Below, piece by piece: positions 1 to 64,000 of a stretch of 64,000 nt of DNA. The notes below the pieces were generated by a model. The model saw only the letters and a list, made by a program, of their open reading frames with translations. It was not told the DNA's origin and ran no database searches. How positions within the stretch are numbered: the first letter of the stretch is position 1; every line of letters begins with the position of its first letter. The stretch comes from a phage. Location: NCBI GenBank assembly GCA_025823825.1, contig GCA_025823825.1_4720.1; one strand, 5' to 3'. The translations under genes were made by a program, and so were the position numbers.

Positions 1-1070
1 CCACCTGACGCATGCATACCCCAACCACGCATCCAATCTTTATCACGCAGGTAGTGGTATTCCGTTAATGATGGTTTAACCCCTTCGCTCTGACTAACCA
101 CAATCGGGAACGGTAAGCCGGTGGGTCCGTTTTTAGCGCGCATGTTAAAGACTTGAATCAACTGCAGATCGGTATCCCCGATAAGGTTGTCACCAGGCCC
201 ACGCGGATAAAGGACGCGTTTATCCGCGTTCTGAAGAATCGTCAGTTTATCGATTTTCCAGAGGTTATTCGTATAAAACGTGAAGCGTTCCGGGACGTTC
301 TTAAACTTCTCATCGCCCTTAAACCCTTTCAGTTTTCGTACCGGTTGCTGTCCCGGCATACCACCAACGTTTACACCGTCACCAAGGTGGGCGGTCATGG
401 TAATGTAGATACCCGCCGACGCTGTGAGTACTGGCATCTGTGATAGAATCTGGCTTTTCGCAGCTGCTGAACGCATCGCTTCAGCATTCAGTTTTGCGCC
501 ACCCGCGGTTTCTTTATCGAACAGTGCATCAACGGCATCGATTGGTAATCCAGAGAAACTGTCGATGAGTACAACGGTCGGCAACCACCAGGTATAGTTC
601 TCACCATGTTTATTAATAAACGGAACGGCTTTGCGTTGAGATTTATCTTTGACCTTGTCGTCACGGAATTTCTTAATCGCATCAAACCAAATGTTACCGC
701 TCATCTGAACAGCATCGGTGATAAACACACGTTCTTCTTCGAAAAGATCGACACCGGCGATATTAGACATGTTCATCGCAAGCGTTAAGATACGTGTTGT
801 CGTTAACGACATTTCTGTGTCGTAAACGCTACTATTGCTGTTTGCGTAACGATCGATAACGCGTAACAAGCGAAACATTATGAACGTGGTTTTGTTCATG
901 TTGCCGCGAGCGCCTGCGCCCTCAACAAGCATCATACCGCCGTTACAAATGCTTTCACCGTGTTTACCGACATAGTACCGACCACCAGATGTGGGAATAT
1001 CCATTAAGCAACCAATGTTGAGATTAAAACGCATCTCTTCACCAGGAGAAAGGTACTTATTAAGATTCAT
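1..1070 (-). CDS. RecA-fold (RecA/UvsX-like) protein, 3' end cut by window edge
   Basis: Minus-strand ORF from ATG at 1068-1070 (GGAG upstream) stays open to position 1; absent from the ORF track because its stop lies outside the window. Motifs ...GGMMLVEGAGARGNMNKTTF... and ...VVLIDSFSGL... resemble the RecA P-loop and Walker B regions, but the P-loop is non-canonical. Confidence 0.4.
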   Translation of the reverse strand, partial: MNLNKYLSPGEEMRFNLNIGCLMDIPTSGGRYYVGKHGESICNGGMMLVEGAGARGNMNKTTFIMFRLLRVIDRYANSNSSVYDTEMSLTTTRILTLAMNMSNIAGVDLFEEERVFITDAVQMSGNIWFDAIKKFRDDKVKDKSQRKAVPFINKHGENYTWWLPTVVLIDSFSGLPIDAVDALFDKETAGGAKLNAEAMRSAAAKSQILSQMPVLTASAGIYITMTAHLGDGVNVGGMPGQQPVRKLKGFKGDEKFKNVPERFTFYTNNLWKIDKLTILQNADKRVLYPRGPGDNLIGDTDLQLIQVFNMRAKNGPTGLPFPIVVSQSEGVKPSLTEYHYLRDKDWMRGWGMHASG

Positions 1071-1168
1071 TGGGTAAAGACTCCTTCGATTCTTCGACTA
1101 ATTCTTAGTGTTCAGAGAATAACTATTTTTAGTTAAGACTGACAACCGCTATTTCCACGAGGACAATC

Positions 1169-2011
1169 ATGCATAAATTTACCATTCCTGAAGACCCGAT
1201 TACACTGCAGACCCTTTGGGATTCACATCGTGCTTTATCAATGGAAGGCTTTGCGCAAGACTTCGCTTCACTTACCGCAGTAACGAACCTTCGTAGTATG
1301 TTTACCAACGGTAAGAAGTTTGTTACCGATTGGCTTAAGAAACGTGATGTGACGGTTTATCCTAAAGTCTTCGATGACCTCGACACCATCTTTAGCAACA
1401 ACGCTTACAGCGAGCTCATTGGGTATCGCGCTTTTATTCCGAATGGTTTAAATGCGCCGATGTCAGATTATGTTGTTGCTTTAACCCAGAGCCTGGATAG
1501 CGTGATCGGTACCATCCTACCTGATTTGGATAAGTTGACCGTAACGTGCGCTAAAGCCGTCAACGACGTTAACTTCCGTCGTAGTAGTGGTATGGCTCAA
1601 ACGCTACCTAAAAACGATCCAGAGAACGTTCTAGAGACGTTACGTGCGATGTTCAAACAAGGGACGGTAACACAGACCACTGTAGGCCGTGCATATAAGA
1701 ACGAAGACGATATTCGTCAGATCGGAAAAGATCTGGATGCTTCCCGTATCCGTGCGCTTGACGTTAATCCTAAAGACGTGAAGAAGGCAATCGAACGTTT
1801 CATGGAGGTAGCTGACCGTTTAACCGAAATCCTGGTTCAAGACTACAATGAAGGTGCGGTGAGCAACGCGATGATTCGCGATATTAGTGACGCTATCTAC
1901 CAAACAGCCAAGCAGGCTGAACTGTATGCGTTTCTCGTGAACGCTTTGGCTGAGGCGATCATCGCATATAACGACACTTGGGACGCTGTTAAAAAGAACG
2001 CGAAAAAATAA
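1169..2011 (+). CDS. hypothetical protein (280 aa)
   Basis: Track ORF; GAGGA Shine-Dalgarno 6 nt upstream of ATG; followed by hairpin terminator. Confidence 0.6.
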   Translation: MHKFTIPEDPITLQTLWDSHRALSMEGFAQDFASLTAVTNLRSMFTNGKKFVTDWLKKRDVTVYPKVFDDLDTIFSNNAYSELIGYRAFIPNGLNAPMSDYVVALTQSLDSVIGTILPDLDKLTVTCAKAVNDVNFRRSSGMAQTLPKNDPENVLETLRAMFKQGTVTQTTVGRAYKNEDDIRQIGKDLDASRIRALDVNPKDVKKAIERFMEVADRLTEILVQDYNEGAVSNAMIRDISDAIYQTAKQAELYAFLVNALAEAIIAYNDTWDAVKKNAKK

Positions 2012-2019
2012 CATAATAA

Positions 2020-2055
2020 CCCACCCTACTACCCCGTTAAGGGCGGTAGGGTGGG
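2020..2055. terminator. GC-rich hairpin between convergent genes (putative bidirectional terminator)
   Basis: CCCACCCTAC...GTAGGGTGGG inverted repeat between the stop of 1169..2011 (+) and the stop of 2063..2494 (-). Confidence 0.5.
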
Positions 2056-2062
2056 ATAAGGT

Positions 2063-2494
2063 TTATTTGCCGTATAGTTGTACCACTCGTTGTGTCGTAG
2101 GAACGCAGACTCTTACCAGAAGCTTTTTAATCTCCTGACGAATCGTTGCTTTATCATCATAATAAAGCCATGGTGGAACGCGTTGCATTATGCACTGCAC
2201 GGCTTCATCGTAGTTCGTCGTCTCATTAAGTAACGTCTCACTATCCAGATCTTTCCATGCAGTAATACCAAGTCGCGCAGCAAACATCAACGCTGAAACC
2301 GACTCAGCTATCTCCAATCGCTCATTCATATCCGCAAGACCTTTCAGCATGATGTAATTATCGTCATGCTGGTGCAGGGTACCATACAAACTTCCGAAGA
2401 GAAGTATGCGTTTAGCTTTTGCGGTTAAGAGGAATGACAGGAGAGCGTATTTCAACGGTTGTTTCTCACGTTCTACCTGTTCGACCATCACCAT
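2063..2494 (-). CDS. hypothetical protein (143 aa)
   Basis: Track ORF immediately downstream of the RNase H gene on the same strand. Confidence 0.5.
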   Translation of the reverse strand: MVMVEQVEREKQPLKYALLSFLLTAKAKRILLFGSLYGTLHQHDDNYIMLKGLADMNERLEIAESVSALMFAARLGITAWKDLDSETLLNETTNYDEAVQCIMQRVPPWLYYDDKATIRQEIKKLLVRVCVPTTQRVVQLYGK

Positions 2495-2497
2495 TGA

Positions 2498-4036
2498 TTA
2501 CTCCAACACATAACGTGGGTTACTGTATATGTTAGCCCATATACCAACGTCGTCGCCTGATTCAATAATCACAGCGAAACGAAACGCAACATCAGACTCA
2601 CGATAGGTTACCGCGTACGCTTTCGTTTCTGGCGATGCTAAATAGCTCAAGTTCAGACGTTGAGGCAGGTCTAACCCCAAGGACATGGTACAAGACGTAA
2701 CGCCCTGCTTATCGGGGTTCAGTCTGTAATTCACATCCACCTTCAGGCTTTTCGTAACCTGCGTAATCGCACTATGCACTTTGGTAACCGTTTTGCCTTT
2801 CTTATCCTTTTCTGTTTCGAAAAGAACGTCGGTAATTTCGGTTACAACCAGGCGCGGTGTGGATTCGCGGTTAGCGTCAAGCCATTCATCCAGTAACGTC
2901 TTTAAGAAGTTCAAAGAATCAATCGCGCGCCAAGCAAGGTTAGGTGGATTGCACGCTTCCATTAGAATGGCTGTGTTGGATCCACCTAGCGGAAGATGCA
3001 CGCTCTTACCGAGGCCCGTCGGACGCATCGTAAGATCGCACTCGCCCTCAAGAATATCGCGATGATATTGACGATGATGAAGGTTATCCGTGTATGCGAT
3101 ATACACTGACTCCGTTGTCCCATGCTCTAATACCCGAGATGCATGCGTACGCATAATCTCAACAGCGTCATCCGGCTTGCTTAAATAGATAACACTATAC
3201 GCACTATCGCTAATCCTTTTCCCTAACTCAAGACGTCCCTTGTTGTCTTTATCAGTGTTACCACCGAAATAGATGTAGCGGCCATCTTTCGCACGCTCTT
3301 GCTGCTGGTTGGTGGTAAAGTAGCAGCGTGAGAACGTAAAGAACGGGCTTATTTCCGGTTCGGGGCTCCAATACCCCTTAGCCGGAAGTTCGCGGCGTAT
3401 TTGGGTTCTTACAGCCCAGTCCTGGTTTTGTGACAGATATGTTCCACGCGTCGCCAGCATATCCGCACGTTCGTTACCTACATTGCCCTCATGTCCAGGA
3501 ACGTAGCGCAGCGAAATATCGATAGCGTCGCGCTTCGCATCCCTTATCGCGCTATCGAGTTTCCGCCACCGTTCCGCATTCATTAACGGTTTATTGTCGG
3601 ATTTAACCCAGTTGTTCTCTCGCCAATTAGCAAGATGGTTGGTGGCACCTACAACAACATATTGGCTGTCCGACAACAGCTGGATCCGTTTTGCCCCCTT
3701 TGCTTTTCCAAGTTCAATCGCACGTATTGCGGCATCCAACTCAGCCTGATTGTTCGTTACGTTGAAACCCAAAGCCTCTAACTCATCCACGTATTCCTTG
3801 GGTTCGACCAGCACAGCGTCTTTAGGAAAGTCGAGTTTAGGGTCAACATAACCGTATTGCGTTGGTTTGGGCTTCCCACTTTTTGAGGGTTCCAAGGTGC
3901 CTTTTATTTCTTTCACCATATCGTAGGTGTAGCCATGCACGCCGTAGCCACCATACCCACTCGATGTTGGACGGGATCCTCCATCGCAGTAGAAAACGGC
4001 ACCAAGCTCAGTATTTCCTGCCATTGTAAACCTCAT
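2498..4036 (-). CDS. rnh: ribonuclease H domain protein with ~300-aa C-terminal extension
   Basis: N-terminal ~200 aa carry RNase HI hallmarks: ...VFYCDGGSRP... (Asp), ...NNQAELDAAIRAIE... (Glu), ...LLSDSQYVV... (Asp), ...HEGNVGNERADMLA... (Asp). Probable true start is the second ATG at 4024 (GAGG 7 nt upstream). Confidence 0.85.
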   Translation of the reverse strand: MRFTMAGNTELGAVFYCDGGSRPTSSGYGGYGVHGYTYDMVKEIKGTLEPSKSGKPKPTQYGYVDPKLDFPKDAVLVEPKEYVDELEALGFNVTNNQAELDAAIRAIELGKAKGAKRIQLLSDSQYVVVGATNHLANWRENNWVKSDNKPLMNAERWRKLDSAIRDAKRDAIDISLRYVPGHEGNVGNERADMLATRGTYLSQNQDWAVRTQIRRELPAKGYWSPEPEISPFFTFSRCYFTTNQQQERAKDGRYIYFGGNTDKDNKGRLELGKRISDSAYSVIYLSKPDDAVEIMRTHASRVLEHGTTESVYIAYTDNLHHRQYHRDILEGECDLTMRPTGLGKSVHLPLGGSNTAILMEACNPPNLAWRAIDSLNFLKTLLDEWLDANRESTPRLVVTEITDVLFETEKDKKGKTVTKVHSAITQVTKSLKVDVNYRLNPDKQGVTSCTMSLGLDLPQRLNLSYLASPETKAYAVTYRESDVAFRFAVIIESGDDVGIWANIYSNPRYVLE

Positions 4037-4074
4037 TAATCATTGTCCGTATGATAGCCCAAAGTTGTACGGTA

Positions 4075-4626
4075 TTACCGATTACCGTCGGTTGACGTTG
4101 GTTGATTGCGATTGACTTTCATTGACCGCAGTTTTCCGCCGTTAATTACGCATTGATTGCGTTGTTCGACGGAGGTCAGACTATTACAAACATAATAGGT
4201 ATCGATAAAACGATCAACGCGTTCTTGAAACTTCCTCTCGTCAACTTGCTCTTTTTCAAAAGTTCGTAACGCTCGATCAACCTCACCCTGGAGAATCCGG
4301 TTCTGTTCAACCATACTGTCGATTAAACGGCCTCGTACTTCGTTCGATGTGTAGAGTTGACGAATCAGTTCTCGGTTGGTGTCTCGCGCATAACGCAATG
4401 TTGTATTTTCCTGACGTAAACTATTCACATCAGCCATCAAGGTAATGATTTTTTCGCCAGCAAATAACGTCACGATACCCAATACGATGAAAAAACCCGT
4501 AATCAAGAATATCGAGGACTGTCGAGCTCCATCTCGACGAGAACGTGTAGGCGGTCGCTTACTTCGCCGAAACAACTCGCGAAGAAAAGGGAAAAGCCAG
4601 GGCAACGCCTTGAGTGTAGTAAACAT
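4075..4626 (-). CDS. membrane-anchored coiled-coil protein (184 aa)
   Basis: Start moved to internal ATG at 4626 (AAGGA upstream), because the longer ORF would overlap the divergent gene. Basic N-terminus, one predicted TM helix (SSIFLITGFFIVLGIVTLFAG), then a heptad-rich charged region. Confidence 0.5.
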   Translation of the reverse strand: MFTTLKALPWLFPFLRELFRRSKRPPTRSRRDGARQSSIFLITGFFIVLGIVTLFAGEKIITLMADVNSLRQENTTLRYARDTNRELIRQLYTSNEVRGRLIDSMVEQNRILQGEVDRALRTFEKEQVDERKFQERVDRFIDTYYVCNSLTSVEQRNQCVINGGKLRSMKVNRNQPTSTDGNR

Positions 4627-4680
4627 GCGTGTGTCCTTGATAGTATGAAATTTCCAATACAACTTAACCGAGGACGTCGA

Positions 4681-6021
4681 ATGATTAGTATTTTTGGTTT
4701 TTATACGTACAAAGGGTACGCTAATAACCACCCAAAAACCACGGCGAAATTCGGTGAGTTCAGTCAGCACAGTGCTACGTTCAGTCGCGAGATCGGCATC
4801 TATACCAACACGGCGTACGCACGTACGACCTTATTAGTGTTGAATGCAGAAAACGAAGCTGGTGAGGCACAAACGCTGGATGACGACACCGCAGGCCGCA
4901 TTCTTCAGGTTGGTCAATGGTTGCTGGAAAAAGCCTCATCGGGCGAAATCCAGGAAGACCGAGACCAAGTTATCAGCTACCTAAAAGACGACTTCACAAC
5001 GTATCTGGATTCTATCGACATCCCAACACCCACCACCGATGGGAAAGTCTATCTACCGGCGTGGATCAGTTTCAAGATAACAGCCACCGGCGATGTTGTC
5101 AAGATTTGGTTGTCTGATAGCGTATTCCAAAGTCAATATCCAAAATACGAATATGAAGTCGTTCCTCCTGTTCCTAAGGATCAGTTAGATACCTTCTTCG
5201 AAGATCTGGCAACATTGAAGAAACTGGTTGACAGTCGAAGCAGCGAGAAACTGACCGAAGAAATCAACGAGGTGCGCGACCAATTCCCAGACACACAATT
5301 GTGGACGAAAACCTATAAAGCGTACGATTACACCGACGATTCGAAATACATTAATACCGATTGGACGGTGATTATCTACGGTGCAGCAGGTAACAACATT
5401 GATAATATCAAGGAGTTCCTGCAAAACTGGATTCTTAGCAATAGCACGCACGGACGTCCAGACTGGGAAATCGTTCTGCCGGATCTTTTTATTCCGACAG
5501 AACACATCTTCATCCCAATCTGGAACCGCCACAGTGCGCCAGAGATGACCAATCAGGCACGTATCTATAGCCCTATCTTCGATGATTCGTTGATGGATAC
5601 CTACCTGAAAAACTTTGCTGATGGTTACGGCGAAACCGCCGAAGTCCGTAAAACGCTTCAAGCGGTGCCGACGTTGTGGCGTTCGATCGGTTTCTTAAGC
5701 GTTGGTAACTCACGTAACCGTGACGGTAAACTTAAGTTCTACGATCGTTGGCCGCAATACGCGCTCATCAGCACAACCAGCATCGACATTAACCGTATCG
5801 ACGATGCGACACGTGAATTCATCACGTTCACTTACGAAATGCTGAAACTGGCAGAATCGCTCACCGAAGACGACCCGGTACCGTTGGGTTATAGTCGTGT
5901 TACGCGCGGTAGCAATAGCTTCTTAGCGAAAAGCCACAACGATGTTCAGTATCTCTTCTTAACAAAAGAAGCGTTCCTGAAGAAAATGCCGGATGAAGCC
6001 GACACGCCTGTTGGAGGTTGA
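4681..6021 (+). CDS. hypothetical protein (446 aa)
   Basis: Track ORF 4645..6021 trimmed to ATG at 4681, which has GAGGA 8 nt upstream; divergent from 4075..4626. Confidence 0.6.
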   Translation: MISIFGFYTYKGYANNHPKTTAKFGEFSQHSATFSREIGIYTNTAYARTTLLVLNAENEAGEAQTLDDDTAGRILQVGQWLLEKASSGEIQEDRDQVISYLKDDFTTYLDSIDIPTPTTDGKVYLPAWISFKITATGDVVKIWLSDSVFQSQYPKYEYEVVPPVPKDQLDTFFEDLATLKKLVDSRSSEKLTEEINEVRDQFPDTQLWTKTYKAYDYTDDSKYINTDWTVIIYGAAGNNIDNIKEFLQNWILSNSTHGRPDWEIVLPDLFIPTEHIFIPIWNRHSAPEMTNQARIYSPIFDDSLMDTYLKNFADGYGETAEVRKTLQAVPTLWRSIGFLSVGNSRNRDGKLKFYDRWPQYALISTTSIDINRIDDATREFITFTYEMLKLAESLTEDDPVPLGYSRVTRGSNSFLAKSHNDVQYLFLTKEAFLKKMPDEADTPVGG

Positions 6022-6023
6022 TT

Positions 6024-6650
6024 ATGGCTGTAACACGCATGACGCCAAGTCCCGGTGCGGTCGGGGTATTCACAGTATCAGCGCCGTTCTCCGTTGGTGC
6101 GTCAACGCTATATACTGTTACAGCGTTGCGAAGATTCAGCGAAGTCATCGGTAGTGGAATCGATCTATTTACGGAACTGTACGAACCGTTATCAATAGAC
6201 AAATCCACTTTCGAAGCGCATCTCGAAGCGAATGCTTATCTCGTCACGTTGCAACCGGATTACGGTGCACCCGTACTGGTACCTGATACGTATATCACGT
6301 CGTACCCAAAGAACGATTCCTTGCGGTATCGTCGCATTATTCTGGGTATCGATTTCGGGCCTCTTCCTCCCGGTCTTGACCTTTCGTATTTAACAACGAT
6401 ATTGAAAGGTAAGGCTAGTGATATTCTTGGTGTCGAACCTGAAGTTAAAACGATGGAAATCACTCTCGATGATACCGTTACTCAGGAACAGCATCAGATA
6501 AACGAAGCCCGTCGTCAGGCTGCGATAAAAGAGCGAGATACCATTTACGCACGCTGTGAAACGCAAGAGAAGCAGATAACGGCTTTACTTGCAACCCAAA
6601 AGCAACTTATCAAATTGCTTCAAGACGCCGGTATCAATCCGACACCTTAA
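6024..6650 (+). CDS. hypothetical protein (208 aa)
   Basis: Track ORF begins at a TTG; the ATG at 6024 has GGAGG 6 nt upstream and overlaps the stop of the upstream gene. Confidence 0.55.
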   Translation: MAVTRMTPSPGAVGVFTVSAPFSVGASTLYTVTALRRFSEVIGSGIDLFTELYEPLSIDKSTFEAHLEANAYLVTLQPDYGAPVLVPDTYITSYPKNDSLRYRRIILGIDFGPLPPGLDLSYLTTILKGKASDILGVEPEVKTMEITLDDTVTQEQHQINEARRQAAIKERDTIYARCETQEKQITALLATQKQLIKLLQDAGINPTP

Positions 6651-6656
6651 CATATT

Positions 6657-6688
6657 CCCTCCTCCTTCCCTGACGGGTTGGAGGAGGG
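6657..6688. terminator. conserved CCTCC/GGAGG hairpin element (family member 1)
   Basis: CCCTCCTCC-TTCCC-TGAC-GGGTT-GGAGGAGGG; flanked by CATAT on the 5' side and TTATG on the 3' side. Confidence 0.6.
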
Positions 6689-6702
6689 TTATGCCGTCAA
6701 GC

Positions 6703-6717
6703 AAAAAAAAAAAAAAA
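6703..6717. repeat. A15 homopolymer tract
   Basis: 15 consecutive A between the two hairpins; on the minus strand it is a U15 run, but it lies downstream of the second hairpin in minus-strand transcription, so it is not the U-tract of a canonical intrinsic terminator. Confidence 0.9.
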
Positions 6718-6722
6718 TGATA

Positions 6723-6755
6723 GTCACAGGCCCTCCAATGAAGGAGAGCCGTGAC
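6723..6755 (-). terminator. hairpin immediately after stop of 6763..7482
   Basis: GTCACAGGCCCTCC-AATGAA-GGAGAGCCGTGAC imperfect inverted repeat; the A15/T15 run is adjacent. Confidence 0.55.
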
Positions 6756-6762
6756 CGTCAGT

Positions 6763-7482
6763 TTAGGATGCGGATAATCTAGCGTACTTCTGTCGAATAT
6801 AGTTCTTACGGCGAACTTCGTCATCCTCGTCACGCCATTCGAGATAAGCAACGAAACGGCGTAACTGTGCCGCAGTCATCGTTGACGATCGGTCTTTTAC
6901 ATCTAGAACGACGTAACGAACGTCATCAACGCCGTCGCAACCAACATAACGGAATACCAAAAGACCGTTATCGTATTCAATGATGATAACTTCGAATCGT
7001 TTCTCGAACAAATAAAACAGTTCTGATTCAATGATCATCGGAACTACGCATTTATCATCATGATCGATGATTTTCATCATCACCCGTAACGCGCGAGGAG
7101 TATGACGAGCGAACTGACCGTCGAAACGTTGTTTCATCGTTTGTTCCACGTCGTCTGTTTTTGTTCCAGGCCAAGGACGCACTACAGATTTCGGTGGTGT
7201 AAGACGGCAGCGGTACGCTTGTATAAACAACAGAATATCAGCAACATTAGGAAATTCATCCTGGTCTTTGTATAGCTTACGGATAATATCCGGGATCGTA
7301 GTCAACAAATATTTCTTATCGCCTCCCACTTTCTCGAGATTAGCGATATGTCCTTCTACCACAGGCTGGTAAACAAAATTATACCAGTGGTGGTATTTTG
7401 CAACGTGTTGGTATTTCGGGATGAGATTAAGAACAGTATTTACTGCGCGTTTTAATGGGTTCATCAGAAGAATCCTTCTCAT
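6763..7482 (-). CDS. hypothetical protein (239 aa)
   Basis: Track ORF; ATG overlaps the stop of the upstream gene (ATGA); last gene of an operon behind the promoter-like motif at ~9.2 kb. Confidence 0.6.
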   Translation of the reverse strand: MRRILLMNPLKRAVNTVLNLIPKYQHVAKYHHWYNFVYQPVVEGHIANLEKVGGDKKYLLTTIPDIIRKLYKDQDEFPNVADILLFIQAYRCRLTPPKSVVRPWPGTKTDDVEQTMKQRFDGQFARHTPRALRVMMKIIDHDDKCVVPMIIESELFYLFEKRFEVIIIEYDNGLLVFRYVGCDGVDDVRYVVLDVKDRSSTMTAAQLRRFVAYLEWRDEDDEVRRKNYIRQKYARLSAS

Positions 7483-7913
7483 GTTTTAATATGCACATCG
7501 TCAATCCCCTCGGTAATCCAGCCGATGGGAAGGACAATCGTTGTTATCGTGTTATGTGTGTAAGGATTAAGAAAATGGAAATAGTAATTTGTGTTGGATT
7601 GTTCGATACGTAGGTCGAGCTGTGCGTCTTCAGGTAACCGTAACCAAGCACCGTACAGTTCATTAAACTTACGCTGAATTTTACCGGGGTTCATTGGAAC
7701 CCCACGACCACGTTGATGCAGCTGACGTAATGATTCAATCAAACACTCAGAGATACCCGTTGTCGTTCCGTTATCGCTCGTATCAACAACGATGAACTCT
7801 CGTGACCCACGACCAAGATAAAAACCAGCAACAAAAGCTGCAGCAACAAAAAATATCGTACCGATACCAATATACCAGTAGTAAGCATCCATAACGGCCT
7901 CACTTATACCCAA
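7479..7913 (-). CDS. membrane protein (144 aa)
   Basis: Track ORF; N-terminal hydrophobic helix YYWYIGIGTIFFVAAAFVAGFYLG. Confidence 0.6.
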   Translation of the reverse strand: MGISEAVMDAYYWYIGIGTIFFVAAAFVAGFYLGRGSREFIVVDTSDNGTTTGISECLIESLRQLHQRGRGVPMNPGKIQRKFNELYGAWLRLPEDAQLDLRIEQSNTNYYFHFLNPYTHNTITTIVLPIGWITEGIDDVHIKT

Positions 7914-8437
7914 TAGTCGGCAAGCGGTTTCACCTTATTAATGGGCAACTGTACTTTACCGATGTTCTCTACATCCGCATCCGCATAGAGAACAATTTTA
8001 TCATCGTCTCTTTCCCAACGAATAATGAATCGACCAGGAAGAAGATTACCCTGTTCAAGAGACGCAGTAACCTGTTGTGTTAAAACAGACAACCAAGCAG
8101 GCATCAGTGTTGCGATGTCTAAGTCATTTGACCACTCAGCGCGTTGCTCCACTGGACGTAACATACGTTCGACGGTGCGTTGAACTGTTGCGGTGATATA
8201 GCCTTTATCTTCGTCACTGATTGGATCAGGGCGAGACACAAAACGTTCAGCAGGCTTGTGGGTAATATACTCATGCAAATCGATGAGTGGTGTTGTCATA
8301 GTACTCGCTCCATCAGAATGTAATTGGGTAACCCGTAGGGTTGTCTGCATGCTATTCAGCAGCGCAAAAGCGCCATAAACAACAATGATACTAAGTACGA
8401 CCAAAACAGAAATCATTAATGTGTATTGCATTGCCAT
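7904..8437 (-). CDS. membrane protein (177 aa)
   Basis: Track ORF; N-terminal hydrophobic helix LMISVLVVLSIIVVYGAFALL. Confidence 0.6.
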   Translation of the reverse strand: MAMQYTLMISVLVVLSIIVVYGAFALLNSMQTTLRVTQLHSDGASTMTTPLIDLHEYITHKPAERFVSRPDPISDEDKGYITATVQRTVERMLRPVEQRAEWSNDLDIATLMPAWLSVLTQQVTASLEQGNLLPGRFIIRWERDDDKIVLYADADVENIGKVQLPINKVKPLADYWV

Positions 8438-8498
8438 CTCCTACTCACACGTATCTTGAAGATTAGTTAAAATCAACAAAAGAAAAAACGATATAAAG

Positions 8499-8526
8499 CA
8501 AGGTCCTCTGATATCAGAGGACCTTG
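8499..8526. terminator. perfect 28-nt palindrome (13-bp stem) inside the operon
   Basis: CAAGGTCCTCTGA-TA-TCAGAGGACCTTG between the genes 8533..9189 and 7904..8437; on the minus strand it is followed by a T-rich run (CTTTATATCGTTTTTTCTTTTG). Confidence 0.55.
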
Positions 8527-8532
8527 GATCAA

Positions 8533-9189
8533 TTAGCTTGCAGCTTCTTCATTTGTATCAGGTTTGCTTCCCCCTAACAAACCGTCAAACAGACCCGTAT
8601 GTTTCAGGTAGAAGAGAGCGATAGCACCCATTGCCGCTGCGCTCGTCGCCGTTAACGCAACCCCAGCACGATACTGCCATTTACGGTCAGGCTTTTGATC
8701 AAGCGCCATACGACGCATGTATTCAGCCTCTGCTTCATTCCGATGAATTTCGGATTCAGCCAAGCGGGCTAAGGTATCGCGGTCAAGGTTATCATAACGT
8801 ACGTTCATGGTGGTTTCCTCTTGTTTGGAAGTTGATTGCTTAGTGGATTCTTGGTCAACAGTCGTTTCAGATGGTTCAAACGGCTGGTTGTTCATTTTCT
8901 TATCTTTATCGGACATGATGGACTCCTTCGATTTTTGAGATGAAATTGATTTAAACCATCGTGGATGGCGGTATTCTGTTTTACATGTACAGTTAAGTTT
9001 CTCGTGCAGGAAAGCGTAAAAACGTTTTGCGCCTACACGTAAGGCTTTCAGCATTACCCATCCACGAGCACTCAAACGGTGTAGCTGTTGCGGTATGTCT
9101 AGTTTCCTAGCCAAGCGAAAGTATCTTTCAATCACTTCGATAGGAAACCATTGTTGTTCCACATCGGTGAGACTGAAAGTCTTATCCAT
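8533..9189 (-). CDS. C-terminally membrane-anchored protein (218 aa)
   Basis: Track ORF; C-terminal hydrophobic segment GVALTATSAAAMGAIALFYL. An in-frame internal ATG at 8916 has a strong AAGGAG upstream and could be the real start (127 aa). Confidence 0.5.
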   Translation of the reverse strand: MDKTFSLTDVEQQWFPIEVIERYFRLARKLDIPQQLHRLSARGWVMLKALRVGAKRFYAFLHEKLNCTCKTEYRHPRWFKSISSQKSKESIMSDKDKKMNNQPFEPSETTVDQESTKQSTSKQEETTMNVRYDNLDRDTLARLAESEIHRNEAEAEYMRRMALDQKPDRKWQYRAGVALTATSAAAMGAIALFYLKHTGLFDGLLGGSKPDTNEEAAS

Positions 9190-9212
9190 GAATGAAATCT
9201 CGCTGGCTTACT

Positions 9213-9237
9213 TCACCTAAGTAATATAGCCGTGAAA
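9213..9237 (-). promoter_or_regulatory. promoter-like motif, copy 1 (TATATTAC core)
   Basis: Minus-strand reading TTTCACGGCTATATTACTTAGGTGA, about 25 nt upstream of the ATG at 9189; near-identical to the copies at 21.76 kb and 58.6 kb. Confidence 0.55.
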
Positions 9238-9339
9238 AATGTTGGATTAAGTTAAATACTGCAACCGTAACTGATTTTATGGGCTTTTAGCCTAAACCAA
9301 TCATCTTCGGAATCATCATCTTTGAAACAGGAATCTATC

Positions 9340-10161
9340 ATGGAAAAAGTATTTGTTTGTAAGTTGTTTACCAACGGCAATAGCCAACCAATGTATCTGA
9401 CCGATCCTGTTCTAGGTAATCGGAACAGTACCGTATTCAAAGAAGCTTTCGAATACGCTAAAAATAAAGCCGTGAGAACACTGACGTCTGATGACTGTAT
9501 CAACGGTATCACGTGGGCAGAGTTATTCGGTGATGCTGTTAGACACTTCGTTCAGGACGCAAGAAAACAGGAAATCAGTCTCACGACTATCGTTGTGCGC
9601 GAAAACGCAGAAATTTTATCAAACGTTTTGGTTGATTTTAATGACGTTTGCGTGTTTAATCCAGAGAACACGTTTGAACAATATCTTACTGCCCTGAACA
9701 ACCAGCTCGGTAAAGATATTCATCCCGAATTCGCCAAGTTAACGTATCAAGTGCTTTTTAACGACGTCGATCCAAACACAAAGATCAACACCAGCTTATC
9801 GCCCCTGGTAAAGAAATACGGATCGGTTCTTGCTACGGCAACACCCACCACCGATGGCGGTTACGATATCGAATTGGATGGTCCATTAAAAGAACAAGAG
9901 CCTACTGGGGTTCGGGCGGTACATCACAACCTCGTCGTTAAATCTGATGGATGCGATGAACATTACGCTATGATGAACGATGAAAACAATTACCGTTTAA
10001 GTCAAGCGATTGGTGTTCTACGCTATACCGAACCCACTGTTGTAGACGATTATACATCGACAACAACACACACCACATGTTTCATTTTCATCTACCCCAA
10101 TGAAAGTGTGTACATTACTGACTGCTACGGCAACACTGTAGATAGCTTACGTCGTTACTAA
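9340..10161 (+). CDS. hypothetical protein (273 aa)
   Basis: Track ORF 9322..10161 trimmed to the first ATG (MEKVFV...); followed by a terminator. Confidence 0.6.
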   Translation: MEKVFVCKLFTNGNSQPMYLTDPVLGNRNSTVFKEAFEYAKNKAVRTLTSDDCINGITWAELFGDAVRHFVQDARKQEISLTTIVVRENAEILSNVLVDFNDVCVFNPENTFEQYLTALNNQLGKDIHPEFAKLTYQVLFNDVDPNTKINTSLSPLVKKYGSVLATATPTTDGGYDIELDGPLKEQEPTGVRAVHHNLVVKSDGCDEHYAMMNDENNYRLSQAIGVLRYTEPTVVDDYTSTTTHTTCFIFIYPNESVYITDCYGNTVDSLRRY

Positions 10162-10167
10162 TCGTCG

Positions 10168-10194
10168 AGCCTGTCCTTCGGGGCAGGCTTTTAT
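10168..10194 (+). terminator. intrinsic terminator
   Basis: AGCCTGTCC-TTCG-GGGCAGGCT followed by TTTTAT, directly after the stop at 10161. Confidence 0.7.
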
Positions 10195-10269
10195 GCTGTT
10201 AAATATCAGGAATAAGAATTAACAAAATAGGAAAATGGTGTGTATATAACACAAAGGAGGGAGATGATT

Positions 10270-10386
10270 ATGTTACTCATTCTAATGGAGAGAGCATTGC
10301 TGGCGGGTATCTGCGCATTCTCTGTTAAACACGCTGTTGCTATCATGGCTGAAGAAAGGCGTAATACGCATAATGTATTACGCTGA
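10270..10386 (+). CDS. small hydrophobic protein (38 aa), below the ORF-track size cut-off
   Basis: AAGGAGG 8 nt upstream of ATG; translation MLLILMERALLAGICAFSVKHAVAIMAEERRNTHNVLR. Confidence 0.4.
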   Translation: MLLILMERALLAGICAFSVKHAVAIMAEERRNTHNVLR

Positions 10387-10495
10387 AAACACTGTGTGCA
10401 TTAGTGTATGACGAGAAATCGTCGAGGCCCCCGTCTTCACGAGGGCCAACACCTATGCATGATTATCCATCGTCTGTTAAACAAAGGTTATAAAT

Positions 10496-10804
10496 ATGAG
10501 CAATTTGAACGTTGAATTTACTTCAACAACGCCTGTCATGAATGGTGTTGGCACTGAAACCAAAATCGTATTAGAACCCATTCCAGGGTTACGTGATCTC
10601 GGTGATTTTTATCAACTGATGCCGCGTATACGGAAGGCCTTAAACAGCATCGATCTTGATTCCAATAAAGATTTCCAACACGATACAGAAAATACTGATC
10701 ATGTATTGCTACCATCGGGGATCGCAAAATTCACCTACACGCAAACATTGAAAGCCTCCGATGGTGAAATCCGTCGTTTTATCGTTGAAGTAGAAAGCGC
10801 ATAA
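10496..10804 (+). CDS. hypothetical protein (102 aa)
   Basis: Track ORF, followed by a conserved hairpin. Confidence 0.55.
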   Translation: MSNLNVEFTSTTPVMNGVGTETKIVLEPIPGLRDLGDFYQLMPRIRKALNSIDLDSNKDFQHDTENTDHVLLPSGIAKFTYTQTLKASDGEIRRFIVEVESA

Positions 10805-10808
10805 AAAC

Positions 10809-10840
10809 CATCCTCCCAACCCGTAAGGGAAGGGAGGATG
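10809..10840. terminator. conserved CCTCC/GGAGG hairpin element (family member 2)
   Basis: CATCCTCCC-AACCC-GTAA-GGGAA-GGGAGGATG between convergent genes; flanks CATAA ... ATATG. Confidence 0.6.
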
Positions 10841-10857
10841 AAATATGCCGTTAAACG

Positions 10858-11487
10858 TTATTCAACAAACCCTGCGTTCAACAGATTGTCGTAAACACGA
10901 TTAGCGACATCAACAGGAGAATGTGTGTTACTGGTGTCTATACACAACGTTTTCGCGTCGCCGAGATAGTCCATAAAATCCATGTAACGATAACGTCGTT
11001 TATTGAATGTCGCTTCATCGATGTTATCAAACATCTGATGTTTAGCGTGACGAACACGGAACCGTCTTAAATACGTAGGATAGTCGATATCCAGATAAAC
11101 ATAGTAAGACGGCATGATAATCGACGGTAGGTTCGGCAACAATGCGTCAAACAACTTAACGTTGGCATCATTAACCTGATAAACATACGTCGAAGCAATC
11201 GAACGATCGCTAAGCACAGTCTTCCCTTCGTTAAGGGCTGGATGAATCACCTTGTTGAAGAGATGATTGCGTTGCGACATCATCGCCAATAGCTCAGTTT
11301 CTGGATCGAATCTGTTCGTTGGCGTCTGATCTTCCAGGATAAGTTTACGAATGGCTTCTCCGTAGAGTGTACCGCCGGGTTCGCGTACGACACAAACATT
11401 GTTTAAACGACTGTGTAAAGACGAGATAACCGAACTCTTTCCTGAATAATCCAGGCCTTCAATAACGATATATTTATTACGAGACAT
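10858..11487 (-). CDS. tmk: thymidylate (dTMP) kinase
   Basis: N-terminal P-loop KYIVIEGLDYSGKSS matches the Tmk signature (E. coli IVIEGLEGAGKTT); size about 210 aa; start placed at the ATG with GGAG upstream. Confidence 0.8.
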   Translation of the reverse strand: MSRNKYIVIEGLDYSGKSSVISSLHSRLNNVCVVREPGGTLYGEAIRKLILEDQTPTNRFDPETELLAMMSQRNHLFNKVIHPALNEGKTVLSDRSIASTYVYQVNDANVKLFDALLPNLPSIIMPSYYVYLDIDYPTYLRRFRVRHAKHQMFDNIDEATFNKRRYRYMDFMDYLGDAKTLCIDTSNTHSPVDVANRVYDNLLNAGFVE

Positions 11488-11503
11488 TCCCCGCTCCAAT
11501 TAA

Positions 11504-12727
11504 CTACTTCGTTTTCGCCGTTATCGGCTGCGATACTGTAATCTCGACACGATTTTCATCGGTACGTTTAACGATGATAAGGTTGCGTTCATCACCGAAC
11601 GGTTCTGAGATCTTACAAGCCTCTTTAAGATTTTCGAGAATCTTGCCATGGGGTTCAAACACCGCAAAACCGGAACTAGCGTCTATTCTTATTAGACTTA
11701 CACGCGTGCCGTTTACGGTAATAACATCTTCCGTCTTGAATTCACAACAGGAGGGTAGACGGAACTGGCCGGGAATACCGGCTACGTATGCCTCACCACC
11801 GAACATTTCTATTAATGTCACCGGTTTGAATGTTTTCTCTGGGAAAGCATTATTGAGGATATCGTTTCCATTCACAAACCAGATCGTTACTTTATCTTCA
11901 GAATACGCTAGTCGGTACGGTTGGGTTGCGGACGCTTGCGCTTTATGCTGGTTAAATAACTTTGATTTTGTCGCAATCACGGCACGACCTTCGGCGTCGA
12001 AGTACAGAACTTCATATCCAACACATCCGATAAACACGCGACGGTTATTAAGTTCCGGAATTCTGACTACTAACGCATTACCATCTTCCGTCGGTGTAAT
12101 ACCACGTAGGATGATAGATTCATTGTTCAATGTTGAGTTGCTCACGATGACGCTTCGCATTACCGCTGGCGACACTATTTTATCTGCTGCAGGTTCAAGT
12201 TGCTCCGCTGTTACAGTCATGGATCTGTCTTCGTTTTCAACTGGCCGGTTGAAAAGGATTGTTTTATTAAGACAAACAATTGGGGTAATTTCGCCGATAC
12301 TCCGTATCTTGACTGAGGGGCAATTGCACACATACGGAACAAAAACATCAATATCGTTGGTCGCTTCTTCAAGCATGCTAGCATACGCCATTGCTTCGGG
12401 ACGATCGGTGAGATGAATAACAGCATAGACGATATCGTCTTTTAACCACGCACGTTTCACTCGTCCTATAACACGATTGATGTCTACAATAACTCTCTGA
12501 GCTTTCATCTCCCATTTTACTGCATCAGTACCACCCGCAACCACGTTTGGTTTATCCGTGTTTACACGATGAAGGAAACTATTGATTATTTCCTCATTGA
12601 TCTGGATATCCTTTCTCGCAAAATTCAACAACGGAATAACGAACTCATTGTTACCGCACTTCTCTGCTCCGCGAATGATAGGAGTACACTTCTTGTTCTC
12701 ATCTGATCCCCAGATAACTTTAGTCAT
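11504..12727 (-). CDS. hypothetical protein (407 aa) in recombination cluster
   Basis: Track ORF between tmk and the RuvC-like gene; no calcineurin-type phosphoesterase or other motif recognised. Confidence 0.6.
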   Translation of the reverse strand: MTKVIWGSDENKKCTPIIRGAEKCGNNEFVIPLLNFARKDIQINEEIINSFLHRVNTDKPNVVAGGTDAVKWEMKAQRVIVDINRVIGRVKRAWLKDDIVYAVIHLTDRPEAMAYASMLEEATNDIDVFVPYVCNCPSVKIRSIGEITPIVCLNKTILFNRPVENEDRSMTVTAEQLEPAADKIVSPAVMRSVIVSNSTLNNESIILRGITPTEDGNALVVRIPELNNRRVFIGCVGYEVLYFDAEGRAVIATKSKLFNQHKAQASATQPYRLAYSEDKVTIWFVNGNDILNNAFPEKTFKPVTLIEMFGGEAYVAGIPGQFRLPSCCEFKTEDVITVNGTRVSLIRIDASSGFAVFEPHGKILENLKEACKISEPFGDERNLIIVKRTDENRVEITVSQPITAKTK

Positions 12728-12760
12728 TTTCTGTTTCCTTCTTGGGTTTTGTACATGTTG

Positions 12761-13375
12761 CTAACGGCGTTTTGTACCGACCTTCCCATTTCGATGGTCA
12801 TCAAGAATACGCCATTCTTCGAACAGGAGTTCGGCTGCGAAATAACCTACAGCGATGCTGTCTATCGCATGCTCATCAAGATTCGCTAACACAACACCGT
12901 TTCTGGGTGTGATGTTCATGAGGTTCAACACTTTCTGGCGAACATCGTCCTTACCGACACGGGACGTCATGATCCCAACAGCGCGTTTTGCGCTTCGGTT
13001 ATCAACTCCTAAGAAAGACACCGTAGGGTCAAAATCGATAACCGTTGTCTGAATCGCTGAAAACAGCTCGCTGAGCGCCATACCGCTTTGCTTGAAACGA
13101 CCGATGAACGGTGTCTCACAAGCAACCGCTTGCGGCTGGTACTCTTGTAATAACGATGTCAGCGAACGACGGTGTTCTTGGATACGTGCGGCACGATTAC
13201 CGTATCCAAGCGCAATATCGCCATCAGGATCATATCGACGCGAAGCGTGCCATGTCCCCGCATACAGCAGTTCAATATCTTCGACACGCACGTCCAAACG
13301 TAGTAACGACGCACCGAGTGTATCGGTGCCAGGGTCGATTGCCAGAATATCGTAAGCGTATTCTGGTGGGATCAT
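12761..13375 (-). CDS. RuvC-like Holliday junction resolvase
   Basis: N-terminal YDILAIDPGTDTLGASL and C-terminal LDEHAIDSIAVGYF resemble the acidic catalytic motifs of RuvC-family resolvases; ATG overlaps the stop of the upstream gene (ATGA). Confidence 0.7.
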   Translation of the reverse strand: MIPPEYAYDILAIDPGTDTLGASLLRLDVRVEDIELLYAGTWHASRRYDPDGDIALGYGNRAARIQEHRRSLTSLLQEYQPQAVACETPFIGRFKQSGMALSELFSAIQTTVIDFDPTVSFLGVDNRSAKRAVGIMTSRVGKDDVRQKVLNLMNITPRNGVVLANLDEHAIDSIAVGYFAAELLFEEWRILDDHRNGKVGTKRR

Positions 13376-14187
13376 GGTGTTACAACAGCCTCTACTGACC
13401 ATGGGAAGGTTTTCGCAACAACACCTTCCAGGAAGCGTTCAACTTCCGATTGCTCATACACCGAAAGCTTTTCGAACGGCGTTTGGTCTTCGGTTAAACC
13501 TACCGAATGAATAGGACCCAGGTCTTTAACCAGGGTAACTTCGCCTTTAACGCCTTCGCGCTTAACGATGATCGCATGATCATTAACCTTGGGATCGTAC
13601 AGCACGCGCATCATGGTTACTGCATCATCCGGTTCATAACCGAAATCGATGGCAACACGAGCATTCGTCCCTTCATCGTCCAGAAGCTTGCTTAGCGCTT
13701 TACAACGGTCTTCAATCCAATCCAACGCGACCACGGTTTCTTGGCGTAGCTGAACCTCAACCTCTTTTCCTTGTTCGTCGATACGTTTCACGGTAACAAA
13801 ATCGTGTAATAAACGGTCAGGAAGGAGAGAAGCAATAAGCTCAACGTCGGGTTCAGGTTTTTCGTTTTCCAGAATGATGGTCGCTTGTGCGTCCAGATGT
13901 TCTTTAAAACGGATATAGCGTGTTAATCGCAGAACTTCGTCTTGGGATTTTGCGTCTTCGGGAATAATCTCCGTCATGACGTTATAAATCTTTTCAGCGA
14001 ACGTCGGAATTACGGTGATTGTAATTCGTGCTGGTGTACCACGCTCCTGGTACTCATCGGCTAACTTCTTCGCCATCCCGTTAAAGTAGGTCTGGAGAAA
14101 CGGTTGCTGCGTTAAAAACATTTTCTCCAGATCGGAATAGCGATGCTTGCGTGCATGGCCTAGCTTCTTCATGGGTTTTTTCATCAA
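13372..14187 (-). CDS. hypothetical protein (271 aa)
   Basis: Track ORF directly downstream of the Rad50-like gene; no nuclease motif recognised. Confidence 0.55.
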   Translation of the reverse strand: MMKKPMKKLGHARKHRYSDLEKMFLTQQPFLQTYFNGMAKKLADEYQERGTPARITITVIPTFAEKIYNVMTEIIPEDAKSQDEVLRLTRYIRFKEHLDAQATIILENEKPEPDVELIASLLPDRLLHDFVTVKRIDEQGKEVEVQLRQETVVALDWIEDRCKALSKLLDDEGTNARVAIDFGYEPDDAVTMMRVLYDPKVNDHAIIVKREGVKGEVTLVKDLGPIHSVGLTEDQTPFEKLSVYEQSEVERFLEGVVAKTFPWSVEAVVTP

Positions 14188-14205
14188 CAGAAATCCTTAT
14201 TTGTC

Positions 14206-16662
14206 TTAAATAATCGTGACGTGTTCGTTATATGTTTCAGGGAGAATGATGTTCGTTTTATCAAGAACCATACACTCGGCTTTACGGAATGATGCATGGT
14301 TGATCACGTAGTGACTGATGAACCACACCTGGCTTACGCGGTGACCATCAACCAGACGACGAACAAAATCCATGGCATTAGATTGGTGCTGCGGATCAAA
14401 TGTTGATGCGAATTCATCTAACATCAACGGATAATCCGTAAACCCCTTGTAATGCATCATCGCGATGATGAACGCGATATTGATAATTTCCTTTTGTCCC
14501 TTACTCCCATAAACAATATCTTTTCGCGGTGTCGGATACTTCTCAGTTAAAAGCGGAAAACGATAGTTCAATCCTTGCGCGTCGATAGCACACGGGAGTA
14601 TCTGAAGTTGGTATTCCCAAATACTCGCAATGATACCATTCATGTATTCGACGAACGCGTTGATGGGACCCGCAATTGTTTCGGCAATCAGTCCGTTGGA
14701 TGGACTCAACTCATCCAGAACAAGTTGTGCGTAACTGAGCTGTTCTTCCACCTCTTTTTGTGTCGTTTCCAACTGAGCCAGAAGCTGCTGGTCGGTTTTA
14801 GCTTCCTGTAGTTGCTGTTCGACATGACTTATTCGGCGAACTGTATCAGACATCGCAGCACGTAACGATTTCGTGTAGAGGTGTTGCAGATACTCTAACC
14901 ACAGTTGCGTTAACGCTTTATCGCTGTTATCAGAACGCACCTGATCTTCCATAACCGCCGTAATGGTTTCCAATCTACCTTCCGTAGCTGTGATGGCTTG
15001 TGTTAACCGCTCAACGGTTGTTAACAACTCTGTCCTGTTCTTATAAAGCAATTCTCGACGTTGCTGTAACGGTTCAACATCAACCGCTTGTACCCGTTCG
15101 AGCATGCCTTGAAGATGCTTCCGTTCCTGTTCGGCTTGTGTGTAACGCGCAAGTTTCTCAAACGCAAGCAACCAATCGTTAATGATGCCAATGCTGCGGA
15201 ATCCTAAACCGTTTTTGCGGCCTTCTTCCAGCAGATTATCCCACATGGGTTTAATAGCGTAATAATCTTTCGTCCAACGTGTTAACTGACGATGTTGTTC
15301 CATCCAAAGCGTATAGCGCTGCACCTTCTCACTAAGCTCAGCTAACGATTTCTCCTGTTCTTCAACCCAGGCATGGCCCTTCTGAATACGTTGTTCAATA
15401 CCCGCTTTGCTGGTCTTTTCTGTCTCACCAACATGAAAGCGATAATTGCATTTTGGACAGCTGGTCTGGGGTTGATGGTTAAGGTGGTCGAGATGCGCTT
15501 CCAAATCGGCTAACGCATGTTTCGCGTTACGCAAACGCATTCTTGCCGCCTCTTCCTCCTTGATGTAAGCTTCAGCATCGTAAACATGATAGGTGTTGTC
15601 GGTATCAATCCATTCTTGGAGTAATTCCGTTAACGGAGCCTGAACTTGCGTGAGCTGTTGTAAACAAACCGCAGCGTCCAGATTCATCGTTAAAAGCTCG
15701 CCTGGATGATCTTGCTGAAGTTGTTCGTCCAAACGTGCGAGGCGGGCTTTAATCTGATCGATATCACCTTCACCAGACTGTTTCAACTGGTCAAGGATAT
15801 TATCGATACCCAACAGCTCGTCAACCTGACTTTCGAGTTTCGCATTCGCATTCGCGAGTTGCTCTCTTAGTTCAGCCAGATTCTGCTGTTCTTGTTGCGA
15901 TGTTCCTCCTTGGTAACGAACAACCGCATGAAGAAGCTCGCGATTAAAATGATGAGCACGTTGTGCGGATTCCAGAAGCTGTCGTTGATCAACATCACTA
16001 TCGAATAACGGCAATCCCATCATCGCTTCGAGCGCTGAGCGTTGCTGCTTTAACTCCGCTTCCAATCCCTGGTGGTCGGTTCCGGTGTATTTCGCTTCAA
16101 TGCGCTGTGATGTTTCAACCAACTTATTCAATGTATGCTCATTCACCGCTTTCAGTGAACGTACTTGTTGCTTAACAACCTGAAACAACTCGAGCGCATA
16201 ATCGACGTTAACCGGGCATATCTGCGTTAATCGTTCGCGACGTTTCATCGGTCCCATTTCGGTGAACTGGTAAGCTGTTTCGTAACCTAACAACAAACGA
16301 ATGGTGTCGTCATTAAGTTCGAAATGTTCTTCGATCAGTTTCCACTGGGCCGGTTGTGTGCCACCACCATTCAGGTTCTCGCTATCGTTAACGTAGAACT
16401 CATGCTTAAACCCTTTTTCTAAACGACTGATAAGACGGTATTGCTTATTACGGTGTTCGCAGCGGTACTCGTAATACCCGTCTTTATCAAAATCGGCACG
16501 CTCAGGAACGGTCGGATACAGCAAAGGCAATAGACTACTCTTACCCGAACCATTACTGCCTAAAATGAGTTGTACGGGATTATCTGGCCGGATGACCAGC
16601 TCCCGAATCATCCCGGTATCAAAACGATTGAATCCACGTAAGTGGAGATAGGTGCATCGCAT
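14206..16662 (-). CDS. Rad50/SbcC-like ATPase with zinc hook
   Basis: Walker A LILGSNGSGKSS; long central coiled coil with CPKC hook at mid-length; C-terminal signature-like GSKGQKE, Walker B LMLDEF and H-loop FISHY. Start set to the ATG at 16662 (MRCTYLHLRGF, AAGGA upstream). Confidence 0.85.
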   Translation of the reverse strand: MRCTYLHLRGFNRFDTGMIRELVIRPDNPVQLILGSNGSGKSSLLPLLYPTVPERADFDKDGYYEYRCEHRNKQYRLISRLEKGFKHEFYVNDSENLNGGGTQPAQWKLIEEHFELNDDTIRLLLGYETAYQFTEMGPMKRRERLTQICPVNVDYALELFQVVKQQVRSLKAVNEHTLNKLVETSQRIEAKYTGTDHQGLEAELKQQRSALEAMMGLPLFDSDVDQRQLLESAQRAHHFNRELLHAVVRYQGGTSQQEQQNLAELREQLANANAKLESQVDELLGIDNILDQLKQSGEGDIDQIKARLARLDEQLQQDHPGELLTMNLDAAVCLQQLTQVQAPLTELLQEWIDTDNTYHVYDAEAYIKEEEAARMRLRNAKHALADLEAHLDHLNHQPQTSCPKCNYRFHVGETEKTSKAGIEQRIQKGHAWVEEQEKSLAELSEKVQRYTLWMEQHRQLTRWTKDYYAIKPMWDNLLEEGRKNGLGFRSIGIINDWLLAFEKLARYTQAEQERKHLQGMLERVQAVDVEPLQQRRELLYKNRTELLTTVERLTQAITATEGRLETITAVMEDQVRSDNSDKALTQLWLEYLQHLYTKSLRAAMSDTVRRISHVEQQLQEAKTDQQLLAQLETTQKEVEEQLSYAQLVLDELSPSNGLIAETIAGPINAFVEYMNGIIASIWEYQLQILPCAIDAQGLNYRFPLLTEKYPTPRKDIVYGSKGQKEIINIAFIIAMMHYKGFTDYPLMLDEFASTFDPQHQSNAMDFVRRLVDGHRVSQVWFISHYVINHASFRKAECMVLDKTNIILPETYNEHVTII

Positions 16663-16776
16663 GCTATGATAATCCTTCTTCGATACCTTCTGAACCCGTG
16701 GTTCAGAATGCGAAGCTGAAGCCATACTTCAGCGTTATTTTCTATATCGTTATTTAAATCAGTAGGAGATTACAGC

Positions 16777-17865
16777 ATGAGCGATCTGGCAACAGACAAT
16801 CGCACAAAAGGGAGTCAGCTAGCTCCAGACAACAACGTAAGCGTTTTCCGTATCTTTGCCTTGGGTACTGTTGCTGCCGACTTTTCCAATAAAAGTCTGG
16901 AGGAAGATCCTAACCAAACGCTGGAGGTCTTTCTTGATGAGATGATGTCGGGCGCTGATGGGAAAGTTGAAGCGGCGGGAAGCGTTAAAGAAGTCAGTGC
17001 AACAGACGCTCAAGGGAACAGCTATACGGCGAAAGCGGCAACAACAACCAGCGTACAGTGTTACTGGTTACCCTTCGGCAGTAACCGGATGACAGCACCT
17101 AACTTGAGGAAAGGTCAGCGTGTGGTGGTCTGGCGTACCGCCGATGAAGAACAACTCTACTGGCAGCCCAAAGGAGGGGATAGCGAGCTGATGACCATGG
17201 AATCGGTTATCCTCACCGTCAGCGCACGTCCTAGCGCTAAGAAGGACCGTAAATCGATTTCAACGGAAGACTGCTATTACCTAATGGTTGATACCTTCCT
17301 CAAGAAAGCGGTTATCGGTACCAGCGCACAGCTTGGTGAAGTTACCCAAGTTTACATGGAACTTAATCTGGACGAGGGTTACCTACAGGTTGCGGACAGC
17401 GTCCATCAAAATCTGCTGTTACTCCATTTCGTTGAACATATGCTGCGTTATCAAAACCAGGACGACAGCATCATCGACGTGACAAAAAAGAACATCACAT
17501 TCCAGTGCGAGGATACGCTCAAAGCAATTGCTAAGAACGATATCCGAATGAAAGCAAAAAATATTTATACGGAATGTGAGAACTTCGAGCGTACCAGCAA
17601 AACAGAAAGCGTTACGAGTCAGAATGTTTCTTTGAAGTGTGATCGTTACACCGCGCAAGTATCAGGACAGACCACGTTTAAATGTCCGAATACGGTATTC
17701 ACTGGAGCTGTAAGCTTCACAGGTGAAGACGGAAACACGATGACGTTGAATGGGAACTTCATACACGTCGCAGGCTCTTGGCGTTCACCAACCGGAACAA
17801 ACGTATACACCCACGATCACGGTGGTGTAGATCGTGGCAGCGGTCGTACAGACCCATTCCAATAA
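16777..17865 (+). CDS. hypothetical protein (362 aa) with C-terminal HxH motif
   Basis: AGGAGA Shine-Dalgarno; C-terminus ...NVYTHDHGGVDRGSGRTDPFQ; followed by an A11 run and a conserved hairpin. Confidence 0.6.
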   Translation: MSDLATDNRTKGSQLAPDNNVSVFRIFALGTVAADFSNKSLEEDPNQTLEVFLDEMMSGADGKVEAAGSVKEVSATDAQGNSYTAKAATTTSVQCYWLPFGSNRMTAPNLRKGQRVVVWRTADEEQLYWQPKGGDSELMTMESVILTVSARPSAKKDRKSISTEDCYYLMVDTFLKKAVIGTSAQLGEVTQVYMELNLDEGYLQVADSVHQNLLLLHFVEHMLRYQNQDDSIIDVTKKNITFQCEDTLKAIAKNDIRMKAKNIYTECENFERTSKTESVTSQNVSLKCDRYTAQVSGQTTFKCPNTVFTGAVSFTGEDGNTMTLNGNFIHVAGSWRSPTGTNVYTHDHGGVDRGSGRTDPFQ

Positions 17866-17888
17866 AAAAAAAAAGAAATGCTATACAA

Positions 17889-17923
17889 CCTCCTTCCCCG
17901 GCCTTGACGGCTAGGGAAGGAGG
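17889..17923. terminator. conserved CCTCC/GGAGG hairpin element (family member 3)
   Basis: CCTCCTTCCCC...GGGAAGGAGG; on the minus strand it is followed by a T11 run, so it is an intrinsic terminator for the gene 17939..18328. Confidence 0.65.
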
Positions 17924-17938
17924 ATTATAGTTTATTTA

Positions 17939-18328
17939 TTAACGCGTTGCATTCTGGATGATTTCTTTTCCGATCTTAACCAAAGCGGGTATCTGTACAG
18001 CGGTTGCGCCTCGATGACGAAACGCGGTCGTTAACGCGGTATCGATACTCACCGCACGTCCGTGAAGACGATCGAAATAGACTTGAGTGATTGCAGCAGC
18101 ATAATCCTTTCGCTGTTTCTTGGTTTGGTTCAACAGCGTCGCACTATGACTAACGATGAAGTAAGCGATTAAGAAGAACGCCGCTGAACGCGAACCGGGT
18201 AGAAAACCTTGTCGCTTAGGAAGCATCTCACAATCGCGAACAGAATTATCGTTCGCGAGCTCTTCCATGTCAACACAGCATAATTTTGCATAGGTGTGGA
18301 GATAGTGGGTAAAAGTTGAATTTAACAT
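17939..18328 (-). CDS. hypothetical protein (129 aa)
   Basis: Track ORF; GAGGA Shine-Dalgarno. Confidence 0.55.
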   Translation of the reverse strand: MLNSTFTHYLHTYAKLCCVDMEELANDNSVRDCEMLPKRQGFLPGSRSAAFFLIAYFIVSHSATLLNQTKKQRKDYAAAITQVYFDRLHGRAVSIDTALTTAFRHRGATAVQIPALVKIGKEIIQNATR

Positions 18329-18433
18329 TTTCTTTCCTCGATTGCCATGAGTTCAATGTATAGCTTAAACGTCACAGAACGACGTATAACGGTTTGTTTT
18401 AATTTCTAAGGGGTTTCCTTATCTACGATTGAA

Positions 18434-18796
18434 TTAAAGCGTTCTGAAGAGTTCTGTAGCGTTCTCGTCACGTAGACAGGCTTCGTTCAACAATTCAGCT
18501 AACAGCTTCGACCGAACTTCAACAAATGTCCTGAGGCGATGCTCCCATTCTAAACGGATAGTGTACGTATTATCCAGGTTTTTGTAATCAACGACAGATG
18601 TAGAACAACGGGCTTCGCGTTTGTTCACAGCACTCCAAACATCACGGATAACCGTCACGCCTTTCTTGGTACACGTAAACGTTAAAATAAAGCGATTATT
18701 CGCTGCTTCTTCACGGACATGACTAAATTCACTTCGTAACGATGAGACTTTGATCAGTCGGTCAATAGCTAACGATAAACCGATACGTTGTTGCAT
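18434..18796 (-). CDS. hypothetical protein (120 aa)
   Basis: Track ORF in the operon behind the promoter-like motif at 21.76 kb. Confidence 0.5.
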   Translation of the reverse strand: MQQRIGLSLAIDRLIKVSSLRSEFSHVREEAANNRFILTFTCTKKGVTVIRDVWSAVNKREARCSTSVVDYKNLDNTYTIRLEWEHRLRTFVEVRSKLLAELLNEACLRDENATELFRTL

Positions 18797-18797
18797 A

Positions 18798-19223
18798 TCA
18801 AATTCCTTCTTTCAAAATCTCATTAAGACCGTCAGTAATCCAGTCGAACTTCGTCTTAATCATGGCTGGGTTCAATCCATATACTTCCCACACAAGCTGG
18901 GGTTTATGTGTTCCATCGTCCAAACAAAGCACATCGATTGAGAGTACCATACCACCCGTCAATTTCATGTTCTCGCAACTACGAAGATATGCGGATTCTA
19001 GCAATACTTTCCCTAACGCAGTGCAAGCAAATGTTAACCGGGAAGAGTACAGGTACGATGACGTTTTACAGTAGGTTGCTGATATCGGTTGAATATGTTT
19101 GCGGAGTTTGGCGTCTTCACGTAAAAGCAATAACGTGTGATGTAACCGCGTATGCTCGGTAACCGATGAGCTATACTCACCGATACACTCTTCGGCGACT
19201 GATTTAGGCCATTTAATTTGCAT
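18798..19223 (-). CDS. hypothetical protein (141 aa)
   Basis: Track ORF, adjacent to the stop of the upstream gene. Confidence 0.5.
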   Translation of the reverse strand: MQIKWPKSVAEECIGEYSSSVTEHTRLHHTLLLLREDAKLRKHIQPISATYCKTSSYLYSSRLTFACTALGKVLLESAYLRSCENMKLTGGMVLSIDVLCLDDGTHKPQLVWEVYGLNPAMIKTKFDWITDGLNEILKEGI

Positions 19224-19238
19224 GTTCGATTCCCCTTA

Positions 19239-19682
19239 TTAGCAGTACGTGTCGTTCAACACGCGACTCACGTCTAAATGTTCTAGTTGATGTATAATGC
19301 CATCAGCAATGCGTTGTAGATAGGCTGTCTTATCCAATACCGAATCCGATGAAATCGCCCAGTAGGCTTCTGATACCCGATATTCGCTACCTTCACCGAG
19401 ACTGACCTGATTAACCAGCTTCACATCAGCGTATCTCGTCCCACGTTCAGCGTACCAGTAGATGTTTTCCAGTACGTCCTTTCCCGTTTGTGAAAACACA
19501 AACCAAAGCTTCACGTCTAAGCCGGATACTTCGACATCAACGCAGCGAAGATGATTCTCCAAAGGCGCAAAAGAGGCTAAACGTTCCAGCGCGTTTTGCA
19601 GCGTGGGGTGATTAAGCTTTTCTAGATCTTTAGCGGGTTGTTTAGATGATAGCGCGATCGATTTACAGAATTTGGTTTCCAC
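19239..19682 (-). CDS. hypothetical protein (147 aa), GTG start
   Basis: Track ORF; GTG start with AGAGGAA 7 nt upstream. Confidence 0.5.
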   Translation of the reverse strand: METKFCKSIALSSKQPAKDLEKLNHPTLQNALERLASFAPLENHLRCVDVEVSGLDVKLWFVFSQTGKDVLENIYWYAERGTRYADVKLVNQVSLGEGSEYRVSEAYWAISSDSVLDKTAYLQRIADGIIHQLEHLDVSRVLNDTYC

Positions 19683-19712
19683 GGTAGGTTCCTCTTGATA
19701 GATGGTAGTAAC

Positions 19713-19732
19713 GGGGATACCGCGGTATCCCC
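19713..19732. promoter_or_regulatory. perfect 20-nt palindrome GGGGATACCGCGGTATCCCC
   Basis: Lies about 30 nt upstream of the start of 19239..19682; the half-site GGGATACC recurs at 33.06 kb. Confidence 0.5.
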
Positions 19733-19790
19733 TAAGTCTTTATAACACATTCCAAGCCATATTGGATACAGGCTCGTTACGTTCGATGAA

Positions 19791-20192
19791 TCACATCAGT
19801 TGTTCTTTAAGTTGGGTTAACTTATTCGCAACGATGGTCTCAACATCGATGATCTTGTTCATGTTGTCGAGGGTATCCTGCCAGATGAAAATATCCACAG
19901 AACGGGTTCCGGCTAACCCGTTCTCAGGACGATGGTCGCGGGTCACGTAGCGTGGTCTCTGCGGGCAGGTTTGTAACTCGATCCAAAGCGCATCTAACGG
20001 ACCACGGTCCGTGACACCTAAGGCGAAGAATTCACCTCGTACGACCAGAACATCATCAGCCGTCCTGACACGGGTTGATCCTTCGTACACCAATTCCATC
20101 TTTGCTCGGCAGGCTGGGTTCTCGTTCCACGCCTGGACGGCATCGGCAAGGGCTATTGACGTTGCGGTGGTGTTCGTTTGATCATGTTGCAT
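19791..20192 (-). CDS. hypothetical protein (133 aa)
   Basis: Track ORF. Confidence 0.5.
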   Translation of the reverse strand: MQHDQTNTTATSIALADAVQAWNENPACRAKMELVYEGSTRVRTADDVLVVRGEFFALGVTDRGPLDALWIELQTCPQRPRYVTRDHRPENGLAGTRSVDIFIWQDTLDNMNKIIDVETIVANKLTQLKEQLM

Positions 20193-20269
20193 TCTAAGCT
20201 CCTGTAACGCTCTCTAAGCGTCGTTTTAAGTTAAGGTATAGTTTCCCTTCTTTGGATTCGTTTATTGCG

Positions 20270-20545
20270 TTATACGGCTTTTCTGTGCGCGTAGAACGCC
20301 TTCGTTCCGTTGTTGATTGCTTCAACCACATCCCGGGTTAACACAACGGCGTTATCGCTTCGAGACGACGGTGCGTAATACCCTTCACCGTTCTCGGTAA
20401 TCAGGCGATAACGGACTAAGCCTATGCTCGGTTCAACACGTAGCACCTTTTCAAGTTTGTATTTGATGATCTTCGTCAGGCTGACTGTGTCTGACGCGTA
20501 GATTGCTTTATAAACCTTGTTCTTTGCTGTCGGTTTCATCAACAT
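20270..20545 (-). CDS. hypothetical protein (91 aa)
   Basis: Track ORF. Confidence 0.45.
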   Translation of the reverse strand: MLMKPTAKNKVYKAIYASDTVSLTKIIKYKLEKVLRVEPSIGLVRYRLITENGEGYYAPSSRSDNAVVLTRDVVEAINNGTKAFYAHRKAV

Positions 20546-20585
20546 GATTTCTGTTGTACTTTCCTTTTCGCTTGTTGGTGTTGGA

Positions 20586-20885
20586 TTAAGGTTTAGGTTC
20601 CGTTTTGTGTTGTGTGAGTAGTGTGTTGATCTGCTCCCGTTGTTCTTTTAAGTATGCGGGAAGCTGGTCTTCCCATACCGTTCCGATTTCCAACGTGATG
20701 TACCAGCGTTGTTCGGAAGCCAGCCATTGAAAACCGCTCTGTAAACGAAGGATGCTAGGATCACGTACCTTGCTTGCGCTGTAACGGTTGAACCAATCCA
20801 GGTATTCTGCTTTCCCTTCATCGTCGGCAACGTAACGCTGCACGCTGTTCTTCCCTTTGTTCTCGTATCCCGTTGCACGTATCAT
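20586..20885 (-). CDS. hypothetical protein (about 100 aa)
   Basis: Track ORF 20586..20939; the internal ATG at 20885 gives an ATGA overlap with the upstream stop; start choice is uncertain. Confidence 0.45.
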   Translation of the reverse strand: MIRATGYENKGKNSVQRYVADDEGKAEYLDWFNRYSASKVRDPSILRLQSGFQWLASEQRWYITLEIGTVWEDQLPAYLKEQREQINTLLTQHKTEPKP

Positions 20886-21664
20886 GCGAGCGTTGCTCCC
20901 GTATCGTGTTGCGTATGGCGTAGCATGGTAGCATCCCATTGTACGATCCGGCTCCGGCTTACCCGCATCATGATGGATTCGTCATCAAGCCCTGGTTGCA
21001 CAACCGGCAACCAACGTTCGTTAAGCACCTTCGCTTCAACGCGTTTCTTGCGGGGATTGTAACGCACCTCGCTAACCCAAGCGAATCCAAGTGGATGCAC
21101 AACCCGTGGATAATACATGCGGAGCAATTGATGCATCCGATCTGTCACCTCCAGGTTAACATCCACCATGTAAGGTTTCACCATGGTAAGCTTTTTGGTG
21201 TAATACGTTCCAACGGTATGGTTACGCCAGCATGGCAAGGCATGATCCCCTTCTCTCAGTTTGCTATCCGGGTTCATCGGCCAGAACTGCTGTTCACCGC
21301 CCAGCATCGCGTGCCGCCGATCAACGCAACGAACCTGATCGGCGAACAATGGATCCAGGATATCATCCACCGCGCCCTTATTGCGATAACCGTGATGTAC
21401 CACCAACCTGCTTGCGCTCATCCGTTGCGGATGCTGGCTCTTATGCGCATACAGTCCTCCATCACCGCGCGTGTCGTAAAGATAGCCGCATGCGCCACGC
21501 CATATCACCTTGCCTACGGTTCTCTCGTTTTCAAGCAGCATCGTCGGCCCATCAAGCAAATTGGTGAACCACTGCACCTTCACGCATTCCGCTTGGACAT
21601 GCTCAGGTAATGCCTGATACTCTTTTTGGGTGTATAAGGTATCAAAAATGATTTCATCGTTCAT
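20882..21664 (-). CDS. hypothetical protein (260 aa), first gene of the operon
   Basis: AGAGGA about 10 nt upstream of ATG; the promoter-like motif lies about 100 nt upstream. A 223-aa antisense ORF on the plus strand was rejected. Confidence 0.55.
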   Translation of the reverse strand: MNDEIIFDTLYTQKEYQALPEHVQAECVKVQWFTNLLDGPTMLLENERTVGKVIWRGACGYLYDTRGDGGLYAHKSQHPQRMSASRLVVHHGYRNKGAVDDILDPLFADQVRCVDRRHAMLGGEQQFWPMNPDSKLREGDHALPCWRNHTVGTYYTKKLTMVKPYMVDVNLEVTDRMHQLLRMYYPRVVHPLGFAWVSEVRYNPRKKRVEAKVLNERWLPVVQPGLDDESIMMRVSRSRIVQWDATMLRHTQHDTGATLA

Positions 21665-21754
21665 TTAAAAGATCCTCTGTTTTTCACGTTAATTAAACAA
21701 CGTATTGATTTCTATTCGATAGCAATACGAACATCGTACGTATGCATCATGAAG

Positions 21755-21771
21755 GTAATATAGCCGTGAAA
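21755..21771 (-). promoter_or_regulatory. promoter-like motif, copy 2 (TATATTAC core)
   Basis: Minus-strand reading TTTCACGGCTATATTACCTTCATGA; identical 17-nt core to copy 1. Confidence 0.55.
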
Positions 21772-22464
21772 GGATTTGTGTTACAGAAGGGTTTTGTTGT
21801 TTTTAAGAAGGGATGGATTTAGAAGAGGTGTTTCAAGGAAGGTAAACGAGGATAGGTATTTTGATTTAAGTAAGTAAGATGTTATCTGTATTTGTTAAAA
21901 GTGTATTGTTTATCTTAGGTTATGTCTTATTGTTTAATCGTTTAATATTTTTATCTACGTAGGTTTAACTCTATCTTGTTTGTATATTTAAATTAATTTA
22001 AAAGTAAGTCAATAAGCGTATCTTCAAAACAATGGATAACATGTGTTTACTACCTTAACGGTAACACATGTCATCTGTGCATTACACTCCGTTACATGCT
22101 GGTTAAATCGGATAACTCAAAAAAACATTTGTGATACTCTTCTTCACGTTGTTCATCAGAGTATCTCGTCTATACTCATTGCATTCGTATACGACATAAC
22201 CGTTATACGCTAACGCTACGCTTATAGCTTGATAACTCTAAGGATAAAAACATAAACTCGCTTCGCTCGTTTAGTTTTTCTTTTTCTTAGAGTTATCCTG
22301 TTGCTCGTCTCTAAAGGACTTCGCTCCTCCCCCGTCCCCCGAAGGGGCCGAGGTCGTGGAAATTTTACTTTCCAAATACATTTACAACATCTGTAAACTT
22401 TTACTCCAGGTACTTAATCTTATCATTAGAAATTATAAAAGAGAAGAATAAACATAAACATAAA

Positions 22465-22496
22465 CCTTCCTCCAACCCAGCAGGGAAGGAGGAAGG
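22465..22496. terminator. conserved CCTCC/GGAGG hairpin element (family member 4)
   Basis: CCTTCCTCC-AACCC-AGCA-GGGAA-GGAGGAAGG, 12 nt downstream of the stop of 22508..23401; CATAAACATAAA on the 5' flank. Confidence 0.6.
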
Positions 22497-22507
22497 GAGA
22501 GATTAAA

Positions 22508-23401
22508 TTATTCGGAAACGTTATAGCCGAATACTGCTTTACCGTAGGTGTGGGTACCGTCAGCTAACGACACCACTAACACATTGCTGTACGTAGCGTT
22601 AACACCATTGTCGGTAGAACTGGTGGTAGCACCGTTATAGACAAAGGTAGCTGTTTGCAGATTGGTTTTCAGTTCATTGATGATATCATCACTTACGCCG
22701 GTCTGCTCTTTGATCAGGGTGGTCAGGTTACCTGCTAAGCTTGCATCGATCTTGGTGTCGTTACTGGTAATAGCTTGTAAACCTGCAGTGTAGGTGCTGA
22801 AGTCTAACGGATAGGTTAACAGACGCGCTGAGGTCTTGGTACCATCGCCTTCATCAACGTAGGTTAAGTTACCCAGGTTGGTAACCTCGATGATGTTAGC
22901 CAGATCCAGCGTGGTGTTATAAACTTTAACTTGAACAGAGCCATACCACGCCAACGAATCTTCTTTGGCTTCCAGGGTGATCGTCTGGATACCAGACTGA
23001 TCGAAGGTAACCGGAGTAGCTAACGTTTCGGCTTTGATGTCTTTCGCTTTATCCAGGAACTTCTCACCGGAAGGCGTGATCATACCGTAGCGTTGAGCTA
23101 CAAGGTCAACCACATCACCGATGGTGGTGTTCGCCTCAACGTTAACACGTACGGCGATCTTCTGGAACCACTTAGCCAGATCCAGACGATGGTAGGTAAC
23201 ATCGCGGTTATTGAAGTAAGGGGTACCTTCACCAGGACTAAGTGTTAAAGTTGCTTCTGGAGCAGAAGGATTCTTTTCTTTAAGGACGTATTTAAGGTCG
23301 GTATATTTAAAGCTGGCACCAGTGTCAGCGTTAAGCTGGTTGATCTCATCAACGATAAGTTGCCAAGGTGTTTTTAAAGTAAGCGATACTTGAGCAGTCA
23401 T
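22508..23401 (-). CDS. abundant Thr/Ser/Asn-rich protein, probably structural (297 aa)
   Basis: Track ORF 22508..23677 trimmed to the ATG at 23401 (GAGGAAG upstream); codon usage is biased toward E. coli-preferred codons. Confidence 0.6.
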   Translation of the reverse strand: MTAQVSLTLKTPWQLIVDEINQLNADTGASFKYTDLKYVLKEKNPSAPEATLTLSPGEGTPYFNNRDVTYHRLDLAKWFQKIAVRVNVEANTTIGDVVDLVAQRYGMITPSGEKFLDKAKDIKAETLATPVTFDQSGIQTITLEAKEDSLAWYGSVQVKVYNTTLDLANIIEVTNLGNLTYVDEGDGTKTSARLLTYPLDFSTYTAGLQAITSNDTKIDASLAGNLTTLIKEQTGVSDDIINELKTNLQTATFVYNGATTSSTDNGVNATYSNVLVVSLADGTHTYGKAVFGYNVSE

Positions 23402-23540
23402 TTTCTTCCTCGATAGTTGGTACATCACTCTCAAAAGATGTAAGTGTTTACAGAAATTAATATATTTTATATTAAATGTGAATATTATGGAGAACGACTC
23501 CGAATCTCCTTTTCGACCATCAAAATCAGAGGACACGAAC

Positions 23541-24086
23541 ATGTCTACTTTAGACTTTAACAAAGCAGCGAAATCCCTTCTGCTTGATCTTATTAACACC
23601 AAAGCGACCCGCACATTGGCTGAAGAAGAACTGCAGTTCGGTACTCCGCAGGAATCTTCCGAACATGAAAAGAACACCGTTATTCAGCTGGACGCGGCGG
23701 CTGAAGCAGCTAACCTGCAGGGTACTCAGCAGTTCTACTACGATCGTCTGGCTCTGTCTGACGTTTTCGCTGATGTAACTGGTGATGTTACTTTCGAACT
23801 GCCGCACGGTACTGACAGCATTCAGGCTTCTGAGCTGGTAAGCAAGCTGGTCACCAAATTCGGTCTGGCTTCCCTGAATGGTGAAATCAGAGAAGAAACC
23901 TTCCAGCTGTCTGCCGGTACTGTTGGTGAGGTAATTCTGAATGCGATCGAGGGTGGCCTGGTATACACTGGTACTCTGCGAGTTGCCCTGACCTACGCAC
24001 TGGCACCAAAAGACGAACTGGCAACCGTTCTGGCGAATAACGTAGCTGAAGGTTTCGAGAAACCGACCGTTAGCGTTGTTGGCTAA
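23541..24086 (+). CDS. abundant small protein, probably structural (181 aa)
   Basis: ATG with AGAGGA 8 nt upstream; very strong codon bias (CTG, GGT, CGT, ACC, CCG); the antisense ORF 23550..24095 was rejected. Confidence 0.65.
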   Translation: MSTLDFNKAAKSLLLDLINTKATRTLAEEELQFGTPQESSEHEKNTVIQLDAAAEAANLQGTQQFYYDRLALSDVFADVTGDVTFELPHGTDSIQASELVSKLVTKFGLASLNGEIREETFQLSAGTVGEVILNAIEGGLVYTGTLRVALTYALAPKDELATVLANNVAEGFEKPTVSVVG

Positions 24087-24284
24087 TAAGCACATAGAGC
24101 AATAGTATGGGTTTTGTACAGCTCGGCTATTGATCTTCTACAATTTGGTTGTAACAATCTGCGTGGTTGCACGCTTATCTTTCTCATTGAACGCTTCGTA
24201 TGAAGCGTGGTGTTGAAAGGGTTGTGGATCTCCTCAAGCGGCCAGGGACCCAGACCAACCTGAATAAACACAAACACATGTTAA

Positions 24285-24318
24285 GCCCCTCCTCATCCGT
24301 TATTGGGTGGGGAGGGGT
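24285..24318. terminator. GC-rich hairpin between convergent genes (divergent family member)
   Basis: GCCCCTCC ... GGAGGGGT around a longer loop. Confidence 0.4.
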
Positions 24319-24380
24319 CTTATACGTCTTTATGCGTTCCGTTCGTTCTGGATCGTTTTAGGACGGTTTATGATGGTGTT

Positions 24381-25016
24381 TTACTCAACACTGAACCCGT
24401 TCAAGATGATCGCTTCATAACGCTTACGTTCACGACGTTTGCGTGCCTGCCAACCGTAGATGAATTTCTCATCTTTCTCACGACGTTCCGCTAATTCGAT
24501 GTAATAGGTGCTCTGCATATCCAGCATCGCGTCGATGAGATAATCCTTACCGGTTGCACCACGCTTAGCGATGTAAGCATCAAGAGCTGCCAGTGATTTG
24601 GGACCCATTGCACCATCAGCATCAATATCTTTCCAGTAAGTTTGACGGTTGTTCATGACGTTCAGGTAACGCTGGAGGTTCTTAACTGCGACTGATTTGC
24701 CTGCGTTGATACCCAGGTCAAAGAGACGGTCAGCTAAAAACACAGAACGTTTCATGACTTCATCAAGCTTCATCTTATCCCAGAAGTGGGTCTTGTAGAT
24801 AAAGAACGCCATTTCCGTGGTAAGGTTACGCATGTTACCGTTCCAGCCGAATTTCGTTTTCAGTGTGGTTTTGTATTGATTGGCAAGCGCTTGCGTAATG
24901 CCGTGGTTTGTGATTCCGCCCGAATCATCGGGATCGTCGACGTAACCTGCTTCGATGCTGGTTTTGTCGCGAATGATAAATTCGCACGTAAAATCTTTTT
25001 CAGTAATCTTAGCCAT
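24381..25016 (-). CDS. endolysin, GH108-type muramidase with probable peptidoglycan-binding domain
   Basis: N-terminal ...EAGYVDDPDDSGGITNHGIT... matches the GH108 signature; no signal peptide. Confidence 0.75.
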   Translation of the reverse strand: MAKITEKDFTCEFIIRDKTSIEAGYVDDPDDSGGITNHGITQALANQYKTTLKTKFGWNGNMRNLTTEMAFFIYKTHFWDKMKLDEVMKRSVFLADRLFDLGINAGKSVAVKNLQRYLNVMNNRQTYWKDIDADGAMGPKSLAALDAYIAKRGATGKDYLIDAMLDMQSTYYIELAERREKDEKFIYGWQARKRRERKRYEAIILNGFSVE

Positions 25017-25059
25017 TAGAACTCCTCGTTGGAATAACGATTTAGAGGAATAGGAAGGG

Positions 25060-25132
25060 TCTAGAACGCGATAAACGATTTAATCCAGGCAAACCCCAGG
25101 TTAAACTTTTCTAAGCGTTAGAACGCGTTCTA
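25060..25132. promoter_or_regulatory. repeated half-site TAGAACGCG, including palindrome TAGAACGCGTTCTA
   Basis: One direct copy at about 25060-25070 and a perfect 14-nt palindrome at 25119-25132, upstream of the endolysin start. Confidence 0.45.
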
Positions 25133-25142
25133 GAGCGCAATA

Positions 25143-27191
25143 TCAAATACCTTTGGTTCCCTTCACGTGATGTGCGATTTCTTCAACCATTGCACGCAGA
25201 GCACGAAGCTGTTGGTCGTGTTCGTACCAACCGCCTAACAGAACCCCGCTATACACCATGGTGTCAAGACTTAACAGTCCTTTATCTGATACGTTGATCA
25301 TTTCAGGGAACTGTTCTTGAACACGCTGTGCGATAACACCGATCTTCTCTACATCAGGATCGTAGTTGTGGCGGAAACGGGCAAGCCCGCTGCGCGCCAT
25401 TTCGCGTAAACGCTCACTAAGAGACTCTGGGTGGTCTTTCAGATAACGGATGTCGTGTTTACTGCGCTCATCCGAGCGAATGTATGCGTTAGGAACATCG
25501 ATGTTGCTGTTGAAGTACAACGCACTACCACCACCTGCAGAGTTCCCCCAATAGAAGCGTGTGATCTCACCGCCGCCATTCTCCGTGATGATGACATGTT
25601 TACCTAAACGCGTACCACCATTACCATCAACGAAGACCAGTTTGTTTCCGCTGTAAGAACCCCAGAACAAGCGTGTATCGATGATGTGTGTTGCAGCGAG
25701 ACGGGCGTTACGTGGTGTAGAATACACGGTGTTAACATCTTGCTGTGCATGCGCATCGGAAGCGATACCGTAGTTCTGTACGTTACCTAACCCAACCTGC
25801 GCTTTCGTAACAGCATGAGGGTTATCCCGACGGTTAGCGTGAGCGTTAACCAGATCGCCCGCTAATTTCTGAATTGCCCAGTTGGTAGACTGTGGTGTCA
25901 TGTAACGGTTAGTTGCAGAACCACCTTGCGCTTCAGCTTGGTTAGCGGTTGGGTAGTTCTCAACACTTCCTAACCCTACTTGTGCTTTAGACACTTGGTG
26001 TGGGTTATTCTTGTCAGCGATGTGTGCATTAAGCGGAACTAACGCAAAGGTCTCAATGGACGCTTTGGTTGTGTTCGGTGCCATTAATCGGTTAGCTGCA
26101 ACACCGGCACGCGCTTCTTCTTCAGAAGCCATTGGGTAGTCTTGCACATTCCCCAACCCAACCTGCGCTTTGGTTACCCTGTGTGGGTTGTTGTAATCGG
26201 CTTTATGCGCATTAAGTGGGATCAATGCGAACTGTTCAATCGCTGCAGCGGTGCGTAGCGGCGTCATGAAACGGTTGTTCGCTGTTCCGGCTTTCGCCTC
26301 ATCATCCGAAGCGGTCGGGAAGTTATCAACGTTCCCAAGGTTAACCTGCGCTTTCGTAACAGCATGAGGGTTATCCCGACGGTTAGCATGCGCGTCGACT
26401 AGATCGCCTGCCAGTTTAGCAATCGCCCATCCAACCGTCTGTGCCGTCATGTAACGGTCAGGTGCAGTACCGGCTTCTGCCTCCGCCTTGTTTGCGGTAG
26501 GATAGTTCTGTACGTTACCTAGTCCGACTTGGGCTTTTGTTACTTCGTGCGGGTTATCGGTACGGTTAGCGTGAGCGTAATGCAGATCGGTCAGATCTTT
26601 ATCCGCCGCTTGCATGTCTTTGCGTAGCTGATCGATTGCCGCCCAGAGACGGTTATCGGACGCAGCATCACCGATAAGTATTGCGGCCTTCAGTGAGTAG
26701 ATCGCTAAGCAAAGATGTTCGGTACCGTAAATAGCACTAACGTGGTGGATGTGTGGTTCAGGCGGATAGAGTTCCGGTTTGTTCTTGATGTCGTCCCAGT
26801 TGATCGGACGATCGTCAAGTTTGAGTTCTTCGATAGCCTGATATAACGCGTCAATAAGACTTACGTAAACACCACCGATGATACGATAGTCGTTAATTAA
26901 CGTCCCCTCGATATCATCGTTGATGATGGCGATCGCCGCACAGATTTCTTTACCTGCGTAAAGCGTCGCATCCTGATACAAGAAGATGGGTTTATAATCC
27001 ACGCCTCGTACCAGTGTCTTACCGGTAAGCTTTTCAGTGATGACCAGACTTTCGGTAAAGAACGGTCCGCCATCAAGGGCGTAACATTTATTCTCGGTTC
27101 GTGGAACGGTATGCTCTTCACCAACGATGTGGTTGCTGGCGAGTGTACCGGTCCAGTCCTCGGGGTACTTCAGGGTAATTGGTGTCGACAT
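25143..27191 (-). CDS. tail fibre protein with repeat array and C-terminal intramolecular chaperone domain
   Basis: Five repeats of about 55 aa, each with NPH.VTKAQVGLGNV.N[YF]P.A...EA.AGT; C-terminal ...SDERSKHDIRYL... resembles the autoproteolytic chaperone domain (peptidase S74-like) of tail fibres and spikes. Confidence 0.75.
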   Translation of the reverse strand: MSTPITLKYPEDWTGTLASNHIVGEEHTVPRTENKCYALDGGPFFTESLVITEKLTGKTLVRGVDYKPIFLYQDATLYAGKEICAAIAIINDDIEGTLINDYRIIGGVYVSLIDALYQAIEELKLDDRPINWDDIKNKPELYPPEPHIHHVSAIYGTEHLCLAIYSLKAAILIGDAASDNRLWAAIDQLRKDMQAADKDLTDLHYAHANRTDNPHEVTKAQVGLGNVQNYPTANKAEAEAGTAPDRYMTAQTVGWAIAKLAGDLVDAHANRRDNPHAVTKAQVNLGNVDNFPTASDDEAKAGTANNRFMTPLRTAAAIEQFALIPLNAHKADYNNPHRVTKAQVGLGNVQDYPMASEEEARAGVAANRLMAPNTTKASIETFALVPLNAHIADKNNPHQVSKAQVGLGSVENYPTANQAEAQGGSATNRYMTPQSTNWAIQKLAGDLVNAHANRRDNPHAVTKAQVGLGNVQNYGIASDAHAQQDVNTVYSTPRNARLAATHIIDTRLFWGSYSGNKLVFVDGNGGTRLGKHVIITENGGGEITRFYWGNSAGGGSALYFNSNIDVPNAYIRSDERSKHDIRYLKDHPESLSERLREMARSGLARFRHNYDPDVEKIGVIAQRVQEQFPEMINVSDKGLLSLDTMVYSGVLLGGWYEHDQQLRALRAMVEEIAHHVKGTKGI

Positions 27192-27204
27192 AACCTGGAG
27201 GTCC

Positions 27205-29802
27205 TTATAACGTGACTGTACCTAATTTGGTTGTCTTATTGAGATTAATGACAGAGATCTGGGTATCGCTGGTCGTAATCGTTCCGATATTAACGCGCTG
27301 TCCTTTATCATCTTCTTGCTTGTAGATGGTTAACTCCAGTTCTAACTGGTCGCCATTAGGAACAACGGAAACGTACCATGTTTTATTACCTGGTGAACTA
27401 TTATAGTCTTTTAGGTTATAATGGCCTTTAGGTAAGGTCATGGCCTTACCGGCAAACAAACATGAAATGTCCTCGTTGATATAAACGTCGAAACCGGAAG
27501 AAGCGATGACTGTTGAGGCCATTATTCGAGACGCGACGATACCACGATTATAGTCGTCGATTGTGGTACCTATGACATTGAATACTTGCCCCCCGTTACC
27601 CATAATGGTCGATTCGCTAGTGTTTACGTAGCCGATACCCCAAGTCGGATGAATGTTCCAGCGGTACCCACTGTTTTGTAAATACGTATACAAGTCTTCA
27701 TAGGCCGCATTCACCCAACTACCATCACTTTTTCGTCCAGCCCTAAATTGGAATGTGTTGCTATTTCCAGATGTTCCTCGGCCAAGAGGGACATGTCCCG
27801 CCACCAACCAACCATCTGTACTTTGCATATACGCGAACGAACCGTACGCTCTGTTATCGGCCCAAATATTCACGGTATCAACACGTTCAACGTAGGCGAT
27901 CACCTTTTGTACGCCGGTTATAGCGATTGAACCCTTGCGTGCCGACACATTAACTTCAGCAATTACGACACCCATTTTCCGCTGGCTGCTGTTAAATCCC
28001 AATACGACCATTAAACACGGTGCGTTTGTTGTTTCTGGAGGAATCGTTATCGATTGTTTCCAGTCGGTGATTCCGCTGAGTTTCGTTCCAGTATATGCGT
28101 TCCAGACGGTTTGTCCAGCCGATTTCAGATTCTGTTCAGAAATAGAAATGGCCTCGCCCTCAGGGATTAACGTGTCGTAATTGAGACCAATGTTGCTGGA
28201 TAGACGAAGGTCGTTTAAGTAAGATCCGCTGAGTGTGACGTTACCGTTACGATAAATTGTCAAGAATGGCGCAGCCAGGGAGTTTAATACCGTAAAGTTA
28301 CTCGATGGCATGAAACCATAGACATCGATGCCATTACCGTGGTAATGGTAGTTTGTCCAACTACCTTGATAACTTACGGTACGTGCATCGTAGTGGCCTT
28401 GTCCAAGACCGCTGCTGGATAACGTGTATATCTTGGTTGCTGATAGAAATGCGAGATATCCATGCGCTGCCAGAGCTCCAACTACCCTGTCTTTTATCTT
28501 TAACCAAGCTGAAGTATATAACGTACTGTCGGGATTCATTTTGGCTATTTCATCGTAAGCCGTGCCTGCGAAGTTTCCGATAGTGTACGTACGTATATCC
28601 GGCTGTCCGTTATTGTCGTTTTGTACAGCAATTACTTGCCCAGAATCATTGATATCGATATTACCGATACAGTTGTGAGCCCCCCACACCCAATATCCAT
28701 CTTTATAATTGGATTCTCCTTGTGTAAATGTCGACGGTCCTCGCCACGCGATGCCGTTCGATTCGGCGTAGTATGTAGCTTGTCCCGATCCTGGATTCAT
28801 GGCGTATCTGTTATTGGTCGGGTCAAAATCGATGTAAAAATGATGCATTCCTTGACGTTGACGGTTGTCCCGATCATTTGTCCACCACGACGAACCGACC
28901 AGAATTCGCGCTTTACCATTTTTTACAGTGGACCATAAACGTATTGCGGCGCGCCAGACGATTTGACCGATCCCGTTGGACGGGAAACTATTCGCACTGA
29001 TGCTGTTGCAGACAACGAGCTCGCTGCTGTTGTTTATTTGAGTCCCTTCAATTGTAACGCCGTTTATGTTAGTAATCAGTGTTGCCGATACGCTACCCCC
29101 TGTAGGGGCGATAGAGGAACGTTGAACGGTGTAAATTTTTAGTGATAATTTATAGCCGCTCCGAATAGCTATACCAATGTAAATAGTTCCGTTAATTTCC
29201 CAACAACAAACATCGGGCATTGTTTCTTTGAAATCGGATAAAGCACCGTCGATATACATCGCAACGTGTTTGCTGGCGTCGAATGTGCCGTCCGTTAACG
29301 CGATGAACATTTTGGCATTATTACCGTTGATATCAGCCGCTAATCCGAGTAGTATGTTGTTCTGATGACAGTAAATGGCTTTAGGCGCTAGATCCAACAT
29401 AGCTGGTTGGTACTGTCGGCTTGTTGGTATTACGCTAGTAACTGCGCCATTTTGATCCGTTTTACAAATAACGTAATATACACCGTGTATGATGCTGTTT
29501 GTCGCTGACCTCAGTAGGACGATCGTCCCGTCAGATTCACGACATATACCGTAATGGCGATAGTCGGTGATTAAACCGATAGCGCCATCGGCCGAACCTT
29601 CGATTGCCAGAGGAAAATAACTTTGGTCCCCAACCTGTTCGATATCGGTTACGCCAATATCGATGTATTTTTCCATCTCGGTGTTGAACTCAGCGGTACT
29701 GTAGGCACCGAGATCGCTCGCCTTTAGTCCCGTTGGGTTGTCACGACTGGCGATACGTGTAGTAACGCTACTCACCAGTTCGCTGAACTTTTTCATTGCC
29801 AT
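27205..29802 (-). CDS. large tail fibre or tail spike candidate (865 aa)
   Basis: Sits in the tail-fibre block; N-terminal ...RDNPTGLKASDLGAY... is related to the NP..VT.AQ motif of neighbouring fibre genes. Confidence 0.45.
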   Translation of the reverse strand: MAMKKFSELVSSVTTRIASRDNPTGLKASDLGAYSTAEFNTEMEKYIDIGVTDIEQVGDQSYFPLAIEGSADGAIGLITDYRHYGICRESDGTIVLLRSATNSIIHGVYYVICKTDQNGAVTSVIPTSRQYQPAMLDLAPKAIYCHQNNILLGLAADINGNNAKMFIALTDGTFDASKHVAMYIDGALSDFKETMPDVCCWEINGTIYIGIAIRSGYKLSLKIYTVQRSSIAPTGGSVSATLITNINGVTIEGTQINNSSELVVCNSISANSFPSNGIGQIVWRAAIRLWSTVKNGKARILVGSSWWTNDRDNRQRQGMHHFYIDFDPTNNRYAMNPGSGQATYYAESNGIAWRGPSTFTQGESNYKDGYWVWGAHNCIGNIDINDSGQVIAVQNDNNGQPDIRTYTIGNFAGTAYDEIAKMNPDSTLYTSAWLKIKDRVVGALAAHGYLAFLSATKIYTLSSSGLGQGHYDARTVSYQGSWTNYHYHGNGIDVYGFMPSSNFTVLNSLAAPFLTIYRNGNVTLSGSYLNDLRLSSNIGLNYDTLIPEGEAISISEQNLKSAGQTVWNAYTGTKLSGITDWKQSITIPPETTNAPCLMVVLGFNSSQRKMGVVIAEVNVSARKGSIAITGVQKVIAYVERVDTVNIWADNRAYGSFAYMQSTDGWLVAGHVPLGRGTSGNSNTFQFRAGRKSDGSWVNAAYEDLYTYLQNSGYRWNIHPTWGIGYVNTSESTIMGNGGQVFNVIGTTIDDYNRGIVASRIMASTVIASSGFDVYINEDISCLFAGKAMTLPKGHYNLKDYNSSPGNKTWYVSVVPNGDQLELELTIYKQEDDKGQRVNIGTITTSDTQISVINLNKTTKLGTVTL

Positions 29803-29814
29803 TATTCACCTCGA

Positions 29815-30300
29815 TTAAATAGGCGAGTCGGGTAGCTGACCATCATCGATCTCGATGGTGGCCACCTTACGTGTTGCAGCAAGATGTGATGTACCCTGGA
29901 TTTTGTTCCAGGTGCCGATACGCATGGCGTTTTTGTAGCTGCTATCGCTATCGTTCAGCGTGTAAACAAAACCGCTATCGGTTACGGCAAGATAGATCCA
30001 GCCTACAGACTCACTGATGCCTGACACGTCCAAAGTTGCTGCTGGCACCGTCCCTACCACCGTGTTGTATTCCGCTGTACCTTGACCAATGCTGATCCGT
30101 CCGTTGCTGTAACTGGCTGCTGGAAGCGTTTTATTTCGACTGAAGAAAAGAAACGGAAGGTAACGCTGGGTAACAAGCGGTGCAAGTTTAGGAGCCACTT
30201 CGGTCTTAACGTAGACATCTGTTTGTGCTGGCGTTACCTCGTGAGGGTTCTTTTGGGTAAGATACGTCCCCCATTCAGAAAGCAGTGTTGATAGCTTCAT
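29815..30300 (-). CDS. small tail-fibre-related protein (161 aa)
   Basis: N-terminal ...QKNPHEVTPAQTDVY... shares the fibre repeat motif. Confidence 0.5.
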   Translation of the reverse strand: MKLSTLLSEWGTYLTQKNPHEVTPAQTDVYVKTEVAPKLAPLVTQRYLPFLFFSRNKTLPAASYSNGRISIGQGTAEYNTVVGTVPAATLDVSGISESVGWIYLAVTDSGFVYTLNDSDSSYKNAMRIGTWNKIQGTSHLAATRKVATIEIDDGQLPDSPI

Positions 30301-30304
30301 GCGG

Positions 30305-30820
30305 TTACCCCATGTAACGTTTTTGGCCGAGGATGAAGACTTTGTTAAATACCACCGAAGTGATTCCTGTTGCGTTACAGCTCACCTGCCCGACGCGAAT
30401 TGCTGTTGACGTATCGACCCCAGCACTACTCTGCCAGATCCAATCGATCGATCCGTCTTTCTGACGAATGAAAAGATAACCGGTTTTGTTCGCCCAGTCG
30501 GAAGTAAGTTTTTTGATGTCTAGCGTTCCCTTCGCCAGAATATAGTCGGTACCGGCGATCATGACGGGTATTTCAGGATACGAGATTACCGTACCGCTGG
30601 CAGTAACGTTGCTGATGCGTTCGCTACGAATATCGGTACAGTCACCGAAATACGCTACGGGGAGTATCCCCTTAAGGAGCTTTTTGCCGATTCTCGTATC
30701 GATCGTGTTTTTATCGGGTGCGTCGATTTGCGCTGCGGTGACTTGGTTAGGGTTATCCTTCCTTGCGTACCATGTCGTCATGCGAGCACCCAATTCACTC
30801 ATTTTTGTGCCCATTTTCAC
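30305..30820 (-). CDS. small tail-fibre-related protein (171 aa)
   Basis: N-terminal ...RKDNPNQVTAAQIDAP... shares the fibre repeat motif. Confidence 0.5.
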   Translation of the reverse strand: MKMGTKMSELGARMTTWYARKDNPNQVTAAQIDAPDKNTIDTRIGKKLLKGILPVAYFGDCTDIRSERISNVTASGTVISYPEIPVMIAGTDYILAKGTLDIKKLTSDWANKTGYLFIRQKDGSIDWIWQSSAGVDTSTAIRVGQVSCNATGITSVVFNKVFILGQKRYMG

Positions 30821-30871
30821 ATCCTATCGAAAAATAAAAAGAAGGAAAGGTGGGTAGAACCCACCCATCCG

Positions 30872-33025
30872 TTATAACGTTTCGAAGTCGGTTGCTTTGA
30901 TAACCGCGTTGAAGTTGGCAAGGAATTCCTTAAGCAGTGCTTGGAAGACATCACGAAACGCTGTGTTCGTCTGCAAGCTGGTTAAATAATCGTTCTTAAG
31001 GTAATCGCTCAGCTTACCGATCTTCTGCATCTTCTCGCCGTCTTGGTTCTCTCCAGGTTCTTGGCTGTTGATGTTAACCCATTTGATCCCTTCGAGATCG
31101 CCATCGGCAAGGAAGTTGGCGGGTGTCTCATCGTCGTTCAGGATTTTAATCGTATCACTGGATTCAATGCCACCGTAAGCTTCCAGAAGCTGGTTGACTG
31201 TTAGCTTATTGGTGTTGATTGAACCATTGACACCATCGATACCGATGCCTGCACCTGTGATGGATGTCGCCGAAAGATCGATCGGTCCGGTTAACTTACC
31301 ACCGTTGATCGGTAACGCACCAACTTGCTCAGCGGTGTGTGTGTGGCCAGCTAACGCCGCAAACGCCACGATAGACTTATACGTCGAATACGGCGTCATA
31401 TACGCTGATTGGTTGGTGTTGTCAGCCGCTTCAGTATCGGTAGCAACATTAAAGTTCTGCACGTTGCTGAGACCGACCTGCACCTTCGTTACTTCATGCG
31501 GGTTGCTCTTATTGACAACGTGTGCTGCAAAACCATCACCAGCTAAAGCAGTGATTGCCGCTTTTGTCGCAGCCGGTGTCATATAGCGGTTGGTTGCTTC
31601 ACCCGTTTGCGCCTCTTCGTCGGAAGCAACAGGATAGTTCTCAACGCTTCCCAAACCGACCTGAGATTTTGTTACTTGGTGTGGGTTTTCGGTATTCGCA
31701 ATATGACTACTGAACCCTTGACCCGCCAGTTGCTCGATTGCGTAACGAACAAGTATTGGTGTCATGTACTTGTTGTTAACTTGACCATCGATAGCTTCTT
31801 GGGTGGTGGCAACCCCGAAGTTTTGCACGCTCCCCAACCCAACTTGCGCTTTCGTAACAGCGTGGGGGTTATTGGTGTTACCGATGTGATCGGTAACCGT
31901 TGGGGTGATTAATCCTGCGATAGCGGCTGCCGTGGTCGCAGGGGTCATGTATTTATCGTTAGCAACACCCGCAGCAGCTTCTACGTTAGATGCTACACCG
32001 TAGTTCAATACATTTCCTAACCCAACCTGAGCCTTGGTTACCCCATGTGGGTTATTGGTGTTGCCGGTATGGGTTGTCAACGTAGCGTTAACGTTATCGA
32101 TACGCGTGCTTAAGCCATCGGTGATTGCTTTGATTGCGGCTCGTACGCCCGCTGGTGTTGTGTACAGATTTGTGGCCGTACCGGTAATGGTTGTATTACT
32201 ATCAGCTACACCGTAGTTCTCAACGTTTCCGAGTCCCACCTGGGCTTTCGTTACCTTGTGTGGGTTGTTGTAGTTGCTGATGTGCGCAGCAGCACTATCA
32301 CCACTCAGGTTAGCGATCATCTTACGCGTCATCGCCAACGTCATGTACAGATTTTCACCGATGGTTTCCAGATCGCTCTCGGTCGCCGTTGTGAAGTTCT
32401 GAACATTCCCCAATCCAACTTGAGCCTTGGTTACCCCGTGGGGGTTATCGCGACGATTCTCGTGCTGCAGCAATGCGGTCATTGCTTTATTGAACCCTTC
32501 TTCAAGCGGTTCTTTCAATGATTCGATTGCCGCCACCACATCGTCCCACGTCATTGTGTCGGTTTCGACATTATGTTGGTGGTTGATTGGTGGGAATACG
32601 GAAGGAACGTCGGCAACCTTTTCCCAGAACGTAACGCGGGGATCGTAAAGGTTGTTGGCTAAAACGTTAAGAATTTGTTGTTGATCAAGTGTAAACTCAC
32701 CCCCCAGTGAATAGTAGTTCAGTTGCAACTGTCCACTGAATGCGGTGTCCAACAGCATGATGGAACCGTATAATTCCAGGCCGGTCAGCGCAGCCATGGC
32801 ACGGAAGGGGTGAGTGCATAAAAAGTCAACGCCTTCTTCCAGATACGCGTTTGTTTCATGGTTGTAGATCTTTAACCCATTACGGAAATATGGCGCGTAT
32901 TTAGGAACGAGAAAGTTAAATCCGGTCCCCGTGGAAGGACGGACAGTGACGAGTTCTTCTGGAACCCATGCGCCATCCAAATTCCCCTGCGGGTTATACG
33001 GAAGGCGTTTAATTTCATCTGTCAT
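30872..33025 (-). CDS. tail fibre protein with about 7 tandem repeats (717 aa)
   Basis: Repeats NPH[GA]VTKAQVGLGNV.NF/Y...A.AG..N.YMTP; C-terminal HTHTAEQVG. Confidence 0.7.
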   Translation of the reverse strand: MTDEIKRLPYNPQGNLDGAWVPEELVTVRPSTGTGFNFLVPKYAPYFRNGLKIYNHETNAYLEEGVDFLCTHPFRAMAALTGLELYGSIMLLDTAFSGQLQLNYYSLGGEFTLDQQQILNVLANNLYDPRVTFWEKVADVPSVFPPINHQHNVETDTMTWDDVVAAIESLKEPLEEGFNKAMTALLQHENRRDNPHGVTKAQVGLGNVQNFTTATESDLETIGENLYMTLAMTRKMIANLSGDSAAAHISNYNNPHKVTKAQVGLGNVENYGVADSNTTITGTATNLYTTPAGVRAAIKAITDGLSTRIDNVNATLTTHTGNTNNPHGVTKAQVGLGNVLNYGVASNVEAAAGVANDKYMTPATTAAAIAGLITPTVTDHIGNTNNPHAVTKAQVGLGSVQNFGVATTQEAIDGQVNNKYMTPILVRYAIEQLAGQGFSSHIANTENPHQVTKSQVGLGSVENYPVASDEEAQTGEATNRYMTPAATKAAITALAGDGFAAHVVNKSNPHEVTKVQVGLSNVQNFNVATDTEAADNTNQSAYMTPYSTYKSIVAFAALAGHTHTAEQVGALPINGGKLTGPIDLSATSITGAGIGIDGVNGSINTNKLTVNQLLEAYGGIESSDTIKILNDDETPANFLADGDLEGIKWVNINSQEPGENQDGEKMQKIGKLSDYLKNDYLTSLQTNTAFRDVFQALLKEFLANFNAVIKATDFETL

Positions 33026-33056
33026 GATGCGCCCTTTACAAGTTGTTAGTAAGTAT

Positions 33057-33075
33057 GGGATACCCTGGGGTATCC
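33057..33075. promoter_or_regulatory. palindrome GGGATACC-CTG-GGTATCC in divergent intergenic region
   Basis: Between the divergent starts 33025 (-) and 33130 (+); AAATATTACT lies 30 nt upstream of the plus-strand ATG. Confidence 0.45.
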
Positions 33076-33129
33076 TGTGTTAACAGCGGTAAAATATTAC
33101 TGTAACTATAAAATAAGGGGGCCTCTCCC

Positions 33130-34410
33130 ATGTATACATTGGTAAAAACTTACGGGTTACCCGTAGGTTCTGGCACGGCCTGGACAGCGCTTGAGGCGGG
33201 TGAAAGTGTCCTGAGTACGTTGTTCTCAACGTATCAAAAACTCAAGATCCAGGTCCACGAAAGCTATGCTGACCAGCAACAAGTTATTGATCTGTACACA
33301 TTTCAATCCGAGCTTCAAAACAGCAGCGATACGCTCAATGCGTGGTTGAAAGCGAAATCGGATGCGCATACCAACCTTCGTGGACAGCCCGGCGAGCTGT
33401 CGATTAAAACCCACAAGCTTTATTGTCACGACGCTATTACTGTAGGCTTTCTCCCTAAAGTCGGTAATAGTGGCTATCATCCGAGCAACGCGATCCCTGA
33501 GTCGGAACGCACTGATATCCTGTTGACGAAAGCGAATACGAATTACGAAAATATCGGCAAACACTGCTTGTTCACCGTAGGCGGTTATGTTCATCCTCAT
33601 GTTTACGGTAAAGACGTTGGTGTCTATATCCAGGGCGGGTTCAAGACGGCACAGCGCGGCCAAGAAAACGATATCGGCATGATTGATTTTAGCCGTATCG
33701 GGAGTTTGGAAATTCATGCTATCACAGAAGAGATGATTGCTGATTCCACGAAGCTCTTGCCGTATAAGGACGAGATGTATTTACGGCTACCGCGCAAGGT
33801 CGCCGAAGATGAAACCGTCGCGCTGGTGTTCGGGGGATATTTACATCTTCTTGACGATTGTTACACGATCGTTAGCGACACGACGGCGAAAATAAACTGC
33901 ATTAACATGTTTCTCTATGAACGATACTTCCGTTCCCGTAAATACCTTGATCTAACATCTCTTGGTATTCTGTTGAACGAAGAAGACCCACAGTCCGACA
34001 TTGTTGCCAATCGTTTATTGTCCGATAAAGCATTAAAAGCGTGGGTGACGCATCCTTGCAGTTTCTGGGTGTATATCAAAGCAACATCAATTCAGGTTAC
34101 GCAAGAACCTTTACCACGAAGTGGTGTACCAGGACAATATTTCTTAGGTAAGAAACCGGAAGGATTGATTCGAGCCGATCTTGGTGAGTTACCGGCTTAC
34201 GTGCAGACCTATGAAAAACCGTTATGGGTACTTCACTCGCGCTGGGGACTTCGTAAGAATATGTTGTTTGAAAATACGTTGTACAAACATACCCGCGTTA
34301 AGCGACTTAACGATACGCCTTATCTTCACCAGGTTTGGTTGGAAACGCATGCAACGTTGCAGACAGTACACAAGCTCGAATTGATCGATTCCAGTCAGAA
34401 AAACAAATAA
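33130..34410 (+). CDS. hypothetical protein (426 aa)
   Basis: Track ORF; AAGGGGG upstream; the only plus-strand gene in this block. Confidence 0.6.
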   Translation: MYTLVKTYGLPVGSGTAWTALEAGESVLSTLFSTYQKLKIQVHESYADQQQVIDLYTFQSELQNSSDTLNAWLKAKSDAHTNLRGQPGELSIKTHKLYCHDAITVGFLPKVGNSGYHPSNAIPESERTDILLTKANTNYENIGKHCLFTVGGYVHPHVYGKDVGVYIQGGFKTAQRGQENDIGMIDFSRIGSLEIHAITEEMIADSTKLLPYKDEMYLRLPRKVAEDETVALVFGGYLHLLDDCYTIVSDTTAKINCINMFLYERYFRSRKYLDLTSLGILLNEEDPQSDIVANRLLSDKALKAWVTHPCSFWVYIKATSIQVTQEPLPRSGVPGQYFLGKKPEGLIRADLGELPAYVQTYEKPLWVLHSRWGLRKNMLFENTLYKHTRVKRLNDTPYLHQVWLETHATLQTVHKLELIDSSQKNK

Positions 34411-34420
34411 CCAAACATAA

Positions 34421-34452
34421 CCCTCCTCCAACCCATCAGGGAAGGAGGAGGG
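34421..34452. terminator. conserved CCTCC/GGAGG hairpin element (family member 5)
   Basis: CCCTCCTCC-AACCC-ATCA-GGGAA-GGAGGAGGG; flanks CATAA ... AATATG. Confidence 0.65.
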
Positions 34453-34461
34453 AATATGCTG

Positions 34462-35367
34462 TTATGCTACATATAACGTTAGATAACCGTCGATGAGCGT
34501 ATTCATCACACTGAGTTGAAGTACGACAGCTTTACTAACATCCGTACGTACACCAAACGGGAGTGTTTTGAATTGCTCTGGATCGGCTATTACTTTCGCG
34601 TTCTGCAAGTTGAGTGGTCCAGGCATTGACGACAATACCCAGCGATCGTTGACCATAAGGCCGTCGATCTCTTCAGAGAGACCCAATTGCAGTGCGTTCA
34701 TTTCTGCGATTAGTGCCTCCGATTGCGTATCACCTGAGGTTAACGTATACCCATCGGTAAGTGACGCCAGAACACCAGCAGATACGAACCAGTTGTACGA
34801 AACAATAGCGCCTGGGAGTTTACTGCTATCTCGATCGATGATATAATTCAACCCAGCCAACATATTGTTGCGAACGAGGTTGTTGAGGTCGTTATGTCCT
34901 GAAGTTAACTCAACAAGTAATTGACCAACCCATACTTGGTTACCGGGTTTAGGTGTTATCGCAACCTGTATCGGTGACCTGGACTTATCCAGATCCGCGT
35001 CGACAATCTCGGTTTTGTTGAGAAGGATACCGTACGTCGATGCTAAGACAGGTAGGATCTCAGAGACCTTGGTTAATGCATCTAAGGTTTCGATCTCGAT
35101 GGGCCAGTGGTGCTGTCCGCCAGACCAAGTACCCAGTTTACCAAGATCGATGCGGTTATAATAGATGTCGACAGAGTTCACCAGCCCTGAACCAGGTTGG
35201 GGATGCACGGTTAACTTGCTGTTACGCTTGTACCCTGTGCTTTCAGAAGCTTCACCGATAACCAGTTTATCCAGCGTTACGCCTCGAGCATCGAAATCGC
35301 TATGCTTTCGAATCAGCCGAAAGAGGATTTCTTTCGATTCTAACCCCAGGATTTCACTGTACTCCAT
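34462..35367 (-). CDS. paralogous virion-type protein, family member A (301 aa)
   Basis: Shares STYGI, RWVL, NLQNAKV and a C-terminal L..Y motif with 36284..37135 and 37146..38081. Confidence 0.6.
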   Translation of the reverse strand: MEYSEILGLESKEILFRLIRKHSDFDARGVTLDKLVIGEASESTGYKRNSKLTVHPQPGSGLVNSVDIYYNRIDLGKLGTWSGGQHHWPIEIETLDALTKVSEILPVLASTYGILLNKTEIVDADLDKSRSPIQVAITPKPGNQVWVGQLLVELTSGHNDLNNLVRNNMLAGLNYIIDRDSSKLPGAIVSYNWFVSAGVLASLTDGYTLTSGDTQSEALIAEMNALQLGLSEEIDGLMVNDRWVLSSMPGPLNLQNAKVIADPEQFKTLPFGVRTDVSKAVVLQLSVMNTLIDGYLTLYVA

Positions 35368-35382
35368 TTAACACCTCTTAGG

Positions 35383-36267
35383 TTACGGTAGGATTTCTGC
35401 GCCCGTCGGGCCTGCCTTACGAGCTTCCAACGCACCAAGGTCGTATTTCAGTGTCAGCGTATCGTTGGTGGTATAAAGGTTGTGGTAAGTCGAAATCAGA
35501 TCGGTAACCTGCGCGCCGACGATTTCGTTCATGTCGAAGGTAGAACCTTGACCATCATCAGCACGAACGATTTTATCGCCAGCAGAGACCATCCCAATTT
35601 CAGAAATAACCGCGTACTCTTCACCACCTTCTGTGAGTTTAGCCACATTGAGATATTCGTTAATATCCCATGGCGTCCAAACCAAAGAGACTTTACAGCT
35701 GTAGTCGTAGTACTCCCCGGTCGCTACCAGAATTCCGGTTGTTGGAATATCCGGTCGGGCGGGGTTGAGGTTCGCGTCGGTTGGATGCCATTCGATGGTC
35801 TGAGCGACGCCGTCGACGTATTTGGTATAACGCATGGAGCGGACAACGTTATCGAAATCGATGCGACGACCGTAATAACAGATATACTTTTTACCGCTTT
35901 CCAGTGTCTCAATACGACGTAACCCAAATTTAGCGCGTTCGTCTGTGGTTAAGTCGTTACCAACCTCACGCATTACGAAAGGTTTGATTTTCCACGGTGA
36001 AAGATCGCTTGCTTCGTGAGCGATCGGCATCGAGGAAGGGATACCGTTAGCGTTGCGGATGAATTCGTGACCCTGGTTGCCGATACAGAAGTAACGTACA
36101 GCAGGATTACCCTCGGGGTAAACCTTTGATTGAATCTGAAGCTTTTCATTCAAGGTGCTGTGTTCTTCCCACGCATGAGGAAGACCGAGCGTAAGGTTAG
36201 TTTGTACTTGACCGCCGATAATCGTACGGACGATACGATCGGTAGCACGGATTTGTGTAGAAGCCAT
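35383..36267 (-). CDS. hypothetical protein (294 aa) in the same operon
   Basis: Track ORF; no clear similarity to its neighbours. Confidence 0.6.
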   Translation of the reverse strand: MASTQIRATDRIVRTIIGGQVQTNLTLGLPHAWEEHSTLNEKLQIQSKVYPEGNPAVRYFCIGNQGHEFIRNANGIPSSMPIAHEASDLSPWKIKPFVMREVGNDLTTDERAKFGLRRIETLESGKKYICYYGRRIDFDNVVRSMRYTKYVDGVAQTIEWHPTDANLNPARPDIPTTGILVATGEYYDYSCKVSLVWTPWDINEYLNVAKLTEGGEEYAVISEIGMVSAGDKIVRADDGQGSTFDMNEIVGAQVTDLISTYHNLYTTNDTLTLKYDLGALEARKAGPTGAEILP

Positions 36268-36283
36268 GTCTTTTCCTATTTAA

Positions 36284-37135
36284 TCAGTTATATTGCATCA
36301 ACAGGATACCGCCGTAGTTCGTGCAGTAATCTTGGCTAAGCGTAACGATAACAGCGTTAGCGAACGCGGGGTTAACAGGATAACCCTGTGCGATAAGTTC
36401 TGTTGTTTTACCGGTTGCAAGCACGGTGGCTCCGTAAAGGTTGTTTTCGTCTTCACGGCCGTTATAAACCCACGGGGTTGGTGCAACGTTGTTGAATAAG
36501 CTAACCAATGCGCTTAAGTTACCACCAACTTTTAACCCAGCAAGATCGGAACGGATCGCTGTACAGTCTATAGCGTAACTGTAGACCAGTGCCTGGATAC
36601 GATTTGCGGTGTAGTACGGGAAATTGAGACCGGTCATCACCGTGGTCTTCATCATCCCCGCAATATCGTGGGCACTATCGAGAAGATAGAACGTAACGCT
36701 CCCCGTCCAAGCCAATCCGGTTGTTTTCAATTCTACGGTGTGTGGGAACGGATATTCATCGCCTCGTACAATCGGAGAATCGACGCAGCTATCCTGATCG
36801 ATAACGATACCGTACGTTGATTGAATCAGAGGGATAAGATCGTGTGTCGTTTTAACCCCGGCATCGATAGCAAGCTTCGGTTCCATCCCCAAGAAGAAGT
36901 CTTGAATAGGGATACGATCGTACCACACGTAGCTGCTTTCACGGTATTGTGCTGGTGTTACTGTTGCCGAAGGCGATACTTTCGCGCGGGTGTTCCGTTT
37001 ATACGCATGGTTTCCGTTTTCAGCAACATCCGTGATATCAAGTGCATCGAAGTTAAAGTCGAAGTCAGGATTGGCTGCCTGAATAAGTTCAGCGACCAGT
37101 ACTTTAGGACTTTTGTTTAACAATTTCTGACTCAT
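36284..37135 (-). CDS. paralogous virion-type protein, family member B (283 aa)
   Basis: Motifs QSTYGIVID, NLYGATV and LSQDYCTNYGGILLMQYN parallel members A and C. Confidence 0.6.
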   Translation of the reverse strand: MSQKLLNKSPKVLVAELIQAANPDFDFNFDALDITDVAENGNHAYKRNTRAKVSPSATVTPAQYRESSYVWYDRIPIQDFFLGMEPKLAIDAGVKTTHDLIPLIQSTYGIVIDQDSCVDSPIVRGDEYPFPHTVELKTTGLAWTGSVTFYLLDSAHDIAGMMKTTVMTGLNFPYYTANRIQALVYSYAIDCTAIRSDLAGLKVGGNLSALVSLFNNVAPTPWVYNGREDENNLYGATVLATGKTTELIAQGYPVNPAFANAVIVTLSQDYCTNYGGILLMQYN

Positions 37136-37145
37136 TGTTTATTCC

Positions 37146-38081
37146 TTAGCCTTGTTCTTCTGGAGAACGACCCTGGAGGCTTGCGGTATGTCCGTCGACG
37201 TTGTAATAGAAAATCAATGGACCGCCAACGGCAGTACAGTAGTTTTCATCCAGACTGATCTCGATACCGTATTGGTAACCTGCTCTTGCTGGAATACGTC
37301 CGCCTAACTCACCGTTGAAAGCCACTTTAGCATTATACAGGTTATACGGTGCGACATTGTCGTCTAATACCCAACGATCGGTAGTCATTTCAGCCAGAAG
37401 ATCGGCAACCACCACATCGCTAATAACTGTACCTGTTACCAGCGAAGCCAGCAGTTCACCGTAATCAGAGGTATCACGACTGTAACTGTAAATCTCACCG
37501 CTAGCGCGTACGCCTTGACCAAAGAACTTAAGACCATCCAGCTCCTTGATCGCGATAATATCATCAAGATTCGGTACACGCGACTTCATCAAGATACGAA
37601 CGCTCCCCGTCCAAGCCAGGCAGTTAGATGCGACACGAAGCAATTGTCCGTTAACAGTATCCCAGTTAAGTTCGTCGTTGACGATTTCTTCCGCGGTAAG
37701 ACCAAGACCGAAACGTTCTTTGATGATAGGCCAGATATCACGCATCTTGGCGGCGTCTGGCGCATCGATAAGAATAGGAGCTACGTTACGCAGATACGCA
37801 CCGATGTTAATACGGTCGTAATACAGTGTCGTCGAACCTTCGTAATCGTCTAACTCGGTAAGCTTAGCGGTTGCTGTCGCCGTAATCTGGGTGTCGCGCT
37901 CATAGGCGCTTTGGTTGGTGGTTGGTGTTCCTAAAACCAATAATTCAGGGGTTAGGATATGCTCTCCGTTCTGAGGTGGGTTATCGTGGTTGATAAGACC
38001 ATACACGAGATCGGATGAGGGTAAAGAGACGTCGACCGGGTAAAGTTCGGTGTCGTCAATAGTTGTTACCGTATCACTCAC
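37146..38081 (-). CDS. paralogous virion-type protein, family member C (311 aa)
   Basis: Motifs ERFGLGL, TDRWVLDDN, NLYNAKV and LDENYCTAVGGPLIFYYN. Confidence 0.6.
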   Translation of the reverse strand: MSDTVTTIDDTELYPVDVSLPSSDLVYGLINHDNPPQNGEHILTPELLVLGTPTTNQSAYERDTQITATATAKLTELDDYEGSTTLYYDRINIGAYLRNVAPILIDAPDAAKMRDIWPIIKERFGLGLTAEEIVNDELNWDTVNGQLLRVASNCLAWTGSVRILMKSRVPNLDDIIAIKELDGLKFFGQGVRASGEIYSYSRDTSDYGELLASLVTGTVISDVVVADLLAEMTTDRWVLDDNVAPYNLYNAKVAFNGELGGRIPARAGYQYGIEISLDENYCTAVGGPLIFYYNVDGHTASLQGRSPEEQG

Positions 38082-38140
38082 GGTGACCTCCTCGCCAGGA
38101 ATTAGATAAAAAAGACTTTACGATTTGCTGCGCTATCACG

Positions 38141-40552
38141 TTAAACGTCCTCGATAGGCAAAGGTTTAACAATCAAACGATTGAGCGGATTCGATAGACG
38201 CATACTGATAGGCTTATACGCAACATGATTCGTCTCACTTAGAGCCACTGATCTGAAACGACCGTTCAACCGTTTGTAAATCGGTTCTATCCAGAGACCT
38301 CGAAGATCACGTTTACGGAAACGTTGTTCGAACGGTTTGATTGGGGTTACGGTTAACCCACGCAACGACTCTGATGGCAGACGCTCACGAAGGTCGCGTG
38401 GTGCCCGACCTGGGAACGGTGCAAGCCACAAACCATCGAGCGGATTTTTACGGAAACGCAACGAGACAGGATCGCTAATGACTTGTGCCCAATATTGCGT
38501 ACTGAATCGAACGGTTTGGGTGTTCTCGTAACCACTACAATCACACCAGGTTGGTTTCGGAGGCGCTTCCAAACTTTCAACCGCCGATTCACGCCAGTTC
38601 GTCATCGGGTTGTTATCATGTACGAATTTGATAACTTCCGTAGCCTGGTTATCCGTATCATGAACGTTTGCCTGTGCCCAGTCTTCCCACAGTTCTTCAC
38701 TACCACTTACTAAACTCGAACCGAGACGAACGGCGATTTTATTTAGTGGTTTGATTGGGTCACTGTTGATTGTCTGGATAAAATGGATGGTGTAACTGCT
38801 CAATGTCTTAAGCAGCTGCAGCATTCCGTATTGAATATCCTTAAGACTGGTGACATCTTCCAAATCCTGGCCGGTGGCCTTTGTGAAGATATCGAGAGCC
38901 AGAATACCCGCCTCTTCTTGACTGATTGCGTCAAGCTCCCAATCCATCGATAAGAACCATTCCTTGTAAAGCTGTCCAATACCGAAGTCGACACCAACAT
39001 CCATGTAGAAGTTTTCAACGATTGCTTCAGCCATGCCTCGAGCTTGATAATGTTCTTGGAGCTGATACATGAACTGATGGCGACGCCAGCCCTGGTAAAT
39101 CTCGGTAACGGCGCTCAGAAACTCTTCAGTACTGACGACAGCACGCAGCGTCACTTGCTTATCCAAACACCACCAGATCAGTTTATCGGGAATGATAGCA
39201 GGATCGGTAATGCTACGGAGATGGTCGAATGTCGGTAGCGTTAACACCCTGACGTGGTTAGCATGGATCTTAGGTACTTCAATCAGCGTCATGCCCATCG
39301 AATAGTTCAGCAAATACAAGAACAGCTTGTATGCATCTTTCATCGACATCGTCATGGTATCACCCGTCACCGGGTTGGTTGTCGTTAACCGTGACTGATA
39401 CATGCCTATCGCGCTAAGATGAATCCATTCGTTCAGCAGGAAATCATACTTAGGATACAGTTCACTGTCTGTAAGGTCTTCGGCTTCACTTTCCAACACC
39501 TTGGTCGTTAAGGTATTGTTGTCATGCATCGACATCTTCTCTATCGTGCGGTTAAGCTCGGTATAATACTCCGCTTCGTTATCCCGCGCTAGAGGGAACT
39601 GTTGCTGCATCACGGTGGTGACCTTACGTCTTACCGTGCCATTACCGACGATCTCTTGAAGGTTAAGCGGTTTACGCTCCATGTAAACTGCGGGTTTTAA
39701 CGTCTGGGGTATCTCGGAAGCGTCTTGTTTGATCGAGAACGCACCGATTGGAATTCCACGATCGGTTAATACCTTTTGAATGAGCTTATCGTAGTTTTCC
39801 GTTCTGCCCATGTTTCTTTCAACGTAAGCGATGTTACGATAGAACCAGAGCATTTGGGATTCGGTCATGTATCGCTTGAATCGATCGAGACCTTGATGGC
39901 TTGCCAGATAACTCCAGATATGGAAGCTATGGGCATAATGGGTATGACAGTTTTCCCAACGAATACCTTTTATCATCTCAGGTATTTGTGTGAATAGGAT
40001 GGCGTATAGCGCAGGCCAATGAAGCATATCGACGCTCTCATATGCCGGATGTTCCCAGCGTCTGAAGTAATCGTCGATTTCTTGCTGTAAACGTGGAATA
40101 AGATTGGCCTCGCGTGACTCAACCTCTTGTGTATCGTACCAGAGAATCTCATGATTGCGTGCCGCAATTGCTTTCTCGATATCGATGGGGTTAAGGATAC
40201 CCAAGATCAACATACGTTGTTCCGGGTACCGCGCAATTAAACGATTGAAATAATCTCCACCATACGCGTATTCCCTTGCCGTCATGCGATGCCGTAACAT
40301 GTTTTCCTTGGTGAACTCGATCTCTTCGAGCGTATCCAGGGAATTTACGGTCATCATTGTCTGACAAGGATGATACTCGCCAGCGAGATTCATGTAGTAT
40401 AACCACGTGCGTGGGTCGTCCCCGACGGCCATCTGGTAGACTTCGGAAACCTTGAGGTTTAACCGTTCTGCCGTGATGTCGCTTTTAATAATCAGGGTGT
40501 CCGTTAGACGCTGCACGCTTTCCGAATAAAGCTGATAGTCAGTGTTGGACAC
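38141..40552 (-). CDS. large hypothetical protein with C-terminal RFRK..GLW repeats
   Basis: Track ORF 38141..40621 (TTG start); GTG at 40552 has GGAGGA 6 nt upstream and avoids overlap with the divergent gene. C-terminal repeats LRFRKNPLDGLWLAPFP / RFRKRDLRGLWIEPIYK / GRFRSVALSE. Confidence 0.55.
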   Translation of the reverse strand: MSNTDYQLYSESVQRLTDTLIIKSDITAERLNLKVSEVYQMAVGDDPRTWLYYMNLAGEYHPCQTMMTVNSLDTLEEIEFTKENMLRHRMTAREYAYGGDYFNRLIARYPEQRMLILGILNPIDIEKAIAARNHEILWYDTQEVESREANLIPRLQQEIDDYFRRWEHPAYESVDMLHWPALYAILFTQIPEMIKGIRWENCHTHYAHSFHIWSYLASHQGLDRFKRYMTESQMLWFYRNIAYVERNMGRTENYDKLIQKVLTDRGIPIGAFSIKQDASEIPQTLKPAVYMERKPLNLQEIVGNGTVRRKVTTVMQQQFPLARDNEAEYYTELNRTIEKMSMHDNNTLTTKVLESEAEDLTDSELYPKYDFLLNEWIHLSAIGMYQSRLTTTNPVTGDTMTMSMKDAYKLFLYLLNYSMGMTLIEVPKIHANHVRVLTLPTFDHLRSITDPAIIPDKLIWWCLDKQVTLRAVVSTEEFLSAVTEIYQGWRRHQFMYQLQEHYQARGMAEAIVENFYMDVGVDFGIGQLYKEWFLSMDWELDAISQEEAGILALDIFTKATGQDLEDVTSLKDIQYGMLQLLKTLSSYTIHFIQTINSDPIKPLNKIAVRLGSSLVSGSEELWEDWAQANVHDTDNQATEVIKFVHDNNPMTNWRESAVESLEAPPKPTWCDCSGYENTQTVRFSTQYWAQVISDPVSLRFRKNPLDGLWLAPFPGRAPRDLRERLPSESLRGLTVTPIKPFEQRFRKRDLRGLWIEPIYKRLNGRFRSVALSETNHVAYKPISMRLSNPLNRLIVKPLPIEDV

Positions 40553-40579
40553 GATCGGTCCTCCAAGGAGCCAGTGTAA

Positions 40580-43489
40580 ATGAACGATATAAATAAAGGG
40601 CGCGTCGCCCTCGAACGTCAAATGAGCAATAATGACGTTGCGAAGGCACTCATGAACAAATTTGTCGCTCCTGCTCCGCAGTCACGTCTTTATAATACAC
40701 GTGATGCGGAAGGAGCGAACGGTCGTTTCGGGTTAGTTGTTCCCGACCAAATGACGATGAACACGGTTACGCGTGCGACCGCGACAAACATCGAGGATAA
40801 TAAAAACATCCTCGAGTTGTTCCCTGAACTTAAACGCGTGATGCAGATCTATGTTGCCGCGTTGACGAACCCTAACGATCTTAAGACGGTCGAGATGTTT
40901 ATCGACAGCGAAGATTTCCCCGGCAGAGTCGCAGAAATCGTTCAGCCGATGATCGATACCATCGACACGCATTTTAAGAATATCTATAAAATAAAGACGC
41001 TTATCCCTCGTATCATCGAAGACGTCTTCTTTATCAAGGGCAGTTATAACTTCGTTGTTCTGCCGGAAAGCACGCTCGACCGCGCCATTAATGGTAACGG
41101 TCAACTGAAACTTGAAGAATACGGATTTAAAGACAACCATTTTGCAAGTTGGGGGCTTCTAGGTAACGACAGTCGCAAACGCCACGAAAATCAATTACCT
41201 GCGACGGTTTCGATGGAAGATTATTTCTCGGGTGTTAATGAAACCATACCGTACGATCCTGTTGTTCGCATAGACAGCATCAAGTTTACCAATACCCTGC
41301 TTCGCGATAAGGACGGTAAATTCATTGAAGCGAAGATCGATATTCCGGATATGGTTACGGTTGTCGATAACCCAGACATCCTCCGCATGCCTATTCTGCA
41401 TCAACGTCGAGCAGCGACAGCAGTGCAGCGTGCGTTACGCGCAAACACGTTAGGAGGTAGTGGTTTGGTAACGCTGTCAGGCGATCCGACCCTAACCGCT
41501 AACCGACGTGAGCTGTCGCAAGAACAGGTTAACGAGATCTGGAATAAGCTCAACATCCAGCGCCACACCAAGGTATCGCCCGTTTACGCGCTGGCAACCC
41601 CAGATACGCTTGATCGTCAAAGCGTTGGCCATCCTGGCGTGATGCATGTACCACCTGAGGCATTAGAACCCGTACATGCGCCCGGTGATCCTGAGAACCA
41701 TATCGGGTATTTGGTTCAGTTGGATGAGTTTGGTTATCCAGTACGTTTGGTTGAAGATGCGGCGTATTACAAGCAGTTGGAAGGTCGGTTGTCGAAGATC
41801 ACCGCAGATATCGCAGGTACGTCAAGCAACGGCATGGCGAGCGAGATGATTGGTGCAGCCAAGAACATGATCCAAGGTACGTCATGTAATCAGGTAGACA
41901 TGTCGGCCTTCGTATCATCGTACGAATCGCTGATGCAACGTTACATTGTCGAACGTATCGTTAACGGTTATCTTGGCAGTGCGGTGGAGATCGGTGCGAC
42001 ATCGTCGTTTTATCTGTCGATGCTTGCTCGTAGCCTCGCTCACAAGCAGACCCGTGTTTTGTTTATTCCTCGAGAGATGGTGACTTACATCGCCTATGAA
42101 TACAACAAATACGGTATCGGTCGTTCGCTGCTTGAAAGTACGAAGATGATCTCATCGCAACGAGCCATGCTCATGGTTCAAGAACTGATGGCAAAAATCA
42201 AAAGTTCGTTGAACTATACGACGCTAAGCGTAATGCTTGAAGACACCGACAGAAACCCGGTCGATACCGTCGAACAAGCGCTGCATAGTTTCGCTCGTGT
42301 CTACCAGTCTGGTTTCCCGTTGGGTGAAACTAACCCGATGGATATCATCAACGCGTACGAACGAAGCTCGATTCGATTGAAGGTTGAGGGGAATAACCCA
42401 CGCTTCCCGAAATTGAATACAGACGTCAGTGTTGAGCAGCGTAACTATCAGTCTCCTGATAATGAGCTGATGGATCGTTACCGTCGTGACCATTTCATGG
42501 GCTTGGGTGTGTCTCCGGAGATTATCGATACTTCCTACCAATCTGAATTCGCAGCTTCTGTGATTACAGCTAACGCGATGCAAGAGAAACAGTTCACGGT
42601 TTGTCGTGAGGTGATCACGAATGGGTTATCGGACCACATCAAGAAATATACGGCATACAGTCCCGTGTTGTTGACGTCGTTACGAAACACGGTTCGTGCG
42701 AACATGTCTAAGCTTTCCCAGGCACAATTGAAGCAGCTTTTTGGTAGCGATTTCGAAAACGGTGTTATCCGTAACGTTAACGCCTATCAGGAGATTGACG
42801 ACCAATCAGCAACAATGGATCTGGATTACACTAAACCAGAAGTCCAGGAAGTTATTGCCGATGCTTATGTGTCCATGTTCTTAAACAGCCTGCGTGTGCG
42901 TTTACCGGATAGCAATGCTCGTCGCCTTGAAGATCAGGTACGTGAATATAATCAGTACAAGGAAGCGATTACTGCGCAACTTGATGATTATTTAACGCCC
43001 GATTACGTCATGGGTCTGGGTGGGGTTGATGAAACAACGCTGCAGATGATCCGCGCATGCATTATTGGTACCGCGATGCGTACGTGGGCAAAAGAGAACA
43101 ACTTCAATCAGGAGCTGGCTGATCTCTTCAGTCTTGACGATAAGAAGAATGCCGTGCAAGATTGGAAACGTATGTCCATGGAACATATTGAAGTCATGGG
43201 TAAATGCATGGGTGATTTTGCATTGTATATTCAGAATCTGACGAAGAAGATTGAAGAGAAGATGGGAGCTCAAGCACAGGACGGTAGCGTTTCATCTGAT
43301 GGTTCGTGGTCATCCGATTCAAGTAGCGATACCGGTTCTTCTGATGACTTCGGTGGCGGTGACGATTTCGGAGATACCGATTTCGATACCGAAACGATGG
43401 AGGAAACCTCAACAGAAGAAACAACCACATCTGAGGATACGACGACCGACACAACGTCAGAAGACGATACTTCAGGTGACATTGTCTAA
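40580..43489 (+). CDS. large hypothetical protein with acidic Ser/Thr/Asp-rich C-terminal tail (969 aa)
   Basis: AAGGAG 10 nt upstream of ATG; the last about 70 aa are ...SSDGSWSSDSSSDTGSSDDFGGGDDFGDTDFDTETMEETSTEETTTSEDTTTDTTSEDDTSGDIV. Confidence 0.6.
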   Translation: MNDINKGRVALERQMSNNDVAKALMNKFVAPAPQSRLYNTRDAEGANGRFGLVVPDQMTMNTVTRATATNIEDNKNILELFPELKRVMQIYVAALTNPNDLKTVEMFIDSEDFPGRVAEIVQPMIDTIDTHFKNIYKIKTLIPRIIEDVFFIKGSYNFVVLPESTLDRAINGNGQLKLEEYGFKDNHFASWGLLGNDSRKRHENQLPATVSMEDYFSGVNETIPYDPVVRIDSIKFTNTLLRDKDGKFIEAKIDIPDMVTVVDNPDILRMPILHQRRAATAVQRALRANTLGGSGLVTLSGDPTLTANRRELSQEQVNEIWNKLNIQRHTKVSPVYALATPDTLDRQSVGHPGVMHVPPEALEPVHAPGDPENHIGYLVQLDEFGYPVRLVEDAAYYKQLEGRLSKITADIAGTSSNGMASEMIGAAKNMIQGTSCNQVDMSAFVSSYESLMQRYIVERIVNGYLGSAVEIGATSSFYLSMLARSLAHKQTRVLFIPREMVTYIAYEYNKYGIGRSLLESTKMISSQRAMLMVQELMAKIKSSLNYTTLSVMLEDTDRNPVDTVEQALHSFARVYQSGFPLGETNPMDIINAYERSSIRLKVEGNNPRFPKLNTDVSVEQRNYQSPDNELMDRYRRDHFMGLGVSPEIIDTSYQSEFAASVITANAMQEKQFTVCREVITNGLSDHIKKYTAYSPVLLTSLRNTVRANMSKLSQAQLKQLFGSDFENGVIRNVNAYQEIDDQSATMDLDYTKPEVQEVIADAYVSMFLNSLRVRLPDSNARRLEDQVREYNQYKEAITAQLDDYLTPDYVMGLGGVDETTLQMIRACIIGTAMRTWAKENNFNQELADLFSLDDKKNAVQDWKRMSMEHIEVMGKCMGDFALYIQNLTKKIEEKMGAQAQDGSVSSDGSWSSDSSSDTGSSDDFGGGDDFGDTDFDTETMEETSTEETTTSEDTTTDTTSEDDTSGDIV

Positions 43490-43522
43490 ACGGATGTAAA
43501 AAAAAAAATAACACATAGTTAA

Positions 43523-43557
43523 CCTTCTCCCCAACCCGATGAGGGAAGGGGAGAAGG
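43523..43557. terminator. conserved CCTCC/GGAGG hairpin element (family member 6)
   Basis: CCTTCTCCCC-AACCC-GATGA-GGGAA-GGGGAGAAGG, preceded on the plus strand by an A10-12 run; flanks CATAG ... CTATG. Confidence 0.65.
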
Positions 43558-43574
43558 GCTATGCGCTATTTAAT

Positions 43575-43850
43575 TTATTTCGAGGTTAACCACGATTCAA
43601 TTATGGTGAGTTTGCTTCTCAGTACGCGCCAACTAGGGTGTGGTGGGATCACAGCGCCATTGTCGATTACGGTTAGCTGAACCTGGTACTTCTGTTGCAT
43701 ACGCGCTACCGTGTCGCTTATCGAGAGGAAAAGCTGGTAACGTTCATATGCCGTCAGTTCACTGTCCTGTTGAACTGCGTTGGCTGCTAACGTAATTTCG
43801 CGTAAGTCCTTTGCATCCACAGAGACGGTAATGAGTTTATATTGACTCAT
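43575..43850 (-). CDS. hypothetical protein (91 aa)
   Basis: Track ORF. Confidence 0.5.
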   Translation of the reverse strand: MSQYKLITVSVDAKDLREITLAANAVQQDSELTAYERYQLFLSISDTVARMQQKYQVQLTVIDNGAVIPPHPSWRVLRSKLTIIESWLTSK

Positions 43851-43869
43851 ACGGTTTCCTTATCAACTA

Positions 43870-43891
43870 GGGTATTGCAAATACAATACCC
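43870..43891. promoter_or_regulatory. palindrome GGGTATTG-CAAATA-CAATACCC
   Basis: 8-bp perfect stem between genes, about 30 nt upstream of the start at 43850. Confidence 0.4.
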
Positions 43892-43911
43892 ACCGTCGGA
43901 CGATAAGTTAA

Positions 43912-46470
43912 TTACTGCTCTTCACGTTCCAGCAGATACTCGGAAGCGGTAATACCGTTTACCGTACGTACTGCTTTCAGACGAGTATCATCGCTCAGAA
44001 TTACAGTAACAGATTGCAGACCTTTTACTTTGGTTTCGAAGGTCTTGAACACCTGATCCAGCATACGAGCAATGCTTGGGTTGGTTGCAGCCGATGCGTG
44101 AGTGTAACCGCTCTGATTCAGCTTCAGAATCTTGGCGTTGGTCGGTACGCGAACAACAACATGTGGGCGCATCGCGAATACGCTGTGATTGAACCAGTAA
44201 GCGTCGTTACTATCTTCGTCGGTAACGATGTCTGGATTAACACGCATATCCTCGACAGCCGCATCCGCCAAACGACGTTCGATTTCATCGGCGTCCAGAG
44301 AGCCATCTTTCTCCAGTTCTGCACGATACTCACTCATGGCAACCAGATGACGTTCACGATTCGCTGCAGATTTTTCGTGAGCGGCTTTCAGGTAGTCATG
44401 CATGTTGTACAGTTCAGCCATGGAAAGACGAATGTTCCACTGACCTTCGCCATCACGATTGCAGTAGAGACACTTCAGCATGTTGACCCAGGTGTAGTAG
44501 CAATTGGCGAATTCATCTTCAATGAACTTCTGGTCCATTTTAAGATCGTGAATCAGCCAACCGGACAGTTCTCCGATATCATCAACGAAGCTAGAGATGG
44601 TGGTTTCAGAGAAGTTCTTCGGTACGATACGTTTGATCAGCTTATTGACGTCTTTGGTCATGCTATCGTTCAGGAAATGCCAGATACGCAGAGGAATGAC
44701 ATCTCGATACTGTTGCATGATCTGACGATAAGCTTTGATATCGTCGCTACGACCTTTATCAATAGACAACGCATCCAGGAATTCATGGATTGCATCCAGC
44801 TCTTTGTCGGTATAGGTTCCCAGATAGGAATTGACGGTGGCCAGGAATGCTAATGCGTCGTTTTGGTTGACGTCGGTGTTGGTCTGCTGAATGATCGCCA
44901 CTGCAGCTTTAGTTTCAGCATCCTCAACGCTTGACGCTGCGATCGCGTCGGTGACGGTAAACAGTTTCATTTCGCGCTGTTCACCGACAACGATTGGCTC
45001 ACGCTGAACCGGCTTGTTAAGACTAACGCGAACAACTTCTGCTTGCGCGATACGATCCAGTTTTGCCATTTCCTGCTCTGCCATACGACGAGCGGTTGGA
45101 TCTGATTCAAGTTCGATGTATTCCACTTCTTCCTCCGTGAGGGATGTAATGTCAACAATGGTTTCATGAAGAATTCCGTTTTCGTCGATACGTGCCCGAC
45201 GAGCGAAGTGCCTGAAGTCATACAACGTCGGCCAACGACAATTAGGCGCATAGTCTTTGGCTTTCAGACGCATCTGCATAAATTCATCATGTTGAACAAC
45301 ACGACCGTAACGCTTAGCATCTTCGGTCGCATCAATTGGATTAACGGTCTTTGTTGCCGTAGCGGAACGAGCCGTACGAACCGGTTCCGGTTTCACCTGT
45401 GCCGGTTCAGGTTGAACGGGTTTCTGCTGTCCAGCCTTAACATGCCATTCTGGCTCTTCGTACTGTTCAGCAAATTGCTCAGCCGCTGCAAAGATATCGT
45501 TGATACCACCAATATCTCCTTCAGGATTTGTCGAGTAAATCCGTGGTTGCGGTGCCTCGTAACGCGGCGCTGTAGCAGCAGGTGCCTCATCAACGTTATG
45601 ATCGTCATCACCAACATCATACAAACGGTTGAACGCACAATCCTTCGAATCAATGTACGATGGTGTTTGTGGTTGGACAACCGTAGGCCGAGGTTGTGCG
45701 CCGTATCCTGGTGTTGTTGGAGCCATACCACGCATAACTGCCGGGTTAGGTTGGTATTGTGGTTGCGGGTAGGTTCCACCATACGTGGCGTACGCAGGCT
45801 GTTGCGGTTGACCGTATCCACCACCAACCATCGCACTTGCTTGCGGCCCACGATAAGTCATCCCCATCTGCATCACCTGCTGCTTCAAACCGCGTGACTT
45901 CTGAGCGATTTGCGCTAGGCTTCCGCTTTTATTCAGCTGCGTGTACTTATTCGCGGCTTCCGGGTTAATGCGTGATAATTCGATCGCGCGATAATATTCC
46001 GGGTACTGATTAGGTTCAAAGAGCCACGTTACAAGATGATACAGCGCAACTGTGCTCACAGCAGCAGAGACGATCTGGTCGTCGGACGCGTTCTGTGGCA
46101 TCGGGTTGATGTAAGAGAACACGTTCCAACAACAGTCTTCAACAAGCGATTCCATCATCATATCGTTATTGGTATAACGTGCGACGAACTCGGTTTGTAT
46201 TTTGTCTTGCTGAGCGAAGTCTTTCAGGACATTAAAGATGGCTTGACGGATTTTGACGATCGTCGCTTCTTGGGTGATGAAGTTATAGTTCTGCTGATAT
46301 GAGGGTTGTTGGTATTGTGGTGGTTGATAGGCGTTATTCGGGTATGCGCCGTACGGCGATTGCTGATACTGTTGCTGACGAACCTGTTCAGCCGCATGAT
46401 TAATCGTGCTCGTATAAGGGTTTTCGCTATAGCCCATTTGCTGATACATGTTGTTACTGCCATTATACAT
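43912..46470 (-). CDS. protein with Gln/Tyr/Pro-rich low-complexity regions (852 aa)
   Basis: AAGGA Shine-Dalgarno; N-terminus QQYQQSPYGAYPNNAYQPPQYQQPSYQQNY and a second stretch GGGYGQPQQPAYATYGGTYPQPQYQPNPAVMRGMAPTTPGYGAQPRPTVVQPQTPSY. Confidence 0.65.
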   Translation of the reverse strand: MYNGSNNMYQQMGYSENPYTSTINHAAEQVRQQQYQQSPYGAYPNNAYQPPQYQQPSYQQNYNFITQEATIVKIRQAIFNVLKDFAQQDKIQTEFVARYTNNDMMMESLVEDCCWNVFSYINPMPQNASDDQIVSAAVSTVALYHLVTWLFEPNQYPEYYRAIELSRINPEAANKYTQLNKSGSLAQIAQKSRGLKQQVMQMGMTYRGPQASAMVGGGYGQPQQPAYATYGGTYPQPQYQPNPAVMRGMAPTTPGYGAQPRPTVVQPQTPSYIDSKDCAFNRLYDVGDDDHNVDEAPAATAPRYEAPQPRIYSTNPEGDIGGINDIFAAAEQFAEQYEEPEWHVKAGQQKPVQPEPAQVKPEPVRTARSATATKTVNPIDATEDAKRYGRVVQHDEFMQMRLKAKDYAPNCRWPTLYDFRHFARRARIDENGILHETIVDITSLTEEEVEYIELESDPTARRMAEQEMAKLDRIAQAEVVRVSLNKPVQREPIVVGEQREMKLFTVTDAIAASSVEDAETKAAVAIIQQTNTDVNQNDALAFLATVNSYLGTYTDKELDAIHEFLDALSIDKGRSDDIKAYRQIMQQYRDVIPLRIWHFLNDSMTKDVNKLIKRIVPKNFSETTISSFVDDIGELSGWLIHDLKMDQKFIEDEFANCYYTWVNMLKCLYCNRDGEGQWNIRLSMAELYNMHDYLKAAHEKSAANRERHLVAMSEYRAELEKDGSLDADEIERRLADAAVEDMRVNPDIVTDEDSNDAYWFNHSVFAMRPHVVVRVPTNAKILKLNQSGYTHASAATNPSIARMLDQVFKTFETKVKGLQSVTVILSDDTRLKAVRTVNGITASEYLLEREEQ

Positions 46471-46504
46471 TTCTTACGATCCTTTTTATTTATTCGGTTA
46501 TGTG

Positions 46505-48301
46505 TCAATCGATTATGTCACGATCGTTAATTTCTACAATTTCTTCATCGAATCGACCGACGTCTTTCTTCAATCCTGCATTGGTTGCTGCAACGTCATT
46601 TGCAATTTGTGGGGTAATGATTAACCGACCACGTTCGTCGATAGGTGCGTACATACTGAACTTCTGACGTCCGGTTGGTTCGGAGTGTGGAAGATTCAGA
46701 TAGCTTGCACAGAACGGGATGGAACCACTAACCAAACGACTCTCGTCAGCCAATGCAGCACCGCCTGCGTTTTGGCTCTGGAGAACAACATGCGTGCTCA
46801 CTTTGAACAGCATGCAATCACCAGGTGACTGAATCGATGTTGCCACTTTCTCACGTTTATCACGATTGCTCTGGATATTGAGAATCGCTTCCGTTGCAAC
46901 TTGATTTCGCAACGCCTTCTGTACATCGCGATTGGTCATCTCTTTACGGTTGTTCTGTCGTTTACCACGTTCTGTGGTTTTAAGATGGAACCCCAGTTTA
47001 AAGATGCTCTTACGCACATCCTCCATGACATATTCCAACACCATCAATTCCTTACCGAACATCGTCGTGGTATCAACACGACTCATTTCGATAGTGACAT
47101 TGTCAATCAGATACGCCATAAATTCGTAGAAGTCGTCGCAAGGAATATTTTCCTGTTTGAACTTCTTCTGCTGAATCTCGTCAACGTAAAGATCGAGACT
47201 GTCGATGTGGTGGTTTACATCACGCAACAAACGTGCATCCGCGTTGTTGTTATTAAAGATAATCAAACCGAGTAATGTACGCCAATGGTCTGGCGCATTC
47301 GCGAACTCCTCAACCGGATAGTCTTCCGGAAAACGATCGTAATAACGGTCGATGAGATACAAGAATGCACCGACAAGGCCAAGAACAATACGTTCCGTGC
47401 CTCCACGTCTTACAGCAATTTGAATATCAGGATGTTTGTAACGTACAGCGCTAGCGCTACGGCTTTTACCGCTTTTGCTGATACTAAAACCTTTAGGAAT
47501 AACCCCCATGGTGCGATAGATTACCCATTGGTCACGCGGAAAATCACGTTCAGCAAGGTTCCGTCCGGTTACGGCTTCGACACCTGCAAAACGTCGGAAA
47601 CACTCACCCACACCGTACTTCGCAAAGAGATAGTGACCCAGTGTGGTTACGCTGGTGTGGTTGATGTTGTCACCGTTCACTTTACTTTGTTTGGTAAGAT
47701 GATAGATTTGTGACCAGGGTAATGACAGGTAATGACGATAATCGATACCGGTCGGTGTATCATTGCTCAGGAACTGATACGGCGTACGTTTAACCGTGAT
47801 TTTATCACGCGGAAGCATGATGAACGCCATGTCTTTCGTGTAACTGATTACGGGGTCAGCGAGTACCGCACTGAGAATGAAGTTCGCACCACGTAGACGC
47901 ATTTTACCACCCTGACCTACCGCGGGTAATAGGAGAGGATGTCGGATAATGCAGTAGTCCTTTCCTGGTTCACGACGGTCACCTGATTCCATCGCGCCGT
48001 ACCAGCGGAATTCCAGCATCACCATAAACACATCGGAAGGCGCAAGGTCGAAGGTCAGCTTACCGCTATCCTTCCCTTTGGTTTTCTTTCCTCCGCTTAA
48101 GTAGTGGAACTGTTCGCGGGCCATACAACGACGCAGGCCATGATACACCAGATCCTTAGGTAAACTATCTTTGCTGTTCCGCCAAAGACGATCAACATAG
48201 GACTCAACATCTTGCATCTTATCGACGACGATGTTGCGTGCTATCTTCTCGTTCATCTTCGGTGCAAGCTCAGCGACAGCTTTGCAGAATCTAGGATCCA
48301 T
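46505..48301 (-). CDS. hypothetical protein (598 aa)
   Basis: Track ORF starts at GTG 48304; the ATG at 48301 has AAGGAG 6 nt upstream. Confidence 0.6.
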   Translation of the reverse strand: MDPRFCKAVAELAPKMNEKIARNIVVDKMQDVESYVDRLWRNSKDSLPKDLVYHGLRRCMAREQFHYLSGGKKTKGKDSGKLTFDLAPSDVFMVMLEFRWYGAMESGDRREPGKDYCIIRHPLLLPAVGQGGKMRLRGANFILSAVLADPVISYTKDMAFIMLPRDKITVKRTPYQFLSNDTPTGIDYRHYLSLPWSQIYHLTKQSKVNGDNINHTSVTTLGHYLFAKYGVGECFRRFAGVEAVTGRNLAERDFPRDQWVIYRTMGVIPKGFSISKSGKSRSASAVRYKHPDIQIAVRRGGTERIVLGLVGAFLYLIDRYYDRFPEDYPVEEFANAPDHWRTLLGLIIFNNNNADARLLRDVNHHIDSLDLYVDEIQQKKFKQENIPCDDFYEFMAYLIDNVTIEMSRVDTTTMFGKELMVLEYVMEDVRKSIFKLGFHLKTTERGKRQNNRKEMTNRDVQKALRNQVATEAILNIQSNRDKREKVATSIQSPGDCMLFKVSTHVVLQSQNAGGAALADESRLVSGSIPFCASYLNLPHSEPTGRQKFSMYAPIDERGRLIITPQIANDVAATNAGLKKDVGRFDEEIVEINDRDIID

Positions 48302-48340
48302 CACACACTCCTTTCAGAAAGTTGCTTAAGCAGATTAAAG

Positions 48341-49777
48341 TTACTTTTTCGATGACGCCTTCTCAAGAATCTTGAAAAAGGTCATACCTATACCGACAAC
48401 AGCCGCGGTTATGCTTGCAGCGGCTTTCCAAACATCGACGTTACGTTGACGTCGCGCTTCTTCCGCTTCACGTTGTCTTTTTGCCTCTTCATCACGTCGA
48501 CGTATCTCAGCAGCAAACTCGTCGTGCTTACGTTTGGATTCTTCGTCTCGACGACGAAGTTCAGCGACGAATTCTTCATGTTTGCGTTTAGCCTCGTCAT
48601 CACGACGTTTTAAATCAGCTTGATAATCTTCATGTATTTGTCTACGTAGATCATCTTGACGTTTCATTTCGGCTTGGTGTTGTTCCATCCTACGTTTTTG
48701 TTCGTCTTTAAGCTGATCGAGTTCGGCTTTATGTTGTTCATCACGCAGCTTTGCATCAGCGCGATGCGCCTCATGCATCTGTGCGATAACTGCCTTGTGT
48801 TCATCCGCCATACGTCGCATTTCAGCCATCACCCCTTTAAGGGTTTCTTCTGATGCCTTACGTTCGTAGCTACGCTGGTCGAAATCATTTTTGTAGGCTT
48901 CTTTTTGGATGGGGTCGCGCCAATGCAATGCCGACTCACGTGTCGGAAAAACATTGTACTTCCACATCTCTTTTTCCAAATCTTCGACCGGTACGAAGAT
49001 GGAGTCATTATTCCCGAAGGTAACCAACATACCTGGCGCGCCTGCTCCATTCGTTGGTTTTATTTCGAACGCTTTCCCCAACACGTTAACCCATAAGCTA
49101 TACGGATTATGAAAGTCGGGCGGCGTCCAATGGATAGTGAGTTGTGTTCCGAGAATCCGGAAACCCTCTGTTTTTCCCGTCAAGCTCCGCGCGCACGTTG
49201 CGATGTAGGGGTGATCAATCCCTTTCGTAACGTGGTCTGCGCTTTTGTATTCTCCTTTAACTTTTACGATTGCCACGTTGATTTGCGCGACATAAGCAGG
49301 TTGATTAAAGTTCAACGTGTTGAGGTCAATTTGACATATTTCATCCAGCGTATCGTACCAGTCTTGCTGGTCTAATAGACGCGGCATTTTCTCTGTGTTA
49401 ACAATACGACGGATATGCGGTTTCCTTATCGCATAACCTGTGCCGTTTTTAACACGGAGTATATCCCGACGTCTACCCGCGTAGACGAAGTTTCTGAATG
49501 CACCATTCGCATTAGATACGTCATGGCTGTCAACTATTACAGGACTACGAAATTTTGAACGTCGTACGATCCTGAATGTATTGCCGTCCTCAACCCTACC
49601 AGGAATGTACTGGAACATATTGTCGGAGGTGATAACCAACACGGTATGGCCAGATTCGTTAATACATGCCCATCCTAATTCCAGGTCATATAACGGTTCA
49701 GCATAACCGTCAATGCGATAAGCGTGCGTACCATCCCACGGTTCGAACGCGGTATCACATATTGGCATGGAGGGCAT
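48341..49777 (-). CDS. tail-anchored protein with long Glu/Arg/Lys-rich helix (478 aa)
   Basis: ATG at 49777 with GGAGG 6 nt upstream; about 120 aa of ...RRDEEAKRKHEEFVAELRRRDEESKRKHDEF...; then a C-terminal hydrophobic segment AAASITAAVVGIGMTFF. Confidence 0.6.
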   Translation of the reverse strand: MPSMPICDTAFEPWDGTHAYRIDGYAEPLYDLELGWACINESGHTVLVITSDNMFQYIPGRVEDGNTFRIVRRSKFRSPVIVDSHDVSNANGAFRNFVYAGRRRDILRVKNGTGYAIRKPHIRRIVNTEKMPRLLDQQDWYDTLDEICQIDLNTLNFNQPAYVAQINVAIVKVKGEYKSADHVTKGIDHPYIATCARSLTGKTEGFRILGTQLTIHWTPPDFHNPYSLWVNVLGKAFEIKPTNGAGAPGMLVTFGNNDSIFVPVEDLEKEMWKYNVFPTRESALHWRDPIQKEAYKNDFDQRSYERKASEETLKGVMAEMRRMADEHKAVIAQMHEAHRADAKLRDEQHKAELDQLKDEQKRRMEQHQAEMKRQDDLRRQIHEDYQADLKRRDDEAKRKHEEFVAELRRRDEESKRKHDEFAAEIRRRDEEAKRQREAEEARRQRNVDVWKAAASITAAVVGIGMTFFKILEKASSKK

Positions 49778-49927
49778 CGTCAACCTCCATCAGATTGAAA
49801 ACTATCACGCATAATACATTTCCCTTTTTCTTGTTCTTATCAAGCCGACAGCCGACGGTTTCAGCATCGTTCCTAGCGCGAGAACGACCTTACGTGTTGT
49901 CTATGCCTTATTCATCGCAGGCGTCTG

Positions 49928-49952
49928 TCACCTAGGTAATGTAAGCGTCAAA
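49928..49952 (-). promoter_or_regulatory. degenerate copy of the promoter-like motif
   Basis: Minus-strand reading TTTGACGCTTACATTACCTAGGTGA matches the consensus at 19 of 25 positions, about 150 nt upstream of the start of 48341..49777. Confidence 0.35.
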
Positions 49953-49986
49953 TTTTTTCTATTCGCAACGATAAACGGCATAGAAA

Positions 49987-50016
49987 CCTCCCCCAACCCT
50001 TACGGGCTGAGGGAGG
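49987..50016. terminator. conserved CCTCC/GGAGG hairpin element (family member 7)
   Basis: CCTCCCCC-AACCC-TTACGGGCTGA-GGGAGG, downstream of the 740-aa gene; on the minus strand it is followed by TTTCTATGCCGTTTATCG. Confidence 0.55.
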
Positions 50017-50115
50017 CTGACTTATGTATCACGGTGCCGGATGAATGTCCGGTGCAATGAAACCATCCGCAACGTTGTCGTCAAGAATATCATCCAACGA
50101 AGCAGCTACGGTAGT

Positions 50116-52338
50116 TCAGTTAGTCTGAACCGGCAGCTTGATGTTTTCGGTGTAGACCTTACGCAGGTTCACAACGTTAATCAGACCCAGCAGCGGGCAG
50201 TTGTTAACGAAGCGGCAGCGCGGCTGAACCATGGTTTCTTTAGAAACCTGACCGTTACGGGTAACCTGAGCAACAGATACCAGTTCCGGTACATACAGGA
50301 ACATACCGAAGGTCAGCGGATCCGGAGAACCCTGGATACCACGAGACAGGGTCACGAAGATCTTATCGCGCAGCATGACGTTCGGGTTATCTACAACCAC
50401 GAAGTTGAAGCTTACACCAACGGTACGGAAATCGCCATCGGTCTGCAGGAACTGCGGGATGTAGTTGTCAGTTGCTACTACGCAACGCGGTTTCTCATCA
50501 GCGTTGGAAGACAGCAGCTGCAGAGCTGGCTGATAACCAGACTCGGAGTACATGCGGTATGCCATCTCACGAATCACGTTCATGATCGCAGCAGACACTT
50601 CAGCACGACGTTCTGCAGTGGTGGTACCCTGAACAGATTTCTCCAGGTCCAGATTGATTTCTTCGAACCACGGACGGATCAGGTAACGACCGAAACCTTC
50701 GATCTGGATGTCACCGAACTGACGGAAGCGAGAGGTCGCAACCGCTTTCAGTGCGTCTTTGTAGCTGAACAGTTTCTCAACCATCAGGTTGTCGAAACGT
50801 GCGTTAGCAGCTTGGATCAGAACGTCCAGGTCAGCAGCGTTTTCTTCCCAATCCAGCGGACGAGGAATGGAGAACGGAGCCAGCAGGCCGATTGCGTAAC
50901 GTTCTTGCTTCATGTTGAAGTCAAGGTGCTTACCGCGCTCACGACGGTTGCTGTTGTTACGGCGGATACGCAGTTCGTAACCAACCAGTTTGAAGCTCAG
51001 GTCTTCAGCCAGTTGTTTGAACTCTTCGCTCTTACGCGGTTGTTCGATGTTGTCCTGATCAACCAGGCGATACAGTTCAGCGTTAGCGCCGTTAACACGC
51101 AGACCCGCTTTCTCTACGTTGGAAGAACCGTAAACTTCGATCGCCAGCTGAGCAGCGGATTTCGCATCGATGATGTCCTGCAGCGCTTCAGCTTTCGCAC
51201 CTTTAACGTCTTTGGTGTTCTCATCAACGAAGATGGAGTGGGTGTCGAACGCCAGGGTCATTTTGCGGAAGTCGCCTTCCAGGGATTTCTGGAAACCGTT
51301 GGTGATCAGACCAGATACGTCGAACGGTACGTAAGAGGTTTTGCTGTGCTTGGTAGATTTGATTTCTACCAGGATTTTGGTCAGCGTGATCTGGGCGTCC
51401 AGCGCGTCGGTGTTGTCGCTGTAACCGTTAGCCAGAATGCTGTCGTCTTCAGCGATACCGATCATGTCGATCAGTTTATCAACAGCCAGGTAAGACGTTT
51501 TATAAGTTACGCCTTTAATTTCGATGTCGCGCGGAGCAACGATCGTTTTATCAACGAAGTACTGCGCGTTGGCATCGTCAGCACGATAGATCGGATGCAG
51601 ATCGGTCACGTCGTTGGACAGAACGTCGTTGTACATGAACGCATCCAGCAGCGGACGACGTACCCAATCAGCCGGAGTACCGTCAGCGTTACGACGCAGG
51701 TGGTTGAACACCAGCGGGCGACGGAAAGATACGTCGTAACCGATCTGGTTCGGAGCCAGAACGATGGTGTTATACAGTTCGTTACCCATGCGGCTCAGAC
51801 GAGAAGCCTTCACGTTGAACACAACGGAGTACGGCATCATGTCACGCAGTTCTTTCTGGTCGTAGGACAGCTGAACCAGTTCTTCAGATTCGCAACCGCA
51901 GGAATCAGCAGCCATCATGACGAAGTTAGAGCTGTCAACTTCACGACCTGACGGAGTGGTGCTGATGTTCATGGAACGTGCTTGTTTAGCATATTCTACC
52001 GGGTTACCATGAGCCAGCATGATCAGTGCTGCTGCACGAGCCTGCTGTGCGTTCATGGTGAACAGCTGTTCTTCAATACGCTGCTTCTCTTCCGGAGTGG
52101 TGGTTTCGAAGCCCAGCATGGACAGAACCGGTTCTTCGGCTTTACGGATGTCGCTGCTGAAGCTCTTAACATCCATTTCGTTAACCAGTTTGTCCATGGA
52201 TTTGAAATCAACCTTAGAAGCAGATTCCATAGACAGGAAGGTGTTCTCCAGACCTTTGTCTGCTGGTTTGCTACCATTAGCGGTCAGGAACTGGCGAGTG
52301 GCCGCGACCTGTTGGCTAAGAAGGGTTTTATCATTCAT
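50116..52338 (-). CDS. putative major capsid protein (740 aa)
   Basis: The strongest codon optimisation in the window (CTG, CGT, GGT, ACC, GTT, TCT, CCG); AAGGA Shine-Dalgarno; terminator downstream; size is in the range I recall for phiKZ-type major capsid proteins. Assignment is by inference, without a homology search. Confidence 0.5.
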   Translation of the reverse strand: MNDKTLLSQQVAATRQFLTANGSKPADKGLENTFLSMESASKVDFKSMDKLVNEMDVKSFSSDIRKAEEPVLSMLGFETTTPEEKQRIEEQLFTMNAQQARAAALIMLAHGNPVEYAKQARSMNISTTPSGREVDSSNFVMMAADSCGCESEELVQLSYDQKELRDMMPYSVVFNVKASRLSRMGNELYNTIVLAPNQIGYDVSFRRPLVFNHLRRNADGTPADWVRRPLLDAFMYNDVLSNDVTDLHPIYRADDANAQYFVDKTIVAPRDIEIKGVTYKTSYLAVDKLIDMIGIAEDDSILANGYSDNTDALDAQITLTKILVEIKSTKHSKTSYVPFDVSGLITNGFQKSLEGDFRKMTLAFDTHSIFVDENTKDVKGAKAEALQDIIDAKSAAQLAIEVYGSSNVEKAGLRVNGANAELYRLVDQDNIEQPRKSEEFKQLAEDLSFKLVGYELRIRRNNSNRRERGKHLDFNMKQERYAIGLLAPFSIPRPLDWEENAADLDVLIQAANARFDNLMVEKLFSYKDALKAVATSRFRQFGDIQIEGFGRYLIRPWFEEINLDLEKSVQGTTTAERRAEVSAAIMNVIREMAYRMYSESGYQPALQLLSSNADEKPRCVVATDNYIPQFLQTDGDFRTVGVSFNFVVVDNPNVMLRDKIFVTLSRGIQGSPDPLTFGMFLYVPELVSVAQVTRNGQVSKETMVQPRCRFVNNCPLLGLINVVNLRKVYTENIKLPVQTN

Positions 52339-52487
52339 TGAAAGTATCCTTTACAGAATTAACTTATATAAGTCGGTCGATAGACCATAGCGTACACGCG
52401 TGCATGCGCCACTATAGTATCAGTAAACACTTACCGTTATTGAGGTCGTGATACAACACTAAAAATGCCGCATAACTTTTCCCTACG

Positions 52488-53108
52488 TCATAAACGACGC
52501 AGGCGATAATGGATGGAACGATTGGTGCAATATGAACGGAACAGCGGCAATTGCGCAACTTCCGCAAGACTCATATTAATTCGCAGGTGTTCAATAACGG
52601 CGCTGTAGTTATCAGCAATACGATCGCTCAATAACTCTTCTGCCAATAAAGGAAGACAATCGACAACAATCGCGATCACATCCTCATTAACATAACGCAC
52701 CCGAACACTCAACGGACGTTTGTCTGGGCTGTAAGTTGGATCCGCCAAACGTCGTTCAATATCACGCGGATAGCTCGTCAGTAAATGGTAATAACCATTG
52801 TCATAACGATTGATGTACTCGCACAGCACATCAACATTCTTCTCTGGCGGCAAACCTGTTTCGTCATAGTGATACGCAAACATACCACCAAGCAGGTTGT
52901 TAAGATGAACTGCAGGGTTCGCTTGTTCGTGTTCTTTCGTGATGAAGAAAGGCACGTTTTGAGCTGCGAAATAAAAACCTACATCATTGGGCGATAGTAT
53001 GCCGAAAAGACTTTTAGGATCTAATAACACCTGTAAGTCATCACGCGCATTTCGAATGATCGCGTGTTCTACCCAATTCGGAACGACGAGATATCGGAGT
53101 TCCTTCAT
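52488..53108 (-). CDS. hypothetical protein (206 aa)
   Basis: Track ORF, divergent from 53148..54758. Confidence 0.55.
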   Translation of the reverse strand: MKELRYLVVPNWVEHAIIRNARDDLQVLLDPKSLFGILSPNDVGFYFAAQNVPFFITKEHEQANPAVHLNNLLGGMFAYHYDETGLPPEKNVDVLCEYINRYDNGYYHLLTSYPRDIERRLADPTYSPDKRPLSVRVRYVNEDVIAIVVDCLPLLAEELLSDRIADNYSAVIEHLRINMSLAEVAQLPLFRSYCTNRSIHYRLRRL

Positions 53109-53147
53109 TATGATTACCTCTTTGCAAGTATCGAAAGGATTGAGTCG

Positions 53148-54758
53148 ATGGACCCAAAACAGATAGCCATTAAGATTATTACGTTACTGTTTCGTAATGC
53201 ACAATTGAACCATCCCGATCCCAGTACGATCGAACATGTTAAATCCGTCTTAGATAAAGTCGAACCCCCGAAAAACCATCTCGCTACAGACGTAGATAGA
53301 GAGGTTTTCAGCAACCTGATGAACACCATTCATTGGATGCTGGAACAACCGTTATCGGAACCTTTCGATAAACAACAGTTGTTACAAAGGATACGTTTAG
53401 ATTGCCTTGAACAAAGCAATCTTTACGAGATTCTTGCCGACGGACTGTACGATATCGAAGACGACGCTCATATCAGTAAGGTCTGTTCGCTCTATTACAA
53501 TGAATTACGTAATCTGATTACTCGTCGTCGTGTTTTCGAAACCTTTAGAAACACGTACATGGATATCAGTAACGGGCGACTTGGGGATAAAGAATTTTTC
53601 GATGCGATGGCGAATTTGAAATTATCGCTAGACAGTATCGAAATGGATACCGAAAATCCCGAAGAGATGTCGTGTATGATTGACGGCTTTATCGCTGACA
53701 GCGAAGACGATATCGAGAAAGTTGAACGTATGTTCGTCAAAGCGATGGAACGTAACAGTCCTGAAGGTGGATTTGTAACCGGCTGGCAAGGCTTTAATAA
53801 AATGTTGGGGTCGGTCGGTGTTTTACGTCGCGGTACCTTAGGACTGATTGGTGCAATGCAGCACCGGAACAAGTCAGGTGTGTTGTTAAAACTGTTCACG
53901 CATCTGGCATTGTACAATAAACCCCATTTCTTTTTTCCGGAGCGAGCAAAGAAAGCACTACTGATTCACTTGTCAACAGAAAACGAAGTAGAAGAAAACA
54001 CGCTTCAGATATACAAGAACATGCGAGAACAGGAAACAGGCGAATATGTCGATATTCGTAAGATTGACCCTCGCGAGGCATCACGTTATGTGTTGAAGGT
54101 GTTCAACGATGCGGGTTTCTCTGTTTGTATGCGTCGTGTTGATGGGATGAGTTATAAACAACTCGCTAATCTCATCGACCATTTCGAACGCATGGGTTAT
54201 GAAGTCATGGCGTTGTTCATTGACTATCTGAAAATGTTCTCATCGGAAGGGTTGGATAGAAATGGACCGACCGGCGCATGGCTCCAAGAACTCTTCAACA
54301 AAGTACGTAACCTCTGCAGCGTTAAACGTATTTTAGGTATGACCGTACACCAGCTGTCATCTGATGCGAAGATGCGTGCGCGTGATGGCAACGATGAAGA
54401 GTTCGTTGACCAAGTCGCGGGTTTAAGTTACTGGGATGGTTGTAAAGGGATTGACCGTGAGATTGACCTCGAAGTGATTGTTGATATCGTTAAGGAACCG
54501 GGCAAACGTCAAAGCTGGCAAGTCTTTGCGTTAGGGAAAGACCGTCAACCGGATAACGGCTCAACGAAACCTGAAGACAAACACTTCGCGATGCCATTCC
54601 AAACCATCGGGATGCTTCCTGATGATTACGGTAAGAAAGCAGTGTATTGCCGCAAGGTTGGCGGACAACCTGTCTCCGAGGGAGGTAAAGGTCCGTGGAA
54701 CAAGTTCGATGAAAACGCAGCACCGAGTAATGAATTACAATTTGACTTAGAATTTTAA
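53148..54758 (+). CDS. hypothetical protein (536 aa)
   Basis: Track ORF 53064..54758 trimmed to the ATG at 53148 (AAGGA 10 nt upstream) to remove overlap with the divergent gene. Confidence 0.6.
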   Translation: MDPKQIAIKIITLLFRNAQLNHPDPSTIEHVKSVLDKVEPPKNHLATDVDREVFSNLMNTIHWMLEQPLSEPFDKQQLLQRIRLDCLEQSNLYEILADGLYDIEDDAHISKVCSLYYNELRNLITRRRVFETFRNTYMDISNGRLGDKEFFDAMANLKLSLDSIEMDTENPEEMSCMIDGFIADSEDDIEKVERMFVKAMERNSPEGGFVTGWQGFNKMLGSVGVLRRGTLGLIGAMQHRNKSGVLLKLFTHLALYNKPHFFFPERAKKALLIHLSTENEVEENTLQIYKNMREQETGEYVDIRKIDPREASRYVLKVFNDAGFSVCMRRVDGMSYKQLANLIDHFERMGYEVMALFIDYLKMFSSEGLDRNGPTGAWLQELFNKVRNLCSVKRILGMTVHQLSSDAKMRARDGNDEEFVDQVAGLSYWDGCKGIDREIDLEVIVDIVKEPGKRQSWQVFALGKDRQPDNGSTKPEDKHFAMPFQTIGMLPDDYGKKAVYCRKVGGQPVSEGGKGPWNKFDENAAPSNELQFDLEF

Positions 54759-54781
54759 ACACAAAAAAAGATTGTACGGTT

Positions 54782-54813
54782 CCCTCCTCCAACCCGTAAG
54801 GGAAGGAGGAGGG
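54782..54813. terminator. conserved CCTCC/GGAGG hairpin element (family member 8)
   Basis: CCCTCCTCC-AACCC-GTAA-GGGAA-GGAGGAGGG between convergent genes; T7 run on the minus strand; GGGGTTATG on the 3' flank. Confidence 0.65.
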
Positions 54814-54829
54814 GTTATGACCGCTTTGA

Positions 54830-55156
54830 TTAACTTATTGTCGTGAATTCATTAGGTGAAAATTTCCAGCCGTTCTCAGTGAGAAGCGTGTTGAGTTTCG
54901 CTGCAACGATAAGCCATGCATGCATGGCCGTTACATCGTATTGGCGATTCACTCGACGTTGGTTTTCGATATTGATTTGCTCCTGTTCGGTGATGTTTGG
55001 ATAAAGTGCGATAGCGCTAGGTTTACCCAGCGCGCTAGTCATCACCGCCGTACATTCACTGATAATGTTGTTTAAGTGGTAGTTATACACCGTTCCACGC
55101 ATGACGCGATGACGGCATTCGATAATAGCGTCGTAAATGATTTCTCGAGTAATCAT
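54830..55156 (-). CDS. hypothetical protein (108 aa)
   Basis: Track ORF; last gene of the operon behind the promoter-like motif at 58.6 kb. Confidence 0.5.
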   Translation of the reverse strand: MITREIIYDAIIECRHRVMRGTVYNYHLNNIISECTAVMTSALGKPSAIALYPNITEQEQINIENQRRVNRQYDVTAMHAWLIVAAKLNTLLTENGWKFSPNEFTTIS

Positions 55157-55162
55157 GATAAT

Positions 55163-55564
55163 TTAAAACATACGGTCGTTTTTAGCACGGGCGTCCATTA
55201 CCAGATCGTAGATGCCTGCGGTTCGTAAGCACTCTTCGTAGTAACGATGTGTGCCTTCCTCAGCCATCCACGATAACCCTCGGCTATCCGCAACGATAAC
55301 CAGTTTGTTATTGTTGAACGCACACACCACACGGTAGGTCGCGTTGTTATTCGGATCGCGAGTGATAAGTTCGTAAACGCCGTTAACAGGTTTACTGAAT
55401 TCACCGTTTAACGGGATGAGTTCGGTAGTACCTTCAGCAAACGTTACGTTGATCGGTGATGGATCTTTGGCGATAACAGTATATTCCACATTGTGTTCTT
55501 TACTGGTCATGATACCGAAGTAAGAACTGACAGGGGAACGCGGTACACTAAGAATATTAAACAT
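55163..55564 (-). CDS. hypothetical protein (133 aa)
   Basis: Track ORF. Confidence 0.5.
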   Translation of the reverse strand: MFNILSVPRSPVSSYFGIMTSKEHNVEYTVIAKDPSPINVTFAEGTTELIPLNGEFSKPVNGVYELITRDPNNNATYRVVCAFNNNKLVIVADSRGLSWMAEEGTHRYYEECLRTAGIYDLVMDARAKNDRMF

Positions 55565-55633
55565 AAATGTTGTCCTCTTAATTGGATTTAGATTGTTGGG
55601 TATGTGATTGGAAATGAAAACGTTGTTTCGGTT

Positions 55634-56203
55634 TTAGACGATGAGCGACCAGGTGGTAAGCACCCCGCTTGCGAATTCGAGCTTAAGACGTTTACCGATA
55701 AGTTGTTGTTGGATCATCTTCTCGGTGATGCGTCGATCTTGCTGAACCGCTTTATCAAACGCTTCTTTTGCTTCAGCTTGGTAGAAGTTCGTTTCTTCGT
55801 TTTCGTCGATCTCTTCGAGCGTATCCTCGTCGATGTCGGCAAGTTTCACTCGACCGTTTTCATCAGGTTGTTCTGCAGGTTCATTGTCATACGGCGTGTC
55901 TTTTGTTGGTGCGACACGATGTTGCAACTCGACCTGTGTTAACATGATCTCCATCTCACCATCGATAGGAATGATTTCATCGGCGCTGCCGTTTTCGGTT
56001 AGCTCTCGACTTTCCAGTAATGTCGTGGTAACAGAGAACACCTCTTCAACAGGAACCTCGTCATCGTCGATGGTGTTAACCGTGTTGCTGGTAACTTCGG
56101 CAACGACCATCAAATCAAATGCGTGAGGGTCACCTGGCATTTTGATGCCTGGAAGTTTGTTGAGGTACCAAGGATCAAGAATCATGATTTCTGGATTAAA
56201 CAT
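55634..56203 (-). CDS. highly acidic protein (189 aa)
   Basis: Runs of Asp/Glu: DDDEVPVEEV, DNEPAEQPDENG, DIDEDTLEEIDENEETN. Confidence 0.55.
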   Translation of the reverse strand: MFNPEIMILDPWYLNKLPGIKMPGDPHAFDLMVVAEVTSNTVNTIDDDEVPVEEVFSVTTTLLESRELTENGSADEIIPIDGEMEIMLTQVELQHRVAPTKDTPYDNEPAEQPDENGRVKLADIDEDTLEEIDENEETNFYQAEAKEAFDKAVQQDRRITEKMIQQQLIGKRLKLEFASGVLTTWSLIV

Positions 56204-56272
56204 CGTATTTTACCTTTCTATGTTAGGTGGATTGCGGATAGAAGAATCAATGCATAGGTTGATCGTTCTTTG

Positions 56273-56719
56273 TTAGAAATTATTGCCGAACTGGTTATGG
56301 TTATATGGTTGGTAGTGTCCGTAATTACCTGGGAAGCCACCATACGGCACAGGCTCCGGTTTAGGGATTTCCATGGTCGGATTTTTGGAATTGATTGCCA
56401 TCACGTAAATTGTTACGGGTGATACCGCGCGATTCATTTCGACGGCCACACGACGGATGTAGCCAACGTATGCTGTTATTGCAGGCATTAGCTTGTCCCC
56501 TTCGGTAGTTATAACGGTACCATCAGAAAGAATCTCGCGAACCGCGCACCATTTACCAAGATGAACGCCTTGCTGCGGCTTTATTCCAGTAGCGATAGAG
56601 AGATAGGTATCGTACGTCGTTTGATGATTCGGATGGCTATAGATAGATTCTGCTTTGGTTTCGTCTTTTCCTAAGTATTCGCCTTGCATGGGGGTAGGAG
56701 TTGATGAAGAATGTGGCAT
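56273..56719 (-). CDS. paralog-family protein, short member (148 aa)
   Basis: Shares HP..TTYD.YL.I, W..VREI..DGT and LAIDSKNP/MAINSKNP with the next two genes. Confidence 0.6.
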   Translation of the reverse strand: MPHSSSTPTPMQGEYLGKDETKAESIYSHPNHQTTYDTYLSIATGIKPQQGVHLGKWCAVREILSDGTVITTEGDKLMPAITAYVGYIRRVAVEMNRAVSPVTIYVMAINSKNPTMEIPKPEPVPYGGFPGNYGHYQPYNHNQFGNNF

Positions 56720-56830
56720 GTTCGATTCTCCTTCGAGTTGTTTGATCGATTGTTCAACTGGTACTGATTACGATTGGTTGATAACAGTAGAGCTACCGCT
56801 TAAAAACTCTACCGTTGTTTAGATACCGTA

Positions 56831-57691
56831 TTAGGATATACGGTGCATCGTCGGTGCGATTGGTCGTTGACCAAGGTAGAATGTATATCTCGGACGATTC
56901 TTCGGTGCCTGGTTTGGTTGAGGATTCTTCGAATCGATAGCTAACACATAGTACTGAAGTGTGGGGTTGAGTGTCGTCAGATAGTTTCTGATGAACTCCT
57001 TGTTTAAACTTTCAGTCGGGGTTAATACATGTCCGTTGATTGTAACGACGGTGCCGTCGGAACGTATTTCACGAACAATGCACCAGGCCCCCGCACCAAC
57101 ATCGGTAGGGATAGTCGTGCTGGGTGTGATGGTTAGATATTTATCGAAGAATTCGCAGCAAAGAGGATGCTTATAGACCGTTACGGTATCATCTCCTGGC
57201 GAGGTTCTCTCTTTTGTTACAAGATCCATTGCTGGTACGAAAGTGTTGATTTTGGCAACCTTATCGGCATCTTCGTTCGCTTCGATATAAATCTCTGCTT
57301 TACCGTACACGCTCTGAACTAAACGACGTAACTGTTCGTATGTTTTCGGTGAGGTTAGCTGCACCCGACTGAGCAGTTCATCGTACCAAGCTTCGAAGGT
57401 GCTTGTTGGTATCTTAACGTATGCCTTATTCCCGGTTTCATTTTCATCCCGGAAGATAATCGCAACGGTATCAGGCTCGTCAAGAGAGTCCAGGTAAACG
57501 ATGTGCTCGACCAACGCAGAAAATGTCTTACGTCCAATTCCCCCATAGTACGGGATTGCTGAATGAACCAGCCGCCAGTTACATGAAGTTTGGATATGAT
57601 CGAAGGCGTTGATCATGTTTTTACTATAACGAAAAATTTCAGTAAAATATTCTTTACGTTCTTTACTAAGACGTTTGTATATCTTGGTCAT
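56831..57691 (-). CDS. paralog-family protein (286 aa)
   Basis: C-terminal domain ...YKHPLCCEFFDKYLTITPS...WCIVREIRSDGTVVT...YVLAIDSKNP; N-terminus MTKIYKRL parallels MTDIYQKL in 57745..58545. Confidence 0.6.
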   Translation of the reverse strand: MTKIYKRLSKERKEYFTEIFRYSKNMINAFDHIQTSCNWRLVHSAIPYYGGIGRKTFSALVEHIVYLDSLDEPDTVAIIFRDENETGNKAYVKIPTSTFEAWYDELLSRVQLTSPKTYEQLRRLVQSVYGKAEIYIEANEDADKVAKINTFVPAMDLVTKERTSPGDDTVTVYKHPLCCEFFDKYLTITPSTTIPTDVGAGAWCIVREIRSDGTVVTINGHVLTPTESLNKEFIRNYLTTLNPTLQYYVLAIDSKNPQPNQAPKNRPRYTFYLGQRPIAPTMHRIS

Positions 57692-57744
57692 TTTTGTAGC
57701 TCCTCGATTAAAGTAAAGATGAACGCGATCATTTATTATCGCTT

Positions 57745-58545
57745 TTAGTTTTTACCATTCCCCCAGCTAGGTTCTTCGTAGAAATGATGCGGATAACCAG
57801 AGTAGGAACCCATGACACAAGAGGCCGTTTCTTTTCGTGAATCGATGACCAGCGCATAAAACTGTCTGAGGTTCGACAACATAGAGAAATAAGACGACAG
57901 CACTTTTTCGTTTAACGCATCGCACGGTAAGCAGGTGCGACCGCAAAACGTCACAATACGGCCATCAGGATAGATCTCACGAATCATTCGCCATTCACCG
58001 ATGTCGACCGGCGACGGTGTAGATGTACCGCCCGTTATTGTTAAATATCGGTCGTACGTAGTACGGCATTCAGGATGAACGTAAATCGGTTGGGCATCAA
58101 TACTATCGTTTTCTGTTTGATCTTTACTCACGTATACCTCAAGGTAGATTGTTGGTAACCCGGTTAGAACGCCAGTATCACGACGTTTTTTGGTAATCCG
58201 GGGACGGATATTATCGAGCACGCCTTCCAGTTTTTCTGCGACTTCGTCAGCCGGTAATATATACCCGTATGTTGGTTCTGGGTCATCATCGTGGCTAAAT
58301 AAGATACGACAGTCGTTTTTATTAAATTCTATATCTTCAGGTGGGAAGATGATGACGCGAACCGTATGGCGTTCTGCGATATAAAATCCTTCAGGCCCCT
58401 CAGTTTTGGTAAGTGTAAAGGACCAGGATGAATGATCTTCAAGTGACGTGCCTGCCAGGAAAAAGTCCGCCCGAATTGGTGCGTTCCATTTCGCGATCAT
58501 ATTGGCGTGACCAATAACGCCTAATTTTTGATAAATATCTGTCAT
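57745..58545 (-). CDS. paralog-family protein (266 aa), first gene of the operon
   Basis: C-terminal domain ...YVHPECRTTYDRYLTITGG...WRMIREIYPDGRIVT...YALVIDSRKE; the promoter-like motif lies about 60 nt upstream. Confidence 0.6.
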   Translation of the reverse strand: MTDIYQKLGVIGHANMIAKWNAPIRADFFLAGTSLEDHSSWSFTLTKTEGPEGFYIAERHTVRVIIFPPEDIEFNKNDCRILFSHDDDPEPTYGYILPADEVAEKLEGVLDNIRPRITKKRRDTGVLTGLPTIYLEVYVSKDQTENDSIDAQPIYVHPECRTTYDRYLTITGGTSTPSPVDIGEWRMIREIYPDGRIVTFCGRTCLPCDALNEKVLSSYFSMLSNLRQFYALVIDSRKETASCVMGSYSGYPHHFYEEPSWGNGKN

Positions 58546-58600
58546 GATTGTATCCTCGGTTATTAAGAGAAATTTACAGTGATAACAGTAACCGTTGTCA

Positions 58601-58625
58601 TCACCTTAGTAATATAGCCATGAAA
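58601..58625 (-). promoter_or_regulatory. promoter-like motif, copy 3 (TATATTAC core)
   Basis: Minus-strand reading TTTCATGGCTATATTACTAAGGTGA; differs from copy 1 at 2 of 25 positions. Confidence 0.55.
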
Positions 58626-58659
58626 TAAACTGGAGTAACGCGCTTAAGACAGCATAGAA

Positions 58660-58691
58660 CCCTCTCCCAACCCATAAGGGAAGGGAGAGGG
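58660..58691. terminator. conserved CCTCC/GGAGG hairpin element (family member 9)
   Basis: CCCTCTCCC-AACCC-ATAA-GGGAA-GGGAGAGGG just downstream of the stop of 58696..60063; CATAG on the 5' flank. Confidence 0.65.
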
Positions 58692-58695
58692 AATA

Positions 58696-60063
58696 TTAAA
58701 CGGTTGGACGAACGGTGTTGTCTTTTTCTGGTGCAAGCCATAACGTGACCGTACCATGACATGTCCACTGTGGTTCACGTACAGAAGAACCTGCCATTGT
58801 AACAGCGCAATCGGTACGCATGATAACCCCGTATGCTTCGCAGAGATTGTTATCCTGCATCCACACAACTTTAGCAGGCATGCCGGGATACAACATATCC
58901 ATGTTTGCGTACTCCCACACCAACTGCATTGTCCTGCCGCGTAATCCAGCAGTATTACTTAATTCACGCCATCGGTTATCGGTTACGCGTCCCATCCCTT
59001 TCGCCACCTTCACGTTATCGCTACGTTCTTCAGTTACGTACTCGCTAACGTTTACGGTACGACTGATTATTGTATCGCCCCCTTTTGATAATGTCATTCC
59101 CTGACTCATCTGACTTGCCGAAACAAAACGCCCACCCGCATTACCTAACAACGAAGCCGCGTTATTGATGTCGCTTACCGACGCCCCTCTCGTACAGGCG
59201 ATTTCCACGTATTTGTCACGATTGATCCAGGTCTTGTCCATACCCGGAAACATATCGGCAGGATAGTTGTAAAAGATAGCCGTACGGCGACCATCAGAGA
59301 AACGGGTTTCGTCGTAGAGAGGATAAATATACAGATACGGGGATTGATAATAACAACCGACGTCCGCTGAATAAATACCGACCTGGTTCTGGATTTTGTC
59401 TACGAGATCCATTGCGTTGGTGCCATGCGGAAGAATAAGCAACTTGAACAGGTTGTCGTTATTCGGTGCAACAATGTCTACACCCTGCATTTTGAATCCG
59501 GTGTCAGCTTCGACCGCAGAAAGTATCTTGCTGAATTCGAGTCGTAACACATCCAGAACTTTCGACCCAGTATAGTTTTCACCGGTTTCTGATTGCATGA
59601 AGCTTTCAAGAACAGGATCGAACAGTTGAAATTGAAGATCGACCATTTGTTCGTAGTCTTTCTTCGAAGAATCGGTTGCGGTACGTTCGTCGTTAGCAGA
59701 CATACGACTGTCTACGGTTGTTAAACAAACCGCTCGGTAGACGTAAGCTTGTGCAGCATCGTCTACGGTTTGGCGTTGTCCGCGCATCAGGCTGTACGCT
59801 TGCACGATGATGCGCATTTTAAGTTGTTGTTGGTACGGTAAGATGTATTTTCCGTAACTGCCTGGCGGGAACTTTACAGAGATATAAAGTTCATCTCCTG
59901 CGTTACGTTCATAGTCTCGATACGTGTGGACTTGAGTCACTAAAGGAACAGACACCGTCATTGACGGCGTGATTAATTCCGCGGTGACTTTATACGCAAC
60001 AGCAACTGCTTCCTGCGCAAATGTACCGATATACCGTCCTAACGGCGTCTGTTTGTAATCCAT
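58696..60063 (-). CDS. hypothetical protein (455 aa), last gene of a virion-type operon
   Basis: Track ORF; followed by a hairpin terminator; the upstream genes overlap it in series. Confidence 0.6.
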   Translation of the reverse strand: MDYKQTPLGRYIGTFAQEAVAVAYKVTAELITPSMTVSVPLVTQVHTYRDYERNAGDELYISVKFPPGSYGKYILPYQQQLKMRIIVQAYSLMRGQRQTVDDAAQAYVYRAVCLTTVDSRMSANDERTATDSSKKDYEQMVDLQFQLFDPVLESFMQSETGENYTGSKVLDVLRLEFSKILSAVEADTGFKMQGVDIVAPNNDNLFKLLILPHGTNAMDLVDKIQNQVGIYSADVGCYYQSPYLYIYPLYDETRFSDGRRTAIFYNYPADMFPGMDKTWINRDKYVEIACTRGASVSDINNAASLLGNAGGRFVSASQMSQGMTLSKGGDTIISRTVNVSEYVTEERSDNVKVAKGMGRVTDNRWRELSNTAGLRGRTMQLVWEYANMDMLYPGMPAKVVWMQDNNLCEAYGVIMRTDCAVTMAGSSVREPQWTCHGTVTLWLAPEKDNTVRPTV

Positions 60064-60065
60064 GT

Positions 60066-60671
60066 TTAACGACCCCGTTGCTGTTGTTGAATAATGAATT
60101 CTTCGATCTTCGTACCACGGAATTCGCTGTGACGAACCGCCTGAAGTTGCTCTTCAACGGTTGGGCCTGCATTGAGACCGCCGCGACGTGCGCGGTTGAT
60201 ACCGATTTTACGGCGCTGGCCGATTTCACGTAAACGTGAAGATAATCCGCTCATTTCGGTTGGGTCTTTAATGCGACCGCGTGCAACGTTCCACAGACCA
60301 CCCATGAACTCTTCGAGAATACGGCTGGCTTCGAGAGACGGTACGCGCGCGTTGGGATCGTTTTCAAGATTGTATTTAACGTATTCCGTGTGTTCCAGAA
60401 GAAGCATGAACATCTTCATGGCGTTCACGTCGGGATTTGCAATACGCATAGGAACACCACGAGAATGTTTTTCAGCAGCCTGCGGTACGGTAAGCTGTGC
60501 GGGCACCTCTTCGTTCATGGCCATATCGTCGATTTCTGCAACCCCTGAAGAGTAGACGCCGCTGACCTCATTGGTGTAATTGTCCACCATGAATTTACGG
60601 GGGATCCAGAATTCGAATTTACGTTCAAATAGACGTTTGGTTGGGGTATCTTTAACGTGTTGTAGACTCAT
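60066..60671 (-). CDS. hypothetical protein (201 aa)
   Basis: Track ORF; start overlaps the stop of the upstream gene. Confidence 0.55.
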   Translation of the reverse strand: MSLQHVKDTPTKRLFERKFEFWIPRKFMVDNYTNEVSGVYSSGVAEIDDMAMNEEVPAQLTVPQAAEKHSRGVPMRIANPDVNAMKMFMLLLEHTEYVKYNLENDPNARVPSLEASRILEEFMGGLWNVARGRIKDPTEMSGLSSRLREIGQRRKIGINRARRGGLNAGPTVEEQLQAVRHSEFRGTKIEEFIIQQQQRGR

Positions 60672-61984
60672 GGTTCAATAGCTCCTGCTCGTAACAGCAT
60701 AATAACGAACGGTGTGAAATAATAACGATCTAGCGGAGAAAGCAATGGTAATGCGTCAACCATCTGTTTCAGTGCTGGATGGCTGATCGCTTTCTCATCG
60801 ACCATATCACGTACCATACTCTCAATGATTGTCATTGGGGCTTGATTGCGATAGAAAGCCTCTGTGAAAACATAGTACGGATCGTCCGCTACTGATGGAA
60901 ATAACGGAACGCCGTCATACTCCATCGATGTAAGGTTGGTCACCAACGGATTTGTCGGTGGTGTGTTTTCAGGTACAGCCAACTCTTTACCTACGTCTTC
61001 ACCGAGCGACGTGGTCGCAGGCCACATACAGAATCGCGCCCCGCTAAAACGAATCCCACCTGCAGCCGGGTACTGATAGAAACGCTTTGTTGACAACAGT
61101 GTGAATTTCACCGTCAACCGCGCCTCGTCTTCCCGACGTCCGTCCATGACCCATTCAAAGACAGAAATTGCGTTCGCTTCCTGGTTGTCGTCTACGTTAA
61201 GGCGTCCGAAGTTCCATGATGGTTTTCCTTCAAGCGACGACCATAATTTCGTAAACGCATTAACACACCAGGGATCGTAGGTTGCCGCATCCTGACCAGG
61301 AACAAGTAGTGTGTTTAGTTCACGACTGTAGAATTCATGGTAATACGCATGACAAAGTCCCAGTGCACGACGGAGATAATCATACTTACGATTGTATTTC
61401 TCCGTTGCCATTACAGGATGTTTTCCGTGCTTTAACTGGTCTTGGTCGTATAGCGTATCCTCAACGATTTTCGCTTCCAGTTCGATAAGCTGTTTTTCGT
61501 CAAGAATACGTTGGAAGGAAATGTCGCATTCGTAAGCAGGTGCTAAGCTGATGTTCTTCGGCGTGATTCGGGTGATCGTGTACACCGCGATACGATGATC
61601 GAGACCGGAGATTAACAGCATGTTACCTAAAAGAGGAACCGATACCGCCGGAAGTATACACGTACCCTCGGATTGAAAACGTGCGGTCCCGTTGTCGTAC
61701 GACGGCGTCAATGACGACATTAACTTGATAGGGTAATGTCTGATACGGCGGTACTGCTGTTCAGCGATATCGCGGTTAGCTTGAAAACTGCTTTGTTCAT
61801 CGTCGCGACCGAGAATCTGTTCGTAATAATCGCATTCTACGGAATAACCGGATGCGTAATTCACCAGTCCGATTTGACTATTGTATTGCTCATCCACCAC
61901 CGCAGAACGATAAACATCGTCGCGAGCCTTCGCGGGTTGTTGGGGGTTGATGATGGGTTTCGCGGGCTTCTTAGCGAGCGCCAT
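60668..61984 (-). CDS. hypothetical protein (438 aa)
   Basis: Track ORF. Confidence 0.6.
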   Translation of the reverse strand: MALAKKPAKPIINPQQPAKARDDVYRSAVVDEQYNSQIGLVNYASGYSVECDYYEQILGRDDEQSSFQANRDIAEQQYRRIRHYPIKLMSSLTPSYDNGTARFQSEGTCILPAVSVPLLGNMLLISGLDHRIAVYTITRITPKNISLAPAYECDISFQRILDEKQLIELEAKIVEDTLYDQDQLKHGKHPVMATEKYNRKYDYLRRALGLCHAYYHEFYSRELNTLLVPGQDAATYDPWCVNAFTKLWSSLEGKPSWNFGRLNVDDNQEANAISVFEWVMDGRREDEARLTVKFTLLSTKRFYQYPAAGGIRFSGARFCMWPATTSLGEDVGKELAVPENTPPTNPLVTNLTSMEYDGVPLFPSVADDPYYVFTEAFYRNQAPMTIIESMVRDMVDEKAISHPALKQMVDALPLLSPLDRYYFTPFVIMLLRAGAIEP

Positions 61985-63536
61985 AGCGTTTCACTCCTAC
62001 GATGGTACCGACAAGAATTCTCGGTACGAATAAACTACGATGTTTGAACCATGAAGCGGTTGTTGGGATACGTTTGATGGCTTCGATAAGCCCGATTAGC
62101 GTATAGCATCCCCGACTGTTCTTCTTAGGCCAGTACTTTTTATCTAAACCTAATACCGCAAACAGTTCATCCACCAGATTGGGATAACAACACAATGCTT
62201 CAAGTGTTTCAACCTGTAACTGACTTAAATCTAACAGTATCGCCAGACGAACGTGGTAATCACTCCGTAGGTCTAATGGATCTTTCGCTTCAAGATCACC
62301 AACGTCGGTTAATGTCCACGCGTCTCTTGCGTAGCGGTATTTGCCCTTCCAAACCTCAAGGAAAAAAGGAGACTGGTAATGACATTTTGACCATTCCGGG
62401 TACTCACGGAACCACCGAACAAGATCGGGATGGAATTCACCTTCTTCGGCTAACGAGTCCAACGTCACCAACAGGTTAGGTTGTTCAGGATCGATGGCAA
62501 GCAGCGCGGTGAAAAGCGTGCTTGATGGAAGTTCGGTTTCCACACTTGATGGCGGTAGCCATTCATCCAAATCAGGATACCGATACGCTTGAATTGATGC
62601 ACCCTGTTCAGGCAAGAACGAATCACGAAGAATGTCCTGATACTGCACCACCATACCACCACGACGCGCACGGGATTTATCACGCACCGAAAGGCTCGGT
62701 TTGTAAAGGTACTCTTCGGGGAGTATCTGTTGGTGTACTTGAACAGGATACCGTGCTACGATATGTGTTGGTGTGTCGTATGTGTATCGGTAAGAGAAGG
62801 TTGCGTTGTACGAAGAACTGTTCTCATTCTTCTCGGGTTTCGGAGCGTCGGTGAAATCAAATTGACCAGAGATCTCTTCTTGCATTTCCCTGATAACCAA
62901 TTTAACGCTCTTACCGTCACCGGCAACTGTCGTCATGGTGGTTGCACGGTTGTCGAACCCGTCTCTAAGGTATTCGCTGAACTTATCCCCGTAACCCGCT
63001 ATTGCTTCTCGGTGTGTATGAATAACTTTTAACAACATGAGAAACTGTGTAGGGATCGCATAGCTGTATTCAGCACTAAGAAAGGCGGCGACATGCTGAC
63101 TTGTCAGCAAACGTTTCATGTCGTACCACCAACGTTCGGCAGTGACCTGATCTTCGAACCGTTTGGTGATCTGCATGGTTGCAACCATCGTACTGTAAAC
63201 AGGTACTAACGATACGCCAAGGTTACGGTCTTCAAATACGGGAAGACTGTTTCGTTTGTAAACGGTATCGTACATAGAGGCTTGTTCTTCGGGGACAATA
63301 TTAAGCTCAATTTGGATAAACCCATCAGCAGGCCCTTTTACATCCTGATCAACAACTTGCGGTGGTTGCTCGTTCGCAGCGCTCATTTTAGCGTGAAGCG
63401 CTTCCCCTCGAAAAAGAATGTTCTCCCGATTATAATCCCACCCGCAAAGCTCGCTGATCTGCCGTAACACCGCGATTGCAACCGGACGTGTTACCGTCGC
63501 GTATACGTCATTGATTTTTCGATCAAGTTTAGGCAT
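61971..63536 (-). CDS. hypothetical protein (521 aa)
   Basis: Track ORF 61971..63563 trimmed to the ATG at 63536 (GAGGA 8 nt upstream). Confidence 0.6.
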   Translation of the reverse strand: MPKLDRKINDVYATVTRPVAIAVLRQISELCGWDYNRENILFRGEALHAKMSAANEQPPQVVDQDVKGPADGFIQIELNIVPEEQASMYDTVYKRNSLPVFEDRNLGVSLVPVYSTMVATMQITKRFEDQVTAERWWYDMKRLLTSQHVAAFLSAEYSYAIPTQFLMLLKVIHTHREAIAGYGDKFSEYLRDGFDNRATTMTTVAGDGKSVKLVIREMQEEISGQFDFTDAPKPEKNENSSSYNATFSYRYTYDTPTHIVARYPVQVHQQILPEEYLYKPSLSVRDKSRARRGGMVVQYQDILRDSFLPEQGASIQAYRYPDLDEWLPPSSVETELPSSTLFTALLAIDPEQPNLLVTLDSLAEEGEFHPDLVRWFREYPEWSKCHYQSPFFLEVWKGKYRYARDAWTLTDVGDLEAKDPLDLRSDYHVRLAILLDLSQLQVETLEALCCYPNLVDELFAVLGLDKKYWPKKNSRGCYTLIGLIEAIKRIPTTASWFKHRSLFVPRILVGTIVGVKRYGAR

Positions 63537-63912
63537 CGGTGTCGTCCTCGCTAATTTCCTCACCTCCTTGTTGTCGATATCCGGTATAATGAATCAGACT
63601 GCTCTGTAGAAGCTCTTTAACGAGCCCTAGACGCGTTTTATCTGTTTCATTGGACGTTTCCATTAATGTTTCTATTTCGTTGTTTAAAACAGCGTATAGC
63701 GCTTCTAACGGCAATCCTTGGATGATTGGTTTGATGGTACCTTCCGGTAGTGCCGCAACAGGAATCTGCACGACGGTTTCGTGTGCGGTATGTGGGTTAA
63801 TACGGCAAATATACATACCGGGTACTGAATGTCGCGGGCACGCCGCTACCAAGCATGTCTGTTGCTGCGCACCGTTAAGTGCGAGTGAAAGAAATTTTGC
63901 TTCACGTGTCAT
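63529..63912 (-). CDS. hypothetical protein (127 aa)
   Basis: Track ORF. Confidence 0.5.
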   Translation of the reverse strand: MTREAKFLSLALNGAQQQTCLVAACPRHSVPGMYICRINPHTAHETVVQIPVAALPEGTIKPIIQGLPLEALYAVLNNEIETLMETSNETDKTRLGLVKELLQSSLIHYTGYRQQGGEEISEDDTDA

Positions 63913-63963
63913 CGCAGATTCCTGTTTGAAAGATAAGATATCACATGATGGTCGACAGCATAA

Positions 63964-63985
63964 AGCCCACCCCGAAGGGCGGGCT
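63964..63985 (-). terminator. hairpin, probably the terminator of a gene beyond the window end
   Basis: AGCCCACCCC-GAA-GGGCGGGCT; on the minus strand it is followed by CTTTATG. Confidence 0.4.
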
Positions 63986-64000
63986 GTTTATGCGTACGGA

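Follow-up and report, generated by a model that had tools for sequence, protein, structure and literature searches.

The three palindromes analysed here, which lie in a 64,000-nucleotide stretch of phage DNA (the window), are intergenic, individually conserved stem-loops. The window derives from a Goslar-like jumbo phage of E. coli (Chimalliviridae). We tentatively read the sites, with slightly less than even confidence, as three RNA stem-loops, each specific to its own locus, within leaders or intercistronic spacers, and not as one sequence family or as operators. From the sequence we infer the acting molecule (RNA), the strand at site 2 and an effect on RNA stability or processing.

An initial annotation had described recurrent palindromes about 30 nt upstream of gene starts. 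All three are present where it had placed them, and Table 1 gives the inverted repeat proper of site 2. The stems are GGGGATAC at site 1, GGATACC(C) at site 2 and GGGTATTG at site 3, and all lie upstream of minus-strand start codons, those of the homologues of Goslar gp017, gp029 and gp037. The distance of about 30 nt holds for site 1 (30 nt before the gp017-homologue GTG at 19682) and for site 2 (32 nt from the gp029-homologue ATG at 33025), and fails for site 3 (19 nt before the gp037-homologue ATG at 43850). Sites 1 and 3 are in tandem gene arrays, 58 nt past the gp018 stop codon and 20 nt past the gp038 stop codon, respectively. Site 2 lies where gp029 (minus strand, tail-fibre-like) and gp030 (plus strand, a phiKZ gp130 homologue) diverge, in the 104-nt region that separates them, and is 54 nt from the gp030 ATG at 33130. 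The same region holds a promoter-like element, separated from site 2 by 15 nt and from the gp030 ATG downstream of it by 29 nt; in a distant lineage, L019, the 12-mer at this element is reverse-complemented.

Table 1. Coordinates of the three sites and of associated features in the window.
Feature	Coordinates	Strand	Sequence or remark
Site 1 stem-loop	19713..19732	-	gp018-to-gp017 sense: GGGGAUAC-CGCG-GUAUCCCC
Site 1, letters as given in the window	19713-19732		GGGGATACCGCGGTATCCCC
Site 2 palindrome/stem-loop	33058..33075	.	GGATACCC-TG-GGGTATCC
Site 2, letters over the interval first annotated	33057-33075		GGGATACCCTGGGGTATCC
Site 3 stem-loop	43870..43891	-	gp038-to-gp037 sense: GGGUAUUG(U)-AUUU-(G)CAAUACCC
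Site 3, letters as given in the window	43870-43891		GGGTATTG-CAAATA-CAATACCC
Spacer from site 1 to the gp017 start	19683..19712	-	GTTACTAyCAT...CTATCAAGAGGAACCT, Shine-Dalgarno included
Promoter-like element AAAATATTAC	33091..33100	+	ATATTAC core, the early-promoter core of this phage group
phiKZ-type terminator (example)	6651-6696		
phiKZ-type terminator (example)	10805-10850		
phiKZ-type terminator (example)	34411-34461		
phiKZ-type terminator (example)	49976-50030		

Comparison with about 20 related genomes (11 close relatives for site 2 and 10 genomes for site 3) showed that the stems are retained while the loops differ in sequence and length. In Goslar itself, sites 1, 2 and 3 correspond to 13016-13033, 26383-26400 and 37193-37214. 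At site 1, relatives carry either the window type, with a CGCG, UGCG or CGCU loop, or GGGGAC-AUCGCC-GUCCCC; the Goslar stem is GGGGAC/GTCCCC and thus different from that of the window. The alleles have 6-bp and 8-bp stems and loops of differing length, and stem position 6 is C-G in one and U-A in the other. Both share the 3′ flank, that is, the spacer leading to the gp017 start, in which one relative (L091) has single substitutions; the region 5′ of the hairpin is unalignable between them. In Goslar-type genomes a separate hairpin of the terminator family precedes site 1, and site 1 is therefore not simply the gp018 terminator. When viral_contigs was scanned for this conserved flank, 46 matches came back, 2 of them in Goslar-type contigs and the other 44 apparently due to chance. 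One contig, P0063, has inserted genes, and the stretch of it that was examined stopped short of site 1.

Site 2 is identical in the 11 close relatives, an invariance that says little because these genomes are so similar. In lineage L019, where the neighbouring protein is only 72% identical, the site reads GGAUA-C-GCC-AUGUCC-GGC-U-UAUCC: the outer arms GGAUA/UAUCC are kept, the inner stem and loop are replaced, and the arms (GGATA/TATCC in DNA), 8 nt apart in the window, are 14 nt apart. At site 3, all eight stem pairs are standard in the 10 genomes, seven being invariant and one changing from UA to UG in the sense RNA, so that 1 of 16 stem columns varies versus 5 of 7 loop columns; a 1-nt insertion makes the loop either 6 or 7 nt long. 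Kept stems combined with changing loops and arm spacing fit hairpins and do not fit a dimeric operator of fixed geometry.

The stem changes seen are the U-A to U-G change at site 3, the C-G/U-A difference between the site 1 alleles and the remodelled inner stem in L019. Among close relatives, no pair of site 2 or site 3 has undergone a true compensatory double change, and the covariation score is no different from that of the shuffles, giving no statistical support. The initial annotation had left the choice between operators for a phage-encoded dimeric regulator and 5′-UTR structures acting on RNA; kept stems, variable loops and wobble-compatible or compensatory changes make the latter the better-supported of the two, and suggest rather than establish it.

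In 40-nt contexts the sites, 19-32 nt upstream of the start codons, fold at −11.2 to −16.6 kcal/mol, with z scores of −1.8 to −4.1. Strand asymmetry differs by site. Site 1 (minimum free energy −14.7 kcal/mol) is symmetric; site 2, at −11.2 kcal/mol in the minus sense and −14.3 in the plus, favours the strand opposite to gp029; and site 3 favours the sense RNA (−16.6 kcal/mol, z = −4.1) over the antisense (−11.4), a difference of 5 kcal/mol found both in the window and in one divergent relative. The L019 version of site 2 folds at −11.2 kcal/mol (z = −4.05). When contexts of 68-93 nt were folded in the minus sense, sites 1 (z = −0.18) and 2 (z = −0.97) were not significant; site 2 in the plus sense reached −2.0, and site 3 reached −2.4 (minus) and −2.3 (plus). 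A longer outer helix at site 3, in which some of the Shine-Dalgarno sequence would be hidden, was rejected: it needs a 12-nt segment that is missing in half of the relatives and is therefore not conserved. Rfam at the gathering threshold gave no match across the whole window.

Hairpins are generally abundant between the genes of this phage. The 4,642 nt of intergenic DNA in the window contain 10 perfect hairpins whose stems have 7 bp or more, versus 1.8 ± 1.3 in shuffled sequence (maximum 6 in 300 shuffles), that is, about five times the expectation. Hairpin density in the window is 2.15 per kb in intergenic versus 0.74 per kb in coding DNA, and across all of Goslar 2.98 versus 0.55 per kb (about 5-fold). 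Goslar also has a sizeable class of hairpins that lack a T-tract and lie in short intercistronic gaps, 11-37 nt upstream of start codons.

Counts of the half-site tell a different story from the recurrence first described. GGATACC is common to two sites only, and the sequence of site 3 is unrelated; the half-site shared by sites 1 and 2 is real for the site 1 allele of this genome and is absent in Goslar, whose site 1 stem differs. GGATACC-N0-8-GGTATCC occurs twice in the window and not at all in 100 shuffles. This palindromic half-site pair, with its two sites in the window, has one in the whole Goslar genome (237 kb), where each of the three palindromes is unique. The word GGGATACC has 14 copies in Goslar versus 4.0 expected, 13 of the 14 within CDS, and its density is 0.059 per kb in CDS and 0.060 per kb in intergenic DNA. 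This equal density is the outcome that the initial annotation had named as speaking against its proposal. Outside the two palindromes, the window has two copies of the 8-mer, both in CDS. Nor were GGATAC-type words found among the k-mers enriched upstream of genes, an enrichment that the initial annotation had suggested checking. We found no evidence of a GGGATACC regulon.

If the palindromes were double-stranded DNA operators of one or more dimeric phage regulators, one of them shared by sites 1 and 2 through their GGATACC half-sites, one would expect much of what is seen locally: the inverted repeats are perfect, 7-nt arms are common to sites 1 and 2 and TTACTA is near both, and site 2, in its divergent control region, takes a classic operator position at about −32 to −49 of the promoter-like element. 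Conserved arms around a variable centre are compatible with an operator too, and phiKZ and 201phi2-1 have, in the homologous divergent region, a conserved AT-rich 15-nt palindrome that is weak as an RNA hairpin and more like a DNA site. Nevertheless, operators bound by dimeric phage repressors, which resemble the three sites in being perfect inverted repeats beside gene starts, have fixed half-site spacing and a recurring half-site, and the three sites show neither: among relatives the distance between the arms differs by 6 bp for site 2 and 1 bp for site 3, the arms of Goslar site 1 differ, and each palindrome is unique. Although GGGATACC is over-represented genome-wide, 13 of its 14 copies lie in CDS at the intergenic density, which makes chance sharing the easier explanation. 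Searches of Pfam and PHROGs for HTH or RHH domains gave no match in the homologues of gp016, gp017, gp018, gp019, gp037 and gp038, and autoregulation by the small downstream proteins was rejected on this ground; the genome-wide counts together with the Goslar site 1 allele led us to reject a shared operator or regulon. The operator proposal is thus left unsupported, and we regard it as quite unlikely. A deep homology of the TTGTTAG..TAA..ATG flank between Goslar and phiKZ/201phi2-1 was also considered and dropped; the distant Goslar-like lineage itself retains the flank poorly, and one shared 7-mer is no significant match when two regions of 100 nt are compared. The palindromes of the gp130/gp131-like tail-gene divergent region differ between Goslar-like phages and phiKZ/201phi2-1. 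It is highly improbable that the hairpins, chiefly site 2, are recognition elements for a phage-encoded factor of nucleus-forming phages (an RNA-binding protein or late-gene regulator); if they were, such a factor would control selected virion genes through translation, post-export mRNA handling or the promoter choice of the nvRNAP. The palindromes might also have no dedicated function and owe their presence to chance or hitch-hiking, for example as scars at the boundaries of exchanged modules. Site 1 does lie at the edge of a mosaic segment (the window gp017 is 63% identical to that of Goslar, its neighbours 96-99%), gp037 is variable as well (78-98%), and the uninformative invariance of site 2 leaves room for this account. 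However, hairpin potential is kept across alleles and in the lineage with the 72%-identical neighbour, variation is concentrated in the loops, the stem changes preserve pairing and intergenic hairpins are well above the shuffle expectation, making an absence of function very unlikely.

Transcription offers two further explanations, termination and initiation. The terminator of phiKZ-type chimalliviruses has the consensus 5′-BCCYCCCCHWWDGGGRRGGBYTTATKYYGT-3′ (Putzeys et al. 2024, PMC10914365), and in Goslar 27 of 29 intergenic TATG[CG][CT]G sites are preceded by a GC-rich hairpin. These terminators, of which the window has many, are like the three sites GC-rich intergenic stem-loops of the same phage family, but their CCTCC/GGAGG stems are longer, whereas the sites have other, shorter stems. 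No CCYCC.../...GGRGG stem was found in any of the three, TTATKYYGT is absent directly 3′ of each hairpin in both senses (gene-sense tails GTTACTACC, CATACTTAC and TAGTTGATA; opposite-sense tails TAAGTCTTT, TGTGTTAAC and ACCGTCGGA), and the set of hairpin-plus-TATG[CG][CT]G sites includes none of the three. A hairpin-plus-T scan of both strands, which does call a true terminator at 30848-30866, did not call the three palindromic stems; its sole call nearby is another, weak stem on the minus strand (43908-43888), which shares positions with the 5′ arm of site 3. The missing tail and T-tract thus rule out phiKZ-type and canonical terminators. Weak or conditional tail-less terminators (attenuators) for the phage multisubunit RNA polymerases would be a different matter, with partial termination between the two genes of the gp018/gp017 and gp038/gp037 pairs and, ahead of gp029 or gp030, termination close to the TSS. 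The location of sites 1 and 3 shortly past stop codons in tandem arrays is consistent with this, the tails of sites 1 and 2 (GTTAC.. and CTTAC..) are loosely similar to YTTAT in the phiKZ motif, and in 201phi2-1 only 52 of 132 mapped terminators are predicted to be intrinsic and 8 of 11 small RNAs arise by premature termination in 5′-UTRs (PMC11512511). Even so, besides the lack of the TTATKYYGT tail and of a T-run, the terminator family has longer and stronger stems (−18 to −30 kcal/mol, versus −11 to −17 at the three sites), a dedicated terminator hairpin precedes site 1 in Goslar, and site 2, being in a divergent region, has no upstream cistron; we consider attenuation unlikely. That the hairpins are structural parts of promoters, either a phiKZ-type late TATG(+1) followed by a 5′-terminal hairpin (site 2) or an N4-like hairpin promoter, is hardly probable at all. 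In its favour, TATG immediately precedes site 2 on the plus strand in the window and in Goslar, the major head gene has a small hairpin after an upstream TATG, and the phiKZ late promoter P119L requires the downstream region +1..+51, which lacks sequence conservation (PMC4666361). However, each TATG position is needed in the phiKZ late promoter (PMC4666361), and, in place of the TATG of site 2, 6 of the 11 close relatives have TGTG, 1 has AGTG and L019 has GATG; no conserved TATG accompanies sites 1 and 3. Moreover, the 28 nt after 82 intergenic TATGs of Goslar fold like background (mean −3.05 versus −3.01 kcal/mol), with 8.5% versus 8.3% at or below −8 kcal/mol. A late-promoter TATG with a downstream hairpin was therefore rejected, the TATG not being conserved and having no genome-wide association with hairpins. 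The known hairpin promoters of the N4 type need a single-subunit virion RNAP, and none is annotated in Goslar.

In the reading that we favour, that of locus-specific RNA stem-loops, the hairpins would be transcribed within the untranslated spacer ahead of gp017, gp029 (or gp030) and gp037, and each 8-9 bp, GC-clamped hairpin would serve as RNA punctuation. At sites 1 and 3 it may shield the 3′ end of the upstream cistron from decay by exonucleases or through RNase E; at all three, and at site 2 especially, it may be positioned close to where the downstream message begins. With either placement the hairpin would determine how abundant the flanking cistrons are relative to each other, while the start codon and Shine-Dalgarno sequence, which follow it at 19-32 nt, would remain unpaired. 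The predicted effects are on mRNA stability, processing or read-through.

Hairpins of both kinds have precedents. The E. coli ompA leader and the T7 gene 10 leader carry mRNA-stabilising 5′ hairpins, and REP elements are intercistronic 3′ barriers. Like these, the sites are small and stable hairpins of untranslated spacers, follow a stop codon or precede a cistron, and keep clear of the ribosome-binding site; REP elements, however, are a repeated family, whereas each hairpin here is unique, and its position at an RNA end is putative. Closer to this phage, structured 5′-UTR elements and TSS-proximal termination have been documented in 201phi2-1 and phiKZ (PMC11512511). These elements too are structured, stand in the leaders of virion and tail genes and are conserved in position more than in sequence. 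Unlike the Goslar-like sites, which were recognised in the sequence, they are defined by mapped TSS/TTS pairs; they have no sequence similarity to the sites, and the documented conserved small RNA precedes another tail gene (the phiKZ gp182 family).

Should the RNA stem-loop reading be correct, little would change, as such structures are commonplace in the leaders and intercistronic spacers of phages. The flagged hairpins are nonetheless separable from the conserved class of chimallivirus terminators. A Goslar RNA-seq time course has been published (Armbruster et al., bioRxiv 10.1101/2023.09.20.558163). Several dozen Goslar-like genomes are present in public assemblies, with at least 25 variants of gp037 and at least 60 of gp024, making a proper covariation test possible, and those genomes would support the annotation of regulatory elements for a model phage of the phage nucleus.

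The phage that the DNA comes from is related to vB_EcoM_Goslar (Goslarvirus, Chimalliviridae), an Escherichia jumbo phage that forms a nucleus. The window is collinear with Goslar at 91-97.5% nucleotide identity, Goslar position 1 corresponding to window position 6664. Genes were assigned by projecting the Goslar annotation with tblastn, after which every intergenic region was listed; gp numbers denote homologues of Goslar proteins, and nearly all genes are on the minus strand. The three palindromes picked out in the initial annotation (sites 1-3, by rising coordinate) are present as described. Their reported position upstream of starts also holds: all are intergenic, each 5' of a minus-strand gene. 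They exceed chance. GGATACC-N0-8-GGTATCC occurs twice in the window and in none of 100 shuffles. The 4.6 kb of intergenic window DNA has 10 hairpins whose perfect stem is 7 bp or longer, versus 1.8 +/- 1.3 after shuffling, and hairpins are likewise enriched between genes across the whole of Goslar (2.98/kb intergenic versus 0.55/kb coding).

Features in the window
Feature	Window coordinates	Context
Site 1	19713-19732	between gp018 stop (19791) and gp017 GTG (19682); 30 nt from GTG
Site 2	33058-33075	104-nt divergent region gp029/gp030; 32 nt from gp029 start (33025), 54 nt from gp030 start (33130)
Site 3	43870-43891	between gp038 stop (43912) and gp037 ATG (43850); 19 nt from ATG
GC-rich stem-loop family	2012-2062, 6651-6696, 8489-8543, 10144-10198, 10805-10850, 17880-17930, ~22470-22507, ~24320-24370, 34411-34461, 43520-43574, 49976-50030, 54775-54829, 58650-58704, 63956-64000	
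Canonical intrinsic terminator	30848-30866	
TTTCACGGCTATATTACYTWRGTG motif cores	9221-9227, 21755-21761, 49936-49942, 58609-58615	minus strand
TTCTGAACC-CGT-GGTTCAGAA hairpin	16688-16708	divergent region, 25 nt upstream of gp012 (SbcC-like) start
TAGAACGCGTTCTA palindrome	25119-25132	gp024/gp025 spacer (25017-25142)
TTAATATA-TTT-TATATTAA, AT-only palindrome	23457-23475	divergent gp022/gp023 region
Mosaic segments	11504-12727, 19239-19682, 20882-21664, 27205-29802, 56273-58545	last segment: three additional genes in place of Goslar gp047
Tail-fibre-like paralogues	25143-27191, 30872-33025	gp025, gp029
Gene-free stretch	21665-22507	843 nt
15-A run	6703-6717	

The initial annotation had read the palindromes either as operators for a dimeric phage regulator or as 5'-UTR RNA structures. 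The operator reading is unsupported, since the arms of site 1 differ in Goslar, the half-site is not specific to intergenic DNA and the spacing varies. Site 1 reads GGGGAC-ATCGCC-GTCCCC in several relatives, Goslar among them, still a hairpin in the same place with other arms; palindromic GGATACC..GGTATCC occurs once in Goslar's 237 kb, and none of the three palindromes has a second copy in that genome. The 8-mer GGGATACC, which contains the half-site GGATACC proposed as common to sites 1 and 2, is over-represented in the Goslar genome when counted with its complement: a first-order Markov model predicts 4.0 copies and there are 14 (Poisson P about 8e-5), an excess that may be due to codon or dipeptide bias. 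Thirteen of these copies lie inside genes, and the word is equally dense in coding and intergenic DNA (0.059/kb versus 0.060/kb), the pattern that the initial annotation had named as grounds for refuting its proposal. Given this abundance, mostly in genes, the chance sharing of an arm by two hairpins is unremarkable. GGATAC-type words are absent from the 6-mers enriched upstream of genes, which are Shine-Dalgarno, terminator and early-promoter words, and no recognisable DNA-binding domain was found in the small proteins encoded beside the sites.

Many Goslar-like genomes are present in public assemblies. At site 3, all eight stem pairs are standard in each of 10 genomes, seven being invariant and one switching from U-A to U-G (gene-sense RNA), while 5 of 7 central-loop columns vary, with a 1-nt length change, and the 5' flank has a 12-nt indel. 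Its sense RNA is ~5 kcal/mol more stable than the antisense in both the window and a divergent relative. Site 1 has two alleles with different stems of 6 and 8 bp, which pair C-G and U-A respectively or vice versa at position 6, and the tetraloop of one allele comes in three forms (CGCG, UGCG and CGCU); the 3' flank, GTTACTAyCAT...CTATCAAGAGGAACCT, is kept in all relatives except for single substitutions in one (L091), and the 5' flanks of the alleles are not alignable. Site 2 is identical, and so uninformative, in 11 close relatives. In a distant Goslar-like lineage (L019; neighbouring endolysin 72% identical) it reads GGATA-C-GCC-ATGTCC-GGC-T-TATCC, with the outer arms retained, the inner stem and loop replaced and the arms separated by 14 nt versus 8, and it folds at -11.2 kcal/mol (z = -4.05). 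Such variable loops and arm spacing, with stem changes that preserve pairing, are as expected of a hairpin and not of a dimeric operator of fixed geometry; this evidence is limited, and the compared site sequences yielded no covariation with statistical support.

A DNA-level role stays alive for site 2 as a minority view, because a palindrome occurs in homologous regions and a promoter-like AAAATATTAC lies nearby. The gp030/gp029 pair corresponds to phiKZ gp130/gp131 and 201phi2-1 gp215/gp216, divergent there too, and the intergenic regions of these two phages have in common a conserved 15-nt palindrome, ATGTGAAATTCACAT, so that three genera have a palindrome in this control region, its sequence being lineage-specific. 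ATGTGAAATTCACAT sits within a ~45-nt conserved block shared by the two control regions (L093, phiKZ 134385-134481; L092, 201phi2-1 148125-148216) and corresponds in position to site 2. Site 2 of the window is 15 nt from AAAATATTAC, whose ATATTAC core is that of the group's early-promoter consensus TTTCACGGCTATATTACYTWRGTG and whose upstream part is mismatched. TTTCACGGCTATATTACYTWRGTG is itself conserved (~12 strong copies in Goslar intergenic DNA) and is similar to the AT-rich promoters of the early (virion RNAP) class in phiKZ-like phages. Sigma-70-like promoters showed no enrichment (15 versus 21.6 expected, window 19000-34600). On the plus strand at site 2, in the window and in Goslar alike, TATG directly precedes GGATACC, an arrangement reminiscent of T(-3)ATG(+1), the late promoter of phiKZ, with its unexplained need for downstream sequence (PMC4666361). 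We rejected a late-promoter reading: TATG becomes TGTG, AGTG or GATG in most relatives, and downstream of 82 intergenic Goslar TATGs folding is no better than background.

The abundant terminator of this phage group is a CCYCC/GGRGG stem-loop followed directly by TTATGCYGT, and 27 of the 29 intergenic TATG[CG][CT]G sites in Goslar come right after a GC-rich hairpin. It is the published phiKZ motif, BCCYCCCCHWWDGGGRRGGBYTTATKYYGT (PMC10914365), and the match of the window's stem-loop family to this motif indicates a terminator signal conserved from Pseudomonas to E. coli chimalliviruses. The family (consensus CCTCC..AACCC-loop-GGGAAGG..GGAGG, most then directly (T)TTATGCYGT) lies at convergent and tandem gene ends and is often bidirectional; the tail includes TATG, the phiKZ late-promoter core. 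Sites 1-3 are not of this class, having neither the CCYCC/GGRGG stems nor the TTATKYYGT tail of phiKZ-type terminators. Nor are they canonical intrinsic terminators: their stems go uncalled by a hairpin-plus-T-tract scan that does call the one at 30848-30866. Site 1 is not simply the gp018 terminator, because in Goslar-type genomes a separate terminator-family hairpin intervenes between it and the gp018 stop. Rfam gave no family match across the whole window.

Other palindromes were also seen. TTCTGAACC-CGT-GGTTCAGAA has a near-identical second copy beyond the window (Goslar 60955-60975), downstream of a terminator, and thus truly recurs, unlike sites 1-3. In the gp024/gp025 spacer a further CTAGAACGCG copy lies ~60 nt from TAGAACGCGTTCTA, and to judge from sequence these repeated half-sites look more operator-like than sites 1-3.

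The genome is mosaic: the gp009, gp017, gp021 and gp026 homologues are 62-66% identical to Goslar and their neighbours 96-100%, and site 1 borders one exchanged module. The gp025 and gp029 paralogues, which have internal repeats, are 38-50% identical across several registers. The gene-free stretch has no credible ORF, is conserved as a gap in Goslar (14972-15825) and has no Rfam match; since it holds both a terminator hairpin and an early-promoter motif, very small proteins or a non-coding RNA could be encoded there. The 15-A run is part of the spacer at which the GenBank record of Goslar begins and ends; terminator hairpins lie on either side of it, and the physical genome ends may be close by.

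The best-supported reading of sites 1-3 is three independent RNA stem-loops in leaders or intercistronic spacers, and of the two original proposals the 5'-UTR structure is thus the likelier, with RNA as the presumed level of action; the strand active at site 2 and an effect of the three sites on expression are what we infer. Related chimalliviruses are known to have structured 5'-UTR elements and TSS-proximal termination (PMC11512511). The hairpins, which leave the ribosome-binding sites free, would serve to block decay or to punctuate processing, weak attenuation being a less likely role, and as such are an ordinary kind of feature.

Follow-up and report, generated by a model that had tools for sequence, protein, structure and literature searches.

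A conserved core in the gp021-gp022 gap of Goslar-like phages is a candidate structured RNA gene

Phages related to Escherichia phage Goslar carry, between two genes of the minus strand, a stretch of about 300 nt that is nearly invariant across 20 genomes. We propose, with roughly even confidence, that it is a minus-strand gene for a structured, non-coding RNA that matches no Rfam family. In the DNA analyzed here, a 64,000-nucleotide stretch of a phage contig (GCA_025823825.1_4720.1; hereafter the window), this core spans positions 22119 to 22426. The proposal draws on the anatomy of the locus, its conservation, its phyletic distribution, and substitutions that are compatible with a predicted fold of about nine hairpins followed by a U7 run (22119-22125).

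Goslar serves as the E. coli model for jumbo phages that form a nucleus. The window comes from a close relative of this chimallivirus (92-97% identity), and the gap that holds the core (21665-22507) corresponds to the gp021-gp022 gap of Goslar (14972-15825), with the core counterpart at 15429-15737. This gap is the largest unannotated one in the Goslar record, in which only proteins, two introns and terminators are annotated, and our literature search on Goslar-like and chimallivirus phages found no report on it. Both flanking genes lie on the minus strand. Upstream is the gp022 homologue (22508-23401, 297 aa, placed from the ORF list and its start codon), a DUF7941 virion structural protein with 88% amino-acid identity to Goslar gp022 whose homologues carry PF25613. 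Downstream is the gp021 homologue (20882-21664, 260 aa, placed from the ORF list and the Goslar annotation), which belongs to no known family, with no match in Pfam or PHROGs, and which is replaced by unrelated genes in phages of the L010 type. The gap is a composite minus-strand intergenic region that reads, in order, terminator of the late virion gene gp022, core, facultative hairpin, AT-rich spacer and early promoter of the gp021 operon. It had been described from the letters as AT-rich and free of any credible ORF, which we confirmed: GC content is 34% compared to 47% across the window, and the ORF list holds no frame longer than 56 aa overlapping 21665-22507 on either strand.

The original prediction also placed a conserved hairpin at the high-coordinate edge of the gap and the second copy of a promoter at the low-coordinate edge, and both are there, as are the other features it named, at or within a few bases of the given positions. 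The hairpin (22465-22496, minus strand, inverted repeat I9) is GC-rich, begins 12 nt past the gp022 stop and runs into a T-rich tail, UUUAUGUUUAUGUUUAUU, that is found on the minus strand only; hairpin and tail together span 22445-22496. The tail contains (ATAAAC)3, the one tandem repeat found in the gap. Six to seven related copies of the hairpin occur in the window (the others at 6657, 10813, 34421, 49990, 54782 and 58660), and copies of this family align to stretches annotated as putative terminators in the Goslar record. Both by its position and T-rich tail and by its family membership, 22465-22496 is predicted to be a hairpin terminator of the Goslar type.

At the opposite edge, a putative early promoter of the virion RNA polymerase type (21747-21784, minus strand) precedes the gp021 operon, with the core motif CGGCTATATTAC at 21755-21766 between conserved flanks. 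It is one of four copies in the window that share the consensus tttcaCGGCTATATTACyTAGGTGA. In Goslar, the family numbers about 11 copies, all on the minus strand and all upstream of minus-strand operons, that of chmA included, and the chmA copy coincides with a transcription start region derived from RNA-seq (bioRxiv 10.1101/2023.09.20.558163). Early promoters of phiKZ-like phages are likewise defined by a conserved AT-rich motif that recurs upstream of early operons (PMC7598289), and 21747-21784, with a recurrent AT-rich motif of about 10 nt on the coding strand, would fall in this chimallivirus class. The promoter is followed by the 5' leader of the gp021 mRNA (21665-21746), which is conserved in relatives, occurs once in the window, and contains a small hairpin (21701-21729, inverted repeat I14) and the conserved stretch AATCAATACGTTGTTTAATTAACGTGAAA (21682-21710). 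A multi-promoter hub, as had been suggested for the gap, is thus present in a trivial sense only: one edge of the gap carries the gp022 terminator and the other the early promoter of the gp021 operon, each acting on the minus strand. We also tried sigma-70 promoters and intrinsic terminators and rejected them, as predictions in the gap were no more frequent than in shuffled sequence. To our knowledge, chimalliviruses do not use the host polymerase. Both edge motifs belong to the promoter and terminator classes of phiKZ-like phages, but these account for about 90 of the 840 bases and leave the core unexplained.

Between the core and the early promoter, the AT-rich spacer (21870-22118) has a GC content of 28.5%, falling to 22.5% at 21880-22030, and the homologous stretch of Goslar contains the lowest-GC 300-bp windows (28-31% GC) of the whole 237-kb genome. 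The TTGTTTA-like repeats noticed here correspond to a 7-10 fold enrichment of TTGTT, TGTTT and GTTTA and are accompanied by AGATAA-like short repeats. The facultative hairpin (22035-22075, minus strand, inverted repeat I8) has arms of 13 nt each (22035-22047 and 22063-22075) and a loop that varies between relatives; it is missing from L004, L019 and L020, and in L010-L012 the arms are kept and the loop is replaced. Indels are numerous throughout the spacer. The proposed check on DNA curvature gave a negative answer, with no significant A-tract phasing in the spacer at 10-10.5 bp. We regard the AT-rich spacer as largely unconstrained.

Strong conservation within the gap is confined to 22119-22426. 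Copies of the core were found by BLAST in the genomes of phage isolates as well as in metagenomes and bacterial assemblies, sampled across different hosts and continents, and identity across these 20 Goslar-like genomes is 93-100%. Roughly 60 Goslar-like genomes occur in bacterial assemblies. Pairwise diversity is 0.00-0.06 for the core, compared to 0.09-0.32 for gp022 and 0.3-0.7 for the spacer, and nearly all core positions are fixed, loops and linkers included. Across 299 nt (22126-22424) four genomes show no difference at all, and the next longest run of this kind in about 12 kb is 107 nt. In the deepest comparison, identity is 93% for the core and 74-76% for the surrounding stretch of gp022 plus gap. 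Conservation stops exactly at the minus-strand U-run, the length of which differs between genomes. This corrects the original picture of the gap, which is not uniform; its AT-rich part and the 22035-22075 hairpin are variable or missing in relatives. The length of exact matches between the window and Goslar was rejected as a sign of constraint, since long matches abound between these two sequences, which share 24 exact runs of at least 299 nt. Goslar-like phages are mosaic, and one coding stretch 5 kb away matches the core in conservation (94-96%).

Absence from close relatives had been named as a sign against the original prediction, but the region is present in all of those examined. In two outgroup phages the core is absent from this site and the terminator directly abuts the early promoter, which indicates that core and spacer are a clade-specific gain. 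Searches found no relative of the core in complete E. coli genomes, plasmids or other sequenced phages, and no sequence relative in phiKZ; a 22-mer scan of GTDB genomes returned 0 matches, and one metagenome match (L016) was discarded as a GC-rich chance match. In Seoulvirus and Derbicusvirus, the best gp022 matches are tightly packed paralogue arrays without a comparable gap.

Read on the minus strand, the core begins with a leader (22390-22440) that we consider a candidate promoter region and that is conserved in all relatives from ATAAGATTA onwards. It contains a palindromic 16-mer box, AGTAAAAGTTTACAGA, at 22390-22405, which recurs exactly upstream of Goslar chmA; near copies, with 1-2 mismatches, lie upstream of gp023 and at another three sites. 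Beyond this 12-16-nt box, we found no further copy of the core, complete or partial, in the window or in Goslar, and no early-type promoter is recognizable upstream of it. The predicted hairpins follow as H1 (22380-22398, with three GTAAA/TTTAC half-sites), H2 (22357-22374), H3 (22330-22353, capped by a cUUCGg tetraloop), H4 (22314-22329), H5 (22232-22296), H6/H7 (22197-22228), H8 (22168-22195) and H9 (22133-22165). H3 is the GC-rich stem-loop that had been seen in the letters, and H5, with arms at 22231-22250 and 22278-22297 of which the first 12 bases are perfect, is one of two inverted repeats (the other being the facultative hairpin) that we recovered within a few bases of where they had been predicted. 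H5 and H8 have in common an apical module of a C-G pair, tandem G.A/A.G mismatches, two base pairs and a triloop. GATAAC-type repeats (D7, I4) occur within and after the core. With 8 nt between its stem and the U7 run, H9 departs from the canonical form of an intrinsic terminator.

For either strand of 22100-22470, none of 100 dinucleotide shuffles folds as well, with z-scores of -3.5 for the minus strand and -4.7 for the plus strand; since the plus strand folds at least as well against its own shuffles, thermodynamics does not pick the strand. The consensus fold of the relatives comprises 84 pairs with 99.6% of cells paired, and its energy is -78.9 (SCI 0.91) in the minus sense versus -61.3 (SCI 0.84) in the plus sense. 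The predicted helices are 99.6% canonical when read in the minus sense and 91.5% in the plus sense. Covariation is seen at two neighboring pairs at the top of H8 (A-U/G-U/G-C and U-A/C-G), and four of four single stem transitions produce G-U wobbles that are compatible with the minus sense only (H1 pair 47-59, H3 pairs 90-111 and 91-110, and H8 in L015). Against the fold stand three changes that disrupt predicted pairs, at 217-224 (two genomes), 254-268 (L024) and 33-143 (a single genome). Because variation is so low, covariation support consists of the two adjacent pairs and the four wobble changes; a number of these substitutions are linked, falling on a single lineage, and most pairs never vary. 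A long-range helix (31-34/142-145) with apparent covariation in RNAalifold was rejected after pair 32-144 proved to be broken in L034, L020 and L035, and a helix at 10-12/327-329, which spans the U-run, was dropped as likely spurious. Of the functions floated for the gap in the original prediction, a non-coding RNA is the best supported for the core of about 300 nt, through conservation, compensatory and wobble changes and the U-run end, but it does not extend to the whole gap.

The core resembles no catalogued family. Rfam 15 scans with permissive filters of 20500-24000 and 22090-22460 found no family at gathering score, and the matches obtained were at chance level (E 2.4-8; 15-17.5 bits versus gathering scores of 43-70); the families covered include 6S RNA, phi29 pRNA, group I/II introns, riboswitches, ribozymes, tmRNA and RNase P. 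ARAGORN detected no tRNA or tmRNA gene in the whole window, in agreement with the lack of tRNA hallmarks noted earlier. The gap shows no sign of a protein-coding gene, which would have a start signal, tolerate synonymous change and match a family: its longest ORFs are of 56, 36 and 31 aa and the small ORFs have no Pfam or PHROGs match. Complementarity between the core and phage mRNAs was limited to 12-nt matches at chance frequency.

Phages carry structured non-coding RNAs of scaffold or unassigned function, among them the phi29 packaging RNA, GOLLD and ROOL. Like these, the core is phage-borne, independently folding and multi-hairpin, has no ORF and is conserved above the neighboring genes. 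Unlike them, it has no sequence or structure match in Rfam, is about 300 nt long and is restricted to one genus of nucleus-forming phages. In phiKZ, antisense transcripts and one predicted 75-nt RNA have been reported, the latter not confirmed by Northern blot (PMC8244752; PMC13282480). These are non-coding transcripts from a chimallivirus, but none is a conserved intergenic structured RNA of 300 nt.

An alternative that is compatible with the core as RNA but gives it a role in cis is a transcript-primed (R-loop) replication origin. A promoter would drive a structured transcript into an AT-rich unwinding element, where it would stay hybridized and prime DNA synthesis, with the phage RNase H-clamp protein trimming the RNA. 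ColE1 RNA II and T4 oriF and oriG are R-loop origins of this kind. As in those systems, the putative core transcript has stem-loops and a G-rich tract (GGGGGACGGGGGAGGAG, minus strand) and is read towards an AT-rich stretch, with the lowest-GC windows of Goslar directly downstream in the direction of transcription. The AGATAA- and TTGTTTA-type repeats of the spacer share one orientation, the locus is the largest non-coding gap of the genome, and genome replication reportedly depends on the catalytic RNase H activity of Goslar Rhc (PMC13648698), a further parallel to R-loop origins. An origin had been among the original suggestions, and the AT-rich region downstream of a structured segment is indeed found, but the accompanying GC-skew switch is not: the slope of cumulative GC skew in Goslar changes near 100 kb and 214 kb rather than at 15 kb, which is weak negative evidence because phage skew is confounded by transcription. 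Unlike the AT-rich stretch expected of ColE1- or T4-like origins, that of the gap is poorly conserved and is its most variable part, with large indels and a hairpin (22035-22075) that can be lost, a pattern more in line with relaxed constraint than with an unwinding element that is essential. Unconstrained phage DNA is in any case expected to be low in GC, the spacer has neither A-tract phasing nor clear, regularly spaced iterons, and the two outgroup phages lack such a locus at this site. We consider an origin unlikely.

Conservation of loops and linkers would also be expected if the DNA sequence itself were read, and the core could act in double-stranded form as a platform for phage DNA-binding proteins, its hairpins being palindromic binding sites that serve as operators, as an enhancer or insulator between late and early units, or as a genome-organizing site in the phage nucleus. 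The location between a terminator and an early promoter suits this explanation, as do the three half-sites of H1, the GATAAC-type repeats in and after the core, and the box GTAAA-N2-TTTAC at the core start, found again at four to five intergenic sites elsewhere, among them those upstream of chmA and gp023. Several stems, however, are palindromes with imperfections that can be paired only as G-U, and on one strand, and the transitions keep exactly these wobbles, for which selection on DNA provides no reason; the compensatory changes at the top of H8 preserve pairing while the sequence changes, the cUUCGg tetraloop and the U-run end are features of RNA, and a contiguous 300 bp of invariance is long for a set of operators. 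We judge a DNA platform rather improbable. Even less probable is a core with no function of its own, its conservation reflecting recent recombinational spread or hitch-hiking among mosaic genomes, or, in a variant of this explanation, hiding a small protein gene. Identity between these genomes is patchy, as the exact runs shared by the window and Goslar illustrate, the coding stretch nearby is equally conserved in the deep comparison, and reshuffled variant sites in L025 and L034 show that recombination has taken place inside the core. For the coding variant, a 36-aa minus-strand ORF (22271-22381) is free of indels in the sample. Yet no sequence of the locus varies more than the non-coding DNA flanking one side of the core, so that a sweep would have had to stop exactly at the first hairpin and U-run in 20 genomes, and the fold far exceeds what chance would give. 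A Shine-Dalgarno sequence is missing from the 36-aa ORF, which is of low complexity and matches no family, and the 56-aa ORF on the plus strand is frameshifted by T-run length variants.

Under the structured-RNA reading, the RNA would be read from the minus strand, starting in the conserved 40 nt past the gp022 terminator near the GTAAAAGTTTACAG box common to the chmA upstream region and ending at hairpin H9 and the U7 run. We infer its transcription, exact ends, promoter and mode of action from the sequence. It would fold into about nine hairpins. As almost every position is fixed, including loops and linkers, it would probably act in trans, not by simple antisense pairing but as a densely contacted RNA such as a ribonucleoprotein or a scaffold that binds proteins. 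Strand-specific Goslar RNA-seq covering 5-60 min after infection has been published with values given per gene (bioRxiv 10.1101/2023.09.20.558163).

With low confidence, we extend this reading to an RNA resident in the phage nucleus that would serve genome transactions, either as an origin primer or regulator processed by the RNase H-clamp subunit of the phage polymerase or as a ribonucleoprotein scaffold. More speculatively, such an RNA may be linked to the unusual way in which these 'virulent' phages persist in isolates of Salmonella, Shigella and E. coli. The literature we searched describes no trans-acting RNA gene for Goslar-like phages and no mapped origin for any nucleus-forming phage; if the primer or regulator version is true, the locus would be the first replication origin to be mapped in such a phage. 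Knock-down by RNA targeting (dCas13d, antisense oligomers) already works in Goslar. For the phage group, the analysis adds an early-promoter consensus with about 11 sites, a family of terminator hairpins, and a second recurrent box upstream of chmA. An element of about 300 nt that is nearly unchanged in more than 20 genomes is a concrete and cheaply testable candidate for an RNA gene or an origin in these phages.

The gap between the gp022 and gp021 homologues (window 21665-22507) is real, and its edges are ordinary signals. As originally predicted, it is non-coding (longest ORF 56 aa) and AT-rich (34% GC against 47% for the window); two inverted repeats, a GC-rich stem-loop and an edge hairpin all lie at the predicted positions, and no tRNA was found, in keeping with the predicted lack of tRNA hallmarks. 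Escherichia phage vB_EcoM_Goslar, a member of the Chimalliviridae and a nucleus-forming jumbo phage, shares ~90% identity with the region around the gap and matches the window at 92-97% identity in long blocks, 96.6% overall. The counterpart of the gap, Goslar 14972-15825, also lies between gp021 and gp022, has no annotated feature and, going by visual inspection of the feature tables, is larger than any other gap in the Goslar record; the second-largest unannotated gap (82470-83288 in Goslar record L029, 819 bp) follows the NUMOD1/HNH gene gp069, adjoins the DNA polymerase fragment gp068 and is probably unannotated intron or exon sequence. Because both flanking genes, gp022 upstream (virion structural protein, 22508-23401) and gp021 downstream (hypothetical protein, 20882-21664), lie on the minus strand, we read the gap on that strand.

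The edge hairpin (22465-22496, minus strand), on its sequence, is the predicted terminator of gp022: it starts 12 nt past the gp022 stop codon, and its T-rich tail is present on the minus strand only. Six or seven similar hairpins, this one included, occur within the window, and copies of the family match stretches annotated as putative terminators in the Goslar record. At the opposite edge, 'promoter copy 2' (21747-21784, minus strand) reads tttcaCGGCTATATTACcttcatga, a putative early promoter whose motif is of the kind that marks virion-RNA-polymerase early promoters, a role that AT-rich phage-specific motifs have in this phage group (PMC7598289). The family, tttcaCGGCTATATTACyTAGGTGA, has four window copies (9221-9232, 21755-21766, 49936-49947 and 58609-58620), all on the minus strand. 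In Goslar there are ~11 copies; each lies on the minus strand and precedes a minus-strand operon, among them that of the nuclear-shell gene chmA. The chmA copy sits ~75 nt ahead of the start codon, and a published RNA-seq-derived TSS region coincides with it (bioRxiv 10.1101/2023.09.20.558163). At two other window promoters the motif follows a terminator hairpin by at most ~30 nt, whereas at the gap ~700 nt are interposed.

Several side observations concern this locus and its surroundings. In an IMG/VR genome (UViG_3300011560_000001, L004 ~7640-7720) the gp021 homologue is preceded by a duplicated early promoter, with ~43 additional bases carrying a second TTACCTTCATGATG. Several Logan short-read contigs (L022, L026, L028) stop 30-50 nt past the end of the gp022 coding sequence, either at the repeated terminator hairpin or at the AT-rich gap, so that assemblies break repeatedly at this locus. 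Within the gp021 homologue, the 5' third (21228-21576) has no BLAST alignment to Goslar, a mosaic breakpoint directly beside the early promoter; the remainder of this gene and the gap align at >90% identity. Window 12208-12734 and 27759-28613 also have no Goslar alignment, which makes them inserted or replaced sequence compared with the reference phage. Tandem-repeat arrays of 183 nt (61 aa), 60-79% identical, sit at 25754-26612 and 31435-32464 within two large virion genes (Peptidase_S74/YomR-like; homologues of Goslar gp025 and gp029).

At its centre, the gap has a ~300-nt element that is rich in hairpins, strongly conserved and unannotated. A four-genome alignment of the window with Goslar and two genomes from IMG/VR shows no variation across 22126-22424, a run of 299 nt; the next longest invariant run in ~12 kb measures 107 nt. 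Since the window and Goslar by themselves share many long exact runs, the argument for constraint rests on the many-genome comparison. A 22-mer metagenome scan returned eight loci, one of them a chance match, and a search for gp022 homologues gave 72 protein clusters at 50-93% identity, whose encoding contigs we fetched. Many clusters come from Salmonella, Shigella and E. coli assemblies, which fits the reported persistence of Goslar-like phages in bacterial isolates (bioRxiv 10.1101/2024.12.31.630880). The core (22119-22426) keeps 93-100% identity over 20 distinct genomes, with a mean pairwise difference per site of 0.00-0.06, compared to 0.09-0.32 for the gp022 coding sequence and 0.3-0.7 for the AT-rich spacer. 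In the deepest comparison (L010-type relatives, gp022 77-80% identical in amino acids) the core retains 93% identity versus 74-76% for the gp022-plus-gap stretch, although one coding stretch 5 kb from the core is equally conserved (94-96%). In these relatives unrelated genes replace those downstream of the gap.

On the minus strand, conservation starts ~20 nt ahead of the first hairpin, at ATAAGATTA, and ends exactly at CACAAAUG, followed by a U-run of 5 to 9 among relatives. Downstream there are large indels, and the hairpin at 22035-22075 is missing in three genomes; elsewhere its loop is replaced and its arms retained. Both strands of 22100-22470 fold better than 100 of 100 dinucleotide shuffles (z -3.5 and -4.7). 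The consensus fold (RNAalifold, 15 sequences) contains about nine hairpins, including a cUUCGg tetraloop on the minus sense in H3 and an apical module common to H5 and H8 (C-G pair, tandem G.A/A.G, two pairs, triloop). Standard pairs fill 99.6% of cells over its 84 pairs, against 39-52% with the 3' partners slid 1-3 columns. Variation is scarce and mostly compatible with the fold: the two pairs at the apex of H8 covary (A-U/G-U/G-C and U-A/C-G), and each of four single transitions (in H1, H3 and H8) creates a G-U wobble that would be an A.C mismatch on the plus strand. The same helices are 99.6% canonical in the minus sense versus 91.5% in the plus sense, with consensus energy and structure-conservation index of -78.9 and 0.91 versus -61.3 and 0.84. 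Against the fold stand three pair-breaking changes, at pairs 217-224 (two genomes), 254-268 and 33-143 (one each), and against the strand call, the plus strand, measured against its own shuffles, folds no worse than the minus strand. We rejected an apparently covarying long-range helix (31-34/142-145), contradicted at pair 32-144 in three genomes. The predicted non-coding RNA and its assignment to the minus strand are thus supported but not proven.

We weighed other readings of the gap. Its small ORFs match no protein family; the 56-aa plus-strand ORF is frameshifted by T-run length variants, and a 36-aa minus-strand ORF lacks a ribosome-binding site. Rfam gave chance-level matches only, even with the most permissive filters. 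The first hairpin acting at the DNA level would fit a recurrent box at the start of the core, AGTAAAAGTTTACAGA (22390-22405, minus strand), a GTAAA-N2-TTTAC palindrome. This 16-mer recurs exactly at 173084-173099 of Goslar record L031, ~115 nt ahead of the early promoter of chmA. Variants with 1-2 mismatches lie ~90 nt upstream of gp023 (window 23440-23453, plus strand) and at three other intergenic sites, namely Goslar 176758, Goslar 188961 and a site preceding the HNH gene gp069. The box may be a second promoter or operator motif; in phiKZ, an early and a middle promoter both serve the chmA homologue (PMC8244752).

The main rival is a replication origin, also part of the original prediction, here of a transcript-primed type. 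The lowest-GC 300-bp windows of the entire Goslar genome lie directly downstream of the core, and the phage polymerase reportedly requires the RNase H activity of Rhc (PMC13648698), so that an arrangement like ColE1 RNA II or T4 oriF is conceivable. However, the AT-rich part is the least conserved portion of the gap and lacks helical phasing, and the Goslar GC-skew slope shifts at ~100 and 214 kb rather than at this locus. Outside the stretch between ~100 and ~214 kb, record ends included, cumulative skew (records L002 and L029-L032) is flat; inside it the skew is steadily negative, though nearly all genes are on one strand, and replication or gene class may be the cause.

The literature searched contained no description of the gp021-gp022 gap and no mapped origin, and the only Goslar non-coding RNAs it gave were the two group I introns already annotated. 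Previously, gp022 served as a late mRNA FISH target, and Goslar time-course RNA-seq has been published with results given per gene (bioRxiv 10.1101/2023.09.20.558163). The core is single-copy in the genome and was not found in other sequenced phages, plasmids or E. coli genomes; other chimallivirus genera have no syntenic gap. In an outgroup pair of phages (gp022 51% identical; L009 5882-6257 and L039 2161-2530), the early promoter comes within ~20 nt of the terminator and is itself followed by a 94-aa membrane ORF; this hydrophobic ORF was missed by the gene caller in L009, leaving an apparent 375-bp gap. Because the outgroup terminator directly precedes the promoter, the core and spacer together are a gain of the Goslar-like clade. 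The core is most probably a new structured RNA, a candidate encoded on the minus strand.

Follow-up and report, generated by a model that had tools for sequence, protein, structure and literature searches.

Two divergently oriented genes in a phage genome raise the question of what their products do, and how they are transcribed, when both are so strongly biased toward codons preferred by Escherichia coli. The window analysed is a 64,000-nucleotide stretch of phage DNA, and all positions refer to it. The genes lie at 22508-23401 on the minus strand and 23541-24086 on the plus strand, exactly as the first-pass annotation had placed and oriented them. The source of the window is a nucleus-forming jumbo phage of the Goslar type, with 92-95% DNA identity to Escherichia phage vB_EcoM_Goslar; at the gene-pair locus the identity was about 92% and gene order was shared. 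The minus-strand product was 88% identical in amino acid sequence to Goslar gp22 and the plus-strand product 89% identical to Goslar gp23. Judged by sequence, the two genes are orthologues of gp22 and gp23. The divergent pair adjoins a GH108 endolysin gene, an order and orientation shared by Goslar and the relatives L007, L008 and L009. The pair has already been described, as Goslar gp22/gp23 in an April 2026 preprint; it is real, abundant and not new.

Codon usage was measured as the codon adaptation index (CAI) with the Sharp-Li E. coli weights. The capsid gene (50116-52338) ranked first among the 60 ORFs of the window with a CAI of 0.744. The plus gene came second (0.619) and the minus gene third (0.452, barely above the 0.451 of the endolysin gene), against a mean of 0.306 and a standard deviation of 0.094 for the 60 ORFs. 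The bias had been described as second only to that of the capsid gene, and these ranks bear this out. In a null model, synonymous codons were redrawn 2000 times from the average usage of the phage with the protein sequence fixed. The expected CAI was 0.29, and none of the 2000 simulations reached the observed values (z = 12.6 for the plus gene and 7.3 for the minus gene). Given its CAI and z value, the codon optimisation of the minus gene is only moderate. In the whole Goslar genome the CAI values were 0.743 for the capsid gene, 0.731 for gp58, 0.659 for gp23, 0.655 for gp214, 0.613 for chimallin and 0.467 for gp22. They roughly followed the copy numbers in the preprint, and the top values belonged mostly to abundant proteins; gp158, gp88 and gp7 were exceptions, being abundant despite middling CAI. 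E. coli-directed codon optimisation of the pair fits a high translational demand.

The two proteins were said to have no recognisable domain, which is wrong because both match DUF7941 (Pfam PF25613) well above its curated gathering cut-off of 27 bits. The gp22-like protein (297 aa; ATG at 23399-23401, ribosome-binding site GAGGAAG) scored 176.0 bits (E 1.4e-51) over profile positions 4-275 of 276, and is a full-length member in which a conserved linker joins an N-terminal and a C-terminal domain. The gp23-like protein (181 aa; ribosome-binding site AGAGGA, 7 nt upstream) scored 70.0 bits (E 3.1e-19) over positions 4-174 of 276. It is a short paralogue with the N-terminal domain and a linker/tail, the C-terminal domain being absent. 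Both also matched PHROG 1037/2935, annotated as 'virion structural protein'. A direct BLASTP comparison of the two proteins was not significant (E 0.07); their paralogy is drawn from the common Pfam model and the common fold.

Structure prediction, one of the checks proposed with the first-pass annotation, linked both proteins to a known fold. The AlphaFold2 model of the gp22-like protein (pLDDT 86.5) had two domains and between them, at about residues 165-190, a linker of low confidence, and that of the gp23-like protein (pLDDT 83.7) had a low-confidence C-terminal tail. In Foldseek searches of the PDB, the sole significant match of either model was phiKZ gp127 (9xqd_0), with E 5.3e-7 for the gp22-like model and E 4.9e-7 and TM 0.62/0.73 for the gp23-like model. 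A PDB sequence search also matched gp127 in 9xqd (E 8e-7); the same search with the plus gene product gave no match, and its link to gp127 comes from the fold search.

Sequence variation was distributed unevenly across the locus. Compared with L008/L009, the endolysin was 91-95% identical, gp22 77-80% and gp23 just 50-51%, gp23 being far more variable than the non-coding DNA flanking the pair (91-98%). Such hypervariability of gp23 relative to its flanks fits what is expected of an exposed protein. The invariant parts of gp23 were residues 1-75 and the tail DLATVLAxNVAxGFxKPT (DLATVLANNVAEGFEKPTVS), with a variable middle, and the linker residues of gp22 were almost invariant, paralogues included. 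This pattern of conservation, with invariant termini and a variable middle, would fit filament formation with anchoring at the baseplate. Three more DUF7941 paralogues were located on the minus strand within 34462-38081 (34462-35367, 36284-37135 and 37146-38081; Pfam E 9e-56, 5e-48 and 3e-63), on both sides of a DUF7208 baseplate-spoke gene (35383-36267, minus strand; E 1e-96). Their Goslar counterparts are gp31, gp33 and gp34, and that of the spoke gene is gp32. The position of these three genes around the spoke gene is a further observation in support of an exposed, host-facing role.

The annotation had predicted very abundant proteins, and virion proteomics of the Goslar orthologues agrees. 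Label-free mass spectrometry gave estimates of ~2144 copies of gp23 and ~577 copies of gp22 per virion, and the two are among the twelve most abundant unmodelled proteins of Goslar (bioRxiv 10.64898/2026.04.21.720040). The mass spectrometry is that of the orthologues, and abundance of the window pair itself in virions is supported by its codon bias. Purified Goslar gp22 self-assembled into filaments in negative stain, and the preprint proposes a cloud of fibres on the Goslar baseplate (bioRxiv 10.64898/2026.04.21.720040). As a whole, the locus is probably best explained as encoding the gp22/gp23 orthologues, DUF7941 paralogues of a Goslar-like chimallivirus, as abundant late proteins that form baseplate-anchored filaments. 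Late in infection both proteins would be produced in great quantity, and they would be recovered with virions. Their polymers would be anchored to the outer baseplate, at the place of the phiKZ homologue gp127, as flexible filaments that aid host finding.

Density for gp22 or gp23 was not seen in the Goslar maps (bioRxiv 10.64898/2026.04.21.720040), so the baseplate placement is a proposal. Co-purifying free filaments are possible because the Goslar virion preparation also held chimallin and PhuZ (bioRxiv 10.64898/2026.04.21.720040). The proteins might thus be abundant intracellular filaments, with a cytoskeletal, scaffolding or other role, that co-purify with virions but are not attached to the baseplate. 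The unaided polymerisation of purified gp22, the empty baseplate maps, and the PhuZ filaments and nuclear-shell fragments in the preparation would all agree with this. We nevertheless consider it unlikely, as the two proteins have the fold of phiKZ gp127, a resolved component of the baseplate, and other Goslar DUF7941 proteins bear carbohydrate-binding, hydrolase or LRR domains (bioRxiv 10.64898/2026.04.21.720040). The grouping of DUF7941 paralogues with tail and baseplate genes and the hypervariability of gp23 also argue against it. Still less probable is a place inside the head, where gp22 and gp23 would be packaged alongside the DNA for ejection into the host, as PF12699 proteins of similar copy number are. 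The gp23 estimate nearly equals that of the internal protein gp58 (~2150), and both genes have a very high CAI; however, similarity to PF12699 was absent, the sole structural relative is a baseplate protein, and instead of head genes the pair has tail-fibre, endolysin and baseplate genes as neighbours. Baseplate-anchored filaments remain our preferred reading.

The spacer between the genes (23402-23540) was 139 bp long, one less than the 140 bp first reported, and it was AT-rich as claimed: its G+C content of 33% compares with 46.6% for the window and falls in the lowest 1% of windows. Its 37-nt core at 23455-23491, which includes the string originally quoted (23456-23490), had 11% G+C (lowest 0.02% of windows). 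A strong bidirectional promoter had been proposed for this spacer. The part of that proposal which found support was a putative late start signal at the plus gene; no normal sigma-70 site was present, and the minus gene had no TATG within 500 nt. A bidirectional sigma-70 promoter used by host RNA polymerase, which the proposal implied, is scarcely credible: the one candidate, TTTACA-N15-TATATT on the plus strand (10/12 consensus positions), came from a relaxed scan and has its hexamers 15 nt apart where 16-18 nt are expected, for which reason the standard scan was empty at the spacer; the minus strand has no comparable site, conservation across the spacer is lowest in the AT-rich core, where relatives carry a 10-nt insertion, and phiKZ-like phages rely on polymerases of their own for transcription, their late promoters being unused by host polymerase (PMC4666361).

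The candidate start signal of the plus gene is a phiKZ-type late promoter core, TATG at 23486-23489. The non-virion polymerase of phiKZ cannot transcribe without a TATG whose G serves as +1 (PMC4666361). The predicted start is therefore G 23489, with a leader of 52 nt. TATG was kept in L008/L009 despite gp23 being just 50% identical there, and L007 had TATG at the equivalent position. TATG by itself is common. Upstream lies the 12-mer GTAAGTGTTTAC (23440-23451, plus strand), an instance of the palindrome GTAA-N4-TTAC and a candidate upstream promoter or regulator element. The exact 12-mer had just two copies in the window, this one and another upstream of the capsid gene (52423-52434, minus strand); the 237-kb Goslar genome likewise had just two, at the same two sites. 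Goslar has 16 copies of GTAA-N4-TTAC where 4.5 would be expected, 13 of the 16 being intergenic by the annotation of the record, and the half-sites were retained in relatives. TATGG followed the 12-mer by 34 nt at the plus gene and by 33 nt both in Goslar and at the capsid-gene copy, and the distance was 43 nt in L008/L009 as opposed to 33-34 nt elsewhere. Among 13 capsid loci compared, the promoter region was identical except for one base in a single locus (L132); in a relative of 71% identity, TAGG replaced TATG upstream of the capsid gene.

A 5'-terminal stem-loop (GGAGA...UCUCC, 23489-23509) is predicted in the plus gene mRNA, beginning precisely at the predicted +1. In L008/L009 the stem was preserved through an A-to-G change that leaves a G-U pair, and L007 had an unrelated stem, GAUUGG...CCAAUC, likewise beginning at the G of TATG. 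The capsid-gene leader begins GGUC-UAUC-GACC, also a stem-loop at the start. Genome-wide, a hairpin at +1 followed 12 of 81 TATG sites, weakly above the background of 8.7%, and we do not claim it as a rule. The arrangement of palindrome, TATG and stem-loop in its exact-12-mer form was confined to the capsid gene and gp23. Scanning viral contigs with a degenerate promoter pattern gave mostly chance matches among the matches listed, and our literature search found no mapped transcription starts for Goslar-like phages and no per-gene Goslar RNA-seq values.

The plus gene has a well-supported candidate late start signal, the start site itself being predicted. The plus gene would be transcribed by the phage non-virion RNA polymerase from the TATG, helped by the upstream palindrome that it shares only with the capsid gene. 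Its mRNA would carry a 5' stem-loop at the front and a hairpin-plus-UUAU terminator at the end, which is predicted near 24325. The palindrome could act in both directions, as it lies between the genes. The minus gene would then be expressed more weakly, probably through the palindrome read in reverse (...ACACTTAC, 38 nt before the ATG), and its transcript would end at the terminator 11 nt past the stop codon. A candidate start for this gene is G 23423, in a GATG. A bolder reading, which we hold rather doubtful, is that the spacer is a dedicated high-output module: a palindrome, a gap of ~33 nt or one more helical turn, TATG and a +1 stem-loop, with a hypothetical dimeric phage factor binding the palindrome and driving both genes. 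If true, it would account for the 'downstream and upstream determinants without consensus' of phiKZ late promoters.

A hairpin terminator had also been reported after each gene, and this was evident for the minus gene. Its intrinsic terminator (22465-22496, minus strand; CCUUCCUCC...GGAGGAAGG then UUUAUGUUUAUG) starts 11 nt past the stop codon, folds with a dG of -24.5 kcal/mol (z -5.96) and is kept in four relatives. At the plus gene the nearer hairpin (24161-24174, plus strand, then TTATCTTTCT), found by pattern scan 75 nt past the stop codon, is weak: its dG was -7.9 (z -1.4) and 16 of 200 shuffles folded equally well. It is probably not the main terminator. The likely one is a strong hairpin at ~24280-24322 (plus strand; GCCCCUCCUC...GGGGAGGGGU then UCUUAUACGUCUUUAUGCG), about 200-240 nt past the stop codon and after a conserved 3' region, with a dG of -32.5 (z -5.07) on the plus strand and -27.8 (z -4.5) on the minus strand. 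It was kept in all relatives, including L007, where the plus-sense tail is UUUUAUGCC. The counterpart in the Goslar record is annotated as a minus-strand terminator. Possibly this terminator is common to the plus gene and the convergent endolysin gene.

Just beyond the gp22 terminator lies an element of ~410 nt (21995-22405) that is nearly invariant and strongly folded and has the sister motif GTAAAAGTTTAC at its start. Goslar-like phages may have a new structured RNA here. Variation among six copies was too slight for covariation, consisting solely of G-U/G-C switches, and no copies were found outside Goslar-like phages. A tRNA scan and an Rfam search at gathering thresholds over the whole window gave no match, nor did a permissive Rfam search of 21600-24400.

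The first-pass observation was thus partly confirmed and its interpretation partly supported. Codon bias seen by eye had pointed to two proteins that rank among the most abundant in such virion preparations. For DUF7941 the role that emerges, as a proposal, is a cloud of filaments on the baseplate with which nucleus-forming jumbo phages would find their hosts. The variability of gp23, its invariant termini and the promoter module common with the capsid gene fit an exposed, self-polymerising protein made in capsid-like amounts. The termini and the promoter module supply concrete targets for mutation.

The closest known system is Goslar itself (gp22, YP_009820707; gp23, YP_009820708; bioRxiv 10.64898/2026.04.21.720040). 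Position, orientation, neighbours and domain make-up are all shared with the window pair, and in both phages gp23 is gp22 without the C-terminal domain. The window is a separate isolate: its gp23 begins MSTLDF instead of MALDF, and its 12-mer-to-TATG distance is 34 nt instead of 33 nt. Their sequences reveal no functional difference. In phiKZ, a phage of the same family, gp127 (with gp126; PDB 9xqd) belongs to the outer peripheral baseplate, where it caps the gp139 band (PMC13250141). It is of the same protein family by sequence and has the N-terminal fold in common (Foldseek E ~5e-7, TM 0.66-0.73), but is only 14-18% identical to the window proteins. Each star lobe has a single capping copy of it, which makes 6 per virion (PMC13250141), whereas estimates for the Goslar-type proteins run from hundreds to thousands of copies per virion. 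The spacer resembles phiKZ late promoters such as P119L (PMC4666361; PMC12809450) in having TATG ~50 nt upstream of the plus gene and of the capsid gene, in serving late structural genes and in lacking a -10/-35 architecture. Unlike the described phiKZ consensus, the window has GTAA-N4-TTAC 33-34 nt upstream and a stem-loop from the predicted +1, and its minus gene has no TATG. Intrinsic terminators of phiKZ consist of a C-rich/G-rich hairpin then TTAT (PMC10914365). Both window terminators are alike in this, with CCYCC...GGRGG hairpins then UUAU(G), and differ in that the one of the plus gene sits ~200 nt past the stop codon, facing a convergent gene.

The 2-kb region around the divergent gene pair was 92.1% identical to positions 15613-17613 of Escherichia phage vB_EcoM_Goslar (NC_048170), a jumbo phage that forms a nucleus and belongs to the family Chimalliviridae, and positions 6664-25000 of the window aligned to Goslar 1-18319 with about 95% identity. 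No one-piece alignment to the start of the Goslar record was obtained for positions 1-6663; the linearisation point of that record evidently falls inside the window. The gene coordinates in the first-pass annotation were correct: 22508-23401 on the minus strand encodes 297 aa and corresponds to Goslar gp022, and 23541-24086 on the plus strand encodes 181 aa and corresponds to gp023. Both are annotated as 'virion structural protein', and a good ribosome-binding site precedes each. The gp23 gene is overlaid by an antisense ORF (23550-24095, minus strand) whose length is likewise exactly 181 aa and which a length-based gene caller preferred to it; we rejected it as a shadow ORF of this strongly codon-biased gene.

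Label-free mass spectrometry of Goslar virions gave about 2144 copies of gp23 (range 1428-3368) and about 577 copies of gp22 per virion, as described in a preprint dated April 2026 (bioRxiv 10.64898/2026.04.21.720040). This was the experiment suggested in the first-pass annotation, and it confirms through the Goslar orthologues the inference of very abundant proteins; the pair is therefore not new, being already described as Goslar gp22/gp23. New here are only the layout of promoter and terminators, the link with the capsid promoter and the divergence pattern, all of them inferred from sequence. According to the same preprint, gp22 and gp23 are paralogues with a DUF7941 module that occurs in eight other Goslar proteins too, and AlphaFold predicts head-to-tail docking, with the linker placed onto the next protomer at its N-terminal domain. 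Purified gp22 formed filaments in negative stain, and the authors proposed a 'DUF7941 fibre cloud' attached to the peripheral baseplate. No gp22 or gp23 density was found in Goslar, and chimallin and PhuZ were present in the preparation (bioRxiv 10.64898/2026.04.21.720040). The main alternative is that the proteins are free filaments which co-purify with virions. A full-text literature search for DUF7941 returned nothing beyond this preprint except an unrelated mention.

The earlier view that the two proteins lack any recognisable domain was wrong, as both matched Pfam DUF7941 (176 bits for gp22 and 70 bits for gp23, with a cut-off of 27) and PHROG 1037/2935. The gp23 product covered positions 4-174 of the 276-position DUF7941 profile and the gp22 product positions 4-275, so that the short protein equals the long one without its C-terminal third. 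AlphaFold2 models (mean pLDDT 86.5 for gp22 and 83.7 for gp23) showed, for the long protein, two domains with a linker of low confidence between them and, for the short one, a single domain ending in a low-confidence C-terminal tail. In a PDB sequence search the long protein matched phiKZ gp127 (9xqd chain 0, E 8e-7), and the same chain was the sole significant Foldseek match in the PDB for both models (E 5e-7, TM 0.66-0.73 on target). In the phiKZ virion atlas, the outer peripheral baseplate has star lobes, and gp127 ends the gp139-dimer band in each of them (PMC13250141). Three additional DUF7941 genes were located on the minus strand of the window (34462-35367, 36284-37135 and the gp34-like gene at 37146-38081, with an apparent GTG start), flanking a DUF7208 gene (35383-36267, minus strand) that is a homologue of Goslar spoke protein gp32 and phiKZ gp139. 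ATG-only gene calling shortens the gp34-like product to 199 aa. An internal, ejected role for gp22 and gp23 is unlikely, since their genomic surroundings and the baseplate protein to which their fold is related both speak against it.

The bias toward E. coli-preferred codons, which had been claimed to be strong and second only to the capsid gene, is real. With Sharp-Li E. coli weights, the capsid gene (0.744), gp23 (0.619) and gp22 (0.452) had the three highest codon adaptation indices (CAI) among 60 ORFs in the window (mean 0.306, sd 0.094); the endolysin gene (0.451) was level with gp22. When the protein sequence was kept and codons were redrawn from the average usage of the phage, a CAI of about 0.29 was expected and the observed values lay at z 12.6 (gp23) and 7.3 (gp22), so amino-acid composition does not account for the bias. 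The highest values in the whole Goslar genome were those of the capsid protein (0.743), gp58 (0.731), gp23 (0.659), gp214 (0.655) and chimallin (0.613), and gp22 (0.467) came next, level with the sheath and tube proteins. This order roughly followed the proteomic ranking, the exceptions being gp158, gp88 and gp7, whose CAI is only middling despite their abundance.

The divergent layout beside the endolysin gene was kept in the relatives' loci L009, L008 and L007, where gp22 was 80%, 77% and 51% identical, respectively. Between L008/L009 and the window, the endolysin was 91-95%, gp22 77-80% and gp23 only 50-51% identical, whereas flanking non-coding DNA was 91-98% identical, which marks gp23 as a local divergence hot spot. 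Residues 1-75 and the tail DLATVLAxNVAxGFxKPT of gp23 were invariant and the middle was variable; the gp22 linker was nearly invariant, paralogues included. This pattern would fit ends that form the polymerisation interface and a middle that is exposed. Between the gp23 gene and the convergent endolysin gene, 294 bp (24087-24380) were 91-95% identical where gp23 coding DNA was only 66% identical, and they include a 10-bp stem immediately past the stop (AGAGCAATAG...CTATTGCTCT among relatives), with one mismatch in the window. Judged by these alignments, the 294 bp form a 3' region of unusual length and conservation.

The description of the spacer as 140 bp and AT-rich holds: it comprises 139 bp (23402-23540) with 33% G+C and a 37-nt core whose G+C content of 11% falls among the lowest 0.02% of windows. 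A host sigma-70 promoter firing in both directions from it is not supported, as the 139 bp contained no sigma-70-like site with 16-18-nt hexamer spacing and a relaxed scan gave only TTTACA-N15-TATATT on the plus strand. Late genes of phiKZ are read by the non-virion polymerase from TATG, with G as +1, and substituting any one base of it is damaging (PMC4666361); the motif is held as single-stranded DNA beneath the polymerase beta-lobe (PMC12809450). A TATG was located upstream of gp23 (23486-23489, plus strand), and 34 nt upstream of it was the exact 12-mer GTAAGTGTTTAC (23440-23451), a sequence with just two occurrences each in the window and in the Goslar genome of 237 kb. The second copy (52423-52434) precedes the capsid gene, with TATGG 33 nt further on. 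The 12-mer, and TATGG plus leader, were the blocks of the spacer conserved among relatives; the AT-rich core was variable, with a 10-nt insertion, about one helical turn, in L008/L009. In L007 the related GTAACGTTTAAC lay 32 nt ahead of a TATG. The conserved pairing of TATG with the 12-mer, together with the capsid-gene copy, makes the predicted gp23 promoter at 23486-23489 well supported at the sequence level. A stem-loop (GGAGA...UCUCC) in the predicted mRNA begins exactly at +1; it was retained via a G-U change in L008/L009 and replaced in L007 by the unrelated stem GAUUGG...CCAAUC, and the capsid leader behaved in the same way. In Goslar, many abundant late genes (capsid, also at window 52339-52487, gp23, gp214, sheath, gp88, gp208, gp7 and gp161) likewise had an upstream TATG with an inverted repeat after it, the first arm beginning at the G; genome-wide the excess was weak (12/81 sites against a background of 8.7%).

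Of the proposed strong bidirectional promoter, the sequence supports a candidate on the gp23 side, with its TATG and 12-mer; gp22 had no TATG within 500 nt upstream. The palindrome GTAA-N4-TTAC, read toward gp22 as ...ACACTTAC, lies 38 nt ahead of its ATG. Goslar has 16 such sites against 4.5 expected, 13 of them intergenic by the annotation of the record, including the divergent spacers gp29/30, gp144/145, chimallin/gp245 and sheath/gp219. Many of the sites fall in divergent spacers and ahead of the genes for the capsid protein, gp23, chimallin and the sheath. One putative bidirectional element common to both genes is possible.

Downstream of gp22, a gene-free stretch of 843 bp (21665-22507) contains a conserved element, non-coding and roughly 410 nt long (21995-22405, minus strand), unannotated in Goslar. 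Its identity was 98.5% with Goslar and about 93% with L008/L009, whose gp23 is 50% identical, and adjoining coding DNA was less conserved. It opens with GTAAAAGTTTAC, a variant of the 12-mer found upstream of chimallin in Goslar. On both strands its predicted folding was much more stable than that of shuffled sequence (z -6.2 and -6.7), and several G-U pairs and G-U/G-C switches favoured the minus strand, on which no ORF reached 40 aa; the plus strand had one GTG-start ORF of 56 aa (22043-22213). tRNA and Rfam searches gave no match, the element was not found in L007 or other phages, and the copy in a further relative, L135, was without the last ~110 nt. The element may be a structured RNA or a cis-acting element at the DNA level.

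Each gene had been said to be followed by a hairpin terminator. This was right for gp22, with a strong hairpin 11 nt past the stop followed by UUUAUGUUUAUG (dG -24.5, z -6.0); the near hairpin of gp23, 75 nt downstream, was weak (z -1.4), and a strong one facing the convergent endolysin gene was about 200 nt downstream (dG -32.5, z -5.1).

Several of these signals resemble those of phiKZ. The middle-promoter motif of phiKZ is AAanTTAC (PMC4666361); the sequence upstream of gp22 resembles it and the L007 counterpart AACGTTAC matches it exactly. (C)GGCTATATTAC, the most enriched upstream motif, with four minus-strand copies in the window (8193-8203, 9221-9231, 21755-21765 and 58609-58619) against 0.56 expected, is similar to the early promoter, AT-rich as well, of phiKZ-like phages; in Goslar it precedes chimallin too. 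Terminators of phiKZ combine a C-rich/G-rich hairpin with a TTAT behind it (PMC10914365), and both predicted terminators of the gene pair match this type.
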